A DNA stretch of 64,000 bases, taken from positions 160,001 to 224,000 of the forward strand of contig JAJYUZ010000002.1 of NCBI GenBank assembly GCA_021792255.1, in the 5' to 3' direction. The notes below the pieces were generated by a model. That model was not told the origin of the DNA. It saw nothing but the letters and a program-made list of their open reading frames with translations, and did not search any database. This DNA is from Thermoplasmata archaeon. GTDB taxonomy: Archaea; Thermoplasmatota; Thermoplasmata; Thermoplasmatales; GCA-001856825. Below are positions 1 through 64,000 of the stretch, one piece after another. Position 1 is the stretch's first letter, and every line of letters starts with the position of its first letter. Position numbers and translations under genes: made by a program.

Positions 1-1
1 A

Positions 2-184
2 AACGTGGAATACGAACCAGAGCAATTTCCAGGTCTGGTTTATAGGATAGAAGAACCAAAGGTAGTTCTCTTGTTGTTCGGTTCCGGGAAAGTTGTTTGC
101 ACGGGTGCTAAGGAAAAAGGAGAAATCTCACAGGCAGTCAAGATTCTCAAGAAGGACTTAGAGAAGATTACAGCCGTTAAATGA
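2..184 (+). CDS. tbp: TATA-box binding protein, C-terminal part (runs off window start)
   Basis: Frame 2 reads [37 protein letters not shown]..., the TBP repeat signature; stop TGA at 182-184. Not in the ORF track. Confidence 0.95.
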
Positions 185-429
185 CCGTAAGGGAAAAAAC
201 GGGAAGAAAGAGATACGTTCATTTCACTAATCCGCCACCGGAGAAGTTGCGAAGAATAGTGCAACTTTTAGAGGATTCTAGGGTCGTCAACTATTACGGG
301 GTTACGGCGCTAAGGATAAGGCACGCACAATTAACGCGACTTAAAGAAGTGGCGGTAGAACTCGGAATGAACATTGACATGATTTCTGGAACTTTGAAGG
401 CGCTGAAAAGAAAAGTATCAGAGATCTAG
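181..429 (+). CDS. Short ribonuclease P protein, Pop5/Rpp14 family
   Basis: N-terminal REKxGRKRY and C-terminal [10 protein letters not shown] motifs are typical of Pop5; ATGA overlap with tbp. Confidence 0.65.
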
Positions 430-1686
430 TGAAAGTACCTCTTCCACATCCATACCTGTCTCATCTTGAATCATCTTTCTCAGTTCTTCATCCCTCTGAA
501 GAAGATAGTAAAGATAGGGCAAAGAATCCCTGTTGAGGAATGACGATGACTTGTGGATATATCTTCCCATCATCATTGAAAATTCTTTCCTAATCCCCCT
601 GTACTTCTTCAGGGAACCCATGTTCTTGATCAACGAAGGAAAAGAGAACTTCTCGAATCTTTCGCTCCTCAGTTGCAGTATCGAAACATAGGACATGAAG
701 TCGTTTGCATAGGACCATAGGGAATAATTCATCCTCTTGCCGACCCTTCCCAGGAAAAGGTCAGCTCTCCAAATATTTCTGAGAGCAAGAACGTAATCAT
801 CCACCCTCGAGTGTAATGGATACACATTCTCGAGCAGGTACAGAATGAAATCATTGGGATCCATGCCAATATTCATGATTTCTGATCTGATTTCCCGTAC
901 TCCTCGGTCATGACCGTGTAGTATGTCGTTTATGACAGTATATGCGCTAAGGGTAAGGTCCCTCCCTCCGGTTCCGCTGACTTCTCCAATTCCCTGAAGG
1001 TCATTGACCGCAGCCCTCATGTCTCCATTGGCGTTCTCCGCTATCTCGCTCAGTCTATCGGGAGGAGCATAAATGCTCTCATTCTGGAGTATCTCTTTTA
1101 GAACGCTAAGTATTTGGGATTTCATATATCTCCTAAACTCGATCGATTCGCATTTATCCACTATAGACTTTCCGGTACTAGTAGAACGGAGCGCGTAGAA
1201 ATCATTTGCAATCAAAATGACTGGATTCAAGGTTTTTTCCAGAAGGTTGGAGATTGCCCCTTTTCCTCCAGAATCAGATCCCTCTACATTCTTTTCATAC
1301 AGGGAATCGACCTCATCCATAACAATTAATTTCTTTCTATTTTTTTCGTTGGATATCGAAGAGTAAAAGGAACCTTTGATCGCATTCTGTTCGATGGCAT
1401 CTCTCGATCTAATGTCTGATGCGTTGAACTCTACATACTCCCAGTCCATCTCTTTTGCTAGAGCAAGGGCCGAAGAAGTCTTCCCGGTCCCAGGAGCTCC
1501 ATAAATAATTAGTCCCTTTTTTGAAGGCGTCCCACTTTCCCATTTCTTAGCCCAAGAAATCATTGTCTCAACTGCTTTCTCTCTCCTCAGTTGACTAAGC
1601 AGCGCAGGCCTGTATTTCTCAGCCCATGGGATTTCCACAGTCATAGATTGTTCTGTGGTTAAAACCTTTGTCTCCGGCCTAGACAA
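418..1686 (-). CDS. rfcL: Replication factor C large subunit (likely start at 1644, MTVEIPW)
   Basis: PWAEKYRP, Walker A GAPGTGKT, EFNASD, Walker B MDEVD, GDMRAAVNDLQ. Confidence 0.93.
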   Translation of the reverse strand: MSRPETKVLTTEQSMTVEIPWAEKYRPALLSQLRREKAVETMISWAKKWESGTPSKKGLIIYGAPGTGKTSSALALAKEMDWEYVEFNASDIRSRDAIEQNAIKGSFYSSISNEKNRKKLIVMDEVDSLYEKNVEGSDSGGKGAISNLLEKTLNPVILIANDFYALRSTSTGKSIVDKCESIEFRRYMKSQILSVLKEILQNESIYAPPDRLSEIAENANGDMRAAVNDLQGIGEVSGTGGRDLTLSAYTVINDILHGHDRGVREIRSEIMNIGMDPNDFILYLLENVYPLHSRVDDYVLALRNIWRADLFLGRVGKRMNYSLWSYANDFMSYVSILQLRSERFEKFSFPSLIKNMGSLKKYRGIRKEFSMMMGRYIHKSSSFLNRDSLPYLYYLLQRDEELRKMIQDETGMDVEEVLSLDL

Positions 1687-1718
1687 AGATTAAATTAATC
1701 CTTTGTGGTTGTGGTCTC

Positions 1719-2750
1719 ATGAAGATAAATATTAATGGCAAGATCAGCAACGTTAAGGCCGTATGGTACGAAGAACCAGTTATAAAGATGATAGATCAAA
1801 AGATCTTGCCTGAGACATTCAAGATTGTCGATATAAATGACACGAAGGAGCTTTTTGACGCCATCAGGAATATGACAGTTCGAGGAGCACCCTCGATAGG
1901 AGCTGCAGCTGCTTTCGGGGTTGCGCAGGCAGCTGCTCTTGGAGCTGACATAGAAGAGGCCGGCAAGTTCATAAAATCTGCTAGACCTACTGCAAACGAT
2001 CTATTTTTTGCAGTGGACTTTGTGCTGCAACATAAGGGTGATGCAAAGAAGTACGCTGCAATGTACGTCGACTCAATCGTCGAAAGATCTCGTCTAATAG
2101 GCCTGAACGGAAATGAGCTTATTGGTAACAACAAGAAAATACTGACACACTGCAATGCAGGGGCTCTCGCTTCTGTCGATTATGGTACGGCCCTATCTCC
2201 CATTAGGATGGCCAAGGAGAGTGGTAAGAAGCCCTTCGTGTGGGTAGATGAAACTAGGCCTAGGTTGCAGGGAGCAAGATTGACTGCCTGGGAGCTTGTC
2301 CAAGAGGGAATAGAACACAAAGTCATAGCCGATAATGCGGCTGGTTTTCTGATGGAAAGACAGCAAGTGGATCTCGCGATTGTTGGAGCAGATAGAATCA
2401 CCAAGAATGGAGACTTTGCTAATAAGATAGGGACTTACGAAAAAGCCGTCCTTGCAAAAGAAAATGCAGTTAATTTTTATGTAGCCGCACCCCTAAGTAC
2501 CTTCGATTTCACCATTGAAAATGGTCGCGGAATCCCAATAGAGATCAGATCAGAAGAAGAGGTCAAGGAAGTAAAGGGAGTGGCCATTTCTCCTAAGGAA
2601 TCTATGGCTTACAATCCTGCATTCGACGTGACCCCAAACAGATTTGTGACGGGATATATCACCGAGTATGGTGTCTTCAAGAGTTCAGAACTTCACACAC
2701 TCAAGGACAAGGGAAAAGAATCAATTATAGAACAGATTGAGGACATGTAA
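1719..2750 (+). CDS. mtnA: S-methyl-5-thioribose-1-phosphate isomerase (eIF-2B/MtnA family)
   Basis: MTVRGAP, LTHCNAGALA, DETRP, NKIGTY and NPAFDVTP motifs. Confidence 0.9.
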   Translation: MKININGKISNVKAVWYEEPVIKMIDQKILPETFKIVDINDTKELFDAIRNMTVRGAPSIGAAAAFGVAQAAALGADIEEAGKFIKSARPTANDLFFAVDFVLQHKGDAKKYAAMYVDSIVERSRLIGLNGNELIGNNKKILTHCNAGALASVDYGTALSPIRMAKESGKKPFVWVDETRPRLQGARLTAWELVQEGIEHKVIADNAAGFLMERQQVDLAIVGADRITKNGDFANKIGTYEKAVLAKENAVNFYVAAPLSTFDFTIENGRGIPIEIRSEEEVKEVKGVAISPKESMAYNPAFDVTPNRFVTGYITEYGVFKSSELHTLKDKGKESIIEQIEDM

Positions 2751-2790
2751 GACGAAATACTTTTAATGGGGTAATAATCATTGATATATA

Positions 2791-4743
2791 GTGACGAAAC
2801 CAAATATCCTCTGGGAATCTAAAGAATTTTGTGAAAAGTCGAACATAACAAAGTACAAAGATTGGATCACTACCGAGTACGGAAAGAAATTCAGTAATTA
2901 TGAGGAACTGAGAAAATGGTCAGTTCAGGACGTCTCGGCTTTCTGGGAATCGATACTTAGATATTTTGGGATCAAGACAGAAGGAGAGTACTCGAGAGCA
3001 CTCAACTCTGAAAAGATGCCGGACAACATTTGGTTTCAGGGGCTCAAGCTGAATTATGCCGAGAATAACCTGTCCCTGGGAAAGCAAGAAGAGCTCGTTC
3101 TGTTTTTCAACGAATCAGGGGAAAAGAAAAGTGTGTCTAAAAAGGAATTCCTTGAGAGAGCAGGTGCGGTTCAGAAATTCTTGTCAGATACTGGAGTGAA
3201 AGAAGGGGACAGAGTCGCGTCATTTCTTCCAAACGTTCCCGAAGCAATGGAGGCTCTCTATGCTACAGCAGCCATTGGTGCAGTCTGGTCGAGTTCATCT
3301 CCCGATTTTGGGTCGGAGGCTATTCTGGAAAGGTTTAGACAAATATCTCCAAAAGTGCTGTTTGCAACGGACAGCTACACTTACAACGGAAAGCGATATG
3401 ATAAGAACGAAGTGATCAAAAAGGTAATGGACAAAATTCCAAGTATCAAGAAAGTTGTGGTGCTCGGAGACGGAAGCTCAAAAGCTGGTGCCAAATCAAT
3501 CTCAATGAATTCTATAGTCACGGAAAAGAGAAATCTTTCTTTCAATAGGGTACCGTTTAATCATCCACTCTGGATACTGTATTCTTCTGGAACCACCGGT
3601 CCTCCCAAGGCGATAGTTCACAGTCAGGGCGGGATACTCCTGGAACACCTGAAGTTGCTTGGTCTGCACTACAACTTGAACAAAGGAGACAAGTTCTTTT
3701 GGTACACGACAACCGGATGGATGATGTGGAACGTTCTGGTGAGCTCAATATCGACGGGAGCCACCGCTGTTCTTTACGACGGGAGTTCAACGTTCCCAAG
3801 CGATTATAGTCTGTGGGACATTGCTCAAGAAAACAATATTTCCTTTTTTGGGACGAGCGCGGCTTATCTTTCTCATTTAATGAAAGAGAAGATAAGATTG
3901 GTCGACAAATATCCGCTTAAGAATCTCTTTGCCATTGGATCAACGGGTTCGCCACTTTCAGACGAAGCGTTCAGATACGTTTATAACAGCCTGAAGAGAG
4001 ACGTTTGGTTAGCCTCCATAAGTGGTGGGACGGATCTGTGTACTGCGTTCCTCGGTGGTTGCGCCTGTCTTCCTGTCACTGAAGGAGAACTGCAGTGCAT
4101 AGACCTTGGAGCCGACATTCAATCGTTCGATGATGACGGAAGACCAGTGATCGATCAGGTAGGCGAACTCGTAATAAGGAAACCAATGCCCTCAATGCCG
4201 ATATACCTGTACAATGATAATGGGGAGAAACTAATAGAGACATATTTTTCACGGTATCCAGGAATTTGGAGGCACGGGGACTGGCTCACCTTGACTTCGA
4301 GAGGGTCTGCCGTCATTCAGGGCCGCTCAGACTCGACGCTCAAGAGGAGAGGAATAAGAATCGGAACGGCAGAAATATACGGAGTTCTGGATGGTATTGA
4401 CGAGGTAAGAGACAGCATAATCGTTGGCCTCGAGCTAGAAGGAAGCGAGTACTACATGCCCCTTTTTGTGGTGACCGATGAGGCAGAAGACTTTGACAGG
4501 GTAAAGAAGAAGATTGTAGAGGAAATAAAAAGTAAGTTATCGCCCCGTCACATACCAGATGACATCATAAGAGTGACTCAAGTGCCTCGAACAATAAACG
4601 GTAAAAAGATGGAGGTCCCGTTGAAAAAACTGCTACTGGGCCTCCAAAATGAGAAGACCATAAACATCGACTCAATGGCGAATCCCGGATCACTTGAGGA
4701 ATTTCAAGAAATCGCGAAGAATATCAAAAGGAAAGTGAAGTGA
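2791..4743 (+). CDS. Acetoacetate--CoA ligase (AMP-forming acyl-CoA synthetase)
   Basis: ILYSSGTTGPPK, YTTTGWMMWN, SISGGTD, WRHGD and GKKMEVP are AACS-type motifs. Confidence 0.9.
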   Translation: MTKPNILWESKEFCEKSNITKYKDWITTEYGKKFSNYEELRKWSVQDVSAFWESILRYFGIKTEGEYSRALNSEKMPDNIWFQGLKLNYAENNLSLGKQEELVLFFNESGEKKSVSKKEFLERAGAVQKFLSDTGVKEGDRVASFLPNVPEAMEALYATAAIGAVWSSSSPDFGSEAILERFRQISPKVLFATDSYTYNGKRYDKNEVIKKVMDKIPSIKKVVVLGDGSSKAGAKSISMNSIVTEKRNLSFNRVPFNHPLWILYSSGTTGPPKAIVHSQGGILLEHLKLLGLHYNLNKGDKFFWYTTTGWMMWNVLVSSISTGATAVLYDGSSTFPSDYSLWDIAQENNISFFGTSAAYLSHLMKEKIRLVDKYPLKNLFAIGSTGSPLSDEAFRYVYNSLKRDVWLASISGGTDLCTAFLGGCACLPVTEGELQCIDLGADIQSFDDDGRPVIDQVGELVIRKPMPSMPIYLYNDNGEKLIETYFSRYPGIWRHGDWLTLTSRGSAVIQGRSDSTLKRRGIRIGTAEIYGVLDGIDEVRDSIIVGLELEGSEYYMPLFVVTDEAEDFDRVKKKIVEEIKSKLSPRHIPDDIIRVTQVPRTINGKKMEVPLKKLLLGLQNEKTINIDSMANPGSLEEFQEIAKNIKRKVK

Positions 4744-4791
4744 GAATTCCACCAGAGTTTATGTCATCTATTCGGGGAGAAGATGGAGGTT

Positions 4792-5940
4792 TCAGGAGTG
4801 TATCTTTTCCCACATGTGTTTTGCGAGTTTTCCATCGTAAAGGAATTTTGAGAACTCGTCTTTGCTTTTTTCCCTTCTCTCTCTGTGTTCCTCGAGCAGT
4901 TTATTGACCTTTCTGGCGAGAGTGGCTTTGACCTCCCCCGTCAACATATTCCCCTTGGAGTAATCTCTCGTTATTCTCTCCATCTCGTCATCATTGTCCT
5001 CAAAGATGTAGTACAACCACTGGTACGGGACATCCACCTTCAGGTCTGCTCCAAGCTTCCTCTGTAATTCAGTCGTAGCCTGCCCTCCAGAGAAGGCGTA
5101 TTTCATTATTTTCTTCTCGACCGTTTTCGGAGGATCGGAAAGATAAACTGCAGATTCTGGTATGGACGAACTCATCTTTCCATCCGAACTGGCAAGAGGT
5201 GGGAGAAATTTGCTGTGTATCTCCGCGGCCTTTCGATATCCTAGTGACTCCGCAAGATCTCTCTGAAGTCTCCAGTATGGATCCTGGTCTATTGCCGCAG
5301 GAATCAAGCAGCGCTTATTCTCAAACATCGTAGGAACGATTTGGATTGCCGGGTAAAAGAGTATTCCAATGTTCGACGATACATCAAGTCCGAAAGTGGA
5401 TTTCACCTGTGAAAAGTTGAGTTTCTTTGCAATCGCAGTGACTAGGGGATACATGTTCCTGATGTACTCTGTGTCCTTGAAAATAAATGTCTTATCGGGG
5501 TTGAATCCCACTGCGATGATATCGAGTATGTTTTGGTATGCCCATTCCGATGTTTGTTTGAGAGTATAATCCTGATTTCTCATGAACTTCTCATCGTCTG
5601 TGATTTCAATATAGACGTTGACGTTGAAGATATCCTGCAACCACTTTGTGAAAAGAAACGGGACGAGGTGTCCGATATGCATCCCCATCGATGGAGCCCT
5701 ACCCGTGTACAAGAAGAATCCTTTTCCTTCCCTGTAATCCTTGAGAATCAGGTCGAGATCTCTGTGAGAGAAGAAGATATTTCTCCTGAGCATAACGTGC
5801 ATCTTCTGACGTGAAATATCAGAAATTTCCTCCAAGATTTCTCTAGATATCTTCTGGGTGCCGAACTGCTGCATGAGTTTCTCGTAGTCAACTTTTCCAG
5901 AAACCTCCCAGGGTGTGACCTTAAATTCGTCTTCTTGCAC
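4792..5940 (-). CDS. trpS: Tryptophan--tRNA ligase (archaeal/eukaryotic type)
   Basis: VTPWEV, YTGRAPS, HIGH, AIDQDPY, KMSSS. Confidence 0.96.
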   Translation of the reverse strand: MQEDEFKVTPWEVSGKVDYEKLMQQFGTQKISREILEEISDISRQKMHVMLRRNIFFSHRDLDLILKDYREGKGFFLYTGRAPSMGMHIGHLVPFLFTKWLQDIFNVNVYIEITDDEKFMRNQDYTLKQTSEWAYQNILDIIAVGFNPDKTFIFKDTEYIRNMYPLVTAIAKKLNFSQVKSTFGLDVSSNIGILFYPAIQIVPTMFENKRCLIPAAIDQDPYWRLQRDLAESLGYRKAAEIHSKFLPPLASSDGKMSSSIPESAVYLSDPPKTVEKKIMKYAFSGGQATTELQRKLGADLKVDVPYQWLYYIFEDNDDEMERITRDYSKGNMLTGEVKATLARKVNKLLEEHRERREKSKDEFSKFLYDGKLAKHMWEKIHS

Positions 5941-6053
5941 ACCGAGTAATGCACATACCTAATAAAATCATTATTGACCTATTTCCGAAATCAAGTGCCC
6001 ATGTCTCGACTTAATTCCAGAAAATACTTCTACGGAAATGTCCATGCATAGTT

Positions 6054-6518
6054 ATGATATTTGCCGTTAAAATAAGGGGAATAGAACAAGGGCAAGAGAT
6101 ACCGGTCGAATTCACGTGTGACGGGAAGAATGGCTCTCCCGAGATCCTCTTAGAGGGGATTCCATCGGGAACCAAATCGCTCGCTCTAATTGTCGAAGAT
6201 CCGGACGCCCCGGTAGGTCTGTTCGTTCATTGGGTAATCTACGGCATAAACCCTGAAGTGTCAAAAATAGAAGGGAATATTGAAAAGTCCTCTCGGACTA
6301 GAGAAGGATTCCTTCAAGGCAAGAACGATTTCGGTAAGATCGGGTACGATGGGCCATGTCCTCCTAGGGGGCACGGGTTTCACAGATATTACTTTAAGGT
6401 TTACGCTTTAAATTCCTCACCTGTCATATATGAACTGCCTGACCGAAAGAAACTTTTGGGAGCAATGGCTGGAAAAATATTAGGACAGGCAGAATCCATG
6501 GGTAGGTATAAACGGTAG
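6054..6518 (+). CDS. YbhB/YbcL family (PEBP/RKIP-like) protein
   Basis: EDPDAP, FVHWV, GYDGPCPP, HRY motifs. Confidence 0.92.
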   Translation: MIFAVKIRGIEQGQEIPVEFTCDGKNGSPEILLEGIPSGTKSLALIVEDPDAPVGLFVHWVIYGINPEVSKIEGNIEKSSRTREGFLQGKNDFGKIGYDGPCPPRGHGFHRYYFKVYALNSSPVIYELPDRKKLLGAMAGKILGQAESMGRYKR

Positions 6519-6519
6519 C

Positions 6520-7458
6520 TCAACCCAGATATCCCACGAAGTGGTGAGCAATCATGCCGATTACGAATGTCGCAAGGAAACCTAGTGTGACCAACCCGAG
6601 TGATCTCAAAAGATCCCGGCTAAGCTTTCCGCTCGACTGAATTGATATCACAGAAGTCACGATTCCATCTACGATCATAACAAGCACAAACGCGGTGATG
6701 AGGGCAGGGTATCTCTGGAGAAACAGGAATGGGAAGATTGGCACTATGGCACCAATGAAATAGTACAGGGCAGTGTTTGCTGCTGCTTTTCTTGCCGTAT
6801 ATCCGTGGGATGCATCAATCTGCGCCTTCGCGTGTTCTGATAGATAAGCACCTATAGTCATTGAAACTAGACCGGATGCTCCGAATACAACTCCTCCCAC
6901 TGCAACGTAGATGTTGTTAATGAAAACCCCGCTAAGTCCGGCAACACTGGCTAAAACCTCTATCAGTCCATCAGACAAACCGTAGATAGCATCTCTTACG
7001 GTCTCTGCATTCCCTTTCAGGTCTGCTATCATTTTTATGAAGACAGCTTCGTGTTCTCTCTCATCCTTCAGAATCTTGGCAAGTTGATCTTTTTCCCACT
7101 GTTCCTTCGATTCCCTCTCAATATATTCTGAGTACTCTCTGATTGCATCTACTTCTCCTCCCTCAAGGTAGCGAACCAGAAACGAAATGCCAAATATTCT
7201 CTGAAGAAAGCCCAGATAGGAGAAATATCCAGGTCTCCTTTTCTTGAAGCGTGGAGGGGTTCTTCCCTTTCTCTTGATTATCTCTGCCCAGAAATTGGCG
7301 TGAGCCGACTCAATCGATGATAGGTCCATAAGTTTCTTTGCAATATTCTCATCTCTTTCGCTTCTCCTTAATGACGATGACATCCTTTTGGAGATTTTTT
7401 CGTAGAGATCAGCATCATTCAATTCATTCTGATAAAAAGTTTCAGGGCTATTTACCAC
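6520..7458 (-). CDS. Rubrerythrin/ferritin-like domain fused to VIT1/CCC1 iron transporter
   Basis: N-terminal diiron motifs (ESAH, EREH); C-terminal DAIYGLSDGL and SMTIGAYLS with TM helices. Confidence 0.85.
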   Translation of the reverse strand: MVNSPETFYQNELNDADLYEKISKRMSSSLRRSERDENIAKKLMDLSSIESAHANFWAEIIKRKGRTPPRFKKRRPGYFSYLGFLQRIFGISFLVRYLEGGEVDAIREYSEYIERESKEQWEKDQLAKILKDEREHEAVFIKMIADLKGNAETVRDAIYGLSDGLIEVLASVAGLSGVFINNIYVAVGGVVFGASGLVSMTIGAYLSEHAKAQIDASHGYTARKAAANTALYYFIGAIVPIFPFLFLQRYPALITAFVLVMIVDGIVTSVISIQSSGKLSRDLLRSLGLVTLGFLATFVIGMIAHHFVGYLG

Positions 7459-7561
7459 TCAAATGCATCTTAAAATGATTATTAACTGTTTCTAGGCGGC
7501 GCTTCTAAAAGTACGCCCAGGAAAGAATAAATCTTTTTAATGCATCAGGTGAGGTGGTAAA

Positions 7562-8881
7562 ATGACCCAGAACGTTTTAATCATGGGAGCAGCCGGTCGT
7601 GATTTCCACAATTTCAACACGTATTTTAGAAACAAAGCAGAATACAACGTTGTAGGATTCACGGCAACTCAGATACCAAACATTGAGGGAAGGACCTATC
7701 CAAAGGAACTTGCCGGAAAGCTCTATCCCAAGGGAATACCCATATATCCGGAATCTGACCTAACGGAACTAATAAGAGATAAGAAAATCGATCTTGTGGT
7801 ATTTTCATATTCTGATGTTCCTCACGAGTACGTGATGCACAAGGGATCGGAGGTTCTTGCAGCTGGTGCAAACTATCTTCTTCTAGGACCCAAGGATACT
7901 CAAATAAAGAGCAAGAAGCCTCTGATTTCAATCTGCGCCGTAAGGACCGGATCGGGCAAGTCTCAGACCACGAGGAGAGTTGAAGACATTCTGGTGGGAA
8001 TGGGGAAAAAGGTAGTTGCTATCAGACATCCGATGCCGTATGGAAACCTTCTTGAACAAAAGGTCCAAAGGTTTGCAACGATGGAAGACTTGGTAAAACA
8101 GAAATGCACGATTGAAGAGAGGGAAGAGTACGAGCCACACATAAAAAGAAACGTGGTTATATACGCCGGCGTCGATTACGAAGCGATACTGAGACAGGCC
8201 GAGAAGGAGGGCGATATTGTTCTCTGGGACGGAGGAAACAACGATTTCTCGTTCTACGAGAGCGATCTCGAGATAGTCGTGGCAGATCCTCATAGAGCCG
8301 GGCACGAAATTAAGTATCACCCGGGAGAAGTCAACCTACGTTCAGCAGATGTAATTGTGATCAACAAGGAAGAGACGGCAACTCTCGAGAACATAAACGC
8401 GGTGAGAGAGAACATAAGGAAGTTCAACCCTAAGGCTATAGTTGTCGATGGCGCATCACCCTTCTTCAGCGGAGATGCCGATAAAGTAAGCGGGAAGAGG
8501 GTACTGGCAATAGAGGACGGTCCGACCCTCACACACGGCGAAATGAGCTATGGAGCCGCGGTCCTTTTCTCTATCAAGTATGGAGCTTCTGAGTTGGTCG
8601 ATGCTAAAGAGTTTGCAAAAGGAACGATCAAAGGAGTGTATGAAAAATACAAGCAGGTCCATAATTATCTGCCAGCGATGGGATATTCTCCAAAACAAGT
8701 GAAGGATTTGGAAGCAACGATCAATTCAACTCCTGCAGACGTAGTGGTTTCTGGAACTCCCATTGACCTGACGAAAATCGTGAAAATCAATAAGCCTCTG
8801 ATAAACGTCAAGTACGAACTTCAGGAAATTGGGAAACCTGACCTGACGGACATATTGGCGAAATTCGTCAAGACACACTAG
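7562..8881 (+). CDS. COG2403 P-loop protein (CpgS-like; probable arginine synthetase ArcE type)
   Basis: MGAAGRDFHNFN, AVRTGSGKSQT, RHPMPYG, EEREEYE, WDGGNND, EDGPTLTHG. Confidence 0.75.
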   Translation: MTQNVLIMGAAGRDFHNFNTYFRNKAEYNVVGFTATQIPNIEGRTYPKELAGKLYPKGIPIYPESDLTELIRDKKIDLVVFSYSDVPHEYVMHKGSEVLAAGANYLLLGPKDTQIKSKKPLISICAVRTGSGKSQTTRRVEDILVGMGKKVVAIRHPMPYGNLLEQKVQRFATMEDLVKQKCTIEEREEYEPHIKRNVVIYAGVDYEAILRQAEKEGDIVLWDGGNNDFSFYESDLEIVVADPHRAGHEIKYHPGEVNLRSADVIVINKEETATLENINAVRENIRKFNPKAIVVDGASPFFSGDADKVSGKRVLAIEDGPTLTHGEMSYGAAVLFSIKYGASELVDAKEFAKGTIKGVYEKYKQVHNYLPAMGYSPKQVKDLEATINSTPADVVVSGTPIDLTKIVKINKPLINVKYELQEIGKPDLTDILAKFVKTH

Positions 8882-9119
8882 AGACGCTTGATTCTATTTT
8901 TTTTATTAATCCTTCTTTACTCCCTTCCCATTCGACTTCTATCTTTTTCACTATCTTCCGTGGTACTCTTGGATATCTAGCCTCATATACGGTGTAGTTT
9001 AGATTCATTGAGTTAATAATTTCGAACAATTTATGGGAGGGAAAATTCTTCTTGACTCTTCTTCCCATCTTTCTGGTTATAGAAGTGTCGAAATAAGTTT
9101 CCCAGAGTGTTCGCTTCAT
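8868..9119 (-). CDS. srp19: Signal recognition particle protein SRP19
   Basis: LW..YFD...RKMGRRV and YPR motifs; follows rps8e as is usual in archaea. Confidence 0.85.
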   Translation of the reverse strand: MKRTLWETYFDTSITRKMGRRVKKNFPSHKLFEIINSMNLNYTVYEARYPRVPRKIVKKIEVEWEGSKEGLIKKIESSVSSVS

Positions 9120-9499
9120 TTCTGGATTAGAACTGCGCTTATTCTTCCACTCTGGCCAGGTCTTGACGTCACTCTCGCATTACCAAGTTCCGTGACGACT
9201 ATGGCTCCCCTTGTGATTATGTTTCTCTGAGCATAGTGCGGATCTGCAATATTTTCCAGCACATTCAGAATCTTAACCTTCTTTGTGACCTTACTCTTTG
9301 GATTTGTCACGTCAACTTCATTCCCACTCAAAAGGACCGATTTATTGTTTCCCCCCATACCCCAAACTTGCTTTCTCTTGACCTTTCCCAACACAGTTAG
9401 AGTAGGCTCGTTTCCGAGTTCGAATCTCTTTTTGTGCCTGTTCGATCTGAGTTTCCCACCACTTATCTTTCCCCTTGCCTTCCCGTGATATATGGCCAT
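9116..9499 (-). CDS. rps8e: 30S ribosomal protein eS8
   Basis: KKRFELG, RNIITRGA, ARVTSRPGQSG. Confidence 0.96.
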   Translation of the reverse strand: MAIYHGKARGKISGGKLRSNRHKKRFELGNEPTLTVLGKVKRKQVWGMGGNNKSVLLSGNEVDVTNPKSKVTKKVKILNVLENIADPHYAQRNIITRGAIVVTELGNARVTSRPGQSGRISAVLIQK

Positions 9500-9602
9500 G
9501 TGAGACGGCTATGAAAAAAAGGTAGTTAAACCTTTCACTTAACCTAGAACGGAGCAGAAATGTTATAGTACACCGGTTCTGCTCATTGAACTGGTTGTTT
9601 TT

Positions 9603-10757
9603 TTACCTCTTGTTGATGGGAACGTACGGTAGGTCGAGTGAACCAATGTACCATTCGACCGGCCTGACAATCTTGTTGTTGTTCCAATATTCGACTATAT
9701 GCGATCCCCAGCCAGCCATCCTTGACGCAACGAATATCGGAGTAAACATCTCGCTTTCTATCCCCAAAACTCTGTAAAGTGGTCCGGCAAAAAAGTCAAT
9801 GTTTGGCCAAATCCCCTTCGACTTCCCTAACTTATCTATCATGAGTTTTTCTGCGCGGAGTGCGATCTGCAGGTGCCTCTTTATTTCGTCAGATGGTTCT
9901 TTTTCCAGGCTCTCTTCTAAATAGCTCCTCACGAGTTTCGCTCTAGGGTCGTACGTCTTATACACTCTATGTCCAAATCCCATGATCCGCTGCTTGCCTT
10001 CCAGCGCTTCCTCGATGTATTTTTCTGTGTTGTCAGGACTACCTATGGCATTTATCATTTTTAGTGCAGCCTCATCAGCACCGCCGTGGAGTGGTCCCTT
10101 TAGGGTTCCTATTCCAGATGTCGTTGCCGCATATACATCGGCAAGTGTCGAGGCAGTCACCAGCACAGAGAAAGTAGACGCGTTGGTACTGTGCTCTGCG
10201 TGAAGAATGAACATTAGATCTATGAGCTTAGATTCAAACTCGTTTGGCCTCTTTCCATTTATCATATAAAGGAAATTTACCGAATGTCCTAGAGACTTGT
10301 CAGGAGGGATATATTCCTTCTTTTCTCTGAATCTTCCAGTGGCTGCAGCGATCGTCGGTAGTTTCGCTATTAGTGTTATAACTTTATCTATCGTTGCGTC
10401 AAGGTTTCTGTTATTTGGATCTTTATCATACATAACCAGCATTGACGCCGCCGTCCTCATGACGTCCATCGGATGTGATGTGGGCGCCATGACTTTAATG
10501 ACATCTCTGACCTCCTTTGGGATATCTCTTCTGTCCTTCAGCTTGCCTGTGAAATCATCGTATTCATTCTTAGTTGGTAGTTTTCCGTACAATAGGAGGT
10601 AAGACACTTCCTCAAAGTTTGACTGCTCTGCAAGATTTTCAATTGAGTATCCTCTGTACCACAATTTACCATTCTGTCCATCAACTTTTGAGATGGAGCT
10701 TTCGTCAACATAAATCCCTTCTAAACCATAATTTATTGTGGGTTTTGCGGTATTCAC
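9603..10757 (-). CDS. gltA: Citrate synthase
   Basis: GLEG, HAEHSTNASTF, GPLHGGA, MGFGHRVY, DPRA, PNIDF. Confidence 0.95.
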   Translation of the reverse strand: MNTAKPTINYGLEGIYVDESSISKVDGQNGKLWYRGYSIENLAEQSNFEEVSYLLLYGKLPTKNEYDDFTGKLKDRRDIPKEVRDVIKVMAPTSHPMDVMRTAASMLVMYDKDPNNRNLDATIDKVITLIAKLPTIAAATGRFREKKEYIPPDKSLGHSVNFLYMINGKRPNEFESKLIDLMFILHAEHSTNASTFSVLVTASTLADVYAATTSGIGTLKGPLHGGADEAALKMINAIGSPDNTEKYIEEALEGKQRIMGFGHRVYKTYDPRAKLVRSYLEESLEKEPSDEIKRHLQIALRAEKLMIDKLGKSKGIWPNIDFFAGPLYRVLGIESEMFTPIFVASRMAGWGSHIVEYWNNNKIVRPVEWYIGSLDLPYVPINKR

Positions 10758-10835
10758 TTAGATCACGAATTGCAATGGAAGTTAAATACTTAAGTCTACC
10801 TTGAATTTAGGTGAAACTAACGAAAGAAATCCTTA

Positions 10836-12116
10836 TTGCTCTATTTAGAATATATAAAAATGAAAACAGCGCTCCTCTTAATTTTCGTACTTGCATTTCT
10901 CATTATAGTATCAATTCCGGTAGGACACTCCGAAACAAAATCTTTGGTTATTATAAATTTCAGTTACACCGTAGACAGAGGAGCACAGGATTATTTTCAG
11001 TCCGTCCTATCGTACGCGGTTTCCCACAATGACCCAGTCATAATAGTTATGAACACTCCTGGTGGCTATCTGACAAACGGGTTCGCAATGGTCAACTATA
11101 CTATCGCTGCAGAAAAAACGATTTCCGTCACCACTTACGTGCCTCCAGGTGACATGGCTGCGTCTGCAGGTTCGTACATTGCCCTTGCTTCAAATTATGT
11201 ATACATGGCCAACGCGAGTTTCATCGGGCCTTCAGAACCCTACATCATAGGAGGAACAGCTCTGGAACAGCAGCACGTCACTAACGCCTCGTTGGCATTA
11301 ATGGACTCCCTAGCGCAACTGCACGGATGGAATCAATCCGCCATCTACCAAATGGTCGAGCACAATGTCGCGTACACCTCTCAAAATGCTTCTAAGATCG
11401 GACTGATAACGGGCATTTCAGAAAACCTTTCAGGTGTAGTTCAAAAGCTTGGATATGGAGGGCTTCCTCAGATTCAATTCTATGAAAATTATGTCCAACA
11501 ATTCGAGTCATTCCTTTCAAATTCTACCGTGGCAGATTTTCTCATATTGATAGGAGCAGTGGCAATTCTTCTGGACATTTACCATGGGTCGATCGCTCTG
11601 AGTGTTGCAGGAATAGTTGCCCTTGCGCTGGGATTCTGGGGAGTTACTTTGGTCGGTTTTCAACCAGTCGCGATTCTCTTTATGGTCATGGGCATAGCGT
11701 TAATATTTTTGGAGATTAAGCTGGGTCACGGTCTGGCAATGATAGGAGGGGTGGTCTTGGTCATTGCTGGAGGGTTGATCCTGATGCTTGGTGTTGGTTA
11801 TTCTTCTGATAATCCACTTCTAAGTGGGACCAACTATGCCCTTATAGCACTGGAAGCCACGGTCCTGCCAATTGGCGCTCTCTACTTAATAGGCATAAGG
11901 AAGGCGGTAATGGGGAAACCTTCGACGGTGGGACCACAACTGATTGTTGGGAAGAAAGGAAAGGCGATTACAGATATCGGTCCCCAAAAGAAGGGTGTCA
12001 TCAATGTTCTATCTGAAGAATGGAGTGCAATCTCTTCAGAGCCAATAAAGAAAGGGGAAGAGGTCGAAGTCCTCGGCTATGAAGGAGGAGTAGCAACAGT
12101 CAGGAAATCTTCTTGA
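10836..12116 (+). CDS. NfeD long form (ClpP-class protease domain, TM domain, OB fold); likely start 10860
   Basis: Signal peptide, NTPGG, AASAG, hydrophobic middle region, C-terminal E-W-S-A OB fold. Confidence 0.88.
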   Translation: MLYLEYIKMKTALLLIFVLAFLIIVSIPVGHSETKSLVIINFSYTVDRGAQDYFQSVLSYAVSHNDPVIIVMNTPGGYLTNGFAMVNYTIAAEKTISVTTYVPPGDMAASAGSYIALASNYVYMANASFIGPSEPYIIGGTALEQQHVTNASLALMDSLAQLHGWNQSAIYQMVEHNVAYTSQNASKIGLITGISENLSGVVQKLGYGGLPQIQFYENYVQQFESFLSNSTVADFLILIGAVAILLDIYHGSIALSVAGIVALALGFWGVTLVGFQPVAILFMVMGIALIFLEIKLGHGLAMIGGVVLVIAGGLILMLGVGYSSDNPLLSGTNYALIALEATVLPIGALYLIGIRKAVMGKPSTVGPQLIVGKKGKAITDIGPQKKGVINVLSEEWSAISSEPIKKGEEVEVLGYEGGVATVRKSS

Positions 12117-12516
12117 CTGTAAGCGTAACTTTGTCTTCCTGCACTTCGGTGACCGTGACCATCTCGTTGTCTGAAGTGTCCGCATCGCAGACGAAACTCC
12201 AATCTTCGCTCAGTACGGCTACTGTACCTACATTGTTTGCAGGAACTCCCTTTATTACCCTACCGTTTTGTCCTACGAGAGTTTCTGTATGAAAATACTT
12301 CTTTGTTATCCTGCTAGAAATGGTGATCGTAAAACCTACAAAGAGTAATAGCCCCGTCAGGAAAAATACTATGGACAGTGCGAGCAGGAAGCTATTGGTA
12401 CTCCCTGAAATTAGATACTCAATCAAAAGATAGATTGCAAAAATAAGAATGATGGCAACAGGGACGATCGCCCTGAAGCCATACTTTACGGCGAAGTTGC
12501 TTGGTTCTTTCGGCAT
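12100..12516 (-). CDS. NfeD short form (TM plus OB fold)
   Basis: Two TM helices followed by LVGQNG...GTV...EDWS; downstream of the slipin gene. Confidence 0.8.
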   Translation of the reverse strand: MPKEPSNFAVKYGFRAIVPVAIILIFAIYLLIEYLISGSTNSFLLALSIVFFLTGLLLFVGFTITISSRITKKYFHTETLVGQNGRVIKGVPANNVGTVAVLSEDWSFVCDADTSDNEMVTVTEVQEDKVTLTVKKIS

Positions 12517-12524
12517 CTTCTTTC

Positions 12525-13457
12525 TTATTCTTTCTTATTATTTGAGGCTGATGAGCTTGATGCCGTCCTCAAGGTTTCCGTAAATGGTTTGAGCATCTCA
12601 GTGAACTCCATTGGGATGATGTACTTGGTGGAATTGCTTGATCCAAGCACTTTCATCATGTCCAGATACTGAAGTGCCATCGTTTTCTGATCTATCTCCT
12701 TCGCAGCATTGAATATTGTAGTCAGAGCCATCGCATAACCTTCCGCTCTGAGTATGGCGGATTGTCTGTCTCCTTCTGCTCTCAATATGTTTGATTGCTT
12801 ATCTCCCTCTGCGACGGTTATGGTGGCCTGTTTCTTTCCTTCAGCTTCCGTAACGACAGCTCTCCTTGATCTTTCAGCGCTCATCTGCATGATCATAGCG
12901 TCAGAGACGTTCTTAGGAGGCAATATCTCTCTGATCTCGACGTTCGTCACTTTTACTCCCCACCTCGTAGTCACTTCGTCAAGTTTTGTCCTTAGGATTG
13001 CGTTTATGTTCTCTCTCTTAGACAGGACCTCGTCGAGAATTATATCACCTACAACAGCTCTTAGCGTCGTGGTCGCAATACCCATCGCTGCTCCCTCAAA
13101 GTTCTGTACCTGTATTACTGAGTCAGAGGCGTTTATCACTTTGAAATAGATGATGAAATCAACGTCGACCGGTGCATTATCCTTAGTAATGCAAGTCTGG
13201 TGAGGAATCGTCAGGAATCTCTCTCTTAAATCGACTCTAACCGGGACATCTATGATAGGATAGATGAACACTATTCCAGGACCCTTCTGTGCTAGTGCGC
13301 GACCAAATCTGAATACTACTATCCTTTGATACTCTCTCACGATTTTTATCGAATAAAATAGAAATGCCAGAAGAATTATAGCAACCAGAGCAATGAGGGC
13401 ATCTTCACCCACGTTATTGGTGATTGCTAATTCTGTTGCGCCATATGGGATTATCAT
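12525..13457 (-). CDS. SPFH/band 7 (stomatin-like, slipin) protein
   Basis: YQRIVVFRFG, ITKDN, WGVKV..VEI, QMSAER and AEG repeats. Confidence 0.94.
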   Translation of the reverse strand: MIIPYGATELAITNNVGEDALIALVAIILLAFLFYSIKIVREYQRIVVFRFGRALAQKGPGIVFIYPIIDVPVRVDLRERFLTIPHQTCITKDNAPVDVDFIIYFKVINASDSVIQVQNFEGAAMGIATTTLRAVVGDIILDEVLSKRENINAILRTKLDEVTTRWGVKVTNVEIREILPPKNVSDAMIMQMSAERSRRAVVTEAEGKKQATITVAEGDKQSNILRAEGDRQSAILRAEGYAMALTTIFNAAKEIDQKTMALQYLDMMKVLGSSNSTKYIIPMEFTEMLKPFTETLRTASSSSASNNKKE

Positions 13458-13632
13458 ATCAGTCCATCAAAAGTCCGTATTAATGTTTTTTGAGGGTGGT
13501 GTTAAAGGACGGAGAATTTTTTTCAGATAGCTCGGACTAATCAAGAACCAATTATGTATCTTTTGCTCCTAAATTCCCAACTTCTCTAGTTTCAGGTCAA
13601 AAATTATTAATATCATCTTTTTCTGTCAAAAT

Positions 13633-14061
13633 ATGGCCAAGGTTGACTACAATTCTAAACCTATAGATGACAATTTCTTTGACAAGCAGGATGAATTTCC
13701 CATTACCGGAAATCACGCTGGTCACGAGGTCAGGGCCGAAGGAAAAGAGAGGCAAGATAAGGACGGGAAAGCGTATCCGACAAAGCTCGGTATTCACGGA
13801 ACTAATGTCGCAGTTGATTGGGAGTCTTGTATAGCGGACGGTTCCTGTATGGACGTTTGTCCAGTCAACGTTTATGAATGGTTTCTCAATGCAGGAAACA
13901 AGGGAACTGGCAATGACAAAAAGATTGCAGAGGGGACTGATGAATGGAAGAAGTATCGGACGGACAAATGTGACCCCGTAAGGGAAGCGGACTGCATATT
14001 TTGCAATGCTTGCGTTACTGCCTGCCCCGTCAGTGCAATTTCAGTAGCAATGAGGAAGTAA
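13633..14061 (+). CDS. zfx: Zinc-containing dicluster ferredoxin (Thermoplasma type)
   Basis: N-terminal His-containing extension, LGIHGT, CIADGSCMDVCP and CIFCNACVTACP. Confidence 0.9.
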   Translation: MAKVDYNSKPIDDNFFDKQDEFPITGNHAGHEVRAEGKERQDKDGKAYPTKLGIHGTNVAVDWESCIADGSCMDVCPVNVYEWFLNAGNKGTGNDKKIAEGTDEWKKYRTDKCDPVREADCIFCNACVTACPVSAISVAMRK

Positions 14062-14180
14062 GACAGTCTATTCTTTCTCTGAGTTATGATCCATTTCAAT
14101 TTTCTTTTTACTCAATTCATTTTGTTCAAGTATTGAAGTCCAAGTAAGAAAACAGTTGCTCAAAAGGTCGTCTTTCTCTC

Positions 14181-14972
14181 TCATAGCAAATGCTTCTTGA
14201 AGAACATAGATGTCTTTTCCCAGGCATCATCGGCTGCATCTTTGTTGTATGCAGAGCCATCATTGTTTGCAAATGCGTGGCGAGTGTTTGGATAGATCTT
14301 CAGTTCGATCTGTTTCTTATATTCGAGGAAACTCCCCAAGGCTGCTGGAATGCCAGAATTTATTCTCGGATCTTCTCCAGCGTACAACCCCAGCATCGGT
14401 CCCTTCATTCTCGAGATATCTTTCAAATCAGGAGGATTTGCGCCGTAGTATACGGTGGTCGCATCGAATGGAAGTTGAGTAGATATCCTGAATGATAACC
14501 CTCCTCCCATACAGAAACCTACCACACCGAACCTAGAAGGTTTAAAATTAGTATTCAGATACTCGTACCCCATAGCCAGATCTTTAACCATCCTTTCCTC
14601 CAGTTGTCCTCTTGACATCATCAGTCTCGTGATTACCTCCCTCTGTTCTGGCGTCCCTCTTTCCAATGCGGCTTTTATGAACTCCCGATCTTCCCTTTTA
14701 TCAGAAGGTATCTCTGAAAAGAGCTTCATTGCCATTGCTATATTTTCTTGTGTAAACAGGTCTAGCTCTTCTTTTCTGGAGTAAAGGTGTGGCGCAAGGA
14801 CAAGTAATCCCAGTGATGAAAGTCTCCTCGAAAAATTCTTGATAAAGTTTGACAACCCCCATATTTCTTGAATAACAATCACTGCGCTTTTAGAATTCCG
14901 GTCTCCAACTAAAAAAGATTTGACACTTGATCCATCGAAGGTTGGATACTCTATACTCTCTTCGCGTTCCAT
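14181..14972 (-). CDS. Dienelactone hydrolase family protein
   Basis: QEIWG, GFCMGG nucleophile elbow, ED, HAF. Confidence 0.92.
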   Translation of the reverse strand: MEREESIEYPTFDGSSVKSFLVGDRNSKSAVIVIQEIWGLSNFIKNFSRRLSSLGLLVLAPHLYSRKEELDLFTQENIAMAMKLFSEIPSDKREDREFIKAALERGTPEQREVITRLMMSRGQLEERMVKDLAMGYEYLNTNFKPSRFGVVGFCMGGGLSFRISTQLPFDATTVYYGANPPDLKDISRMKGPMLGLYAGEDPRINSGIPAALGSFLEYKKQIELKIYPNTRHAFANNDGSAYNKDAADDAWEKTSMFFKKHLL

Positions 14973-15055
14973 GAAATAGGATTCGGAGATTGACTTAAAA
15001 TTTGCTATTTCGATTGTGGAAGACGTTACTAAAAAATGCAGTTGATGAGAATCGC

Positions 15056-15532
15056 TCAGCTTAAGGGGCTCGTTCCATAAATTTCTCTAAAGGTCCGGAA
15101 ACCGTACTTGATGATTTTCTTCACGTTTTCAAAGGTCGAGATGTTATCAATTTCATCCCGATCAAACCATTTGCAATCCGAAGACTCTTCATTGCATTGA
15201 AAATTCGTGCTCGATGCGACTCCGAGATAAATCATATCAAAGTGTTCGTGTGGATGGTCCGAGTATGGAACGATTTCATTCATTACTACTAGCGGTTGGG
15301 GAAGGCTTTTTGCGGTACCGAAATCTATCGAGAATCCATTTGAATTCAGGACTCTGAAAGTAGCCCCTGTTTCTTCCTTGGATTCCCTTATCGCGCAATC
15401 GAGCGGATTCTCTTCTTCTTCAATGTGTCCACCTGGGTATATCCAAACTCCTAGTTTCTTGTGCTTGATTAGCAGAACCTTCTTGCCATCTTCTCTGATT
15501 ATTAGAACTCCAGCCACTATGCATTTCTTCAA
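15056..15532 (-). CDS. NUDIX hydrolase
   Basis: Nudix box GGHIEEEENPLDCAIRESKEETG. Confidence 0.92.
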   Translation of the reverse strand: MKKCIVAGVLIIREDGKKVLLIKHKKLGVWIYPGGHIEEEENPLDCAIRESKEETGATFRVLNSNGFSIDFGTAKSLPQPLVVMNEIVPYSDHPHEHFDMIYLGVASSTNFQCNEESSDCKWFDRDEIDNISTFENVKKIIKYGFRTFREIYGTSPLS

Positions 15533-15711
15533 GGTATCACCCTGCTTTTGTCCGAAGCCTTCGATTGTGCAAATATTTTATTCTCGAATAGGTCTTTCTG
15601 TATCCTCTACAGCATCAAATTTGCAATCAGTACGAGATCTCTTGTTCACGATTCTAAATGTACTGTGAGAACCGGCAACCCACTTCGAAGCCAATTTTCT
15701 AGAAGTCAAAG

Positions 15712-15808
15712 CGCCGGGAGGGAGATTTGAACTCCCGATCTCTTGCGAGAACAGGCTTTCTGTAATTTTGTTCCAGGCCTGCGCCTTTCCGGACTGGGCC
15801 ACCCCGGC
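15712..15808 (-). tRNA. tRNA-Ser(GGA) with a 13-nt intron at 37/38 (15758-15770)
   Basis: Minus strand: acceptor GCCGGGG/TCCCGGC, discriminator G, anticodon stem CAGGC/GCCTG, CT-GGA-A, long variable arm, TTCAAAT T-loop. Confidence 0.92.
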
Positions 15809-15862
15809 TACGTTTTACCTCAAATCCATAAGGTTTATTATTATTTCCACATTTCCACCACA

Positions 15863-16624
15863 ATGGAGCTTCTTGAGGGGGCCCTAGAGGTCTTAGACGT
15901 CTTCACTAGAGAGTTCGTGGGTGCAAAGGAAGTCGTCCTGGGAATTTCTGGAGGAATAGATTCTACGCTCGTAGCCTATATCCTCAAGAGGAATATTGAG
16001 AATAAGAAAATCCATCTATATTCTTTACCCTTTGGAGAGGAAAGCAAAGACGTGAAGAGGGTTTCTGAGTTTCTAGATTTGCCCTACGAAACGATTGATA
16101 TGAAGAACGCACTAAGTTTCTTCAAGGATGGATCCAAGGACGAGAGAATAACTGGAAACGTTATGGCCAGACTGAGGATGACTTATCTTTATGCTATGGC
16201 AAACAAATACAAGGGACTGGTCGCTGGAACTTCCAATAAGAGTGAATTACTGACAGGGTATTTTACAAAATTCGGGGATGGTGGTTCTGACTTTCAGCCT
16301 CTAGGTGACCTCTACAAGACTCAAGTATACGAGGTGGCAAGAAGATACGGCTTTCCCGAATGGCTACTGAGGAAGGCACCCTCGGCAGATCTCTGGAAGG
16401 GCCAGACGGATGAAAAGGAGTTGGGTATTACTTATGAGAAGCTGGATAAGATTCTAGAATGCATTGAGTATCTGAAAACTCCCGAGCAGTGCAATGACAG
16501 CGGATGCGCCCAAAAAGAAGTGAAGAGGATATACGAACTCGTTCAGAGGAATGCGCATAAGAGAGTCAACTTCTACATACCAAAGGTCAGTTATCGCTCA
16601 GTTGGAACAGACTGGATGGAGTAA
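15863..16624 (+). CDS. nadE: NH3-dependent NAD+ synthetase (start at ATG 15863; the longer track ORF overlaps the tRNA)
   Basis: SGGIDS, NVMARLRM, GTSNKSE, GYFTKFGDG, PSADLW...QTDE. Confidence 0.94.
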   Translation: MELLEGALEVLDVFTREFVGAKEVVLGISGGIDSTLVAYILKRNIENKKIHLYSLPFGEESKDVKRVSEFLDLPYETIDMKNALSFFKDGSKDERITGNVMARLRMTYLYAMANKYKGLVAGTSNKSELLTGYFTKFGDGGSDFQPLGDLYKTQVYEVARRYGFPEWLLRKAPSADLWKGQTDEKELGITYEKLDKILECIEYLKTPEQCNDSGCAQKEVKRIYELVQRNAHKRVNFYIPKVSYRSVGTDWME

Positions 16625-17008
16625 TCACTGCGGTTGCTCTTTTGCCGAATTCTGATATGATCTTATCAAATCATCGAACTTGAGGTAGGCGATTACCATG
16701 AAAATACCTACTATTATGAATCCGAAAATCAACCCGACTATCATCCATATTAGTGTCTTCTCTTTCGCCGCAGACAGTCGTTTCTGATCTATGAGTTTTA
16801 TGATCTCTCTGCACTCATAAAAAACGACCAGATCAACGATCCCTAAAATGGCGGTTATTCCGAAGGAGAAGAGTCCTGTAATTAAAAGAATAATGCCAAC
16901 TATCAGTGACAAAACCCACGCTATCGTAAGCATATCCTTTATCGTAGATTTTTCAGGTGGTTCAAAGATGGGTTGTTTGGGCTCAGCACTGCTTGGCTGG
17001 TCAGTCAC
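16625..17008 (-). CDS. Small membrane protein of unknown function
   Basis: Three hydrophobic segments; fills the intergenic gap. Confidence 0.7.
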   Translation of the reverse strand: MTDQPSSAEPKQPIFEPPEKSTIKDMLTIAWVLSLIVGIILLITGLFSFGITAILGIVDLVVFYECREIIKLIDQKRLSAAKEKTLIWMIVGLIFGFIIVGIFMVIAYLKFDDLIRSYQNSAKEQPQ

Positions 17009-17057
17009 ATTTACGTAATCTTGGGGTTGATATAAAGTTAACTGTTTTGCACGACAA

Positions 17058-17393
17058 TTAAACCAGCTTGAACTTCCCAGTTATAGAGTCTATCGCGGAG
17101 TCTTCGTCCGGGCCAAAACCAGAGCAAGTAAGGGTATCGGGTTTGAGTTGTGTTAGCCCTGCATCCTTGATGGGGCAACAATTCACTCCCATCGACCTGG
17201 CTTTATTAATGAGTTCCTTGAGTTCCATTTCGTCTTTAACCCACACCACGATCTTCTTCTGTCCTTCAGAAATCCATCTATTTCGCTTCTCCGAATTGTT
17301 CATGGAGCATTCTACTGCGGCATGGGCTACTTGGGCAGCAATCTTGCCTTTCCCCATTTCGAGGTCTTTTCTCACTGCTATGGCCATTTTCAC
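17058..17393 (-). CDS. pth2: Peptidyl-tRNA hydrolase type 2
   Basis: MGKGKIAAQVAHA, GQKKIV, DAGLTQ, ITGKFKL. Confidence 0.95.
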   Translation of the reverse strand: MKMAIAVRKDLEMGKGKIAAQVAHAAVECSMNNSEKRNRWISEGQKKIVVWVKDEMELKELINKARSMGVNCCPIKDAGLTQLKPDTLTCSGFGPDEDSAIDSITGKFKLV

Positions 17394-17437
17394 TATGTCA
17401 GAAATTATAATTACTATTTATTTTATTACCTCGAAGA

Positions 17438-18070
17438 ATGAATTTCTATCCTGCGATCTTGATTCCTTTAGCGATTTTCACTCCGCTATTTTACCTCAAT
17501 TGGAACAGGATAGATAAGATAGTTGATGAATCTCTATTTGCCAGATTTCTTCTCTTCGGACTTCTACTGGGGGTCGTATATGTGGTTTTGTTCCTTTATT
17601 CCTTTTTCACGCTCGACAGATTCAAAGATCTGATGCTTTTCACGGTCTTGCTCTTTCTTCCCATCCTTTCGGCGGGAGAGCAGCTTTCGATAATAACGGG
17701 AAAGTACAGGACAAGAAAAGACCTCCTCCAACTATCTTCCTCACTGGGAGGAGCGTTCTCGTTCCCCGTATCGTTTTCGATAGCCCTGGTTACAAATTCT
17801 TCGATCTCGAACTACATTTTCATTGCATTAGTGACTCTATTTGCGTTTCTCACAAATGTGATGTCAAGTGCCACACTATCTATTGGCGCTTCTAATAACA
17901 AGGTTCTTCTTTACTACAATTTTGCACTTCTAATACAGATGCTTTTCTCGTCTTCAATCTTCATAGAGTATTTGTATGGTTCCTACGCCCTAATCACAAT
18001 AGTGCCTGAAATCGGTGTTGCCATATTATTATATATGAAATTTTTCCATGTGAGGCTAGGGTCAATCTAA
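17438..18070 (+). CDS. Multi-pass membrane protein, unknown function
   Basis: About seven hydrophobic segments; first gene of a four-gene operon. Confidence 0.75.
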   Translation: MNFYPAILIPLAIFTPLFYLNWNRIDKIVDESLFARFLLFGLLLGVVYVVLFLYSFFTLDRFKDLMLFTVLLFLPILSAGEQLSIITGKYRTRKDLLQLSSSLGGAFSFPVSFSIALVTNSSISNYIFIALVTLFAFLTNVMSSATLSIGASNNKVLLYYNFALLIQMLFSSSIFIEYLYGSYALITIVPEIGVAILLYMKFFHVRLGSI

Positions 18071-18071
18071 A

Positions 18072-19187
18072 ATGGGTGCGGCAATAAGAGGAATCCTCGT
18101 TGCTATCGTTGTCATCATAGTTCTGACGGCTGCGTACTATGTGGTCGTCGACACCAACCTTCTTAATGGAGTGACTACGACCACATCATATCAGATGCCC
18201 TCAGAAGTCTCTACTCATTTTTCCAGGAATTTTACCTTCGTATCCTCTTCAAGCTCAGGAGAAACGTTCACCTTTTACCTCACCCCCACTATAAACGACT
18301 CTCTCCAAAGTAGTACGATTTCTATTTCACACTCATCCAACATAAACGAATCTATCAAACACTCTCAGAATAGGACATTCTTTGCGATTACAGTGAATCC
18401 GGGAAGCTCTTTCGTAAATTTCACTTACATCATAAATTCTTATGGGAAGAGCTGGCAAAGTCTTGCAAATTCGACAGGTTTGCCCTCCCAAATTCCATCA
18501 TCTCTGAAGACAGAATACGATCATTCCGAGTATTTCAATTCTTCAGGAAGTAATGGTCTGGAAGTAATAAACCCTTCATTTTTCAGAAGTTTGACCCTTA
18601 ATCTAACGAAGAACGATACCACAGTCGTAGGAAAACTTAGATCCATTTACGACTACATTGTACAGAATTATCTGTACAACATAACATACAACATTGGAAA
18701 CGTGCCTCTGTCCGCTCAGCAAGTCTACCAGCTGAAGAAGGGGGACTGTGAAGAGTTGTCATACCTATTCGAATCGATGAGCAGGAGCATCGGTATTCCA
18801 TCCTGGACGCAGTACGGTCTCTTGATTCAAGAGTCAAACGGGCAGGCAAATCTCGGCGAACACGCCTGGGTGCAGACTTACGTTCCTTCTTCAAATGGCT
18901 CAGGCGCCTTTGTGAATATCGATCTTACCGTCGAGGTAGGAGGGCAAGATCTTGGCAGGGGATTTCTTGTCAAGTACCCATACTCGCTGGTCGAGTGGAC
19001 TGACAATGGAAATTCTTCAGCTATGGTAGATTACCACACTGAGCTTATTGCTCCTTCTACCGGGATCAGTATATCGATGCAGGAAAGTGATTTTATTTAC
19101 TCGTTCAGTCAGTCCGGGAAAATTACACTCGCACAAGACAATATTTTTAATCCTCTCACTGCTAACACATCTAAAGAATGGTTATGA
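18072..19187 (+). CDS. Membrane-anchored transglutaminase-like (Cys-His-Asp) protein
   Basis: N-terminal TM; GDCEE, HAW and ID triad; Ser/Thr/Asn-rich extracellular region. Confidence 0.88.
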   Translation: MGAAIRGILVAIVVIIVLTAAYYVVVDTNLLNGVTTTTSYQMPSEVSTHFSRNFTFVSSSSSGETFTFYLTPTINDSLQSSTISISHSSNINESIKHSQNRTFFAITVNPGSSFVNFTYIINSYGKSWQSLANSTGLPSQIPSSLKTEYDHSEYFNSSGSNGLEVINPSFFRSLTLNLTKNDTTVVGKLRSIYDYIVQNYLYNITYNIGNVPLSAQQVYQLKKGDCEELSYLFESMSRSIGIPSWTQYGLLIQESNGQANLGEHAWVQTYVPSSNGSGAFVNIDLTVEVGGQDLGRGFLVKYPYSLVEWTDNGNSSAMVDYHTELIAPSTGISISMQESDFIYSFSQSGKITLAQDNIFNPLTANTSKEWL

Positions 19188-19678
19188 TAATTCCTTCCGT
19201 TACCCTTAGAAAAAAGAAGATAGTCGAAGCCGAAGCACTTGAAAAATATGAGTCTGGTCCTCTTTGGGTCGTGGACGAAGATTACAAGAGCGGAAGGGAA
19301 CTCAATTTCAAGAGATACGACGATCTGTCTGGAATATACGAACTTTATTTGGATGCCGAAATCTCTCGGGTGGACGACATAGAAGACGCAATAACTGGCG
19401 GAGCATCTATGGTCACAATCTCCGAGTCAATCGATAATGAGAAGATGCGAAGAGCTCTCTTCTATACGGAATCGCTGATCCTTTATGTCAGAAGCAATAG
19501 AGAGGCGGCGGAATTCTTCATCTCGAATGGAGGGAGCCGCATATATTCCGACACTTTCATTTTTGACAATAATGTAACTGAATTTACGAGTCGATTGAAC
19601 TGCTCAAGTTGCAACATCGTCAGTCCCATCGGAGGTTCGAATGGTCGAAGAGATACGGAAGCTCCTGCTTTACCTTAA
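19178..19678 (+). CDS. Truncated HisA/HisF-like (beta/alpha) protein
   Basis: IIPSV at the start; LYLDAEISRVDDIEDAITGGASMVTI resembles the HisA GGIR..ED...GA.V segment. Confidence 0.55.
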   Translation: MVMIIPSVTLRKKKIVEAEALEKYESGPLWVVDEDYKSGRELNFKRYDDLSGIYELYLDAEISRVDDIEDAITGGASMVTISESIDNEKMRRALFYTESLILYVRSNREAAEFFISNGGSRIYSDTFIFDNNVTEFTSRLNCSSCNIVSPIGGSNGRRDTEAPALP

Positions 19679-20093
19679 GAAGACGACTGGCAAGTACGAG
19701 TTTTCTGAGTCAGAAATATTAAACATTCTGTCGATAAGAGTAAGATATCTCACACCAGACCAAGTCAAGGAATTTCTGAGGATCGCAGTTGAACAGAGGT
19801 GTTTAAGGCTAACGGACGGGTTGTATTCTATAACGTGCTCGATAAACGGGATAGAACTGAGTCTAGATTACAAACCAAATTTCGATGCCATAGTGAACGA
19901 GACTAATGGAGAGGATGTTACCGAAACTGTGATAGCGTTGATCACAGAAAAGACCAGCCTGAGCAAGAGAGACGTCATTTCTGAAATTAACAAGATGAGG
20001 GAGAAGAATCCATTCCTGAGTACAAAGATAGCAGCACTTGTAGTTGCAAGACTAAAAGGACTGGATGTAGAAAAATTTCTCGCGCTTCCCTGA
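19641..20093 (+). CDS. DUF2240-like archaeal protein
   Basis: Size and pattern (LS....TPDQ.KEF...A, AALVVARLKGLDV). Confidence 0.7.
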   Translation: MVEEIRKLLLYLKKTTGKYEFSESEILNILSIRVRYLTPDQVKEFLRIAVEQRCLRLTDGLYSITCSINGIELSLDYKPNFDAIVNETNGEDVTETVIALITEKTSLSKRDVISEINKMREKNPFLSTKIAALVVARLKGLDVEKFLALP

Positions 20094-20825
20094 CTACTTC
20101 ACAAATTCCTGCGGGTCCTTGTTCAGATAGGAAGCGTATTTTGTCGCCAGATCATACTGGTCCAGTTCCATCGCTATGTCTGAGGCAGCGTCGAATATTT
20201 CAGAGTAGTTGGTAACGGCACGGATCCTCTCTTCTTTCCTCTTGAGTTTGGCTCCTTCTCCAAGAATCTTCTTAATTACCTTGTCTAGAACCTTGAGAGG
20301 CTCTTCTCCCCCCTTCTCCTCAACCAGTAGGTAAGAGTAGTTGACTGCGGCCTGTGCCAGCATGTCAAGATTGTTTGAACTTTCTGCGTCCTGAAGAGCT
20401 TTCTCGAACAGAGTGGATGCCTCGCTGAAATCATCAAGAATTGTTGCCAGTGAAATCATGGAGTAAATGGCCTCGTTCTTGTCGCTGAGCTTTTGGTATA
20501 TTTCCAATGCCTTCCTTCCATAGTCCACTGCCTTCTTGCCATCGTCGAGTATCAATATCTGAGATAGGAGAAGATTTGCCTCCGCTACCCTCTTCTGATC
20601 ACTCTTTTCTGAAGAGAGCTTCAGAGCCTCTTCGGCATACTGTTTGGCCATTTCAGAATTTGGAACTTCCTGGTAGAGAAAGCACTCTGACTTAATCCTC
20701 AGTAGGTCCGTTTTTGACAAAACGTCTTGAATGGAATTGATGTTTTCGTCTATGTACTTGATGCACTCCTTAAGGTCTCCGTTGTCTTCAAGCTGTCTTG
20801 CTTTCTCAATGATTTCGTTATCCAT
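20094..20825 (-). CDS. TPR-like helical repeat protein
   Basis: Repeated A..Y..KAL helical units. Confidence 0.7.
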   Translation of the reverse strand: MDNEIIEKARQLEDNGDLKECIKYIDENINSIQDVLSKTDLLRIKSECFLYQEVPNSEMAKQYAEEALKLSSEKSDQKRVAEANLLLSQILILDDGKKAVDYGRKALEIYQKLSDKNEAIYSMISLATILDDFSEASTLFEKALQDAESSNNLDMLAQAAVNYSYLLVEEKGGEEPLKVLDKVIKKILGEGAKLKRKEERIRAVTNYSEIFDAASDIAMELDQYDLATKYASYLNKDPQEFVK

Positions 20826-21480
20826 TTCCGTTCTCCTTCATACAACTTTTTAGGGATTTAACATTTTCCTCAACGTTTCCCGAGAAGATAGCAGAAGCAC
20901 TGACAATGATGTCAGGGCCCAAAGCTGCAATACGCGAAATGTTGTCTCTATTTATTCCTCCATCTACACCAATCAGAAAATCCAGGTTCGTTCTTTGTCG
21001 GTATTCTACTAGGAGTGGAATTTTTTTAGATGCATCCTCTATCAGACTCTGTCCCGAAAATCCGGGTTCGACAGTCATTACCAGTACATATTTCACAGCA
21101 GGAAGTAACGCTTCAATGTTTGAAACAGATGTTTTAGGATTTATCGAAATTCCCGGCATGGATCCCAGTCTTTCTATTTCCTTTAATACTCTCATCGTCT
21201 GTACTGGAGCTTCATAGTGTATCGTAACTAACTTTGAGAACGAGCAGTACCTTTCGAGGTACATGTTCGGGTTATCTACCATCATGTGGCTTTCAATATC
21301 TGCGTCAAATTTTTTCTTTATTGCGTCTCCAAAGGGAATGCCCATCGTAAGGTTAGGAACAAAGTGGCCATCCATTACGTCTAGATGAATCCACTTTACC
21401 CCAGATTGGACCGCCTTTTTTATGTCTCTTTCAAGATTCAAGAGATCTGCGGCAAGTATCGAAGCAGACAACTCAGCCAT
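20818..21480 (-). CDS. rpe: Ribulose-phosphate 3-epimerase
   Basis: SILAAD, HLDVMDGHFVPNLT, MTVEPGFSGQ, VDGGIN. Confidence 0.96.
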   Translation of the reverse strand: MAELSASILAADLLNLERDIKKAVQSGVKWIHLDVMDGHFVPNLTMGIPFGDAIKKKFDADIESHMMVDNPNMYLERYCSFSKLVTIHYEAPVQTMRVLKEIERLGSMPGISINPKTSVSNIEALLPAVKYVLVMTVEPGFSGQSLIEDASKKIPLLVEYRQRTNLDFLIGVDGGINRDNISRIAALGPDIIVSASAIFSGNVEENVKSLKSCMKENGNG

Positions 21481-21571
21481 ATTCCTCAGAGTAGATTGTT
21501 TACGTGCCTAAAAAATATTTGATTTGGTGCCTCACACAAAATTGCTAAATACCTTTTAAAAATCGACTATA

Positions 21572-22036
21572 ATGAAAGGGGAATACGATTCTCTTGACAT
21601 AAGAATCCTCAACGTATTACGAGAAGACGCTACGGTTGGATACAACGAAATATCGAGGAAGGTCAAATCTCCTGCTACGACAATCTTCCAGAGAGTCAAG
21701 AGGATGAAGGACCGAGAAATAATCAAGAAAATGGTCCCACTCATTGATCACGATAAACTCGATTACAAATTGACTGCATTCGTAACGGTTTCCATCAGTG
21801 ACATAAAAGAGCTAGATAGGATCGCAAAAGAGCTCTCAAGATTCGATGAGGTTCTGGAAGTACATCACACCTCTGGTGAGAGCGATCTTCTTCTCAAGAT
21901 AAAGATCAGAGACAGTGGCGAGCTAAAGGACTTCGAAGTCGAAAAGGTCGGAGCAATAAAAGGAATAAGGGCCGTAGGGACGACTCTGAGTTTAGGAATA
22001 TTCAAGGAAGAGTTTTCAGTAAAACTGCGTGCTTAG
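21572..22036 (+). CDS. Lrp/AsnC family transcriptional regulator
   Basis: DSLDIRIL HTH region; SGESDLLLK RAM domain. Confidence 0.92.
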   Translation: MKGEYDSLDIRILNVLREDATVGYNEISRKVKSPATTIFQRVKRMKDREIIKKMVPLIDHDKLDYKLTAFVTVSISDIKELDRIAKELSRFDEVLEVHHTSGESDLLLKIKIRDSGELKDFEVEKVGAIKGIRAVGTTLSLGIFKEEFSVKLRA

Positions 22037-22876
22037 ATGATCGAAATACTTGGAATAAGCAAGAAGTACGATAGGCGCACCTATGCGCTCAACGAGATCA
22101 ACGCATCTCTGAAGGAAAGAGTTACAACCGTCATTGGAAGAAACGGAGCTGGGAAGACAACACTAATTCGCATTCTCTCAACTCAGTTAACTCCTACCTC
22201 AGGAACCGCAGTAATTGAAGGTTTGGACATTCTTAAGGAAACGAAAAAAGTGAGACAAATAATAAGCAGCATCCCTCAGGAGTCACAACTCATCGGTATT
22301 CTCTCTCCTCTGGAACAAATGCAACTCTACCTGATGGCAAGGGGATTTTCTTCTTCTCAGGCGAAGGAAGAATCGAAATATGCACTGGATGAACTGGAGA
22401 TGTATGCATACAGAAATGCACCATCGGACACCCTATCGGGCGGAATGAAGAGGAAAGTGTTTGTGGCGATGGCCCTTGCTTCTAAAGCACCGATAATATT
22501 TCTCGATGAACCGACAACTGGTCTCGATCCTCTGTCTAGAATAGAAGTATGGTCAGCAATCAAGAGGCTATCCTCAAAAATTATTCTCACGACTCACTAT
22601 ATGGAAGAAGCGCAGGAACTTTCGAACGAGGTCATGGTGATCGACCAGGGCAATATTATGACTCACGGAACCATCGAAAGTCTCCTTTCAGCATTCAACG
22701 GCATGATGAGGGCAGAAAAACTGGATGGAGCAGAGTACGACATAAAAATTGCCAACGTGGCAATCAAGTATATCGGAAAGGAGAGAGTTGACGAGTTTGT
22801 CAAGAAGGGCTACGATATCAAGAGGGTAAATCTCGACGATATCTTTCTGTCAAGGGGGGAAATACTTGAATCCTAA
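22037..22876 (+). CDS. ABC transporter ATP-binding protein (exporter type)
   Basis: GRNGAGKT, LSGGM, LDEPTTGLD, TTHYMEEA. Confidence 0.95.
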   Translation: MIEILGISKKYDRRTYALNEINASLKERVTTVIGRNGAGKTTLIRILSTQLTPTSGTAVIEGLDILKETKKVRQIISSIPQESQLIGILSPLEQMQLYLMARGFSSSQAKEESKYALDELEMYAYRNAPSDTLSGGMKRKVFVAMALASKAPIIFLDEPTTGLDPLSRIEVWSAIKRLSSKIILTTHYMEEAQELSNEVMVIDQGNIMTHGTIESLLSAFNGMMRAEKLDGAEYDIKIANVAIKYIGKERVDEFVKKGYDIKRVNLDDIFLSRGEILES

Positions 22877-23585
22877 ATTCATACTTTATTTCGCTTGGTA
22901 TTATGGATTCTATGTCATTCTGAGGGGGGCCTCTTATCTACTTGCATCTCTTTCACTTCCCCTTGCTCTCCTGTTCATGGTCACGATCTTCACTCACGGA
23001 ACCTTGATAGCTTTCGCAATCGCGGGTGGCCCAATAGCAATAGTCGCTGCCAACAGCATTAACGGAGCTGGGGATGCAGCTTTCTTCAGGATCCAGATAA
23101 GGATTCAGGACTTGTTCGTCGCAACAAGCATCACTTCTCAGGATTACATGTTTGCCCTTTCGATGAGCTATCTGGTATTCTCACTTCCGGGCATCGTTCT
23201 GTATGCGATTCTTGGGGCTTATTTCAAAGTATTCTCTCTTTCTTCACTTCTTCCAATCGTCGGAGTTCTAGTGCTCTTGACTCTCACTATTTCGAACCTT
23301 TCATTCATCATCGCAGGTCTGCTGAAGCACATCAGAAACGTCTGGGGAATTACTGCAATACTTTCTATCATAATGACAGTTCTTCCTCCAACGTTCTACC
23401 CCTATACCTTCCTCCCCCAAGGGGTGATCTATATCCTCTCCGTTTCGCCGGTCACTCCGGCTGCAGTACTAATCCAAGGGATAGTTGGACTTGAGCCAAT
23501 GCAGTTTTCGATGATTTTCATCCTTTTCACAGAGACCATACTATTCACCCTTCTTGGAAGAAAATTTATACGTTGGAGGGAATAG
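22866..23585 (+). CDS. ABC-2 type permease
   Basis: About six TM segments, FYP motif, coupled to the ATPase gene. Confidence 0.85.
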   Translation: MNPKFILYFAWYYGFYVILRGASYLLASLSLPLALLFMVTIFTHGTLIAFAIAGGPIAIVAANSINGAGDAAFFRIQIRIQDLFVATSITSQDYMFALSMSYLVFSLPGIVLYAILGAYFKVFSLSSLLPIVGVLVLLTLTISNLSFIIAGLLKHIRNVWGITAILSIIMTVLPPTFYPYTFLPQGVIYILSVSPVTPAAVLIQGIVGLEPMQFSMIFILFTETILFTLLGRKFIRWRE

Positions 23586-23631
23586 TATCTTTAGAAAAGA
23601 ATGTACAGAAACTGCCTAGATGTCGATGAAA

Positions 23632-24082
23632 ATGACTAATTTTGAAGAGATAGAGGAGATCCACTCTATATTTGTGCTAAACTCGAAGGAAAGGCAGAAT
23701 GGGCAGTAGATGGGAGCACTGCTCTCAGGCTATACGGGATGAAAGTAGAACCACACGATTTAGATGCCCTTACTGACAAGGCTGGAGCGGAGAAGATTGC
23801 CCACATTCTTAGAGAGTATATGGAAAAACCTTTAAGCTATGGGGAGACGCAGAAATACAGGTCACACCTTTGTGTTCTCAAAGTAAGAGGAGTTAAAGTT
23901 GAGATTATGGGTGACCTTCAATCGTACAGAAATGGAAAGTGGACAGAAATCCAGAATCCTCGATCGACAGGTATTAAGTTCGTGTCTCTCCGGGAAGAGA
24001 AATTCCGGTAGTGCCGTTAGAGTACCTGAAATCCACTGGTTATTTCAAGGAAAGATTGTCCCGTGAAAAACTTAAACGATAA
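23632..24082 (+). pseudogene. Nucleotidyltransferase-fold protein with two frameshifts
   Basis: ATG 23632 gives MTNFEEIEEI; after a shift, LYICAKLEGKAEWAVDGSTALRLYG..PHDLD (GS..DxD); after a second shift near 23990, GREIPVVPLEYLK...KLKR* ending at 24082. Confidence 0.75.
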
Positions 24083-24109
24083 GTTTATCTTAAAAAGTTG
24101 ATAAGTAGC

Positions 24110-24418
24110 ATGCCGGGCTGGCCAGGAGGGTAGGCGTCTCTTGTTACCCGAAACCGTCTATACGCGGGGGCGACAGCCGATATAGAAGGCAACCTTGAGG
24201 ATGTGAACCCTTGATGTTCGGCGAAACTCTGTCCCATCAGATCTAGGTTGTATACATCTCACCCGGAGGGGAGAGGGGTATGCGTCATCACGGGAATCCG
24301 CCAGGACCGGAAGGGAGCAACGGTTACGTGGACCGCAGATGCCGGTGGGGGAACGGAGCGGAGGACTGACGGGGCAGCCGCATCTTTCAATCGCCCTTTG
24401 GTGTCGGTGGCCCGGCAT
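24110..24418 (+). ncRNA. ffs: Archaeal SRP (7S) RNA
   Basis: Terminal helix ATGCCGGGC/GCCCGGCAT, about 310 nt, helix 6 with GGAG loop, helix 8 motif GCCAGGACCGGAAGGGAGCAACGG; AT-rich promoter upstream. Confidence 0.95.
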
Positions 24419-24568
24419 CTGACATTTGCAGAGGCTCGATGGTTTTAATATTCAACGAAAGGATGTAATGAGCGTACGTGAATGTTCAACAAGAGAGCGT
24501 GAACGTAAGCATTCTGAAGGCCGACAAAACAAGCTTAATTATTAATATTCATAGAAAATTAAGACACG

Positions 24569-25672
24569 TTGAGAGATAAAAAGACGATTCACGACTCTAT
24601 CTACGGCTCAATAGAACTCGACGAAAGCGTAGCAAGCATAGCTGAGACAAAAGAGTTCCAGAGGATGAATACTATCAAGCAGCTGGGTTTCACCTACCTC
24701 GTCTTCCCTGGAGCAACTCATACTCGTTTTGAACACTCTCTGGGTACCTATTATCTTGCCAAGGAAGCCTCAGGCAGGCTTGGACTGAAGGGGAAAGATG
24801 CCACCGATGTCTCCCTTGCCGGTCTGCTCCACGACATTGGACACTCGCCATTTTCACACTCCTTGGAAGAAGCAATGGGCAAGCTGTACGGAAAGGATCA
24901 TTTAGACGTTACCATTGACATCATAGAAGGCAAGACCCCGGAAAACGAACTGAGCGATATCTTAGGGAGTCATAAGAAGAGTGTTGTTGAAATATTGAAA
25001 GGAAGGAAGGGAGTTCTAAGCAGACTGATTTCAGGAAATGGAGATGTCGACCAGATTGACTATCTTGCAAGAGATTCGTACTACACTGGTGTGGCGCTTG
25101 GCGCAGTAGACATTCCAAGAATATTGAGGGTCCTGTCCATCTATGACGGAGAGTTCTGTGTCGCAGAAAAGGGGCTTCCAGCCGTGGAGGGGCTGATGGT
25201 CGCAAGAATGTTGATGTACAGGACGGTCTACAGACACAAGACTGCATTGATCACTTCTTCTCTCGCAAACGATGCTCTAGAACTCGTAAATCCCGACTAT
25301 GAAGAATTCGTGGGATGGAATGACTGCGATTTCATGACCGAACTGAAGAGGAAGAGTCTAAAGACGTATGAAGCCATAAAACACAGAAGGATTCCGAAGG
25401 GTGTAGTAGTAAAGGAAGAGGAAACGAAATTCAGAGAACTTGTCGAAAAGTTAGAGGGAAATATTCTTTCATTCCAATATTTTAAGTCACCGTTCAAGAA
25501 AGAGGTTCTCAGTGTTCTAACAGACGATGGAATCAGTCCCATTACAAAATTCTCTTCAATAATGTTATTCTTAGAAAGAGAGTTAGAGGGAGTGGGTTTG
25601 ATCGTCTTTGAAAATGACAAAGAGAAGAAGATCAAGGATCTACTAGGGAAACGGAACATTCCTTTTCAATAG
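24569..25672 (+). CDS. HD-domain phosphohydrolase (dNTP triphosphohydrolase-like)
   Basis: IKQLG, HTRFEHSLG, LLHDIGH.PFSH, DVDQIDYLARD. Confidence 0.92.
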   Translation: MRDKKTIHDSIYGSIELDESVASIAETKEFQRMNTIKQLGFTYLVFPGATHTRFEHSLGTYYLAKEASGRLGLKGKDATDVSLAGLLHDIGHSPFSHSLEEAMGKLYGKDHLDVTIDIIEGKTPENELSDILGSHKKSVVEILKGRKGVLSRLISGNGDVDQIDYLARDSYYTGVALGAVDIPRILRVLSIYDGEFCVAEKGLPAVEGLMVARMLMYRTVYRHKTALITSSLANDALELVNPDYEEFVGWNDCDFMTELKRKSLKTYEAIKHRRIPKGVVVKEEETKFRELVEKLEGNILSFQYFKSPFKKEVLSVLTDDGISPITKFSSIMLFLERELEGVGLIVFENDKEKKIKDLLGKRNIPFQ

Positions 25673-25704
25673 CAAAGAATTATAGAATATCATCATTTAT
25701 TAGT

Positions 25705-26265
25705 ATGCTTCAGGCTGTAGGTAAAAGAGCTATGGATTTTGTAAAGAGAGATCCCCTTACCTACAGCTCGTTTCCCGACAAGGAAATGTATCTAAGCTTT
25801 CTGCCAGAGATTTCGGGCGGGGAAGAAAATTCGCTGATCGAATCAATGAACAATTTCCTGATTCTTCTGTTCCCGATGGGAGTCGAGTTTGCTGAGAACG
25901 TCGTGCAGAGTCAGGCCATCCTAAACAGAATGGAGAGAAGGCATTCTAAGATAGTCTTACTGGACGACGAGATGAGAAAATTTCCGAACTACGCCTTTTC
26001 AAAATTAATTGAATTCAGGGACCATCTCATCTATCTCCTCTACATGGCATATTCACAAAAACAATCTCTTTTCCTCGGAAGGGACGCGTTAGGAATGAGC
26101 TATGCAAAGATCAAGTACGACCCCTTTTCCACCATAGAAACGGTGAGGGGAAATCCTTGGTACACACCTGGAAAGGAGGAAGTCTTTTCGTTTTCTAAAT
26201 ACGAATCGGGGCACATCGTAACCCCTGACCTAGGGGAAGTATTTGCAGTTACGTTCAAAGAATGA
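25705..26265 (+). CDS. Hypothetical protein
   Basis: 186-aa ORF filling the gap, with an AT-rich promoter-like upstream region. Confidence 0.7.
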   Translation: MLQAVGKRAMDFVKRDPLTYSSFPDKEMYLSFLPEISGGEENSLIESMNNFLILLFPMGVEFAENVVQSQAILNRMERRHSKIVLLDDEMRKFPNYAFSKLIEFRDHLIYLLYMAYSQKQSLFLGRDALGMSYAKIKYDPFSTIETVRGNPWYTPGKEEVFSFSKYESGHIVTPDLGEVFAVTFKE

Positions 26266-26323
26266 AATATTAAGATTAGAAGAATCGGAGAAAATTAGAT
26301 TAATTAATTAAGTTTCAGGACGT

Positions 26324-27400
26324 ATGGACGTAGAGAAGCTGTTTGATCTTAACCAGAATATCGAAGGAATCCTTATTTACAACAACGGCGAATCGTGTAA
26401 CGACCCATCGTTCTTTTATTTTACACAACTAACAAGAGGACTGTTCGAGGGTTCGTACGTATTTCTTACTCGCAGGAATCTGAAAGTCATAACTACTCAG
26501 CTCGAGGAAGAGACCGCGAGATCTGAGGATCTCGACGTTGAAGTTTTCTCCTCTGGAAAACAGAGAGATGAACTGCTCAGGGAAGTCACCAAAGGAATAA
26601 CTTTTCTGGGGATCAACTACTCAGGGCTTTCCCACGCAGATTATCTATCTTTAAAGGACAGGTTACAGAACAAGGAGCTGGTAGATGTAGGAGAATCCAT
26701 CTCCAGCCTGAGACAGATAAAATCAGAACGGGAGATTTCTAAATTGAAAGAAGCCGCTAGAATCGTTTCACAGGTGGGGAAGGACATACCAGGAATGCTT
26801 AAAGAAGGCATGACGGAAGGAGAACTAGCGTCAAAAGTAAATTATGAAATGATGAGGAACGGTGCTTCTGCTCCCAGTTTTGATACAATCGCTGCATTTG
26901 GTCCAGATTCGGCAGAACCCCATTTTTCTGGTGGAAATCGCAAGCTGAAGAAGGGAGATGTTGTACTTGTTGACTTTGGAGCAAAATATCAGAGATACTG
27001 CTCCGACATGACGAGAACGTACTTCTTCGGTAAGCCTGACAGAGAAATGCAGGACATGTATGAAACCGTGCTCAGAGCACAGGAAATGGGTATCAAGGCC
27101 GTTAGGAGTGGAGAAAACGGAAAGACCGTAGATGGAGCGTCTAGAGACGTCATAGACTCATCCAAATTTAAGGGAAGATTCATACACGGACTCGGACACG
27201 GAGTTGGACTGAACGTTCACGATCATCCCGCACTCAGTCCACTTAACGACTTCTTCCTGAAGGAAAATATGGTGGTGACGGTTGAACCCGGAGTGTACAT
27301 CCCAAAGAAAGGTGGGGTCAGGATAGAGGACGATGTCGTTGTCACCAAAGACGGTTGCCAGGTCATCACTACAGCTCCTAAAGAACTACAAATAATATGA
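26324..27400 (+). CDS. pepQ: Xaa-Pro dipeptidase (M24 family)
   Basis: DFGA...YCSDMTRT, HGLGHGVG..HD, VEPGVY, GVRIED. Confidence 0.93.
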   Translation: MDVEKLFDLNQNIEGILIYNNGESCNDPSFFYFTQLTRGLFEGSYVFLTRRNLKVITTQLEEETARSEDLDVEVFSSGKQRDELLREVTKGITFLGINYSGLSHADYLSLKDRLQNKELVDVGESISSLRQIKSEREISKLKEAARIVSQVGKDIPGMLKEGMTEGELASKVNYEMMRNGASAPSFDTIAAFGPDSAEPHFSGGNRKLKKGDVVLVDFGAKYQRYCSDMTRTYFFGKPDREMQDMYETVLRAQEMGIKAVRSGENGKTVDGASRDVIDSSKFKGRFIHGLGHGVGLNVHDHPALSPLNDFFLKENMVVTVEPGVYIPKKGGVRIEDDVVVTKDGCQVITTAPKELQII

Positions 27401-28434
27401 AGGAAGATGTCATAGAGAAGTATCCATTCCTCAGGAGAGGGCTCATTCAGTACCTTGGAGAAGGAATATCGGTCAAATCTTTCCTGGAAGAAAACGAATA
27501 CTTCCTTCAGAAGTCGGCAGCCTTGCTCTACAGCATTATGAACGGGGAAGAAGTGTCATTTCCTATCAACGGGGAAGAGCGGGTCAAGAATTACATCATA
27601 ACGAAAATTATCCTCACTTACATCCGCGATTATTTCATCTCCGCAAGGTATGCGATAAAAGAGAGAAAGGTGCTATATGATACTCTGGAAAAGGAGTCAG
27701 ATATACGAAACCTCAAATCTGTGTCTCACGAACTGAATGTGGAAATCGAAAAGCAGGATGACAGATATCTGATACCCATTCCATCGTTTTTGAGGAATGC
27801 AGTTGTATTCAATGACAAGGAACTCAAACTCTGCAATCAGGAGCTGAGAGAAGGGAACGTCGTCGCATCAAAGCACGTTCTCTCAAAAATAATCAGGGAG
27901 GCATTCTACAGAAAATACATGACTGAAGTGAATGAGGTCGTGGAATTTCCACCTGATGTAGACAGGATGCTAAAGCCATACGTGAGTGAAGTTGTATCAA
28001 AAGGAAGAGAGATAAGACAGGAACTGGCAAATATGGGACCTCTCAATGAAAAATCCTTCCCACCCTGTCTCGCAGAGATAATAGATCAGATGAAGAAAGG
28101 CGCAAACGTTTCCCACGCCGGACGCTTCTTTCTCGTTACTTTTCTTCACAGAATTGGCCTGCCAAACGATGAGATCTATAAGTATTTTGGAGAAGTTCCG
28201 GATTTTGCGGAAAGGATTACCAGGTACCAGATAGAACACATTACAGGAACTGGGCGCGGTAGGGAATACAGTGTACCATCCTGTCAGACCCTCGGATCTC
28301 TCGGATTGTGTTACAAGGAGAGGGATCCACTCTGCAGTTCTGGGAAGATATCACACCCTCTTAGTTTCTATCGGACCAGGAATTTAGGTAATAGACCTGT
28401 AAGCAAGTCTGGCCCTGTAAAAAGAGTTGATTAG
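27397..28434 (+). CDS. priL: DNA primase large subunit
   Basis: KYPFL, FPPC, HAGRF, TRYQIEHI, Y.VPSC..L..LGLC, HPL. Confidence 0.92.
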   Translation: MKEDVIEKYPFLRRGLIQYLGEGISVKSFLEENEYFLQKSAALLYSIMNGEEVSFPINGEERVKNYIITKIILTYIRDYFISARYAIKERKVLYDTLEKESDIRNLKSVSHELNVEIEKQDDRYLIPIPSFLRNAVVFNDKELKLCNQELREGNVVASKHVLSKIIREAFYRKYMTEVNEVVEFPPDVDRMLKPYVSEVVSKGREIRQELANMGPLNEKSFPPCLAEIIDQMKKGANVSHAGRFFLVTFLHRIGLPNDEIYKYFGEVPDFAERITRYQIEHITGTGRGREYSVPSCQTLGSLGLCYKERDPLCSSGKISHPLSFYRTRNLGNRPVSKSGPVKRVD

Positions 28435-28977
28435 CCCCGATACCCCTAGGAACAGCAATGCCCAAGATGTGATGTAAAATCCAAACAATGTGATTCCGGT
28501 CGTAAAAATTTGCACTATGATCACTATCATGATAATGACCAATCTATCTGCGCGTCCAGGAAATCCTGCGTATATCCTGTTCAAACCGACTGCTTGTGAT
28601 TGTGTTCCGACATAACTGCTGAGGAAGGTACCTGCTATGGCAATTATTCCAAAATATAAATTGCCAAACAAGCTGACCGTCATTCCGAATAGTATGATGA
28701 AATCGGAATATCTGTCCAAGAGGTGATCTAAGAAGTCACCCTTTTTTGATTCCTTCTTGAATTTCCTGGCTATCGCACCATCTAAAGCATCGAAGTATGA
28801 TGAACTTCCCAGCAGAACAAATGAAATTATCAGGTACCCATAATAGTATGAAACAGCAAACAGAATTGCCAGGAGGAAGGAGATTATGGTGATAGAGTTG
28901 GGATTAACGCCTTTAAGTCTCGATGCCACTCCATCAATCAGGAAACCTGCTCTGCTCCTCATCTTATCTAGTACCAA
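28384..28977 (-). CDS. CDP-alcohol phosphatidyltransferase (archaetidylinositol-phosphate synthase-like)
   Basis: PNSIT and DALDGAIAR...GDFLDHLLDRYSD signature. Confidence 0.92.
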   Translation of the reverse strand: MVLDKMRSRAGFLIDGVASRLKGVNPNSITIISFLLAILFAVSYYYGYLIISFVLLGSSSYFDALDGAIARKFKKESKKGDFLDHLLDRYSDFIILFGMTVSLFGNLYFGIIAIAGTFLSSYVGTQSQAVGLNRIYAGFPGRADRLVIIMIVIIVQIFTTGITLFGFYITSWALLFLGVSGLINSFYRARLAYRSIT

Positions 28978-29453
28978 TTTAATATCTCCTCGGTCAGGTC
29001 GATTTTCACCCTCTTAGAATCTTTCCCTTTAATTACATTTTCTATAAAGTCTGCCGTCTCCTCCAAACTAGTATTCAATATTTCTGCGGTTTTTCCAGGA
29101 TGGAGTCTTTCCGCCTCTACTCCAATAAGGTCTATCGCCTCGCTCTCAACGTTGTCCATGATTTTTGAATTCGAATACCCCCTCTTCTTCAATCTTTCTT
29201 CCAGTTCTTTCAGATGAGACCTAATCACCACCACGGTTTCGCAGTCCGCATAGTGTGAAAGATGTCCAAAGTAGATTCCATCCTTTCTGATTTTCCTCAG
29301 GCACTTTTCATCAACAATCTTTTCTCCGTCTTTGATCTCAACAACACATTCACCAATCAAGTTATCGAACTCCAGTGCCTTATAACCTCTATCACTAATC
29401 TCACTCATTACTGTCGACTTTCCGACACCAGGAGTGCCCGTTATGCAGATCAT
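28968..29453 (-). CDS. AK6/Fap7-type adenylate kinase
   Basis: ITGTPGVGKST, GHLSH, RLKKRGY..KI.DNVESE. Confidence 0.9.
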   Translation of the reverse strand: MICITGTPGVGKSTVMSEISDRGYKALEFDNLIGECVVEIKDGEKIVDEKCLRKIRKDGIYFGHLSHYADCETVVVIRSHLKELEERLKKRGYSNSKIMDNVESEAIDLIGVEAERLHPGKTAEILNTSLEETADFIENVIKGKDSKRVKIDLTEEILNWY

Positions 29454-30721
29454 TTTACGATTCCCAATTTAAGGGGCCTAGCAAGGTGCCTTCGAGCAAT
29501 AATGGGTACTTCATAAAATCCCGGAGCTATTTCCCTGTTCTCAGTCCTTTCTTCTCCTTTATTGCTCCTCGCTCCGCACTTCCTGCATCTGAATCCCCCA
29601 CTTCTTCCGACGCTTTCCATCCTTGTCTTGCATTTTGGGCACAAGGGAGGTCTGATTTCCTTGATCCTGGATACGGAAATGACCTCAATTTTTTCTATGT
29701 TGATGAATCCAACTTTTGTGATACCTCCATAGACCCTTACCTCGTCCCCTCTAGTCAATTTTGACAGTAGAGTTCTAAATTCCTTGGTAGGCTCCATCGC
29801 TACGACCCTTATTTTTTTTCCATTAGATTCAATATCGAAGCTTAGAATTCCCCCTCTGCTCCAGGAGGGTTCTGAAGAAACGAAACCCCTGATTATTGAA
29901 GAACTGTAGAGTTTAGATTCTTCAATGGTTCTCTCTACGAGATGATCGTCTGTTGCCTGATTAGTCTTGTATATTACAAAAGATGAAAAAGGCTCGCTCT
30001 TGATGTACCTCTCATAGTCAATAAGTCTCGTCGGTTCGATGCTCCTGATACCAAAAAGGACCGGTGTCTTGGTTGTTGGCCTAATTGCATTGTAGTTGTT
30101 CTTAAAATCAAAATTGTCGAAGGTATCAACGAATGTTCTTTCAATCAACTTCGAGCTCGAGTCATCGACAAAATGGCTTCCGCTCCACATTTCTCTTTCG
30201 AGATACGCTATCAACTCATAGGTAGGGTTCCTCTCTGGCCATGAGATCGCTGCGTTGGCTCCTACTATACCAACCTGTCCATTTATCGACCAAAAGTCTC
30301 CCTTGACCTTATCCACCACCTTTGCATAGTCTACGAATTCTCTAACGGCATCCCAGTAGAAATTCTCATCATTCTTTTCTCTCCCGATCACCAGGGCCGG
30401 ATTTGTATCCTTTTCCTTGGGGGAGAATTTTTCGATTATGGACATTATATCGATGTCCATTCTTTCTTCCCGGTACCGTTTGAAAGAGTTGATACTTTCC
30501 TCACCAATTCTTCCGACGACCTCTTTTTTGCCTTCTCCCCTCCCAAGCGTCAGGGAAATGGCAGCATTTCCCCTGGTTTTCAGCGGAATGTTGGGGTTCA
30601 ACCTTACCAACCTTGGAAAACCTATTAGATCCAGATTTGAGTTCTTCAAAATCTCTATGGTCAGATAAGTAGTGCACATTTCTGTACGGGAATCAGTGTC
30701 ATCGATACCGAGAATGGGCAC
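29450..30721 (-). CDS. tiaS: tRNA(Ile2) agmatinylcytidine synthetase
   Basis: GIDDTDS..MCTTY, LVRLNPNIP.KTRGN, TNQATDDH, zinc ribbon, RRHLARP. Confidence 0.95.
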   Translation of the reverse strand: MPILGIDDTDSRTEMCTTYLTIEILKNSNLDLIGFPRLVRLNPNIPLKTRGNAAISLTLGRGEGKKEVVGRIGEESINSFKRYREERMDIDIMSIIEKFSPKEKDTNPALVIGREKNDENFYWDAVREFVDYAKVVDKVKGDFWSINGQVGIVGANAAISWPERNPTYELIAYLEREMWSGSHFVDDSSSKLIERTFVDTFDNFDFKNNYNAIRPTTKTPVLFGIRSIEPTRLIDYERYIKSEPFSSFVIYKTNQATDDHLVERTIEESKLYSSSIIRGFVSSEPSWSRGGILSFDIESNGKKIRVVAMEPTKEFRTLLSKLTRGDEVRVYGGITKVGFINIEKIEVISVSRIKEIRPPLCPKCKTRMESVGRSGGFRCRKCGARSNKGEERTENREIAPGFYEVPIIARRHLARPLKLGIVK

Positions 30722-31506
30722 TATTTTCCGTACCTCCTCTGTCTTTTCTGATAATCTCTGACCGCCTTTAGGAGGTCAAGTTTGGTGATATCAGGCCAGT
30801 ATACGTCAGTAAAATACAACTCTGAATAGGCCGACTGCCATAAGAGAAAATTGCTAATCCTCTCCTCTCCCGAGGTCCTGATGACAAGATCTGGATCTTC
30901 CATCTCTCCAGTGTAGAGATATTTTTCAATCAGTTTCTCGTTAATGTCTTCAGGTTCGAGCTTGCCCTTCTTGACTTCCTTTGAAATGTTCTTTATCGCG
31001 TCAAGAATCTCTTCTCTACCTCCGTACGCTATTGCAACATTCAGTTGGTACTTATCAAAATTCTTGGTGTATTCTTCGGCCCTCTTAGCAGCTTCCTTGA
31101 CGAACTCTGGAAGAAGCTCAGTCTTCCCAATCAGTCTCACCTTAATTCTGTTTTTTGTAATTCTTTCGTCCTGTATAATGTCCTGGAAGCTGTTAGCATA
31201 TAGGTTCATAAGATATTCTATTTCTGATGAATCTCTTTTGAAATTCTCAGTAGAAAAAGCATAGACAGTCACTATCTTGATTCCTATATCGTAGGCCCAG
31301 TCCAGAAACTCCTCGAGTCTCTCTTTGCCCAACAGGTGTCCTTTATCTCTAGAAACGCTCAGTTGTCTTGCGAACCTTCTGTTACCATCCATTATGACTG
31401 CAATGTGCTTTGGCAGCGGATCTTTTCTGATGTCCTCTAAGAGACTCTGTTCGTACATTTCTCTTATCCCTGAGAGGACAGAGTTGAAGAATCCCTGTTT
31501 CGGCAT
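30721..31506 (-). CDS. uppS: cis-prenyltransferase (UppS family)
   Basis: HIAVIMDGNRR, YAFSTENF, YGGREE, RTSGEERISNFLLWQ, RRYG. Confidence 0.96.
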   Translation of the reverse strand: MPKQGFFNSVLSGIREMYEQSLLEDIRKDPLPKHIAVIMDGNRRFARQLSVSRDKGHLLGKERLEEFLDWAYDIGIKIVTVYAFSTENFKRDSSEIEYLMNLYANSFQDIIQDERITKNRIKVRLIGKTELLPEFVKEAAKRAEEYTKNFDKYQLNVAIAYGGREEILDAIKNISKEVKKGKLEPEDINEKLIEKYLYTGEMEDPDLVIRTSGEERISNFLLWQSAYSELYFTDVYWPDITKLDLLKAVRDYQKRQRRYGK

Positions 31507-31538
31507 GCGCCCTTAAATGGATAAAAGGGATAAATTGT

Positions 31539-32432
31539 TTACTTCTTTCTCATTCGGAAATAAAATAAGGAAGAAGATGGAGAATAACCGTGGACTATCC
31601 TGCTCTGTACGACTTCTACTCCCTTAAATTCTATTTTATCCTTTCTATTCGAAATATGAGTCAGGTGAATGATGGTTCCTCGTCCCAAGCTCGAAACAAC
31701 ATTCTGGAACACACTCAATGGCTGGGATGGATTATTCATTAATACCTGATCTACTCCTTCAAAGCAATCGAGGATTCTGTTGGAATCTGCGACCAGCACC
31801 TCTCCACAAACCTTGTTCAACTTCATGTTTTGCCTGAGCAATTTTGTAGCATCTTGGTTCATATCAATTGAAAGGACTTTTACTCCACTTTTCAGGAGGG
31901 GGATTGACAAAGGCCCAACACCAGCATACATATCCACTACCAACCCCGTCTTAACCGTTTGAAAGCAGCTTTTAATAATATCTCTCCTCAATCCCGCCAG
32001 ACGAGGAGAGAAATATGCCCGTTCAAGGTTCACCAAGTACCTGAATCCGTTTTCTTTGTGAATGCCAGCTGGCTCTCCCGTGCCATAAATTCTCCTTAGC
32101 TTTCTGATCCTGAAGGATCCTTCTACCCCCTCATCCAGGAAAATTGCTCTGGGTGATTGTTTTTCCTTGATTTCTTCTAATATTCGCTCCCATCCCTCTC
32201 TTTGCTTTATTACAAAGAAGTCGGAGATTCTTTCAAAGCTGCCGACATGAGTCATTCTTCTCGTCACGTTCACTTCGAATTCTGTTTCGTCCTCAGAATG
32301 CTTGACCGGTACAAGAATCCAGGTTCCCTCTCTTTTTACTTTATAACCAGGAAGGAGTTCGCCCATTCGCTTCAGTCTGTCTATCTCTTTCTTCGCATCG
32401 ATTTGAGGAACTTTTATGTATGGGACTCTCAA
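31539..32432 (-). CDS. Trm5/Taw family tRNA methyltransferase
   Basis: HKENG, YFSPRL, VDMYAGVGP, MNNP. Confidence 0.82.
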   Translation of the reverse strand: MRVPYIKVPQIDAKKEIDRLKRMGELLPGYKVKREGTWILVPVKHSEDETEFEVNVTRRMTHVGSFERISDFFVIKQREGWERILEEIKEKQSPRAIFLDEGVEGSFRIRKLRRIYGTGEPAGIHKENGFRYLVNLERAYFSPRLAGLRRDIIKSCFQTVKTGLVVDMYAGVGPLSIPLLKSGVKVLSIDMNQDATKLLRQNMKLNKVCGEVLVADSNRILDCFEGVDQVLMNNPSQPLSVFQNVVSSLGRGTIIHLTHISNRKDKIEFKGVEVVQSRIVHGYSPSSSLFYFRMRKK

Positions 32433-32472
32433 CGTAGGAAAATGTATTTATTTAATATAACTTTGGGAATTT

Positions 32473-32778
32473 GTGTTCTGTCCTAAATGTGGATCTATGA
32501 TGTTCCCAAAAGGTGATTTTTGGGTCTGCAGGAAATGCGGAAATACCTTTCAAATCAAAGAAGAAGAGAAGAAGGGGATAGTGGAGAAAGGGAAAAAGAA
32601 AGAAACGATAGTTGTAGAAAAAGAGGAAATCAATCTTCCGATAGACAAGACCGTCCAGTGTCCAAAATGCCACGAGTTCGGTGTCTACTGGGAGGCCATG
32701 CAGACCAGAGCCGCGGACGAACCGGAAACTAGATTCTACACGTGCACTCACTGCGGCCACAGATGGAGAGAGTACTGA
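32473..32778 (+). CDS. tfs: Transcription factor S
   Basis: Two zinc ribbons; QTRAADEP acidic hairpin; WREY. Confidence 0.95.
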   Translation: MFCPKCGSMMFPKGDFWVCRKCGNTFQIKEEEKKGIVEKGKKKETIVVEKEEINLPIDKTVQCPKCHEFGVYWEAMQTRAADEPETRFYTCTHCGHRWREY

Positions 32779-32838
32779 ATCCTCCATAATCCCATATTGG
32801 AATTATTTTCGATATTGCGCGTTGCCTTTATTTTGGAA

Positions 32839-33234
32839 TTATCCGAATCCCACTACGTCCTTCTTCTTCTGTAAAGTCGGCATTGGAATTGGAGGGGGAA
32901 GACGCAAATCCCTCGCAATAAGTATAGTTTCAATCACTGACGAGGAGAAAATTGCTGTTTGAACCTCGTTGGCCACAGAATCGGGGAGAATCTTATCCTT
33001 CTTCCACTTGACTTCGAATTCTTCATCACCCTGATAAAGCAAAGAACCTTCAAGCGAAATGGCTCCCAGAGCCGAAAATGATGAGGTGAATTTGTAGACA
33101 ATTCTTGAGAATTCGTTTTCTTTCCTAACGTCTACTATCGTAAGATTTTGATCTATCCTCACTTCTTGGGGCCTGGTGTCGATAACGGTGTATCTTCTTC
33201 CCTCTATCGAGGTAATCTCAAGATCTTTTATCAC
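32839..33234 (-). CDS. Conserved archaeal hypothetical protein
   Basis: 131-aa ORF ending in ARDLRLPPPIP.P. Confidence 0.7.
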   Translation of the reverse strand: MIKDLEITSIEGRRYTVIDTRPQEVRIDQNLTIVDVRKENEFSRIVYKFTSSFSALGAISLEGSLLYQGDEEFEVKWKKDKILPDSVANEVQTAIFSSSVIETILIARDLRLPPPIPMPTLQKKKDVVGFG

Positions 33235-33306
33235 AATTCGTCAGTATAATTCAGATAAATTGTTTTTCCTTTCCGGAATACAGATCAGGTGATCACCGAA
33301 TACCAA

Positions 33307-34038
33307 TCACTTATTTCTGATCTTCAGAAATTCCGAATAAAATTCAGGGATGCTTTCGTATTCGATTGGGTCTTCCGAGTCTGCCTGCATAAAGCCCTTG
33401 AGTCTAAGCTTGCATGAATCACAAACTCCACATGCCTTTTCTCCTCCCTTATAGCAAGACCAAGTGAGTTCTAGTGGTGTTTTCAACCTGATGGCAAGTC
33501 TTACTATATCTGCCTTGGAGTACCTAAGGAGTGGGGCCTCAACCTCGATGCTTCCACCCTCCACAGTCTTCTTGGTAGCCAGACTGAAAGTTTTATTGAT
33601 CGACTCAAAATATTCGGGTCTACAGTCTGGATAGCCAGAATAATCGAGTGAGTTGGCCCCTATGAAAATTTTTGATGAATCAGTGACCTCTGCAAGTCCC
33701 AGTGCTATCGAAAGCATTATCGTATTCCTTGCAGGAACATAGGTCACCGGTATCTCCTTACCTATGTCGTTGAGAGATTTTTCAGGAACCGAAATATCAT
33801 CGGTCAAAGCGCTTCCACCTATCATTCTCAGGTCCATTTTCATGATCTTGTGTTTGACCCTGTAGTAGTCCGCAATCTTTCTGGCTGACTCCAGCTCCTT
33901 GCTGTGTCGCTGCCCATAATCAAAAGACAGCGCCACTACTTCATAGCCTTGCGAAACAGCATAGGAAAGAAGAGTAGAACTGTCGAGTCCACCCGACAGC
34001 AGACTTACTGCTTTCTTATTTCCAGATCGATTTAGCAT
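33307..34038 (-). CDS. queC: 7-cyano-7-deazaguanine synthase
   Basis: SGGLDS, YGQRH, TYVPARN, YPDCR, TWSCY, CG.CDSC.LR. Confidence 0.96.
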   Translation of the reverse strand: MLNRSGNKKAVSLLSGGLDSSTLLSYAVSQGYEVVALSFDYGQRHSKELESARKIADYYRVKHKIMKMDLRMIGGSALTDDISVPEKSLNDIGKEIPVTYVPARNTIMLSIALGLAEVTDSSKIFIGANSLDYSGYPDCRPEYFESINKTFSLATKKTVEGGSIEVEAPLLRYSKADIVRLAIRLKTPLELTWSCYKGGEKACGVCDSCKLRLKGFMQADSEDPIEYESIPEFYSEFLKIRNK

Positions 34039-34504
34039 ACTGACCAGGTCCTTCGTGAACTTCTATTTCCACCTGCTCCACGTTCAGTCCTAGAGATTTG
34101 ACAAACTTGTCTAGAATATATTCGCTCAAGCACTCTGCCGTTGTGTCCTTCACCGGCAAAACTCTACACTCTTCCTCAGGGAAGCTGTACTTTTTACCTT
34201 CTAAGCTGACAGTAAGGTTGCCTTCTTTCCTTTCAAAGACTATTCCTCTTCTCTTCTCTGGGATGAGAACCCTGTGGTCAAGAAAATCCGCGATTTCTCT
34301 CAAATTAGACTTACCCTTTGTGAAGTCTAGAAAATAGGTCTTGTCATCCATCGCACCGATGATCTTGACAGAAATAGAATAGTCGTGGCCGTGAATCCTA
34401 GAGCATTTCCAGTCTCCCGGAATAAAGTGGGCTGAGGAAAATCTTATGTTTGAGTAATTCCCATCTATGAATATCTCCACGGCAGGGTATCTACATTTAC
34501 GCAA
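34016..34504 (-). CDS. queD: 6-carboxy-5,6,7,8-tetrahydropterin synthase
   Basis: FSSAH, CSRIHGH, LDH, TTAE; coupled to queC. Confidence 0.9.
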   Translation of the reverse strand: MRKCRYPAVEIFIDGNYSNIRFSSAHFIPGDWKCSRIHGHDYSISVKIIGAMDDKTYFLDFTKGKSNLREIADFLDHRVLIPEKRRGIVFERKEGNLTVSLEGKKYSFPEEECRVLPVKDTTAECLSEYILDKFVKSLGLNVEQVEIEVHEGPGQYAKSIWK

Positions 34505-34560
34505 AAATCCTTTGGGGTAGAGTCAGCAAGAATTATATGTACTGTGAGAGTTAAGAGGAT

Positions 34561-34902
34561 ATGACCAAAATACTCTACTTGGTTATGAGTGGAAAAGAAG
34601 CAGAACAGAAATTCGACATGGCGATCATCTCAGCTCTTAGAATGATCGAAAACAAGAGGGTAGAAAAGATGAAGCTATTGTTCTATGGGCCAAGTGAGAC
34701 GCTTCTCGCTCAAGTAACTGGCGAAAGAGCAGAAACGATAAAGAAGCTCATTGGTTACGGTGCAGTGGACTCTGCCTGCACTATGTTTGCCAAAAACATG
34801 AAGATAGAAAATGAACTGAATATTCTAGGGGTCCCTCTCGAAGCCTATGGACAGAGGTTAGCTGCCCTCCTAGGGGAGGGTTATATCCCGGTCTCATTCT
34901 GA
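34561..34902 (+). CDS. DsrE-like protein
   Basis: LLFYGPSE, SAC..FA and C-terminal GY..VSF pattern. Confidence 0.7.
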   Translation: MTKILYLVMSGKEAEQKFDMAIISALRMIENKRVEKMKLLFYGPSETLLAQVTGERAETIKKLIGYGAVDSACTMFAKNMKIENELNILGVPLEAYGQRLAALLGEGYIPVSF

Positions 34903-36530
34903 GACTCAATGTATTCTGGCTGCGATTGATCACCAATTGGAGGAATAAGCAGAAGACTGGTGTTAGAGGGCATCTCTCCTCTCTTCTCTCTAAAAGCGGA
35001 AAATATCACGTTCGGATAAAACTTCATTTTCTCCAGCATCCTCCCCCTTCTGTTTAGGTCAGAGTATTCGCACTCCACCGGGATTTTCCTGTCGTCTTTT
35101 ATGATCACCAGATCTGGGCGATGTCCATCATAATCTAGGCCTTCGTACACTTCATATCCCTTGCTTTTGAAAAAGAAGTAGGATCTGGTGATGAGGTACC
35201 TATGAAACAACGATTCGTTTCCTTTCACGTGTCTAGAACCGATCTTTTCGTAATACTCCATCTCAAGGTGCACTTTTCCATCTACGATCGTCGCTAGACC
35301 AAGCGAAACCAGATGGCTCAGGTAGGCTGGGTCTATGTTCTCGGGGAATTCCTGATCTACAAATTCCCTGCTCCCGTCAAAATCGTAGAACTCTTCAGAG
35401 ACCGAAAATTCCCTAGTCTGTTCTGCCAATCTTGTTGTTCCCGTAAACAAGCTCCCAGTTCTTGGCACAAGACAATTAAAGTGATAGAAGTCGGGAGCCC
35501 TCAGAATCCTGCCATCCCGTCTGAAAGTGTACGCGTCCTCATCAGAGAGCTGGAAAAGGAAGAAATTATGGACATTTGTCTTTATGCTGGAAGCTAGTGT
35601 CGGATCCAATCCCGAGAGCGACTGCGTGCTCATCAGCGCCCAGAGAGAGAACTTTCTGCCTTCGGTCACAATTCTCTGTGAAATATGAGGAGACAGGGTT
35701 TGGAACTCGTCCATTATCACCACTACATCCTTCATTCTCCTTAGAATAATATTGTTCCAAATCTTGTAGAGAAGCATAATGGAAAATGGTCTGGAAAGGG
35801 AAGAAGGAGAGTACTCCCCTGATAGTTCCACATAGAGCGTGCTGTCAAGTTTCGAAATGTCGTAAAAGTCCTCTCTTGATGAGAACATTCGTTTCGATAC
35901 TTCGTTTGAAATCAGCGGCAGTATCTTATTGACCGTAGAAGAGATGAAGTCGTACCCCTGATTGAATATTGAGAGGAATTCTGTCCTTTCGTCTGGTTCG
36001 AGAGATGAGGCAAAATCCTTCCTCTTGTAATAATTCAATAGCAGGTCTGCGAGGTCCTGTATTGTAGGGGTAACTTTGTACTTTAGCAGCAACCTGGTCA
36101 CGATGGTGAAGATCAACTCTATCCTAGGGCCCCACGTGCCTATAGAAAAGGCAGACTCACTTGAAAATATGTCTTTCAGAGTCTGAACGACCAGCTCCTC
36201 GTTTATCAGCCTCTCCCTTTCGTTCCGGTACGGCAGTACTGACATCAAATTGAATTTCAGGTATCCAGTGCGTACTCCAGAATAAGGTGACAGAGTTATG
36301 ACAGAAGAGTCAGGCTTCCCATATTTCCACAGCTCCCCGTGAGGATCGAACACGATAACTTTTTTTCCGTCTTCTTCATACAATCGAATCAACTGAACGA
36401 GCAGGTTGGACTTACCCGTTCCAGTCTTTCCAAGTATGAGAGAGTGATTTTCCAAAAATTCTGGAGGAAAGATTATTCTCTTCTCCTTAAGAGGGAATGG
36501 TATCCCAGATTCATAAGGCCAGTAATCCAT
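34881..36530 (-). CDS. HerA/VirB4/TraG-like (DUF87) ATPase with a C-terminal PD-(D/E)XK-like domain
   Basis: GKTGTGKS, FDPHGE, IMDEFQ, EGRKF, STQ; C-terminal ESLFH...GYEV...RPDL...VECE. GGGGTGA RBS favours the start at 36530. Confidence 0.8.
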   Translation of the reverse strand: MDYWPYESGIPFPLKEKRIIFPPEFLENHSLILGKTGTGKSNLLVQLIRLYEEDGKKVIVFDPHGELWKYGKPDSSVITLSPYSGVRTGYLKFNLMSVLPYRNERERLINEELVVQTLKDIFSSESAFSIGTWGPRIELIFTIVTRLLLKYKVTPTIQDLADLLLNYYKRKDFASSLEPDERTEFLSIFNQGYDFISSTVNKILPLISNEVSKRMFSSREDFYDISKLDSTLYVELSGEYSPSSLSRPFSIMLLYKIWNNIILRRMKDVVVIMDEFQTLSPHISQRIVTEGRKFSLWALMSTQSLSGLDPTLASSIKTNVHNFFLFQLSDEDAYTFRRDGRILRAPDFYHFNCLVPRTGSLFTGTTRLAEQTREFSVSEEFYDFDGSREFVDQEFPENIDPAYLSHLVSLGLATIVDGKVHLEMEYYEKIGSRHVKGNESLFHRYLITRSYFFFKSKGYEVYEGLDYDGHRPDLVIIKDDRKIPVECEYSDLNRRGRMLEKMKFYPNVIFSAFREKRGEMPSNTSLLLIPPIGDQSQPEYIESQNETGI

Positions 36531-37068
36531 TCTTATCACCCCCATTTATTAGAGAATACAACTCGAAGCTGGTCACTATCAGAGAATTGCCCTTCTTGAA
36601 TGTCAGGGACTGCTTTCCATCTTTGCTGGAATAGTCTCGTGCGAGGAATGGAGAAAACAGTCTGATTCTGTACAACACTCTCTTCGCCTTTCCCCCTAGT
36701 CTCTTTCTCTTGAAGGGATTCAGTGTGCGGTACCTCTCGACCTTCAATCGTATCTCATCTCCCTTAATCAATAAGATTGCCGTCTCAGTTAAAAAAGGAA
36801 AAACAGGATCAAAATAGAATTTCGGCTTGTTAAGCAGGAATATATTTTCTTTCCAGCGATCACTCAAGAAAGATCGTTCCATTTTGTTTCCCAGTTCCTC
36901 TCTAGCGTATCGAAGGATCTCAGCTTCTTTCCCGTCGTCGTTGATGAGTATCGTAAGATTCTCATTCTTCCGGATAGTCATTTCGGTTTCTCTGTTCACC
37001 AATATCAGGTTCAGAAGCGTCTGGAGATTGTCTCTGTCCTTGACGTATATCTTCCATTTCGAATACAT
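36511..37068 (-). CDS. Hypothetical basic protein in the ATPase operon
   Basis: GGAGGAGTG RBS; overlaps the ATPase start. Confidence 0.7.
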   Translation of the reverse strand: MYSKWKIYVKDRDNLQTLLNLILVNRETEMTIRKNENLTILINDDGKEAEILRYAREELGNKMERSFLSDRWKENIFLLNKPKFYFDPVFPFLTETAILLIKGDEIRLKVERYRTLNPFKRKRLGGKAKRVLYRIRLFSPFLARDYSSKDGKQSLTFKKGNSLIVTSFELYSLINGGDKNGLLAL

Positions 37069-37215
37069 TCAATTCACTCCTCCAGCACTGCCATCCGTCG
37101 AGATGGAACCTTCATCAAGCAATTCTATGTCCCTGCCAATTTTTCCGAAATTAGAATTGTAGGCAATTTCATTCTCTCCTACAAAAAAGTTGGTCAATGC
37201 TTCTTTCGTTTTCAT
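37069..37215 (-). CDS. Small 48-aa protein (not in the ORF track)
   Basis: GAGGTG RBS; MKTKEALTNFFVGENEIAYNSNFGKIGRDIELLDEGSISTDGSAGGVN*; stop directly abuts the next ATG. Confidence 0.6.
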   Translation of the reverse strand: MKTKEALTNFFVGENEIAYNSNFGKIGRDIELLDEGSISTDGSAGGVN

Positions 37216-37467
37216 AAAAACACCTCTAATCCATTTTCGACGATTCACTAATTTTCAAGAGTCTTCATCAAGGTTAAATAAGCCATTTGTCCGGATTCAA
37301 AGCTAAAAATCACACTATTCTCAAGCAGGCAATACGCACCGCTTTTGTCAGAAAACCTTAGTCCTATACACGAAAATGGATTACAAGATTGAATTCGACC
37401 CAGATATATAAGCTTTAACAGTTATAAGAATGGAAAGAAAATAAAATAATAAAAAATTAAGATGAGT

Positions 37468-37737
37468 TTACTTGTACTTTATCTTGGAAGACGCACTGAA
37501 GTGTACTTTGTTCTTGGAGGGGACCTTTATGATTTGCTTTGTCCTTGGATTCTTAGCATTCCTCGCCTTTGTCTGTTTCCTCGAGAAAATTCCGAATCCT
37601 GCTATCCTTACCTTCTGCCCCTTGTTTATGTTCGTCACAATAGCCTTGAAGGTTCCCCTAATTACTGACTCAGCACTTCTGACAGATACGCCGGAACTCT
37701 TGGCGATGTCTCTGGCAATCTCGTTTATTCCGACCAT
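37468..37737 (-). CDS. HU-family nucleoid protein (HTa-like)
   Basis: GQKVRIAGFGIF...ARNAKNPRT...IKVP...V.F.AS. Confidence 0.93.
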   Translation of the reverse strand: MVGINEIARDIAKSSGVSVRSAESVIRGTFKAIVTNINKGQKVRIAGFGIFSRKQTKARNAKNPRTKQIIKVPSKNKVHFSASSKIKYK

Positions 37738-37876
37738 ATTGAGAATATCTACATTTAATATATAAAGTTAGTGCTATTTTTAAAATCACGGCTGGTATGA
37801 GGAATATCCATTTTATATGAAATATCTTATAGAATACATCAAATATAAATAAGTAGGGTTTAAATACTCCAAGAGT

Positions 37877-38296
37877 CTAGTTTGACATCTTTTGGTGAGT
37901 GACCATTATGCAGATTCCATAGACTACATCGAGGTTTTTGGACAATGCTGTCTTGATTACGTCGGGGTTCTCTGCTCCAAGCTGAAGCCACACAGCCCTT
38001 GGATTCAGACTAGGGGCTTGAAGCACAACTTCTTTGGAAGCCTCCGGATTTCTGAAAATATCTACTATATCGATCTTTATGTCTTTTGGAATGTCTAATA
38101 TCGACGGATATGTTTTCTTTCCATAGATCTCGCTTACACTCGGGTTCACTGGTATTACATTATATCCTTTGTCGATTAGGTACTTTCCGACCTTATTTGA
38201 ATCCCTCTCGGGGTTGGGGGACATTCCGACCACTGCAATATTCTTGCTCTTTTCCAGTAGATCCTTGATCATAGCTGGCTTATCCAGAATCATCAA
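37877..38296 (-). CDS. CoA-binding protein (YccU-like)
   Basis: IAVVGMS.NP.R.S, PVNP, DIVDIFR, WLQLG, CI. Confidence 0.9.
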   Translation of the reverse strand: MMILDKPAMIKDLLEKSKNIAVVGMSPNPERDSNKVGKYLIDKGYNVIPVNPSVSEIYGKKTYPSILDIPKDIKIDIVDIFRNPEASKEVVLQAPSLNPRAVWLQLGAENPDVIKTALSKNLDVVYGICIMVTHQKMSN

Positions 38297-38343
38297 GTAC
38301 TAGATTAAAAATTTCAAATAAAGTTTTCCGAATTTGGACACCG

Positions 38344-39267
38344 TCAAGATGTCGAGAAATAGTCCGTATTCGTTTCTGCCTCTCTGAATAACTTCCCAAG
38401 TCTTCTGACTTCAGAAAGCTGGTAAAGTGAAGAAAAGGAGATGGTAACAGTAGAGCTTTCTTGTTCAAATTGAATTATGGCCGGTCCATTGTTTCTCCTA
38501 AAACCGAATTTTGTTTCACCTTCTTCGAACAGATCGAAAAAGTTCCCTCCATTTCTAAATTCATAGGTTGTGTGCTCGGTAGAAGCGTCTGGGTTGCCAA
38601 TGTCTATCCAGACAGCTCTTCTATTGTAGTCTTCTGAGAGCACAAAGATGGCATGAATTGTCCTATTATCCCTCCGAAAGATTCCTACGGAGTCCAGACA
38701 GAGATTCCCTTCACAGAATTTTCTAAAGGGAGGGGTCCAAGAAAGCCTACCGATACGCTCTTCTTCGAACCACTGCGGGTTTCCATTATTTGCCAAGAAC
38801 GAGCGCTTGTAGAACGGATAGTTTTTGAATCTCGCACTGATGTACGGAGCTACGAGGCTTTCGCTGAGTTTTCTGACATTAAGGCTGGTCTCCCCCTCAA
38901 TTTCGATTTGAGTCCCAAGAGAGAAAGAAGACGATGCCTCTTTTCCCTTGTAATTCTTCCCATAGAATATCACTGCGTCAGTAGTATCGGTACTGGCCAA
39001 GATGGAATATGAAGAGACGAAAGAATCCATAAGGCTCTTTGGAAAACCTGGATAAAACCAGTCAAGAAAGAATTCCTTTACTCTGAGTTTTTCGTTCCCA
39101 ATTGTGCACTCGAATCTTAACGTCGCCCACTTTCTCCCAGGTTCCCTATAAGTCGAGTTATGTACTTCCAGTTCTTCGGGGAGATAGATAAGGAATGGTG
39201 CCTTTTCTTGGAGTTTTTTAAAATCACCGATTCGAATGATCTCGTCTAGCATCGCTCTCGTTTGCAA
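38344..39267 (-). CDS. Hypothetical protein
   Basis: 307-aa ORF rich in aromatic residues; no family recognised. Confidence 0.7.
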   Translation of the reverse strand: MQTRAMLDEIIRIGDFKKLQEKAPFLIYLPEELEVHNSTYREPGRKWATLRFECTIGNEKLRVKEFFLDWFYPGFPKSLMDSFVSSYSILASTDTTDAVIFYGKNYKGKEASSSFSLGTQIEIEGETSLNVRKLSESLVAPYISARFKNYPFYKRSFLANNGNPQWFEEERIGRLSWTPPFRKFCEGNLCLDSVGIFRRDNRTIHAIFVLSEDYNRRAVWIDIGNPDASTEHTTYEFRNGGNFFDLFEEGETKFGFRRNNGPAIIQFEQESSTVTISFSSLYQLSEVRRLGKLFREAETNTDYFSTS

Positions 39268-39323
39268 AATAACTGCATACTTAAACTGTTGGGTTTTTCA
39301 TTCTTCCATCCAACTAGAGGTCT

Positions 39324-40256
39324 CTATCTCTTGAGATTGGCAATCATGTCCTTTGTTGTCGCCTTGAAGTCGTAGTTTGGATGGAAGTCCCACTCACTAA
39401 CGGCCGCAGAAGCATCGAGTGACCCTGGCCAAGAATCTGCTATTTTTTGCCTGAAATCCGGTCTATAAGTCACTTCGAAAGAGGGGTAGTAATTCCTGAG
39501 CTCCATTTCTAATTGTTTTGGGGTCATAGAAAAAGACGAGACGTTAAAATCCGTCCTGTGTTTCAATCTCGTTTCGTCTGCTTCAGCAAGCCTTAGAAGG
39601 CAATCGAGAGCGTCTGGCATATACATCATTGGCAGCCTGGTATCCTCTCTCAGGAAACATTGGTAGCTCTTACCCTTAACGGCCTCCATTATCATCTCTA
39701 TAGAATAATCCGTGGTCCCTCCGCCCGGAGGTGTTTTATAACTTATAAGTCCAGGAAATCGCAGACCTCTCGCATTCAACCCGAACCTTGCATGATAATA
39801 ATTGCCCAGATGTTCCGCCATCAGTTTTGTGATTCCGTACATTGTCACGGGCCTAGCTATAGTCTCTATTGGAACGTTCTCCTTTGGCGTATCAGGACCA
39901 AATATTCCTATCGAGCTCGGGGTAATCACAAGTTTCACTCTACTCTTGATGGAGGACTCTAAGATATCGTAAAGTCCAGAGATATTCACCTTGTACGCGA
40001 GCTCAGGGTTCTTCTCTCCATTCGCGGACAGAACAGCGGCAAGATGGAAGATGGTATCTATCTTGTATTTATCGATCGCTAGGTCGACCGAAGCTCTATC
40101 AGTCACGTCTAACTTGAGGAATCTCGAATCTGCAGAGTTTGAGCGAATGTCTGAAGGAATCACTCTATCTCTTCCGAAAACATCAGAGAGAAATGGAACC
40201 AGTTCGCTTCCAATTTGACCACCAGCACCGGTGACGAGTATTTTTTCGAATGTCAT
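39324..40256 (-). CDS. tdh: L-threonine 3-dehydrogenase (SDR/epimerase type)
   Basis: GAGGQIG, HLAAVLSA.GE, YGITK, PGGGTTDY, LPMMYMPD, RQ.IADSWP; divergent from kbl. Confidence 0.88.
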   Translation of the reverse strand: MTFEKILVTGAGGQIGSELVPFLSDVFGRDRVIPSDIRSNSADSRFLKLDVTDRASVDLAIDKYKIDTIFHLAAVLSANGEKNPELAYKVNISGLYDILESSIKSRVKLVITPSSIGIFGPDTPKENVPIETIARPVTMYGITKLMAEHLGNYYHARFGLNARGLRFPGLISYKTPPGGGTTDYSIEMIMEAVKGKSYQCFLREDTRLPMMYMPDALDCLLRLAEADETRLKHRTDFNVSSFSMTPKQLEMELRNYYPSFEVTYRPDFRQKIADSWPGSLDASAAVSEWDFHPNYDFKATTKDMIANLKR

Positions 40257-40429
40257 TCCCCTAAACAGTCACGCGAAAATAAAAAATATTTCGTACCGCG
40301 CATGAATACCCCAACCTCTATCGATCTCTCGTCTCTGAGAATCCTTCACGGACGTATTTATTCAGCCGTCCCAATCAAATGGGAAGAGGTCCTAAGCAAA
40401 CTATTTGATGACTGAGAATATTTGGAGCC

Positions 40430-41608
40430 ATGGGGAAAATGGACTGGGTACAGGAAGAGATTAATGTTTTGAAAGAAACCGGTCGTTACGTTCCCATTAG
40501 AACTCTGCAAACTTCACAGGGTGCGTGGGTCAAAATCGATGGTAGAAAGGTACTCAATCTGTGCTCTAACAATTATCTTGGTCTAGCTAACAATCCTGAA
40601 GTTAAGAAAGCGATGCACGAAGCTATAGATACTTTCGGAGTAGGGGCAGGTGCTGTCAGAAGTATCGCTGGAACGATGGAACTCCATATCAGACTGGAGG
40701 AAAAGATCGCGCAGTTTAAGCATATGGAATCTTCGCTCGTGTACCAGGGCGGACTGCTGGCTAATCTCGGAACAATTCCCGCACTGGTCGGAAAGGACGA
40801 TGTCGTCTTCAGCGAAGAGCTAAATCACGCAAGCATAATAGATGGAGTGAGGCTCAGTTCTGCAAAGAGGGTCGTTTTCTCTCATGTATCTGCAACGGAC
40901 CTAGAAGAGAAGCTCAGAGCAGAAAGATCGACTGGAAAGAAGGCACTGATAGTCACAGACGGAGTATTCAGCATGGATGGAGACATTGCTCCACTCAACG
41001 AAGAGGCAGAGATCGGCGAAAAGTACGACTCTATGGTGTATGTGGACGATGCCCACGGGGAAGGTGTACTCGGGGATCACGGCAGAGGCATTGTGGATCA
41101 TTTCAAGATAGGTGGGAAAGTGGACATAGAAATGGGTACCTTTTCAAAGGCCGTGGGGGTCATGGGAGGATTTGTCGCAGGAAGAAAGGACCTCATAGAC
41201 TACCTGAAACAAAAGGCAAGACCATTTCTGTTCAGTTCTGCATTGAATCCGGGGGAAGTCGCGGCCATCCTGAAGAGCATAGAGATCATGGACAGGGACG
41301 ACTCGTTGCTCAAGAAGCTTTGGAACAATTCAGATTTCCTCAAGGAAAAGCTCAGTAATCTTGGCTTCAACACGGGAAAGAGCAAGACTCCTATAACACC
41401 CGTAATGGTCGGAGGGGAGATGGAGACTGTGGAACTCAGCAAAGCACTTTACGAAGAAGGGATATTAGCATCACCCATAGTGTTTCCGACGGTGGCAAAG
41501 GGGACAGCCAGAATCAGGCTGATGCCATCAGCCGTACACTCACGAGAAGACCTGAAATATGCGGGAGATAAATTCGAAGAAGTCGGAAAGAGAATGAAAT
41601 TGATTTAA
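40430..41608 (+). CDS. kbl: Glycine C-acetyltransferase (2-amino-3-ketobutyrate CoA ligase)
   Basis: CSNNYLGL, NHASIIDG, DGVFSMDG, DDAHG, GTFSKA, RPFLFS; context with tdh. Confidence 0.88.
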   Translation: MGKMDWVQEEINVLKETGRYVPIRTLQTSQGAWVKIDGRKVLNLCSNNYLGLANNPEVKKAMHEAIDTFGVGAGAVRSIAGTMELHIRLEEKIAQFKHMESSLVYQGGLLANLGTIPALVGKDDVVFSEELNHASIIDGVRLSSAKRVVFSHVSATDLEEKLRAERSTGKKALIVTDGVFSMDGDIAPLNEEAEIGEKYDSMVYVDDAHGEGVLGDHGRGIVDHFKIGGKVDIEMGTFSKAVGVMGGFVAGRKDLIDYLKQKARPFLFSSALNPGEVAAILKSIEIMDRDDSLLKKLWNNSDFLKEKLSNLGFNTGKSKTPITPVMVGGEMETVELSKALYEEGILASPIVFPTVAKGTARIRLMPSAVHSREDLKYAGDKFEEVGKRMKLI

Positions 41609-41615
41609 TCCAGAA

Positions 41616-43136
41616 GTGAAAATTATGAATTATGTGGAATGTGTACCCAACTACAGCGAAGGGAAAGACAGGAACAAGGTCGAGTCTATTATAGAGTCAA
41701 TCAAGAAATATCCTGTCGACGTGATAGACGTCGAAATGAATGCCGATCACAACAGGTCCGTCGTGACTATAGTAGGAGACGGAGAGTCGATGGTCGACGC
41801 AATGTTCGAATCGATTAAGAGAGCAAGCGAGCTCATCGATCTCGATTCGCATAAGGGGGAGCATCCGAGATTTGGAGCGACAGACGTTGTTCCTTTCGTT
41901 CCGTTGCTCGGAACAACCAAGGAATACTGTGTTGAGCTGGCAAAAAGGTTGGCTGTGAGAGTTGGTGACGAACTCGGAATACCCGTATTCTTGTATGGAG
42001 AGGCTGCCAATTTACCCTCGAGGAAGGAACTGCCGGATATAAGAAGTGAGAAATTTCAGTACGAACAACTTAAGGAGGCCATTTCAAAGGAAGAAAAGTA
42101 CGCACCAGATTTTGGTCCAAAGCACTTGGGTAAAGCAGGTGCGACGATTATTGGCGCGAGAGAATTCCTGATAGCTTTTAATGTGGATTTCAAATCTGAG
42201 GACCTAAAATCGACCAAGGAGATAGCGAAGAGAACAAGGGAAAGGTCCGGAGGACTGAAGAATGTGAGGGCACTTGGATTCAACCTGAGCGAAACGAAGG
42301 AAACACAGGTGTCAATGAATTTAGTGAACTACAAGGACAGCCCCGTACCTGAAATATTTGAGCACGTGAAGAGAGAGGCGCAATCGAGAGGGCTGCAAGT
42401 CAGCAGGTCCGAACTAGTCGGCATGATTCCGCTTCGGGCCGTAGAAGAAATTTACAGATTCTATTTGATGAACAGAGATTTTTCAGAAAATCAGATACTC
42501 GAGAAAAAGCTGCTCGAAATATTCTCGAAAGACAGCATAAAGGGTTACATAGGAGAACTGGCGAGTGATAAACCCGCACCAGGTGGAGGGTCAGCGAGCG
42601 GTATGGTGGGAGCGATGGGGGCTGCGCTCGTGGCAATGGTAGCAGGGCTTACGATCGGAAAGAAGGGTTATGAGGATGCAGCTGGTAAAATGAAGATAAT
42701 TCAGAAGGTGGGCTCTGAGGCAGCATGGCAACTTTACAATCAGTCGGACAGAGACACCAGGGCGTACGATAATCTATCGAAGTCGCTCTCCCTCCCGAAG
42801 GATACTTCTGCAGAAAAGGAGGAGAGGACAAGGAAAATTCAGGAGAGACTCAAGGAAGCTACTCGCGTACCGTACGACACTGGAAAAATTGCCGCTTCCT
42901 TGCTTGACTATCTCCCCATTTTGATAGAGAGGGGTAACAAGAATGCGGTTTCGGATGTTTACTGCGCATCGCTCTTTCTGTCTTCTGCGGTCTATGGTTC
43001 GATGCAAAACGTGAAGATTAACTTAGGGCTAATAAAGGACCAAGCATTCGCTGAGGAGTACAAGAAGAAGATGGAGGAGCTGAGGGAGGAGACTAGAAAG
43101 AAGACAGAGGACATATTCAATAATATGTGGAAATGA
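41616..43136 (+). CDS. ftcd: Bifunctional glutamate formimidoyltransferase / formimino-THF cyclodeaminase
   Basis: ECVPNYSEG, DHNRSV, HPRFGA.D, QVSMN, then cyclodeaminase PAPGGGS and GNKNAVSD. Confidence 0.93.
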   Translation: MKIMNYVECVPNYSEGKDRNKVESIIESIKKYPVDVIDVEMNADHNRSVVTIVGDGESMVDAMFESIKRASELIDLDSHKGEHPRFGATDVVPFVPLLGTTKEYCVELAKRLAVRVGDELGIPVFLYGEAANLPSRKELPDIRSEKFQYEQLKEAISKEEKYAPDFGPKHLGKAGATIIGAREFLIAFNVDFKSEDLKSTKEIAKRTRERSGGLKNVRALGFNLSETKETQVSMNLVNYKDSPVPEIFEHVKREAQSRGLQVSRSELVGMIPLRAVEEIYRFYLMNRDFSENQILEKKLLEIFSKDSIKGYIGELASDKPAPGGGSASGMVGAMGAALVAMVAGLTIGKKGYEDAAGKMKIIQKVGSEAAWQLYNQSDRDTRAYDNLSKSLSLPKDTSAEKEERTRKIQERLKEATRVPYDTGKIAASLLDYLPILIERGNKNAVSDVYCASLFLSSAVYGSMQNVKINLGLIKDQAFAEEYKKKMEELREETRKKTEDIFNNMWK

Positions 43137-44788
43137 TGCCGGAAGGTGATTTAATGAAGATTGTGAATGAAATAGCAAAAGATTTAGGAATTACAGACGA
43201 TGAACTGGAATTTTATGGGAAATACATGGCTAAAGTGAACCCTAGTATACTTGGAAGGCTGTCCGGAAAACATAATGGAAAGATGATTCTGGTGACGGCC
43301 ATCAACCCCACTTCCGCAGGGGAAGGCAAGACTACAACAACGATAGGTCTTTCACAGGGTCTGAAAAAAATCGGAAAGAAAGTCATGGTCACGATTAGAG
43401 AGCCATCTCTCGGACCAAACTTCGGAATAAAGGGAGGTGGGACGGGGGGTGGAAAATGCCAGCTATTGCCGGCTGATGAAATTAACCTCAATTTTACCGG
43501 AGATTTCCCTGCCATATCGGCCGCTCACAATCTTCTCTCCGCACTCGTGAACAATCACGTCTTCCAAGGAAATGAACTAGGATTTGACCTGAAGAAGATT
43601 TCGTGGAAGAGAACGATTGATATGAACGATCGTTCCCTGAGACAGATTCTGGTGGGAATTGGTGATCAGGGAGGTGCGCTGGTCGAAGATACATTCCTCA
43701 TAACTCCCGCATCAGAGATAATGGCTATAATGGGGTTTGCGGAGAATTATGATATGCTGAAAGATATGCTTTCCAAGATAACGGTAGGTTATACCAAAGA
43801 AGGTAAGAGGATCACGGCCGGAGACTTGAAGGCACAAGGTGCTATGGCGGCCCTTCTCAAGAACACAATCAAGCCAAATCTTGTCCAATCGACCGAGGGG
43901 GTTCCGGGATTCGTTCATATCGGTCCTTTTGGTAACATAGCACACGGCCACAACAGTATAGTGGCGGACAAAATTGCTCTCAAGTTAGCGGATTATGTTA
44001 TCACGGAAGCTGGCTTCGGCTCAGAGTTGGGGGCACAGAAATTCGTAGATATAGTTCTCAGAAGAGCAGGATTTGATCTAGATTTAGTAGTCCTCGTAGT
44101 CTCCATAAAGGCTCTCAAACATCACGGAGGAATGAAGTCCACGGAGAAAGGAGGAGTAGAATTTCTTGAGAAAGGGATAGACAACTTGTTCTACCACATA
44201 GGAAACGTAGAGAGGTATGGCCTGCCTCTCATAATATCTCTCAACAGGTTCAAGGATGATCGGGAGAACGAGATCGAGTATTTGAAACGAGAAACCGAGA
44301 AAAAGGGTTACAGAATGGTCATTAACGAAGGCTACTCAAAAGGTGGGGATGGAGCCGTGGAATTTGCCCAGAGCGTGGTAGAAATGCTGGAAGCCAAGGC
44401 TTCCAATCCAAGAAATATCACCTTCTCATATGAGAGAGACGAGCCCGTCAAGACAAAAATTGACAAGATAGCCTCAAAAGTTTATGGAGCTTCAAAAATT
44501 GAATATTCCAAGAAGGCGTTGAGGGTTCTGAAGAGAGTGAAGGATGAAAGACTGGATTTCTTGGACGTCTGCATGGCGAAGACGCAGTACTCGATCACCG
44601 ATGATCAGACCAAGCTGGGATGGCCGAAGGACTTCACAATAACGATCGAAGATATAATGCTCTCCACGGGTGTCGGATTCGCGGTACCATTGCTCGGAGA
44701 GATCATGACGATGCCAGGGCTTCCAAAGCATCCCATCTCTGAGGAAGTTAATATAGATGAAAGGGGAAACATCACCGGGTTACTCTGA
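43127..44788 (+). CDS. fhs: Formate--tetrahydrofolate ligase
   Basis: PTSAGEGKTT, REPSLGP, GPFGNIAHG, TEAGFG, CMAKTQYS, MPGLP. Confidence 0.96.
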   Translation: MEMMPEGDLMKIVNEIAKDLGITDDELEFYGKYMAKVNPSILGRLSGKHNGKMILVTAINPTSAGEGKTTTTIGLSQGLKKIGKKVMVTIREPSLGPNFGIKGGGTGGGKCQLLPADEINLNFTGDFPAISAAHNLLSALVNNHVFQGNELGFDLKKISWKRTIDMNDRSLRQILVGIGDQGGALVEDTFLITPASEIMAIMGFAENYDMLKDMLSKITVGYTKEGKRITAGDLKAQGAMAALLKNTIKPNLVQSTEGVPGFVHIGPFGNIAHGHNSIVADKIALKLADYVITEAGFGSELGAQKFVDIVLRRAGFDLDLVVLVVSIKALKHHGGMKSTEKGGVEFLEKGIDNLFYHIGNVERYGLPLIISLNRFKDDRENEIEYLKRETEKKGYRMVINEGYSKGGDGAVEFAQSVVEMLEAKASNPRNITFSYERDEPVKTKIDKIASKVYGASKIEYSKKALRVLKRVKDERLDFLDVCMAKTQYSITDDQTKLGWPKDFTITIEDIMLSTGVGFAVPLLGEIMTMPGLPKHPISEEVNIDERGNITGLL

Positions 44789-45995
44789 ATTTGTTACCGT
44801 GAAGGACGTAGAAGAAGCCTACGATAGGCTCAAGGGTGTCATAAAGAATACTCCCCTCGAAAGATCGAGCTCGATCAGTGAGCTCAGCGGAGCAGATGTA
44901 TTCCTCAAACTAGAAAATCTGCAGAAGGGTGGATCATTCAAGATAAGGGGGGCGTACAATCTTCTGAGCAGAGCTAAAAAAGATGTTGTTGCAGCCAGTG
45001 CGGGGAACCACTCGCAAGGGGTCGCACTTGCATCGTCATTGCTTGGCCTGAAGTCTCTCGTCGTGATGCCGCAGTTTGCACCGCCTATAAAGGTAATAGC
45101 CACTCAGAAGTACGGGGCCGAAGTCCTCCTCTACGGAAACACATTCGACGAGGCTGCGGAAAGGGCCAGAAAAATTTCTAGAGAGGAGGGGAAGGTATTC
45201 GCCCACGCTTTTGACAACAAGTACGTTATAGCCGGACAGGGTACAATAGGCATTGAAATTCTTCAAGAGATGAACGATTTTGATTACATCGTCATTCCTG
45301 TGGGAGGTGGAGGACTAATAGGAGGAATTGCCACCTACCTGAAAGAGAAGGGATACAGAGGCAAAATCATAGGTGTAGAAGCCGAGAATGCCGCAGCAAT
45401 GAAGATATCTCTCAAGCTGGGGAAACTTACGAAACTTGAATCGGTTGCGACGATCGCAGATGGCATCGCAGTAAAGTCTCCATCTGAATCCACGATGAGA
45501 ATAGCAATGAAGTATGTGGACCGAGTTGTGACGGTCAGCGACGAAGACATATCCACAGCGATGTTCACCTTGCTCGAAAGAGGAAAGATAGTTTCAGAAC
45601 CTGCAGGAGCTGCTTCCGTCGCGGCCTTGATAAAGGGAAAGATCGGGACCAAAGGTAAGAAGGTGGTAGCCCTCATATCGGGAGGGAACGTCGATATGCC
45701 TCTTCTCTCCCAGATAATAGAAAAGAATCTTCTCGAAACTGGCAGGGAGTTTATTCTCAGTTTCATCGTCAACAACATTCCGTCTGAGATGAAGAAGGCG
45801 ATAGAACTGTTTTCAGAGATGAAGCTGAATGTGGAGGAGCTCCACACTGAACTGTTCGGCGAAGACATAGGCATAGGAAAACAGAAGATTACGGTCAAAT
45901 TGAAAATTTATGGAAACGAGAACCTCACAAAGATTAGGAATAGGTTTGACTCTCTGGGTTTCGATATAATCAGCATAAGGGGGGCAAAATTCTAG
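44757..45995 (+). CDS. ilvA: Threonine ammonia-lyase with C-terminal ACT-like domain
   Basis: ENLQK.GSFKIRGA, SAGNH, GQGT, VGGGGL, ADGIAV, SGGN. Confidence 0.9.
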   Translation: MKGETSPGYSEFVTVKDVEEAYDRLKGVIKNTPLERSSSISELSGADVFLKLENLQKGGSFKIRGAYNLLSRAKKDVVAASAGNHSQGVALASSLLGLKSLVVMPQFAPPIKVIATQKYGAEVLLYGNTFDEAAERARKISREEGKVFAHAFDNKYVIAGQGTIGIEILQEMNDFDYIVIPVGGGGLIGGIATYLKEKGYRGKIIGVEAENAAAMKISLKLGKLTKLESVATIADGIAVKSPSESTMRIAMKYVDRVVTVSDEDISTAMFTLLERGKIVSEPAGAASVAALIKGKIGTKGKKVVALISGGNVDMPLLSQIIEKNLLETGREFILSFIVNNIPSEMKKAIELFSEMKLNVEELHTELFGEDIGIGKQKITVKLKIYGNENLTKIRNRFDSLGFDIISIRGAKF

Positions 45996-46186
45996 TGTAC
46001 CCCGGAATTAACAAGGAGAATCATTATCATCCCCTCTGACCTTTCCGGGGATGTGGGACTTCTTCTGGCCTTGAGTTCACAGATAGGCGACACGCCATAA
46101 CTCACTAAGGGGCCCAAAAATCCCTATAGTTCCCCGTCGTCCAGCATCTATCACTTATCAAGCGCTATTCCATAGGGAACGAACTA
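45996..46186 (-). ncRNA. Three-hairpin box H/ACA guide RNA
   Basis: Three stems ending in ATA, ACA and ACA; hairpins 1 and 3 have K-loops and pockets 14 nt from the box. Confidence 0.8.
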
Positions 46187-46193
46187 AAATATA

Positions 46194-46595
46194 TTATCGA
46201 CTCTTAACTTTTTCGAATCTAGCTATGACTCTGGTCTTGAGTCCCCCTCTAGCCTTAAACTCGCCAACAACTGCCATAAACCTTGGGGAAACGCTTTTCA
46301 CAAGATCTTCCAGAATCTTGTTTACTGCGTTCTCCTGAAAAATTCCGACGTTCCTGTACCTGTGCAGGTAGAGCTTGAATGACTTCAATTCGATTATCTT
46401 CTTGTCGGGGAGATAGTGCACTGTTATCTTCCCAAAATCAGGCATACCTGTCTTCGGGCAGATTGAGGTGAACTCGTCAGTCTCTATGGTTACGTGAGTT
46501 GAATTCTCTTGGTAGGGGAAAATAACCGAATCGATTTTCCCGAGGTCAAGATTCTTGATGCTCTTCTGCAAGTTCTCGTACTCTGACACTCTCAA
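46194..46595 (-). CDS. queF: NADPH-dependent preQ0 reductase, type I QueF
   Basis: FTSICP..G.PDF (catalytic Cys/Asp), intact QueF motif ELKSFKLY, FQE, RGG. Confidence 0.88.
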   Translation of the reverse strand: MRVSEYENLQKSIKNLDLGKIDSVIFPYQENSTHVTIETDEFTSICPKTGMPDFGKITVHYLPDKKIIELKSFKLYLHRYRNVGIFQENAVNKILEDLVKSVSPRFMAVVGEFKARGGLKTRVIARFEKVKSR

Positions 46596-46726
46596 GATAT
46601 CATAAACATCTAAATCAAGATTCCCTGACTGGGTCGGTTTTTACGAACTCTTTCTTTTTATTGAAAATTTAAAGGCGAGACTGTATTTACCAAAACTATT
46701 TTTAAGACGTATTACTCAGACAACCA

Positions 46727-47641
46727 ATGAAATCTCGTGTGGTCCTGATCGCACTCTTGCTAGTGGTTGCGGGATTGGTGATTTTCATCTACCACGAAAA
46801 CTACAGCAAGCAGAATACCCCTACTGGTTCCCATGTCTATCTCGGTGCAGTGTACTCAGGTCAGACCAAGTACACGAACTATATTTCTGCAAACGTTGAT
46901 TTCGGGAATGGCGCCAATCTAAAGAACAACATCTACTACATCGTACTCTCAATATGGGACAGCAATCATAGCTACGACCAACTTGGGATCTCCTCCCTTT
47001 ACGGAAAGTTTTATTCCACTTACTCTTACACTGAGACTGTTAATGGAAGCATTAAGTACATATTCGATCCACACTGGTTTCAGATAAAGCCCGGTCTTCA
47101 CTCTCTCTCGATGTATGTGAACAATGGAAATGTCGTTTTCAAGTTCGACACTTACTCATATACTGCATATACCGGAGGATATAATTTTGCAATTGAGACG
47201 AATGAGAAGATCGGGAACCATTCATTCAGCGGCCTCACTATTTACGAGGAGATATACGGTTTCAACAAAACCCTTCCTTCCATCTCGTTCAACTTTTCCC
47301 AGGTGTTATTCGGGACGACAGGATATCCAACTGGGTACGTGACGCAGTGGTACCAGTTCTATCACAACCTGACGGATAATTACACGTCACTCGTGTATAT
47401 GAGGTCGGATACAGTAAACATATACAACGCTCCTTCACTGACGCTGAAAATTACGGTACAAAATCTTCCGACTTCTGCAAATCTGATAATTTCTGACCTG
47501 AACTTAACGATACCCGGAAGCGGACAGTATCCGATCAATCTACTGGAAGGGAACTACACAATCTATCTTGTCTATCAGGGGCAGACGAAGTCATACAATG
47601 TGACCTTGAGTTCAAACACTGATTACACGATAACCGCATGA
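46727..47641 (+). CDS. Membrane-anchored extracellular protein (Tyr/Asn/Thr rich)
   Basis: N-terminal TM, many N-X-S/T sequons. Confidence 0.75.
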   Translation: MKSRVVLIALLLVVAGLVIFIYHENYSKQNTPTGSHVYLGAVYSGQTKYTNYISANVDFGNGANLKNNIYYIVLSIWDSNHSYDQLGISSLYGKFYSTYSYTETVNGSIKYIFDPHWFQIKPGLHSLSMYVNNGNVVFKFDTYSYTAYTGGYNFAIETNEKIGNHSFSGLTIYEEIYGFNKTLPSISFNFSQVLFGTTGYPTGYVTQWYQFYHNLTDNYTSLVYMRSDTVNIYNAPSLTLKITVQNLPTSANLIISDLNLTIPGSGQYPINLLEGNYTIYLVYQGQTKSYNVTLSSNTDYTITA

Positions 47642-47730
47642 CCGAAGCGACAACCCGTCCTCCTACACAGCAAAAGCTCCGTTTGCCACGATAGTCTGGT
47701 TGGATCGGATAGACGTGACATCGCCCAAAC

Positions 47731-47785
47731 TTTTTATATTCTCATAAAATACCCAAAGACCAATGACTGAAAAGGTGAAGGAGGT
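47731..47785 (+). promoter_or_regulatory. TATA box and 5'-UTR K-turn covering the rpl7ae Shine-Dalgarno
   Basis: TTTTTATA at 47731; ACC-AAT-GA-CT...AG-GA-GGT at 47759-47785 includes GGAGGT. Confidence 0.65.
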
Positions 47786-47791
47786 AAGATA

Positions 47792-48160
47792 ATGGCAGAA
47801 ACTAGTTATGTAAGATTCCAAACGCCCGACGACTTAAGGACGAAAGCGCTACAGCTCGTAGAGGTTTCATCAGAGACGGGAAAGGTTAGGAAAGGAACGA
47901 ATGAAGTGACAAAGGTAGTGGAGAGGGGAGAGGCAAAGATAGTTGTTATAGCTGAAGATATTCAGCCCCCAGAAGTAGTACTTCACATACCTTTACTGTG
48001 CGAAGAAAAGGGAATACCCTATTTCTATGTACAGAAGAAGGAAGACCTTGGACAGAAGGTAAAGCTCAAGAGTTCGGCTGCTGTTGCAGTTGTTGAACCG
48101 GGCAACGGAAAACAGTTACTGACTGAGCTCACGGACAAGTTCAAGGAAATTAAGAAATAA
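47792..48160 (+). CDS. rpl7ae: 50S ribosomal protein eL8 (L7Ae)
   Basis: KGTNEVTK.VERG.AK, IAED..P.EVV.H.P.LCEEK. Confidence 0.97.
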   Translation: MAETSYVRFQTPDDLRTKALQLVEVSSETGKVRKGTNEVTKVVERGEAKIVVIAEDIQPPEVVLHIPLLCEEKGIPYFYVQKKEDLGQKVKLKSSAAVAVVEPGNGKQLLTELTDKFKEIKK

Positions 48161-48173
48161 AGAGTGATAGAAA

Positions 48174-48386
48174 ATGCCAGAGAACGACGCCATTCCTTGC
48201 GAGGTCGTGGAGCTTGTTGGGAGGACAGGAATGGCCGGCGAAGCAACTCAGGTTAAGATCAAGGTGCTGGCGGGAGGAGACCAGGGCAGAGTCCTGACAA
48301 GGAACGTAATGGGGCCCGTCAGAATCGGTGACATTCTCATGCTAAAAGAAACGGCCAGAGAAGCAAGGAAACTCTCGGTGAGGTAA
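48174..48386 (+). CDS. rps28e: 30S ribosomal protein eS28
   Basis: GRTG..GE.TQV, RNV.GPVR.GD...ETAREA. Confidence 0.97.
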
Positions 48387-48391
48387 CTGCG

Positions 48392-48688
48392 ATGGAAACC
48401 AGGTATTGTTCATTCTGTGGATCCAAGATAGAGCACGGAACTGGAAAAATGTACATAAGAAGAGATGGTTCCATCTTGTATTTTGACGCTTCAAAGTGCG
48501 AAAAGAATTTCCTTAAGCTTCATCGGGAACCAAGAAGGGTCCGATGGACAGAAGAAGGAAGAGAAGAGAAATCACAGAGAATCAAGTTCTCCAAGGAAAC
48601 GGTCCAAAAAGCAAAAGCTGCTGGCGTTGACACGGAGAAGAAAGCAGAAGAGGGCAAGGAAACAGTTGAGCCTCCAAAAGAGAGCTAA
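48392..48688 (+). CDS. rpl24e: 50S ribosomal protein eL24
   Basis: CSFCG..IE.GTG.M...DG...F..SKC, PRRVRWT. Confidence 0.95.
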   Translation: METRYCSFCGSKIEHGTGKMYIRRDGSILYFDASKCEKNFLKLHREPRRVRWTEEGREEKSQRIKFSKETVQKAKAAGVDTEKKAEEGKETVEPPKES

Positions 48689-48700
48689 GAGGGTGATCTT

Positions 48701-49141
48701 TTGAGAACTCTAGTTTTGATTAAACCCGATGGCGTCATCAGATCTAAGATTGGTGAAATAATTTCGAGGTTCGAAAACAAGGGACTCAAAATAGTTGCGT
48801 TGAAGATGGTCAAGCTGACGAAGCAGAAAGCGGAACAGCACTATGCAGTTCACAAGGGGAAACCGTTCTACGATTCGCTCCTCAACTACATCACATCAGG
48901 GCCACTCATAGCTATAATGATTGAGGGGGATAACTGCATTGAAATCGTTAGGAAGCTCGTTGGAGCTACTAACGGAGCTAAGGCAGAACCCGGCACGATA
49001 AGAGGAGATTTCTCCACAGGAATCGACTTCAATCTGATTCACGCTAGCGATTCAGAAGATTCAGCAGCCTACGAGATGCCGATATTTTTCGAAGAGAAAG
49101 AAATCATGAGCTACGAGAGGGCAGATAAAGCTTGGCTGTGA
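48701..49141 (+). CDS. ndk: Nucleoside diphosphate kinase
   Basis: IKPDG, PGTIRGDF, NLIHASDS. Confidence 0.97.
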   Translation: MRTLVLIKPDGVIRSKIGEIISRFENKGLKIVALKMVKLTKQKAEQHYAVHKGKPFYDSLLNYITSGPLIAIMIEGDNCIEIVRKLVGATNGAKAEPGTIRGDFSTGIDFNLIHASDSEDSAAYEMPIFFEEKEIMSYERADKAWL

Positions 49142-49147
49142 TATCAT

Positions 49148-50878
49148 ATGTGGGTCAGGCAACCAATCGTAGGGGTCCTTGGCCATGTGGACCATGGCAA
49201 GACTTCACTTCTCGATAATATCCGTGGAGGAGTAGTCGCCGCAAGAGAAGCTGGTGGAATTACCCAGCACATTGGGGCCACCGAGGTTCCTATTCAGGAA
49301 ATAGTCAGAATCTGCAAGGACATTATTGGAAACAAGGCTTTCAAAATCCCCGGATTATTATTTATAGATACTCCAGGGCACGAATCGTTTTCGAGTCTCA
49401 GAATAAGAGGCGGGTCTATAGCAGATATTGCAGTCCTCGTGATAGACGTGAGAGAAGGTATCATGCCACAGACTAGGGAATCTCTTGAAGTTCTGAAGAA
49501 GTTCAAGACGCCCTTCGTCGTCGCAGCCAATAAGGTTGACCTTGTTGAGGGATTCTCCGGGTTAAAGGGCGCCTTTATTCCTTCAACAAGGACAATAGAA
49601 CAATCACGAATCGAGGAGCTAGACAACAAGCTCTTCCAGCTTTCTTCCCAGCTTTATAGGGAAGGTTTCAGTGCTGACAGGTACGACAGAATATCGGATT
49701 TTGCCAGAAACGTCGCAATCGTTCCCTTGTCCGCTAAAACGGGATACGGTGTTCCAGATTTGCTAATGGTGCTTTCGGGACTAGCCCAAACTTTTCTGGA
49801 GTCGCAACTCACGAATGAGGACGAAACTGCGGAGGGAACAATCCTAGAGGTCAGGGAGGAAAAGGGGATGGGAGAGGTTTCGGACGCAATCCTCTACAGT
49901 GGAGTCATGAAAAGAGGGGAGACAGTATTCACAGGAACTGTGGATGGCATAAAGGCACTTAAGATCAAGGGAATATTCAAGCCTAAACCGCTCGATGAAA
50001 TCAGGGATCCAAGGGACAGATTTCTTCCAGTTTCGGAAGTTCGGGCCGCATCAGGAATCAGAATTCTGTTTCAGGGAGAAGGAGGAGTCATACCGGGTAG
50101 TCCCTTTAAGGAAGCATCTGGGGATCTTATTTCCCTGAAGAAGTCAATTGAAGATGCAATAACAGGCTCCTTTAAACCTTCTTCAGAGGGTATCGTTGCT
50201 AAAGCTGATACAGTCGGAGGACTCGAGGCACTCGTCTACGAACTGGGGAGGATCAATGTGCCAATAAAGAAGGCGGAGGTTGGCCCAGTGTCGAAGAGAG
50301 ACTTTACTGAGGCTGGAACAAACAAAGTCCCAGAGGATAGAATCATAATAGCGTTCAACGTTCCTGTCGAGGTTAAGGAGTACGCTGATGTCAAGGTAAT
50401 TGAAAACAAAATTATCTACTCAATAAAGGACGACCTGATGAAGGTAAGAGAGGAGATCAAGCAGAGGGAACTCGAAGAAAAGAGAAGGTCACTGACTTTT
50501 CCCTGCAAGCTGCTAATAATGCCAGGCAACGTTTTCAGGATCTCTAAGCCTGCCATATTTGGAGTCAGGATACTTGGAGGGAAGCTAAGGGTCAAGACTC
50601 AGCTGATGAAAGTTGACGGATCCGAGGTCGGACCTGTCAAGAGTATCAGGACGGGCGAGCAGTCGCTTCAGGACGCAAAGCAGGGTGAAGAAGTCGCGAT
50701 TGCGATGGACGGAATCACGATAGGCAGACAGCTCAGGGAAGGCGATATTCTATACTCGGAAATCAACGAGAGGGATTTCAGACTCCTCAAAGAGGAGAAT
50801 CTGAACGTGGACGAAAGTATGATTATGGAAGAGATCAAGGGTCTGAGAAGGAAGACCAGTCCATTTTGGGGAAGCTAG
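49148..50878 (+). CDS. infB: Translation initiation factor aIF5B (IF-2)
   Basis: [34 protein letters not shown]. Confidence 0.97.
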
Positions 50879-50925
50879 AAGGCTATCCGAGAGACTTTTT
50901 ATCCATGAAAGTATACCCATGCCTC

Positions 50926-51099
50926 ATGGAATTCAATTCGCTTGAGTTCTGTACATCGTGCGGTACAGGCCTGCAGGAAAGAGGCGCAACAATGTTCAAG
51001 TGCCCCTCGTGCGGTCAAGAAACAATTAGCAGATGCAATAATTGCAGGGAACTTTCGGTCCAGTATCAGTGCCCCAAATGCGGATTTAGGGGGCCATAG
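50926..51099 (+). CDS. Small zinc-ribbon protein (DUF1610-like)
   Basis: Four CxxC pairs and C-terminal CGFRGP; conserved position upstream of EF-1beta. Confidence 0.85.
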   Translation: MEFNSLEFCTSCGTGLQERGATMFKCPSCGQETISRCNNCRELSVQYQCPKCGFRGP

Positions 51100-51101
51100 A
51101 T

Positions 51102-51371
51102 TTGGGGAAAGTCGCGGTTGCTTTCAAGGTAATGCCTTCCGACGAAAACAAGGATTTGACCGTGATTGAAAAGGGTCTTAAGGCTGATCTCTCCAAGAAT
51201 TTTGCACTGGGAAATTGCACAGTCGAAGAGCTCGCCTTTGGTATTAAGGTCCTGAAGCTCATCGTCATTATGGGTGACGAGGGTGGACTAGTCGACAGTG
51301 TGGAGCAAAGGATACGCTCATTTTCGGACGTCGGGGAAGTAGAGATAGAGGAAGTTTCCCTTATTTCTTAA
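51102..51371 (+). CDS. ef1b: Elongation factor 1-beta
   Basis: KVMP, EELAFGIK.L, D..G..D.VE. Confidence 0.92.
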   Translation: MGKVAVAFKVMPSDENKDLTVIEKGLKADLSKNFALGNCTVEELAFGIKVLKLIVIMGDEGGLVDSVEQRIRSFSDVGEVEIEEVSLIS

Positions 51372-51428
51372 TTTTAAACCTCGAGTTTTTATATCAGAAT
51401 TTCTAGGATATATCGATAAAAAAAGAAG

Positions 51429-52385
51429 ATGACATTTGACATTAAAACGACCAGAAGCGTAGTGGTCAGGGCACTTCTGGGTGATCTGCTCATCGCAGTC
51501 TCAAAGTACGTTGCAGCTGTCCTTAGCGGAAGTGCAGCTCTACTAGCTGAAGCCATTCACTCCTCATCCGATACCGTAAACCAGTTCCTCCTCCTGCTTG
51601 GATACAACCTAAGTACCAAAAAGGACGCATCTAAATTTCCGTTCGGCAGGGGAAGAGAGCAGTTTTTCTGGTCTTTCGTCGTTTCAATTCTCGTCTTTGG
51701 AATATCAGGCGTGCTCACATTCGTTGAGGGAATCATCAAGCTCACGACTCCATACAGCATCTCAGATTCCAAAATAGCGTACCTCGTTCTTGCATTCTCG
51801 TTTGCGGTAGATGGATACGTTCTCCTCATATCTACCAGGTTCTTTCTTTCAAAGTACAGAAAACAGGGGTATCATGACGTATTTGCATTTATCACGGACT
51901 TCAAGGATCCGGTTTTGCTGACTGCGCTGATCGAGGACACCGCAGCACTAGCGGGGGTGATCACAGCGTTTTTTGGCATAACTCTCTCACTCATAACGAG
52001 AAACAATGTGTACGATGCTTCTTCTTCGATCGTTATAGGACTCATAATGATGGGGTCTGGAATATACCTCTCGAAAGAAAGCAAGGATCTGCTGATTGGA
52101 GAGGGTATTTCTACGAGGGATCAGAAGAAGATAGAAGCGATATTGAACTCGATTCACTCGGTCAACAAGATCCTAGACATAAAGGCAATATATCAGGGTC
52201 CTGAGAAAGTTTTACTCGCTATGGACCTCAACTTCAGGGACGGACTGAGTACGAGCGATATTGAGAAAGCCATTGATGAGATCGAGCACGCTATTAAATC
52301 GTCCATCCCTTACGTAGAAAGGATCTACGTTGAAGCCGAAGAAAAGATGCCAGATCAGAAACAACCTGAATTTTCAAATTCCTAA
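51429..52385 (+). CDS. Cation diffusion facilitator transporter
   Basis: SAALLAEAIHS..D, FPFG.GRE, ED.AA, C-terminal cytosolic domain. Confidence 0.92.
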   Translation: MTFDIKTTRSVVVRALLGDLLIAVSKYVAAVLSGSAALLAEAIHSSSDTVNQFLLLLGYNLSTKKDASKFPFGRGREQFFWSFVVSILVFGISGVLTFVEGIIKLTTPYSISDSKIAYLVLAFSFAVDGYVLLISTRFFLSKYRKQGYHDVFAFITDFKDPVLLTALIEDTAALAGVITAFFGITLSLITRNNVYDASSSIVIGLIMMGSGIYLSKESKDLLIGEGISTRDQKKIEAILNSIHSVNKILDIKAIYQGPEKVLLAMDLNFRDGLSTSDIEKAIDEIEHAIKSSIPYVERIYVEAEEKMPDQKQPEFSNS

Positions 52386-53219
52386 GTCTCTGAGTTTCTG
52401 TATCCTCACTTCTGTTGACGGATGAGTTGAAAACATTTTTTTTACTGTCGAGCCTCCGAGAGGATTGACGATGAAGAGACTTGTGGTTGCAGGATTTGCG
52501 TTCTGCATCGGCTTCCTGCTGTTCCACATTTCAAGTTTTGTCAGGGCACTAATTAATCCTTCGGAGGAGTTGTTGATCTTGGCTCCGTGTTCATCTGCGT
52601 ACAGTTCTCTCTGTCTGGATATAGCCAACTGTAACATCAGAGCACCTACCGCAGCTACCAGCAGGATGACCATCACTATTATGTCCTGACCACCTCTCCT
52701 TCCACCGAACAGAGCATTGAATCCAAATATCCTTGCTCCTATCATCAGTGCTGAAGCGATGGTTGCAGCTACAGTTACCACTAGAATATCGTTATGTTTG
52801 ATGTGTCCGAGCTCGTGGCCAATAACTCCTCTCAGCTCTTTCTCGTTCAACACGTTGAGTATAGTCCTGGTGAAGACTATGTACGCATTTTTCTTGTTTC
52901 GACCAGTGGCAAAAGCGTTGGGAACAGGTATGTCCGCAATGGCAATCTTTGGCATGGGAAGTTCAGCATTTTGGGATATGTCTCTCACAATTGCAAATAG
53001 TTTGGGTTCTTCATTCTCTTGGATTAGTTTCGCGCGGTAACTCCACATCACAAGTCTGTAAGAGAAAAAATAGGAAACAAGATTCATCAGTGCTGCAAAG
53101 CAAGCAAAAACGATCAACCAACCGAGCACATCTCCTACGAAGTACCCTATAATCAATCCCGCAAGTACGAATATGAGGAAGAGAAACATGAATGCTATTA
53201 CCAATCTAAATCTGCTCAC
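52374..53219 (-). CDS. htpX: Membrane zinc protease HtpX (M48)
   Basis: PNAFATGR, HELGH, SRQRE..AD, FSTHP. Confidence 0.94.
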   Translation of the reverse strand: MSRFRLVIAFMFLFLIFVLAGLIIGYFVGDVLGWLIVFACFAALMNLVSYFFSYRLVMWSYRAKLIQENEEPKLFAIVRDISQNAELPMPKIAIADIPVPNAFATGRNKKNAYIVFTRTILNVLNEKELRGVIGHELGHIKHNDILVVTVAATIASALMIGARIFGFNALFGGRRGGQDIIVMVILLVAAVGALMLQLAISRQRELYADEHGAKINNSSEGLISALTKLEMWNSRKPMQNANPATTSLFIVNPLGGSTVKKMFSTHPSTEVRIQKLRDLGI

Positions 53220-53375
53220 GGAATCCGAAGCGAAAATATGGATTTAACCGTTTTCGATATACTTTTTGCTTTAAACATAAAATATATAAAATATAAATTT
53301 TCCAGCAAGGAAAAATCATAACAACTGTTTAATAGTAATTGTAATTACCAGACATCTTTAGGGGGTTATACCAAG

Positions 53376-56279
53376 ATGCTTAATAAATCTGGAAAAACAG
53401 CAGCTCTGTTCGTCATCACTTTAATGGTGATGGGAGGACTCTTGGGAGCGGCATTCGGCCAAGTACAGGGAGCAGAAAAAGTGTCATTTAGTTTTACGGT
53501 GCTGGGGAATGGACAAGCCCCGGCGACTGGAGTTAATGTTGAACTCGAGAGCGCGAATGGAGTAGTTTTAGCAAGCACCACGTCGAGCCCCAGTGTAACA
53601 TTCCAGGCATATCCTGGAAGCTACATAGTTTACATTCCGAGCCAGTTTGTTTCATCTGGATCAATAGTCTACAATGCGTACCAAGCCAGCGTGAGTGTGA
53701 AGGACAATGGAACCGTATATGACGGAAATTCCGTGTTTCAGTATGCAAATGTAGGTTATTTGTCAGCGACCTCTTATGTGTACGCCACAGTGAAAGGAAT
53801 CACTTCTGCTCAGATAACTTCGGTCTACCTCGAATTGCCAAATGGTCTTGATATGATGGCAACGAAGGTCAATGCATCTAATCCAAATTCTGGATATGCT
53901 GTGACCACCATTTCGGGATCGCAGATCCTGACGGTGGAATACACCTCCACATCAAGGGCATTTTATTCGATACAACTGACCAACATATCCTCTAGCAAGA
54001 ACAACAGCGTTGTCGCTAACATCTCGTCTTCACAGAATGTCCAGGGCACAGTAGTTTCGACCAAGGGAACATCTGTAAATAGAGTAGAAGTATCTATTTA
54101 CCAGTCTGGAGTTTTACTCTCTGCAGACGTGTTCTCGAACGGCTATTACTATCTTTCACTTTCACCCGGAACCTACAATCTTGTGATATCATCGCCGGGT
54201 TATCTGCCAACCGTACGCTCTGTCACCACGACTTCTGGGGGAACAGCTACTTTTCAAACGATTACACTCACTCCTTCCAATGTCGAGCAACTACAGTCAA
54301 TTTCTTTCGGTTCTAACTTCCAGAACGTTACAATAAGCGGAGGAGTCACTTTGACAAACGCAACAGTTCTACCATTTCTCCCATATTCAAACGCAGGATC
54401 ACTCTACAATCAAATGCACTTGAACAATCTGAGCCCGGGCGAACTCTGGGCATTACTAAACGTGACCGTTCCGTACTCTACGGCGAACACGGTATTGTAC
54501 AACAATTACTCATACAACTCTACTGGAATTCACACAACATTCGCTGTTGGAACTGGCGGTACATACAAGTTCAATTATACTGCTACTTACTACCAATCAA
54601 AGGTGGCGGTTCAGAGTTATAGTACCATCAGGATATATGTCAACAAGAATGACAACAATACTACTGCACTTACATACATATCTCAACTCAGCATTCCTGC
54701 CTCTTATCAGAGGGCAAACATTGTGAGTTCGAGCCTAGCAACGGTCTCCGGCTACTCCGGAACAATCAGCATAACTAACAGCAGTTTCAATGGGTTCCTG
54801 ACCATCAAGATTGCCCCTCAATCAAAGCCAATACTGAAATTATCTCAAATCTCTGCGACTTGGAATAATTCTTTTGAATCGACTATATCATCCAACACTT
54901 CCTCCAACTTTACCCTTGTAGTTCCGGTAGGTAAACAGGTCACTCTGAATGCGAGCAAAGTTCCCTACGATAGCGTCCTGGGTACAGACAACTACGCCGA
55001 AATGAACTTCACATGGACGTTCGGAACCTCTACCACAATTTATGGGTACAACATCTCGTACACATTCACGAACGGATCTCATCTCGTTTCACTTACGGTG
55101 ACAAGCTCAAGCGGTGTAAAGAATGAAACAAATCTGACCATTATAGGTGATTCGCTTAATCCCCAATTCAACCTGAGGGTAATACAGAACGGTGGACTTA
55201 AGATGAATCAGACGACAACTCACTCAGTATCATATGTGCTGTGGGTAAACCAGACTCAAACCGTTTACTTCAATTCCGTAAAATCTAAGGATTTACTTCC
55301 TTCTGGTCAATCGACGGGAATACCAATTTCTGTGACATGGGTCATAGCTGGTTCCAGCGAGACGGGAACGAACGTATCTTATTCTTTCGGTATCCCGACA
55401 TTCAATTCAACGGTTGAACACGCGTACGCCACAGTCGAGAATGGAGTTGGAAGCACCTTTAATGTCAGCCTGACGATACACGTCAATGATACAACACCTC
55501 CAGTTGTCGCACTCCAGATATTCAATGCTTCTTCTGGCAAAGTTACTAGTTCAACCAAGCAAGATCAGAACGTCACTCTGAATGCATCCAAGAGCTACGC
55601 GCCAAATGGCGGGCACATAGTTTCCTATACGTGGTACTTTACCTATTCAAACGGAACCGTTGCCAAGTCCAACGTGGATTACAAAGTTTACAGCTCATCT
55701 TCTAACAATTCCTCTCTGACTATTGCATTCCTTCAATACGGCAATTTTGAAATAAAAGTAAAAGCAGTAGATCAGTCAAACAACACGGGAACCGCGTCTC
55801 AGAGTCTGAGCGTGATTGCAGTTGGTCCAGAAATAGAGATAATGAACATAACGTATCCCAAGAGCTATGTCGAGGGATCTTCCTCGGTCTTGAAGTTCGA
55901 TCTGAAGAACGTTGGAATTGAGTCTGCTACGAGCTACTACATAACCGTAAAGATCGCAGGAAAGACTGTCAAGAACGAGACGTTCACCAATCTCTCCTCG
56001 AACCAGTCTACTAATGTATCGGTGACGTTTGCTCCTCCGAGCTCTGGAAGCTATTCTATGGTCATGAGTGTACATGCACTAAATGAGCCATCATTCTTCA
56101 ACACTAACACCTCCGTAACAAAAGCGATTTCAGTGGCGCAAGCCGCATGGAAACTGCCAGCCCTGGTTGGAGGTATAGTGGTTGCAATCGGAGTACTTTC
56201 GTTCGTCTACTACGACGTCACGGTCAGAAGAAAGAGGCCCAAGGAAGTTAAGCAGCCAAAGAAGCAGCTAAAAGTCTAA
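53376..56279 (+). CDS. Large cell-surface glycoprotein with beta-sandwich (carboxypeptidase-regulatory/PKD/CARDB-like) domains
   Basis: Signal peptide, LNASKS...SYTW.F PKD-like motif, KNVG CARDB-like motif, C-terminal TM with basic tail. Confidence 0.8.
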   Translation: MLNKSGKTAALFVITLMVMGGLLGAAFGQVQGAEKVSFSFTVLGNGQAPATGVNVELESANGVVLASTTSSPSVTFQAYPGSYIVYIPSQFVSSGSIVYNAYQASVSVKDNGTVYDGNSVFQYANVGYLSATSYVYATVKGITSAQITSVYLELPNGLDMMATKVNASNPNSGYAVTTISGSQILTVEYTSTSRAFYSIQLTNISSSKNNSVVANISSSQNVQGTVVSTKGTSVNRVEVSIYQSGVLLSADVFSNGYYYLSLSPGTYNLVISSPGYLPTVRSVTTTSGGTATFQTITLTPSNVEQLQSISFGSNFQNVTISGGVTLTNATVLPFLPYSNAGSLYNQMHLNNLSPGELWALLNVTVPYSTANTVLYNNYSYNSTGIHTTFAVGTGGTYKFNYTATYYQSKVAVQSYSTIRIYVNKNDNNTTALTYISQLSIPASYQRANIVSSSLATVSGYSGTISITNSSFNGFLTIKIAPQSKPILKLSQISATWNNSFESTISSNTSSNFTLVVPVGKQVTLNASKVPYDSVLGTDNYAEMNFTWTFGTSTTIYGYNISYTFTNGSHLVSLTVTSSSGVKNETNLTIIGDSLNPQFNLRVIQNGGLKMNQTTTHSVSYVLWVNQTQTVYFNSVKSKDLLPSGQSTGIPISVTWVIAGSSETGTNVSYSFGIPTFNSTVEHAYATVENGVGSTFNVSLTIHVNDTTPPVVALQIFNASSGKVTSSTKQDQNVTLNASKSYAPNGGHIVSYTWYFTYSNGTVAKSNVDYKVYSSSSNNSSLTIAFLQYGNFEIKVKAVDQSNNTGTASQSLSVIAVGPEIEIMNITYPKSYVEGSSSVLKFDLKNVGIESATSYYITVKIAGKTVKNETFTNLSSNQSTNVSVTFAPPSSGSYSMVMSVHALNEPSFFNTNTSVTKAISVAQAAWKLPALVGGIVVAIGVLSFVYYDVTVRRKRPKEVKQPKKQLKV

Positions 56280-56291
56280 CCTTTTTTTACT

Positions 56292-57890
56292 TTATATTTT
56301 ATCAGATGCTTGGATACCAAGCATCTGAAACAATTCTTCCATTGTTTTTGCATAGGTCCTGACTATCTCCACTCTCTTTTGGAAATTCTCCCCGCTGTCA
56401 ATTACTGGACAGTCCCTGTAGAACTGGTTGAACGCTCCAGCTAGTTCGAATGAGTATCTGGCTATCTTGTCTGGTCTGGAATGGGTCGCGGCTTCTTCTA
56501 CTATTTCTGGATAAATAGAAATTACCCTGAGCAAGTTGCTTTCCGGCTCGTTGAACTTCCAGACAATTTCTTCTTGCCTGTCAAGTTTTGAGAGTATGGA
56601 TTTGGCCCTTGCGTAGGCATACATTACGAAAGGAGCGGCATCTCCATCAAAATTTAGGGCATCCTTCCAATCGAAAGTGACCGGTTTATCTGGTGAATAC
56701 CTGATGATATTGTACCTGACGGCTGCGACTCCAACCTTGTTCGATATTTCTTCGACCTCTTCCTCGGACAGGTCGGTTCTCCGCTTCAGGATCTCTTCCT
56801 TGGCTAGATTCACTGCTTCTTCTATCAGGTCTCTGACATACACGACATTACCCTTCCTTGTGCTCATTTTGCCCTCCTTCGTGGTTATGTACGAGTAGAA
56901 TAACGCTCCAACGTTGTCGACACCAAGGAGGTCCATTGCGAACTCCATCTTCTTGAAGTAAGATTTATGGTCCTCTCCGAGAACAGCTATAGAATTGTCG
57001 AATTCTGAAGACTTCTTCAAGTGATGAGCAATATCTCTGGTGAAATAAACCGATGTCCCATTTGATCGAAGCAAGTACATCTTGCCCTGTTTTGATTCCA
57101 GATACTTGGCACCGTTATCGTCCTTTAATAGGGGGGTCAATCTTGCAATAATCTCCCCGACGGATCCGTTTAGAATGAACTCGCTCTCCCATACAAAGAA
57201 ATCAAATTTGATGGATAGTCTCTCCAGGTCATTCAGTACATCACCTAGGAACACTTCCAGTTTATCTTTCGACTCCTTCAAGAATCTTTTATCTCCAGAC
57301 TCTGCCTTGACCATGAATTCTTCGACTCTTGCCTTGTACTTATCAAAATCTTCGTAAACCTTCCGGTACGATTCCGTATAATTTTCCATTCCATAGAGTT
57401 CGACTCCTAGCAGGAGAGCTTCAACCTGCGTTCCTATGTCATTTACATAGTATTCAGTCGTAACGTCATATCCAAATTTCGCAAGGATTCTTGAGAACGT
57501 ATCTCCAATTATGGAATTTCTGACTCTACCTATGTGCAGCGGTCCCGTTGGATTTGCACTCGTGTGTTCGACCAGGATCTTATCCTTCTTCTTTTCAAAC
57601 TGGAATAGCTCGTTATTCCCTCCCTCTTCAAGTACCGTTTTACAAAATTCCTGATCATCGTATTTCACATTGACGAATTTTCCAACTGAAGAAAAAGTCA
57701 CATAACGATCGCTGAGGGAATTGATTTCCTCCACATCCAGACTGACTTTGCTTTTCTGAAAGTCAAATGAAAGATCACCGAAGTTCTTCTGTGGCCTATA
57801 AGTCCGATAATTCTTTTCCATAGATCGACTTGACAAGAATGAATCCATCTTCTCTCTTGCAATAGCATCGAACTTCTGGTATGGTTTCAT
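56292..57890 (-). CDS. argS: Arginine--tRNA ligase
   Basis: VEHTSANPTGPLHIG, YYVND.G.Q, KMSTR.G, Y.YAR, FY..CPV. Confidence 0.96.
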   Translation of the reverse strand: MKPYQKFDAIAREKMDSFLSSRSMEKNYRTYRPQKNFGDLSFDFQKSKVSLDVEEINSLSDRYVTFSSVGKFVNVKYDDQEFCKTVLEEGGNNELFQFEKKKDKILVEHTSANPTGPLHIGRVRNSIIGDTFSRILAKFGYDVTTEYYVNDIGTQVEALLLGVELYGMENYTESYRKVYEDFDKYKARVEEFMVKAESGDKRFLKESKDKLEVFLGDVLNDLERLSIKFDFFVWESEFILNGSVGEIIARLTPLLKDDNGAKYLESKQGKMYLLRSNGTSVYFTRDIAHHLKKSSEFDNSIAVLGEDHKSYFKKMEFAMDLLGVDNVGALFYSYITTKEGKMSTRKGNVVYVRDLIEEAVNLAKEEILKRRTDLSEEEVEEISNKVGVAAVRYNIIRYSPDKPVTFDWKDALNFDGDAAPFVMYAYARAKSILSKLDRQEEIVWKFNEPESNLLRVISIYPEIVEEAATHSRPDKIARYSFELAGAFNQFYRDCPVIDSGENFQKRVEIVRTYAKTMEELFQMLGIQASDKI

Positions 57891-57913
57891 TTTAGAGGGA
57901 TATTTATGGCATA

Positions 57914-58756
57914 TTAAAATGCATTCAGGTTCGTCTGGCTGTCCTTTCTAACGATCTTAATGCCCATGTACTTCTGAAACTCTGCCGCATTGACGGCAGC
58001 TTTAGCCTGAGCGTGATTGTTGAAATATACGAACACATCGTCTCCCATCGTTCTCACCCTTTCGACCCAAGGGACGAGTTCTTCTTCAGAGTACAGATAG
58101 TCATACTTGTTCAGCCTCCCCTTAAGTTCCCCTTTCCCATACCAAAGGTCATTGTTACGTCCGTGAAACCTGACGTAGGAGAACGATGACGTCGGGTAGT
58201 AAAAGAAGGGGAGCCCTGGAGAATCCACACTTACCAGGGCAACGTTGTATTTCTTGAGCAAACTAAGGAAACCCGGTAGTATGTTATTTGCGAGAAAATT
58301 CTTGTTCCTAATCTCAACCGAGAGCCTGTAGTCGGAATGGATAGAAATGAACAATTTTTCCAATCTTTCCAGGACTTGTTCGTCTCTCAAAGGATCAAGG
58401 AAAGGAGAGAGTTGAAGTAGCGCAGATCCAAGAAAACCAGAATTCCGTATCGGAAGGATCACCTTTGTGACGAATTCTTTTGCGGTTTCAATGGACTTGT
58501 CCGTAATGCCTTCCTGGTCGTGTGTCACTTCTCTGGGAAACTTCAGAGAATAGAGAAAGTCCTCCTTCCCCTGAATCTTGGATATCCATGAATTCACTGT
58601 CTTATCTCCAGGGAATGAGTAATATGTCGAGTCTATCTCAACAGAGTTGAAGAATTTGTAATAGTAAAGCAGGTACTTGCTCTCTTCCATTCCTTTGGGG
58701 TAGAACGTCTCTTTCCAATCCTCATACTGGAAACCAGAGCATCCCAGATATAGCAT
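57914..58756 (-). CDS. DUF72 (YecE-like TIM-barrel) protein
   Basis: GCSGF.Y.DW, VEIDSTYY, VEIR, YVRFHGR, Y.Y.YS..EL, YFNNH. Confidence 0.93.
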   Translation of the reverse strand: MLYLGCSGFQYEDWKETFYPKGMEESKYLLYYYKFFNSVEIDSTYYSFPGDKTVNSWISKIQGKEDFLYSLKFPREVTHDQEGITDKSIETAKEFVTKVILPIRNSGFLGSALLQLSPFLDPLRDEQVLERLEKLFISIHSDYRLSVEIRNKNFLANNILPGFLSLLKKYNVALVSVDSPGLPFFYYPTSSFSYVRFHGRNNDLWYGKGELKGRLNKYDYLYSEEELVPWVERVRTMGDDVFVYFNNHAQAKAAVNAAEFQKYMGIKIVRKDSQTNLNAF

Positions 58757-58839
58757 TTCATTTTAATATTCAAACTCGAAATTAAATTTTTCTATATAGC
58801 CTTAGGAAAACTTTTATTGCAACCTATTATTATTAAAGC

Positions 58840-59070
58840 ATGAAAAAGGTAGACCTTAGCAAATTGGACTACGATATATCCTTCAAGATCAAGATGGAGG
58901 CCTACCTATATGTTGAAGCGGACAAGATGCTGGAGGCTGGAAAGGGAGATCCGAAGAAGCTTGGAAGGTACATGAGGAAGAGAATAGAAATTATTGAGGA
59001 GCTACTGAAAATAGGCAGACCGTTTAAACTCGTGGAAGGAAAGGAGAGTCTTCTGGAAGTGAGCAAATGA
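58840..59070 (+). CDS. Small hypothetical protein
   Basis: TATA-like CTTTTAT upstream; ATGA coupling to the next gene. Confidence 0.7.
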   Translation: MKKVDLSKLDYDISFKIKMEAYLYVEADKMLEAGKGDPKKLGRYMRKRIEIIEELLKIGRPFKLVEGKESLLEVSK

Positions 59071-59606
59071 ACTTCATAAGCGTCTCCGAAGTGATGTCCC
59101 GGAATCCTATAAGGGTCGAATCATCCGTGACCGCAGAGGAGGGGGCTAAAATGATGGCAAAAAAGGGGATAAGTTCCCTACTGATTGAGGAAGAAAGAAA
59201 AATAATTGGCATAGTGACGGAAAGGGATATAGTAACGAAAATAGCTGCGAACGGACTATCTGCCGGTGAAATAAAGCTAAAGGAAATAATGAGCTCTCCT
59301 CTAGTTCATGTAGAAGGAGACAGTCCTCTTGAAACTGCAGCCGAACTGATGTGGAAGAGGAAAATTAGAAGACTACCCGTGGTAATTAACAACGAAATTG
59401 TAGGCATCCTTACGGAAAATGATATAGTCAGAATATCTCCGGGTCTGATCGAGATAACAAGGGGGATATTAGATAGCAGGAATCAGGGCGTTGTGAAAGG
59501 CATCCACGGAGTGTGCGATTCCTGCAATGAATTTTCGGAGAATCTTGTATACAAGGCAGGAAACTATTATTGCGAACGCTGTTACTCTGAAAAGGGCACT
59601 ATGTAA
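59067..59606 (+). CDS. CBS-pair protein with C-terminal zinc ribbon
   Basis: Two CBS motifs (GIVTERD, GILTEND), then CDSC and CERC. Confidence 0.9.
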   Translation: MNFISVSEVMSRNPIRVESSVTAEEGAKMMAKKGISSLLIEEERKIIGIVTERDIVTKIAANGLSAGEIKLKEIMSSPLVHVEGDSPLETAAELMWKRKIRRLPVVINNEIVGILTENDIVRISPGLIEITRGILDSRNQGVVKGIHGVCDSCNEFSENLVYKAGNYYCERCYSEKGTM

Positions 59607-59637
59607 AGATATTTTATCAAGATGACATATTGAACAG

Positions 59638-60717
59638 GTGCAAGCAAGAGCCGAGCTAGATCTATCAAGAGGGAAGGTGGAGCTTCCACTCTTTCTACCA
59701 GTTGCAACTCGAGGTTTCGTCAAGGCAACCCCGATGCAAAAAATCAATGAGATGAACATAAAGGCGCTCATATCCAATTCCGTTCATCTGACAATTTCGC
59801 CGGGATTGGAGACTCTGGAGAAGACTGAAGGGATAAATGGATATACGGGTTTTAAAGGCAGTTATTTCACTGACTCCGGGGGTTTTCAGATACTGAGAAA
59901 GGAGTTAGTTAAGGTAGAAAGGGATGGGATCCTATTCAGAGATAGGAAATCTGGAAAAGCCATAAGAGTGACGCCTGAGGTCAGTTCTGAAATTCAAAGC
60001 AAGATAAGATCTGATGTAGCAATGATGCTTGATGATTGTCCTCCCTACGGCGCAGAAACCAAAAGATATTCTCAGTCAGTGAAGAGGACCTATGAATGGG
60101 GAAAGATATTCTCTTCACTTAAAGCTCACAATCAGAAAAGATTCGGTATCATCCAAGGAGGATTTGAAGGAGAACTGAGGTCTGAGAGTGCAAGATTGAT
60201 GACTTCCTTAGAATTTGATGGGTTTGCGATAGGAGGGTTGAAGATAGGCGAGCCTAAGGAATTCACTGACAGAGTTCTTGCAAAGACAATTCCTCTGATT
60301 CCAAAGGAATATCCAGTTTATCTTATGGGAGTTGGAGATCCTCTCTCCATAGTTGAATATACCAAGGCAGGAATAGACATTTTTGATTCGACCTATCCTA
60401 CGAGAAATGCCAGACATGGATTTGCGTTGACCAATGGTGGTCCAGTCAATTTAAAGAATGCTAAACACTCTAACGACTTTCAACCGATAGAAAGTGGTTG
60501 TTCCTGTGAAACTTGCACTTTCTACGACAAGTCGATGCTGAGGGAACTGCACAAGAATGAGGATCCTTCTTTTCAATACTTGATGACTATCCATAATCTG
60601 GACTTTATGCAGAGATTCATGGAATCAGTCCGAAATGATACTGAAAAGGCGTGGTCAATTGCCAAGAATTTCAGCAAAGTCAATAACTCAGAAGTCAATT
60701 ACGACAAAGTTGGGTAG
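59638..60717 (+). CDS. tgt: Bacterial-type tRNA-guanine transglycosylase
   Basis: FLPVAT, TDSGGFQ, LDDCP, FGIIQGG, IGGLKIGE, YLMGVG, DIFD..PTRNARHG, CxCxxC..HN; no PUA domain. Confidence 0.88.
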   Translation: MQARAELDLSRGKVELPLFLPVATRGFVKATPMQKINEMNIKALISNSVHLTISPGLETLEKTEGINGYTGFKGSYFTDSGGFQILRKELVKVERDGILFRDRKSGKAIRVTPEVSSEIQSKIRSDVAMMLDDCPPYGAETKRYSQSVKRTYEWGKIFSSLKAHNQKRFGIIQGGFEGELRSESARLMTSLEFDGFAIGGLKIGEPKEFTDRVLAKTIPLIPKEYPVYLMGVGDPLSIVEYTKAGIDIFDSTYPTRNARHGFALTNGGPVNLKNAKHSNDFQPIESGCSCETCTFYDKSMLRELHKNEDPSFQYLMTIHNLDFMQRFMESVRNDTEKAWSIAKNFSKVNNSEVNYDKVG

Positions 60718-60783
60718 GTGGCAGAGCGGCTATGCACGGGACTGCAGATCCCGACTATTGGGGTTCGAATCCCCACCTACCCT
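60712..60783 (+). tRNA. tRNA-Cys(GCA)
   Basis: Acceptor GGGTAGG/CCTACCC, U73, anticodon stem CGGGA/TCCCG, CT-GCA-GA, TTCGAAT T-loop. Confidence 0.95.
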
Positions 60784-61006
60784 TGAACAATTTGAGTTCG
60801 GGTACAAGAGCGTCCATTTAACGTAGGAGACCACGTATAATGGGACTTCCTGAAATGATATTTTAGAATTCAACAAGGAATTATTCGAACATTCCTATAA
60901 CCCATACGATTTGAGTCTCCGCCTACCAGAACGGCCTCAAGCCTTCTATTCGTGTGACTTACGAATGGAGGAATCGCTATGATGGAAGGAAGGTTTGAAG
61001 TGGGAG

Positions 61007-61726
61007 CTATCCACTCATGACACTAATTTCATCGTGGATAAGGGTCAGGTAGCTAGAAAGCTGCACATTTAAATCCAAAATTATGAATGCAAAGGAGCCA
61101 TGATAGCCAACAACATAGAGGGAGTAATCGTTCGTAGCGTTAAGAATTGTATATGTGTGGTTCAGTATGAAGTATGAGAAACTGAAGCCTTCATAGGTTA
61201 CATTCTGAACGTTTATAGTGTAGCTGGAATTGGTAACTCTGTAATCTTGTACTCCTTCCTCATACAAATGGCTAGAGAAATTGAAGCAGGATGATGAAGA
61301 AGAGAATTTCAGCGATTCAATGACCAGTGTGCCTGAGACGTTGCCAGAAGCAGATTTGTAATTGGAAATCATCGTTTCGTATTCGGTCACGTTGAGAGAA
61401 TAGTTGCCGGAGCTTTCGTTGCTGTAGCTCGTGAATAACTTTTGGCTCGTTAAACCGAAGACTACTGAGCTAGCGACGAGGGCTATTCGCGGGGACGTAG
61501 CTGAAGAATTGTGATCTAAAACATAAATTATCGCGGATAAGACGACGGCAATAACGACCACAACCACGATTGCAACGGCGAAGGTGCGTCCGAGTTTAGA
61601 AGAGAAAAGTGAGCGCTTAGGAGGAACGGTTGTTTCAGTCGGAGATTGAACATCTTTTTGGTCTTTCATAGTACCCATCTTGGACCTGTGTACGAAAGTG
61701 TTTGCTTCAGAGAGTGGGCTTGCCAA
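61007..61726 (-). CDS. Membrane-anchored extracellular protein (start probably internal Met)
   Basis: Single TM (VAIVVVVVIAVVL) followed by a Ser/Asn-rich domain. Confidence 0.7.
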   Translation of the reverse strand: MASPLSEANTFVHRSKMGTMKDQKDVQSPTETTVPPKRSLFSSKLGRTFAVAIVVVVVIAVVLSAIIYVLDHNSSATSPRIALVASSVVFGLTSQKLFTSYSNESSGNYSLNVTEYETMISNYKSASGNVSGTLVIESLKFSSSSSCFNFSSHLYEEGVQDYRVTNSSYTINVQNVTYEGFSFSYFILNHTYTILNATNDYSLYVVGYHGSFAFIILDLNVQLSSYLTLIHDEISVMSG

Positions 61727-62823
61727 AACTTGACCTCCCGTAGAAAAATGAGAAAGAAATCAAAAATCGGTCTTTTCATTTTAAAGAAAAAACGATTCTT
61801 ATACGGTATCAAAATAATCATCCCTCCAATACAGATAAAATTTCTTATATATAGTTTCCGAAATAGGTTTGGTCATAACTAACACAGTTCTCTGTTTCGA
61901 GCTACGCTTAATGAGGACAAGCATCCTTGTCTTAGTAAAGATTTCATTGGTTTTGTAATCCTAGTTATCATTTTCATTATCGTAACAAGCAAGGCTAATA
62001 GAGAGGCGCTTTGGGACACGTATGTGAATGTTGAATCTGGCCTTTCTCAAATAGCCATGGCCTCCAGATATTTGAAACATCTTGTGGCCTGGAATACCTG
62101 TCTATCCGAGTCCCCACTAGCCCAGACGTGTATGAACGCTTTATGCGCAAACTGACAATATAGGGAAAGAGAAGCTCTACACTCAAAAAGAAGGCATCAA
62201 TCACAACGACTCAAAAAGCAGCAGGCAAACTATCATACCACATATATCTATGCGTTTCAACTATCATCTGGTTAGTTAAGCTTCTCTTCTGTCGGTCCCC
62301 AATCTTCATACATAAACATCTCATTAGCCTCGCTCTATCAGCAAATTAAGTATTTCTCTAGAACGAGCATAAAGATATTCAGATGACCATGAGATGTGAC
62401 TGTCGGGAAGTACCCAATTAATTATTCAACCGGGTGCCCACCTACCCTTTTATAAAAATGTAACAACGATGCATAATATCAACAGAATTTTATGGTACAG
62501 AACGGGAGGAAATGCTGAGTTGCCAGATAGAGCCAAGGGGGTGGATTCGAATATTTTCCTAATCAAGGAGGATCGAACATCCACATATAATTACATATAA
62601 ATTAATGAATAATAATGACAACAATATACCGCAAATCATAAAGGATAAACTCTCGGAATCACGGTCTTCTTCAAGCACGGAAAGCAGAGATTCAAATACT
62701 GTAATACTGAATTGAATTCGAACGTCTAACTGTCCGTTAGAATTAGACTTAAACAAATTCGATATGAGCCTACTCGGTTTTAAGTGGGCAACGTTTAATA
62801 CCTATTGATATCTATAGCTACAT

Positions 62824-63084
62824 ATGGTCACGACCATACAAATAGATGAGAAGGTCAAGGCGAAGCTTGATGAACTCAAAATACATCACAGAGAATCTTA
62901 TAACGAACTTATCTCAAGATTGATAGCTTCTTCATCTCCAAATATTGCGAGTAGAGAGTCAATGATAGAAACACTGGAAATTCTGTCTGATCCAGAAATG
63001 ATGAAAGGAATAGCTCGTGGAATTAAAGATTACGAAGAAGGACGAATTAGACCGCTTAGAGAAATCAAGAAGGAGTTGCACTGA
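62824..63084 (+). CDS. Antitoxin (RHH-like N-terminus, RelB-like C-terminus)
   Basis: TTIQI...K.KL..LK...ESY.E.I.RL; ETLEILSDPE; directly upstream of RelE. Confidence 0.8.
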   Translation: MVTTIQIDEKVKAKLDELKIHHRESYNELISRLIASSSPNIASRESMIETLEILSDPEMMKGIARGIKDYEEGRIRPLREIKKELH

Positions 63085-63086
63085 GT

Positions 63087-63341
63087 TTGCGTTATGAGGT
63101 GATTCTTACTGCAGAGGCAGAGGAATTTCTTCGAAAGTGTGACAACTCAGTAAAAAGAAGAATCACAAACGGACTATCTCGATTAGAGAAGGAGCCTGAG
63201 TTAGGCAAACCGCTTACCGCGGTTTTAAGAGGAATGAGAAGTTTAAGAATTGGGAATTACAGAGCTATATATCAAATAAAGGATACAGAATTGATCGTTT
63301 TAGTTGTAAAAATTGGTCATCGAAGAAATGTGTATTCATGA
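63087..63341 (+). CDS. RelE/ParE family toxin
   Basis: GKPL...L.G.RSLRIGNYRAIY...VVKIGHRRNVY. Confidence 0.92.
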   Translation: MRYEVILTAEAEEFLRKCDNSVKRRITNGLSRLEKEPELGKPLTAVLRGMRSLRIGNYRAIYQIKDTELIVLVVKIGHRRNVYS

Positions 63342-63490
63342 GTTTTGGTATGCTCCCTTATAGAACTGATAAGAAATTAATCTTTGAGCAAAAGCTCCAA
63401 GATAAGTAAATGGATGACTATAATTTCTTTAAATGTTGAGATTTGAACAAAGTTTTAAGGGAGTACAGTCAATGATTCATTTTTCTGACG

Positions 63491-63769
63491 TTAATCCAAC
63501 CACGGGTATGCATCAGAGCGTATTGCAATTCTTACCACCCTTATGGTCTCCTCTTGGAGGTAATATATAAGCCGGTAATCACCTACTCTCAGTTTGAAGT
63601 ATGTGTGTTTGGTCTCAGAAAGTTTCTTGGTATCGAGCCTGTTGGATCCGTCGTAGGGATTTTCCGCAAGCTCATTCAACTTCTCCCTTATTCTATCTTG
63701 TTCCTTCTTCTGTAGTGTTTTGAATTCCTTTGAAGCTGTAGTTGAGACGAGAACACTATTTCTCGTCAA
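63491..63769 (-). CDS. RelE/ParE family toxin
   Basis: L.ENPY...KKL...FKLRVGDYRLIY...IAIRSDAY. Confidence 0.9.
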   Translation of the reverse strand: MTRNSVLVSTTASKEFKTLQKKEQDRIREKLNELAENPYDGSNRLDTKKLSETKHTYFKLRVGDYRLIYYLQEETIRVVRIAIRSDAYPWLD

Positions 63770-63941
63770 GGGGGACGAACTCCTCTGTGTCAGTTATTCT
63801 GTCAAGTTCGTTGAAGAACATGGCTTTCCTGCTAATTTCTATGAGGTTTTGTATGACTTCATCATAGGTCTGCCCCTTCCTTCCAAGTTTCTTGAGTCTC
63901 TCCCTCGTCTCTTTGGAAACTTGTATGGTAGTTTGGCTCAT
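63756..63941 (-). CDS. Antitoxin (RHH-like)
   Basis: TTIQVSKETRERLK.LG.KGQTYDEVI; overlaps the toxin start. Confidence 0.82.
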   Translation of the reverse strand: MSQTTIQVSKETRERLKKLGRKGQTYDEVIQNLIEISRKAMFFNELDRITDTEEFVPLDEK

Positions 63942-64000
63942 AGTACATAAATGCTACAGTCATATATAACCATTATTCAGATAAATACATTACACATAAC

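Follow-up and report, generated by a model that had tools for sequence, protein, structure and literature searches.

Genes for queuosine synthesis beside genes for archaeosine in a Thermoplasmata archaeon

Results

Deazaguanine genes in the window

The DNA analysed here, referred to below as the window, is a stretch of 64,000 nucleotides from an acid-mine Thermoplasmata archaeon, the kind of host that a preliminary description of this DNA had inferred. The genome is 1.59 Mb in size, with a completeness of 93.55% and an estimated contamination of 0.46%. It was compared with the 25 genomes (4 genera) of its own family and with 201 genomes sampled from the class. Four genes, queC, queD, queF for a one-domain QueF and tgt for a bacterial-type transglycosylase (TGT), were recognized as open reading frames at exactly the positions where the preliminary description had placed them. 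As it had also stated, these genes are scattered rather than gathered in one island, each place being surrounded by unrelated genes: queDC is adjoined by the genes for TFS and a HerA-like ATPase, queF by the gene for a PLP-dependent enzyme, and tgt by the genes for a CBS-domain protein and tRNA-Cys. Three of the four proteins (QueC, QueF and TGT) score above the curated NCBIfam cut-offs, and QueD scores below.

The queC gene (33307..34038, minus strand) encodes a preQ0 (7-cyano-7-deazaguanine) synthase of 243 aa, matching TIGR00364 with 219.9 bits (cut-off 150.3) and PF06508 with 253.7 bits, and its translation includes the SGGLDSS P-loop and a four-Cys cluster at the C-terminus. Sharing 23 bases with queC, the queD-like gene (34016..34504, minus strand) encodes a 6-carboxytetrahydropterin synthase of 162 aa with the PTPS fold (PF01242, 69.3 bits). 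This protein gives 60.2 bits on TIGR03367, under the cut-off of 89.25, and carries CSRIHGH, an instance of the motif CxxxHGH, which we take to be the marker of QueD.

The queF gene (46194..46595, minus strand) encodes a one-domain (YkvM-type) NADPH-dependent preQ0 reductase of 133 aa (TIGR03139, 139 bits; cut-off 86.9). Upon alignment to B. subtilis QueF (4f8b; 90.7 bits), the protein was found to retain catalytic Cys55 (in EFTSICPKTG), Asp62 (in PDF), the motif ELKSFKLY and the equivalent of Glu97 (the Glu of FQE), and EFTSICPKTGMPDF aligns alongside ELKSFKLY and the Glu of FQE. The general wording of the QueF motif is E(S/L)K(S/A)hK(L/Y)(Y/F/W). The archaeosine amidinotransferase QueF-L was considered as an alternative identity and rejected, the match to QueF-L (5jyx) being 25.9 bits against the 90.7 bits for QueF and the NADPH-binding QueF motif being present; to our knowledge, QueF-L is without this motif.

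One residue of the Cys-Asp-His triad, His96, is replaced by Gln in all 23 QueFs of the family, the window's included. In a review (PMC13740343), His96 is described as acting via its backbone amide, with the side chain being auxiliary, and the variants H96A/F and H229A as still active. A natural Tyr is present at the same position in family f13 and in one Cloacimonadota QueF. In a quick tree of 134 columns, for which the loci L044, L200 and L201 were left out by the motif filter and the bacterial rows were the top matches to the query, a branch with SH-aLRT support of 97 splits the window QueF from the QueFs of families f2, f13 and f16. In its QueF, this family appears to stand closer to bacteria than to the sister family.

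Identity and divergence of the transglycosylase

The tgt gene (59638..60717, plus strand) encodes a bacterial-type tRNA-guanine(34) transglycosylase of 359 aa, which gives 330 bits on TIGR00430 (cut-off 306.75). Its stop codon is overlapped by the gene for tRNA-Cys(GCA) (60712..60783, plus strand; detected by ARAGORN), a neighbour and not a substrate. Two other identities were tried and rejected, that of ArcTGT (116.7 bits; cut-off 350), the protein having a single catalytic domain, PF01702, as its sole Pfam domain and no C-terminal ArcTGT (C1/C2/PUA) extension, and that of the DNA transglycosylase DpdA (NF041059, 22.3 bits; cut-off 200). The protein matches T. maritima Tgt (2ash) with 268 bits and Z. 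mobilis Tgt with about 240 bits. In its segments TDSGGFQ, LDDC, GGL-K-IGE, DIFDS, CSCETC and IHN, it aligns with these two enzymes at the catalytic residues and at the zinc site (CxCxxC...H). The catalytic Asp residues are presumably D102, D156 and D280 in Z. mobilis numbering; the Asp of FDS is kept in all 21 full-length TGTs of the family.

The pair Leu231/Ala232 is described as setting the preference for preQ1 or preQ0 and as being Val/Val in ArcTGT. Throughout the family (22 of 22 TGTs), Leu231 is kept and Ala232 is replaced by Lys, giving GGLKIGE; bacteria have Ala or Ser at this position, and the other TGTs of the class Ser or Cys. This Lys may shift the preQ1/preQ0 specificity of the family's TGT. 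The word canonical, as used in the preliminary description, has to be qualified on two counts, the Gln at His96 of QueF and the Lys at Z. mobilis Ala232 of TGT.

The family TGTs share 37-43% identity with the other TGTs of the class and give 310-340 bits on TIGR00430, compared with 448-465 bits for the sister families f2 and f4. Phylogenetic position was estimated from quick trees with SH-aLRT support only, based on 93 rows less L129, for which there was no open reading frame with the motif. The stem branch of the family TGT measures 1.56-1.7 changes per column in these trees. Against a biased sample of bacterial rows, namely the best matches to the window protein among two-motif stretches, a split with SH-aLRT of 99-100 parts the TGT, on its archaeal side, from 61 bacterial sequences (31 of these 61 in the second tree), and the TGTs of Woesearchaeota, Pacearchaeota, Nanoarchaeia and Methanoperedens are located on the same side. 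Within this side the family TGT attaches beside those of f2 and f4, two families of the same order (support 86, unstarred), in the second tree only under a midpoint root.

The long family-wide stem branch, the Lys fixed beside the specificity-determining Leu231 and the TIGR00430 scores far under those of f2 and f4 could be taken as signs that the TGT of this family has changed its job, using preQ0 or another 7-deazaguanine, or acting at another position or on another nucleic acid, with older roles retained by the other genes. Such a change is unlikely, however, as the enzyme retains all catalytic and zinc residues as well as Leu231 and the Glu of GGLxxGE, the score on the DpdA model is low, position 15 is already served by a separate ArcTGT, and the co-occurring QueF, QueA and QueG work before or after the insertion of preQ1 at position 34. 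Insertion of preQ1 at G34 is the role that we prefer for this enzyme.

Other genes of the pathway in the genome

A search for the remaining genes, which the preliminary description had proposed as a check, recovered queE, queA, queG, arcTGT and a gene for an ArcS-like protein. QueH, classical FolE and the YhhQ/QPTR transporter were not found in the 93.55%-complete genome, the sole match to classical FolE being QueF itself; MptA is present (298.5 bits; cut-off 220). QueE was matched in two stretches flanking an insert, a mini-intein inside the CxxxCxxC cluster motif, of which the first residue is Thr instead of Cys or Ser. QueA, located on contig 11, is full-length (TIGR00113, 302 bits, cut-off 267.45; 230.8 bits against T. 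maritima QueA). QueG, located on the same contig as the window, is also full-length (TIGR00276, 238.2 bits; cut-off 200), and its two CxxCxxCxxxCP-type (4Fe-4S) motifs, CGKCTKCIESCP and CDICNNVCP, align to B. subtilis QueG (5d08).

For archaeosine, the genome encodes an ArcTGT of 432 bits (cut-off 350) with the C2 (PF14810) and PUA (PF01472) domains. It also encodes an ArcS-like protein in which DUF5591 and PUA were recognized, and which scores 249 and 222 bits where the cut-offs are 600 and 440. The earlier proposal of a G34-type TGT and a genuine QueF that coexist with archaeosine genes is supported by these matches. The tRNAs for His, Asp, Asn and Tyr all carry C32-U33-G34-U35 (ARAGORN), so the U33-G34-U35 sequence that had been suggested for inspection is present in four of four.

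The preliminary description had added that the pathway possibly stops at preQ1. An end at preQ1-tRNA or at epoxyqueuosine might be suspected from the requirement of QueG for cobalamin and from CobS, which was not found in the 93.55%-complete genome; the B. subtilis control genome also gave no CobS match and nevertheless exceeds the QueG cut-off, indicating that B. subtilis uses QueG although without a CobS match. QueA and QueG of the archaeon are intact and above the equivalog cut-offs, and of the 25 family genomes 22 retain QueA and all 25 QueG, a conservation not to be expected were the genes unused. A stop at either intermediate is quite unlikely, and the predicted end product is full queuosine beside archaeosine, rather than preQ1.

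The substrates of QueA and QueG are intermediates bound to tRNA, the TGT is above the Q-type equivalog cut-off and far below that of DpdA, and the genes are scattered, with no clustered dpd-like island; on these grounds, a Dpd-like use of the deazaguanine genes for DNA modification or defence instead of tRNA modification is very unlikely. Such a use had been considered on the basis that bacteria and phages are known to draw on preQ0 pathways for modifying DNA (PMC5699537).

Conservation in the family and the class

Within the window's family, QueG was detected in 25 of 25 genomes, QueF in 23, QueA in 22 and bacterial-type TGT above the cut-off in 20, each of the four being present in six of six high-quality genomes, while QueH was detected in none of the 25. 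In several relatives, queF and tgt share a contig and are separated by 11-14 kb, as in the window. Near-identical DNA was identified in 10 runs from 3 studies, with no RNA run among those listed. A contig of run X7, a run without a flag as possible source of the assembly, covers 58448-60730 without differences, linking the CBS gene to tgt; at queF, the listed contig pieces do not extend over 46030-46460. Since the 25-genome family retains the gene set, a chimeric contig is ruled out. Bacterial contamination or chimeric assembly in an archaeal bin, to which the bacterial type of all four enzymes and the bacterial origin of the nearest named QueG and QueF homologues outside the family might point, has a negligible probability given that the 413-kb and 163-kb contigs carrying the genes have a uniform GC (0.441) and archaeal genes around, that as many as 25 of the 25 family genomes have the same genes, with conserved spacing, that contamination is estimated at 0.46%, that the tgt neighbourhood is reproduced by contigs from other studies, and that the TGT is on the archaeal side of the split. 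So far as sequence reaches, the observations named in advance as contrary to the preliminary description did not appear: the TGT stands apart from ArcTGT and DpdA, the QueF motif is kept and the contig is non-chimeric.

The supposed rarity of such a gene set in archaea was not borne out. Among the 201 class genomes, bacterial-type TGT was found in 51, QueA in 48, QueH in 47 and QueF in 37, and QueG above the cut-off in 4, compared with the 47 for QueH. The trait is real and conserved, yet common within the class Thermoplasmata, and the basic finding is already known from other archaea.

Discussion

Proposed route

All pathway genes are intact, the catalytic residues are conserved and the target tRNAs exist; from these we infer the modified nucleoside together with each of the enzymatic steps. 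MptA, QueD, QueE and QueC would convert GTP to preQ0, QueE becoming active only after the mini-intein in its CxxxCxxC motif has been spliced out. In one branch from preQ0, ArcTGT would insert it at G15, where it would be amidated by the ArcS-like protein. In the other, QueF would reduce preQ0 with NADPH to preQ1, the bacterial-type TGT would swap G34 for preQ1 in the U33-G34-U35 tRNAs, QueA would add epoxycyclopentanediol from SAM, and QueG, with cobalamin and Fe-S, would reduce epoxyqueuosine to Q.

Several features may be set against this route, namely QueD under its equivalog cut-off, an intein with the atypical first residue Thr, QueF without the His side chain, and TGT with its long branch and the Lys at the Ala232 position. 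That CobS was not found in the 93.55%-complete genome bears on the source of cobalamin for QueG.

Judging from the sequences, the queuosine gene set is complete and is accompanied in the same genome by the archaeal archaeosine genes, QueG being kept in all 25 family genomes. It is probable that Q is made de novo and placed at the wobble position (34) of tRNA-Asp, -Asn, -His and -Tyr, with archaeosine at G15 and a single preQ0 pool for both.

Origin and meaning of the pathway

The history of the pathway looks mosaic. The TGT would be a member of an archaeal Q-type TGT group, and QueG seems to have replaced the QueH of the other families of the class. In the quick trees, a single group of Q-type TGTs, distinct from every bacterial TGT in the sample, seems to take in Thermoplasmatota, Methanoperedens, Hydrothermarchaeota, DPANN and a Thaumarchaeote. 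A wider reading, possible although doubtful, is that Q34 is an old and mainly vertical archaeal trait, not a set of scattered recent bacterial imports, and that the window's acidophilic family rebuilt the pathway, with a bacterial QueG for QueH, a different QueF, and a TGT in which Ala232 changed to Lys on a very long branch. If this is true, the reshaped TGT pocket might handle a different 7-deazaguanine or tune the sharing of preQ0 between archaeosine and queuosine, and the QueE intein within the Fe-S motif could switch the shared preQ0 supply.

Reviews and a 2026 preprint still place queuosine in Bacteria and Eukarya, and archaeosine in Archaea. As the full Q route is encoded in a quarter of the sampled Thermoplasmata genomes, and de novo in the window's family, some archaea probably bear both 7-deazaguanine modifications on the same tRNAs, dividing one preQ0 pool. 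QueG for QueH, TGT Lys232, QueF Gln96 and the QueE intein are natural variants for enzymology. A literature search, in which few subscription journals were covered, found no paper describing a queuosine pathway in Thermoplasmata.

Comparison with known systems

For every step of the bacterial de novo Q pathway (FolE/FolE2, QueD, QueE, QueC, QueF, Tgt, QueA and QueG), as in B. subtilis, a homologue is present in the archaeon, and its QueC, QueF, Tgt, QueA and QueG are above the NCBIfam equivalog cut-offs. Both organisms have a one-domain YkvM-type QueF and use the cobalamin enzyme QueG at the last step. The archaeon differs in having also ArcTGT and the ArcS-like protein, MptA as the first step, a mini-intein in QueE, Lys at the Ala232 position of TGT and Gln at His96 of QueF. 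In contrast to the bacterial queA-tgt and queCDEF operons, its genes are scattered. With crenarchaeal QueF-L (5jyx), the window QueF shares the T-fold and the catalytic Cys, but it keeps ELKSFKLY, and ArcS-type archaeosine genes are located elsewhere in its genome.

In Castelle et al. 2021 (PMC8204110), the queuosine genes reported for DPANN archaea and Methanosarcinales are QueA, QueH-like and Tgt, which are co-localised and cover the last three steps. Bacterial-type Q genes in archaeal genomes are common to both cases, whereas in the window genome they are dispersed, QueG stands for QueH, and QueF and the full preQ0 pathway are present. Thermoplasmata are unnamed for the Q pathway in the main text of that study, and its supplementary tables may list them. 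The pathway is also common to the window's family and the other Thermoplasmata families; in many of the latter, queA and tgt are adjacent and paired with QueH, whereas in the window genome queA and tgt lie on different contigs and the last step is assigned to QueG.

Identification of the que genes and their neighbours

The que genes proposed from the preliminary description were confirmed as open reading frames at their assigned positions. The queC gene (33307-34038, minus strand) scored 219.9 bits on TIGR00364, against a curated NCBIfam cut-off of 150.3. Upstream from queC and overlapping it by 23 bases is a gene of the PTPS/QueD fold (34016-34504, minus strand), which matched PF01242 with 69.3 bits and the QueD equivalog with 60.2 bits, below the cut-off of 89.25. 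The queF product (46194-46595, minus strand) matched TIGR03139, the model of one-domain QueF, with 139 bits (cut-off 86.9), and the tgt product (59638-60717, plus strand) scored 330 bits on TIGR00430, the equivalog of the bacterial-type tRNA-guanine(34) transglycosylase (Q-type TGT; cut-off 306.75). Assignment of this TGT to the archaeosine enzyme ArcTGT or to DpdA was rejected, the scores being only 116.7 bits (cut-off 350) and 22.3 bits (cut-off 200), respectively.

As described before, the genes do not form one island. Their neighbours are unrelated to the pathway: genes for TFS and a HerA-like ATPase adjoin the queDC pair, a gene for a PLP-dependent enzyme adjoins queF, and a CBS-domain protein gene is located upstream from tgt. 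The tRNA-Cys(GCA) gene (60712-60783, plus strand) begins 6 bases ahead of the end of the tgt reading frame, with the tgt stop codon inside the tRNA gene. Four reading frames adjoining que genes gave no Pfam match at E <= 0.001: 32839-33234 (minus), 34561-34902 (plus), 46727-47641 (plus) and 61007-61726 (minus). The last two resemble Asn/Ser/Thr-rich secreted or membrane proteins.

Remaining pathway genes, substrate tRNAs and predicted product

The genome carrying the window (G000; 1.59 Mb, 11 contigs, 93.55% complete, 0.46% contaminated) was analysed by whole-genome searches and then by ORF scans. QueA was detected on contig 11 (302 bits, cut-off 267.45) and QueG on the contig to which the window belongs (238.2 bits, cut-off 200), both Fe-S motifs of the latter aligning to B. 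subtilis QueG. MptA (298.5 bits, cut-off 220) and QueE are also present, as are an ArcTGT (432 bits, cut-off 350), in which C2 and PUA domains were recognised, and an ArcS-like protein; the latter contains DUF5591 and PUA domains and scored below the ArcS cut-offs. The whole-genome searches of this 93.55%-complete genome found no QueH, classical FolE, CobS or YhhQ transporter.

With both QueA and QueG in the full gene set, the predicted end product is full queuosine, alongside archaeosine. The pathway had been suggested to stop possibly at preQ1, a suggestion that does not agree with the presence of QueA and QueG above their cut-offs; the proposed coexistence with archaeosine fits the ArcTGT and, with its lower score, the ArcS-like protein. 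The U33-G34-U35 anticodon context expected of substrate tRNAs was found, within C32-U33-G34-U35, in tRNA-His(GUG), tRNA-Asp(GUC), tRNA-Asn(GUU) and tRNA-Tyr(GUA). Of these predicted substrates, tRNA-Tyr(GUA) (G000, contig C3:160300-160401, minus strand) carries a 29-base intron at position 37/38, and the insertion at G34 must therefore be ordered relative to splicing. The tRNA-Trp gene (C3:54699-54840, minus strand) contains a 66-base intron at position 39/40.

Active sites of TGT and QueF

When aligned with the solved Tgt structures of T. maritima (268 bits) and Z. mobilis (about 240 bits), the window TGT retains the motifs TDSGGFQ, LDDC, DIFDS and IHN and the zinc motif CSCETC. At the variable position of GGL-x-IGE it carries Lys, compared with Ala232 in Z. 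mobilis, Ser in T. maritima, and Ser or Cys in other TGTs of the class. The preference for preQ1 versus preQ0 is said to be set by the Leu231/Ala232 pair (PMC5699537). The sequence GGLKIGE was present in all 22 family TGT sequences examined, including that of 'Thermoplasmata archaeon isolate KMA_Bin16'.

The window QueF aligned to B. subtilis QueF with 90.7 bits, with the catalytic Cys, the Asp, the QueF motif ELKSFKLY and the equivalent of Glu97 in place; identification as the crenarchaeal amidinotransferase QueF-L was rejected on a match of only 25.9 bits. His96 is replaced by Gln, and FQE is found in 23 of 23 family QueFs. According to a 2026 review (PMC13740343), it is the backbone amide of His96 that contacts preQ0, and the side chain serves as an auxiliary proton relay, the H96A/F and H229A variants retaining activity. 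A natural Tyr takes the place of His96 in a Cloacimonadota QueF and in a further Thermoplasmata family. Because of this auxiliary role, the active variants and the natural Tyr, the change to Gln qualifies the assignment but does not disqualify it.

An insert within QueE

The QueE of G000 (348 aa; contig C6:318913-319959, plus strand; locus L005:988-2034) is lengthened by about 138 residues that lie between Trp36 and Cys175, within the CxxxCxxC radical-SAM cluster motif CNLRCSW/CDT (slash, insert boundary). Relatives without the insert are 210 aa long, with flanks 72-87% identical and the motif CNLRC(E/T)W-CD(S/T)KY. The insert contains the intein blocks TPEH and SHN/C and gave weak matches to Hint domains; by its sequence, it is a mini-intein. 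Since the +1 Cys is a ligand of the cluster, QueE cannot be active before splicing. The first residue of the insert is Thr in the three family-type QueE sequences aligned; the insert that a distant Thermoplasmata QueE carries at the identical site has Cys as its first residue.

Conservation within the family

Among the 25 species-level genomes (4 genera) of the window's family, QueG was above its cut-off in all 25, QueF in 23, QueA in 22 and Q-type TGT in 20 (21 at E <= 1e-50), and each of the four was found in 6/6 genomes at least 90% complete. QueH was detected in 0/25. In several relatives, as in the window, a single contig carries queF and tgt at a distance of 11-14 kb. Near-identical DNA was found in 10 DNA runs from three studies (metagenomes of mine drainage, sediment and mine tailings), and one contig, from a run that carries no possible-source flag, is identical to the window over 58448-60730, so tgt is joined to its archaeal neighbour. 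The family-wide gene set, the recurring queF-tgt spacing and this bridging contig exclude, for practical purposes, contamination or a chimeric contig as the origin of the genes.

Distribution in the class and history of the enzymes

Archaeal gene sets of this kind had been regarded as rare. Among 201 evenly sampled genomes of the class, one of them G000, they are not: Q-type TGT was above its cut-off in 51 genomes, QueA in 48, QueH in 47 and one-domain QueF in 37; QueG, scored on the best 10 candidates per genome, was above it in at least four (G000 plus three from family f18). The queA and tgt genes are adjacent in many genomes of the class and on different contigs in G000. Within the window's order, Q-type TGT was found in 3/3 genomes of family f2, 2/2 of f4 and 0/19 of f3. 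A QueA-like paralogue that falls short of the QueA cut-off (about 110-154 bits) was observed in genomes without Q-type TGT (f3, 5/19; f11, 6/10; f14, 5/23; f26, 3/6), examples being G195:C13:33200-34168, G100:C7:22481-23497 and G182:C9:62905-63930 (genome, contig, positions). The class tallies take in one unpublished genome, G098, which lacks Q-type TGT and bears on the conclusions solely as a member of the five f14 genomes with this weak QueA-like match. The f18 genomes with QueG (G068, G171 and G185) are all among the four of 24 that lack QueH, which suggests that the two epoxyqueuosine reductases, QueG and QueH, replace each other within one family.

The scan of species-representative genomes for TGT yielded 80 named relatives. 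A single one of them is close, at 62% identity: a Thermoplasmata MAG belonging to the window's family. Methanoperedens came next (41-44%), then bacteria and other archaea (34-43%). A quick tree built from 92 sequences placed all 31 archaeal rows (Thermoplasmatota, Methanoperedens, Hydrothermarchaeota, Woese-, Pace- and Nanoarchaeia and one Thaumarchaeote) and the 61 bacterial rows on opposite sides of a branch supported at SH-aLRT 99; the window's lineage, on a stem 1.56 long, adjoined f2 and f4 with a support of 86 (not starred). When six family members were added and the bacterial rows reduced to 31, the split recurred in a second quick tree at 100 and the stem measured 1.7. Both trees are unrooted, and the choice of bacterial rows in them favours sequences similar to the query.

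All QueG homologues at 48-66% identity belong to the family's own group, the five with names (5/5) being Thermoplasmat- entries; below that, identity falls to 36-43% and all six named matches are bacterial. The 11 named QueF matches at 60-86% identity are likewise all Thermoplasmat- entries, the next (52-56%) being from Omnitrophota, Margulisbacteria and Cloacimonadota. In a short quick tree, a branch of 97 split the family QueF from those of f2, f13 and f16, and it grouped with bacterial and f18 rows. From such biased and unrooted quick trees we infer that TGT, and probably QueA, may be an old archaeal resident, and that QueG and perhaps QueF may have arrived separately.

Comparison with known systems

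No paper describing a queuosine pathway in Thermoplasmata was found in the open literature. Castelle et al. (PMC8204110) reported co-localised genes for QueA, a QueH-like protein and Tgt; their figure names DPANN and Methanosarcinales, and Thermoplasmata are not mentioned in their main text in connection with the pathway. NCBI already gives such proteins in Thermoplasmata MAGs the names preQ(1) synthase and QueG. For enzymologists, the family-specific features worth attention are QueG replacing QueH, Lys232 in TGT, Gln96 in QueF and the QueE intein.
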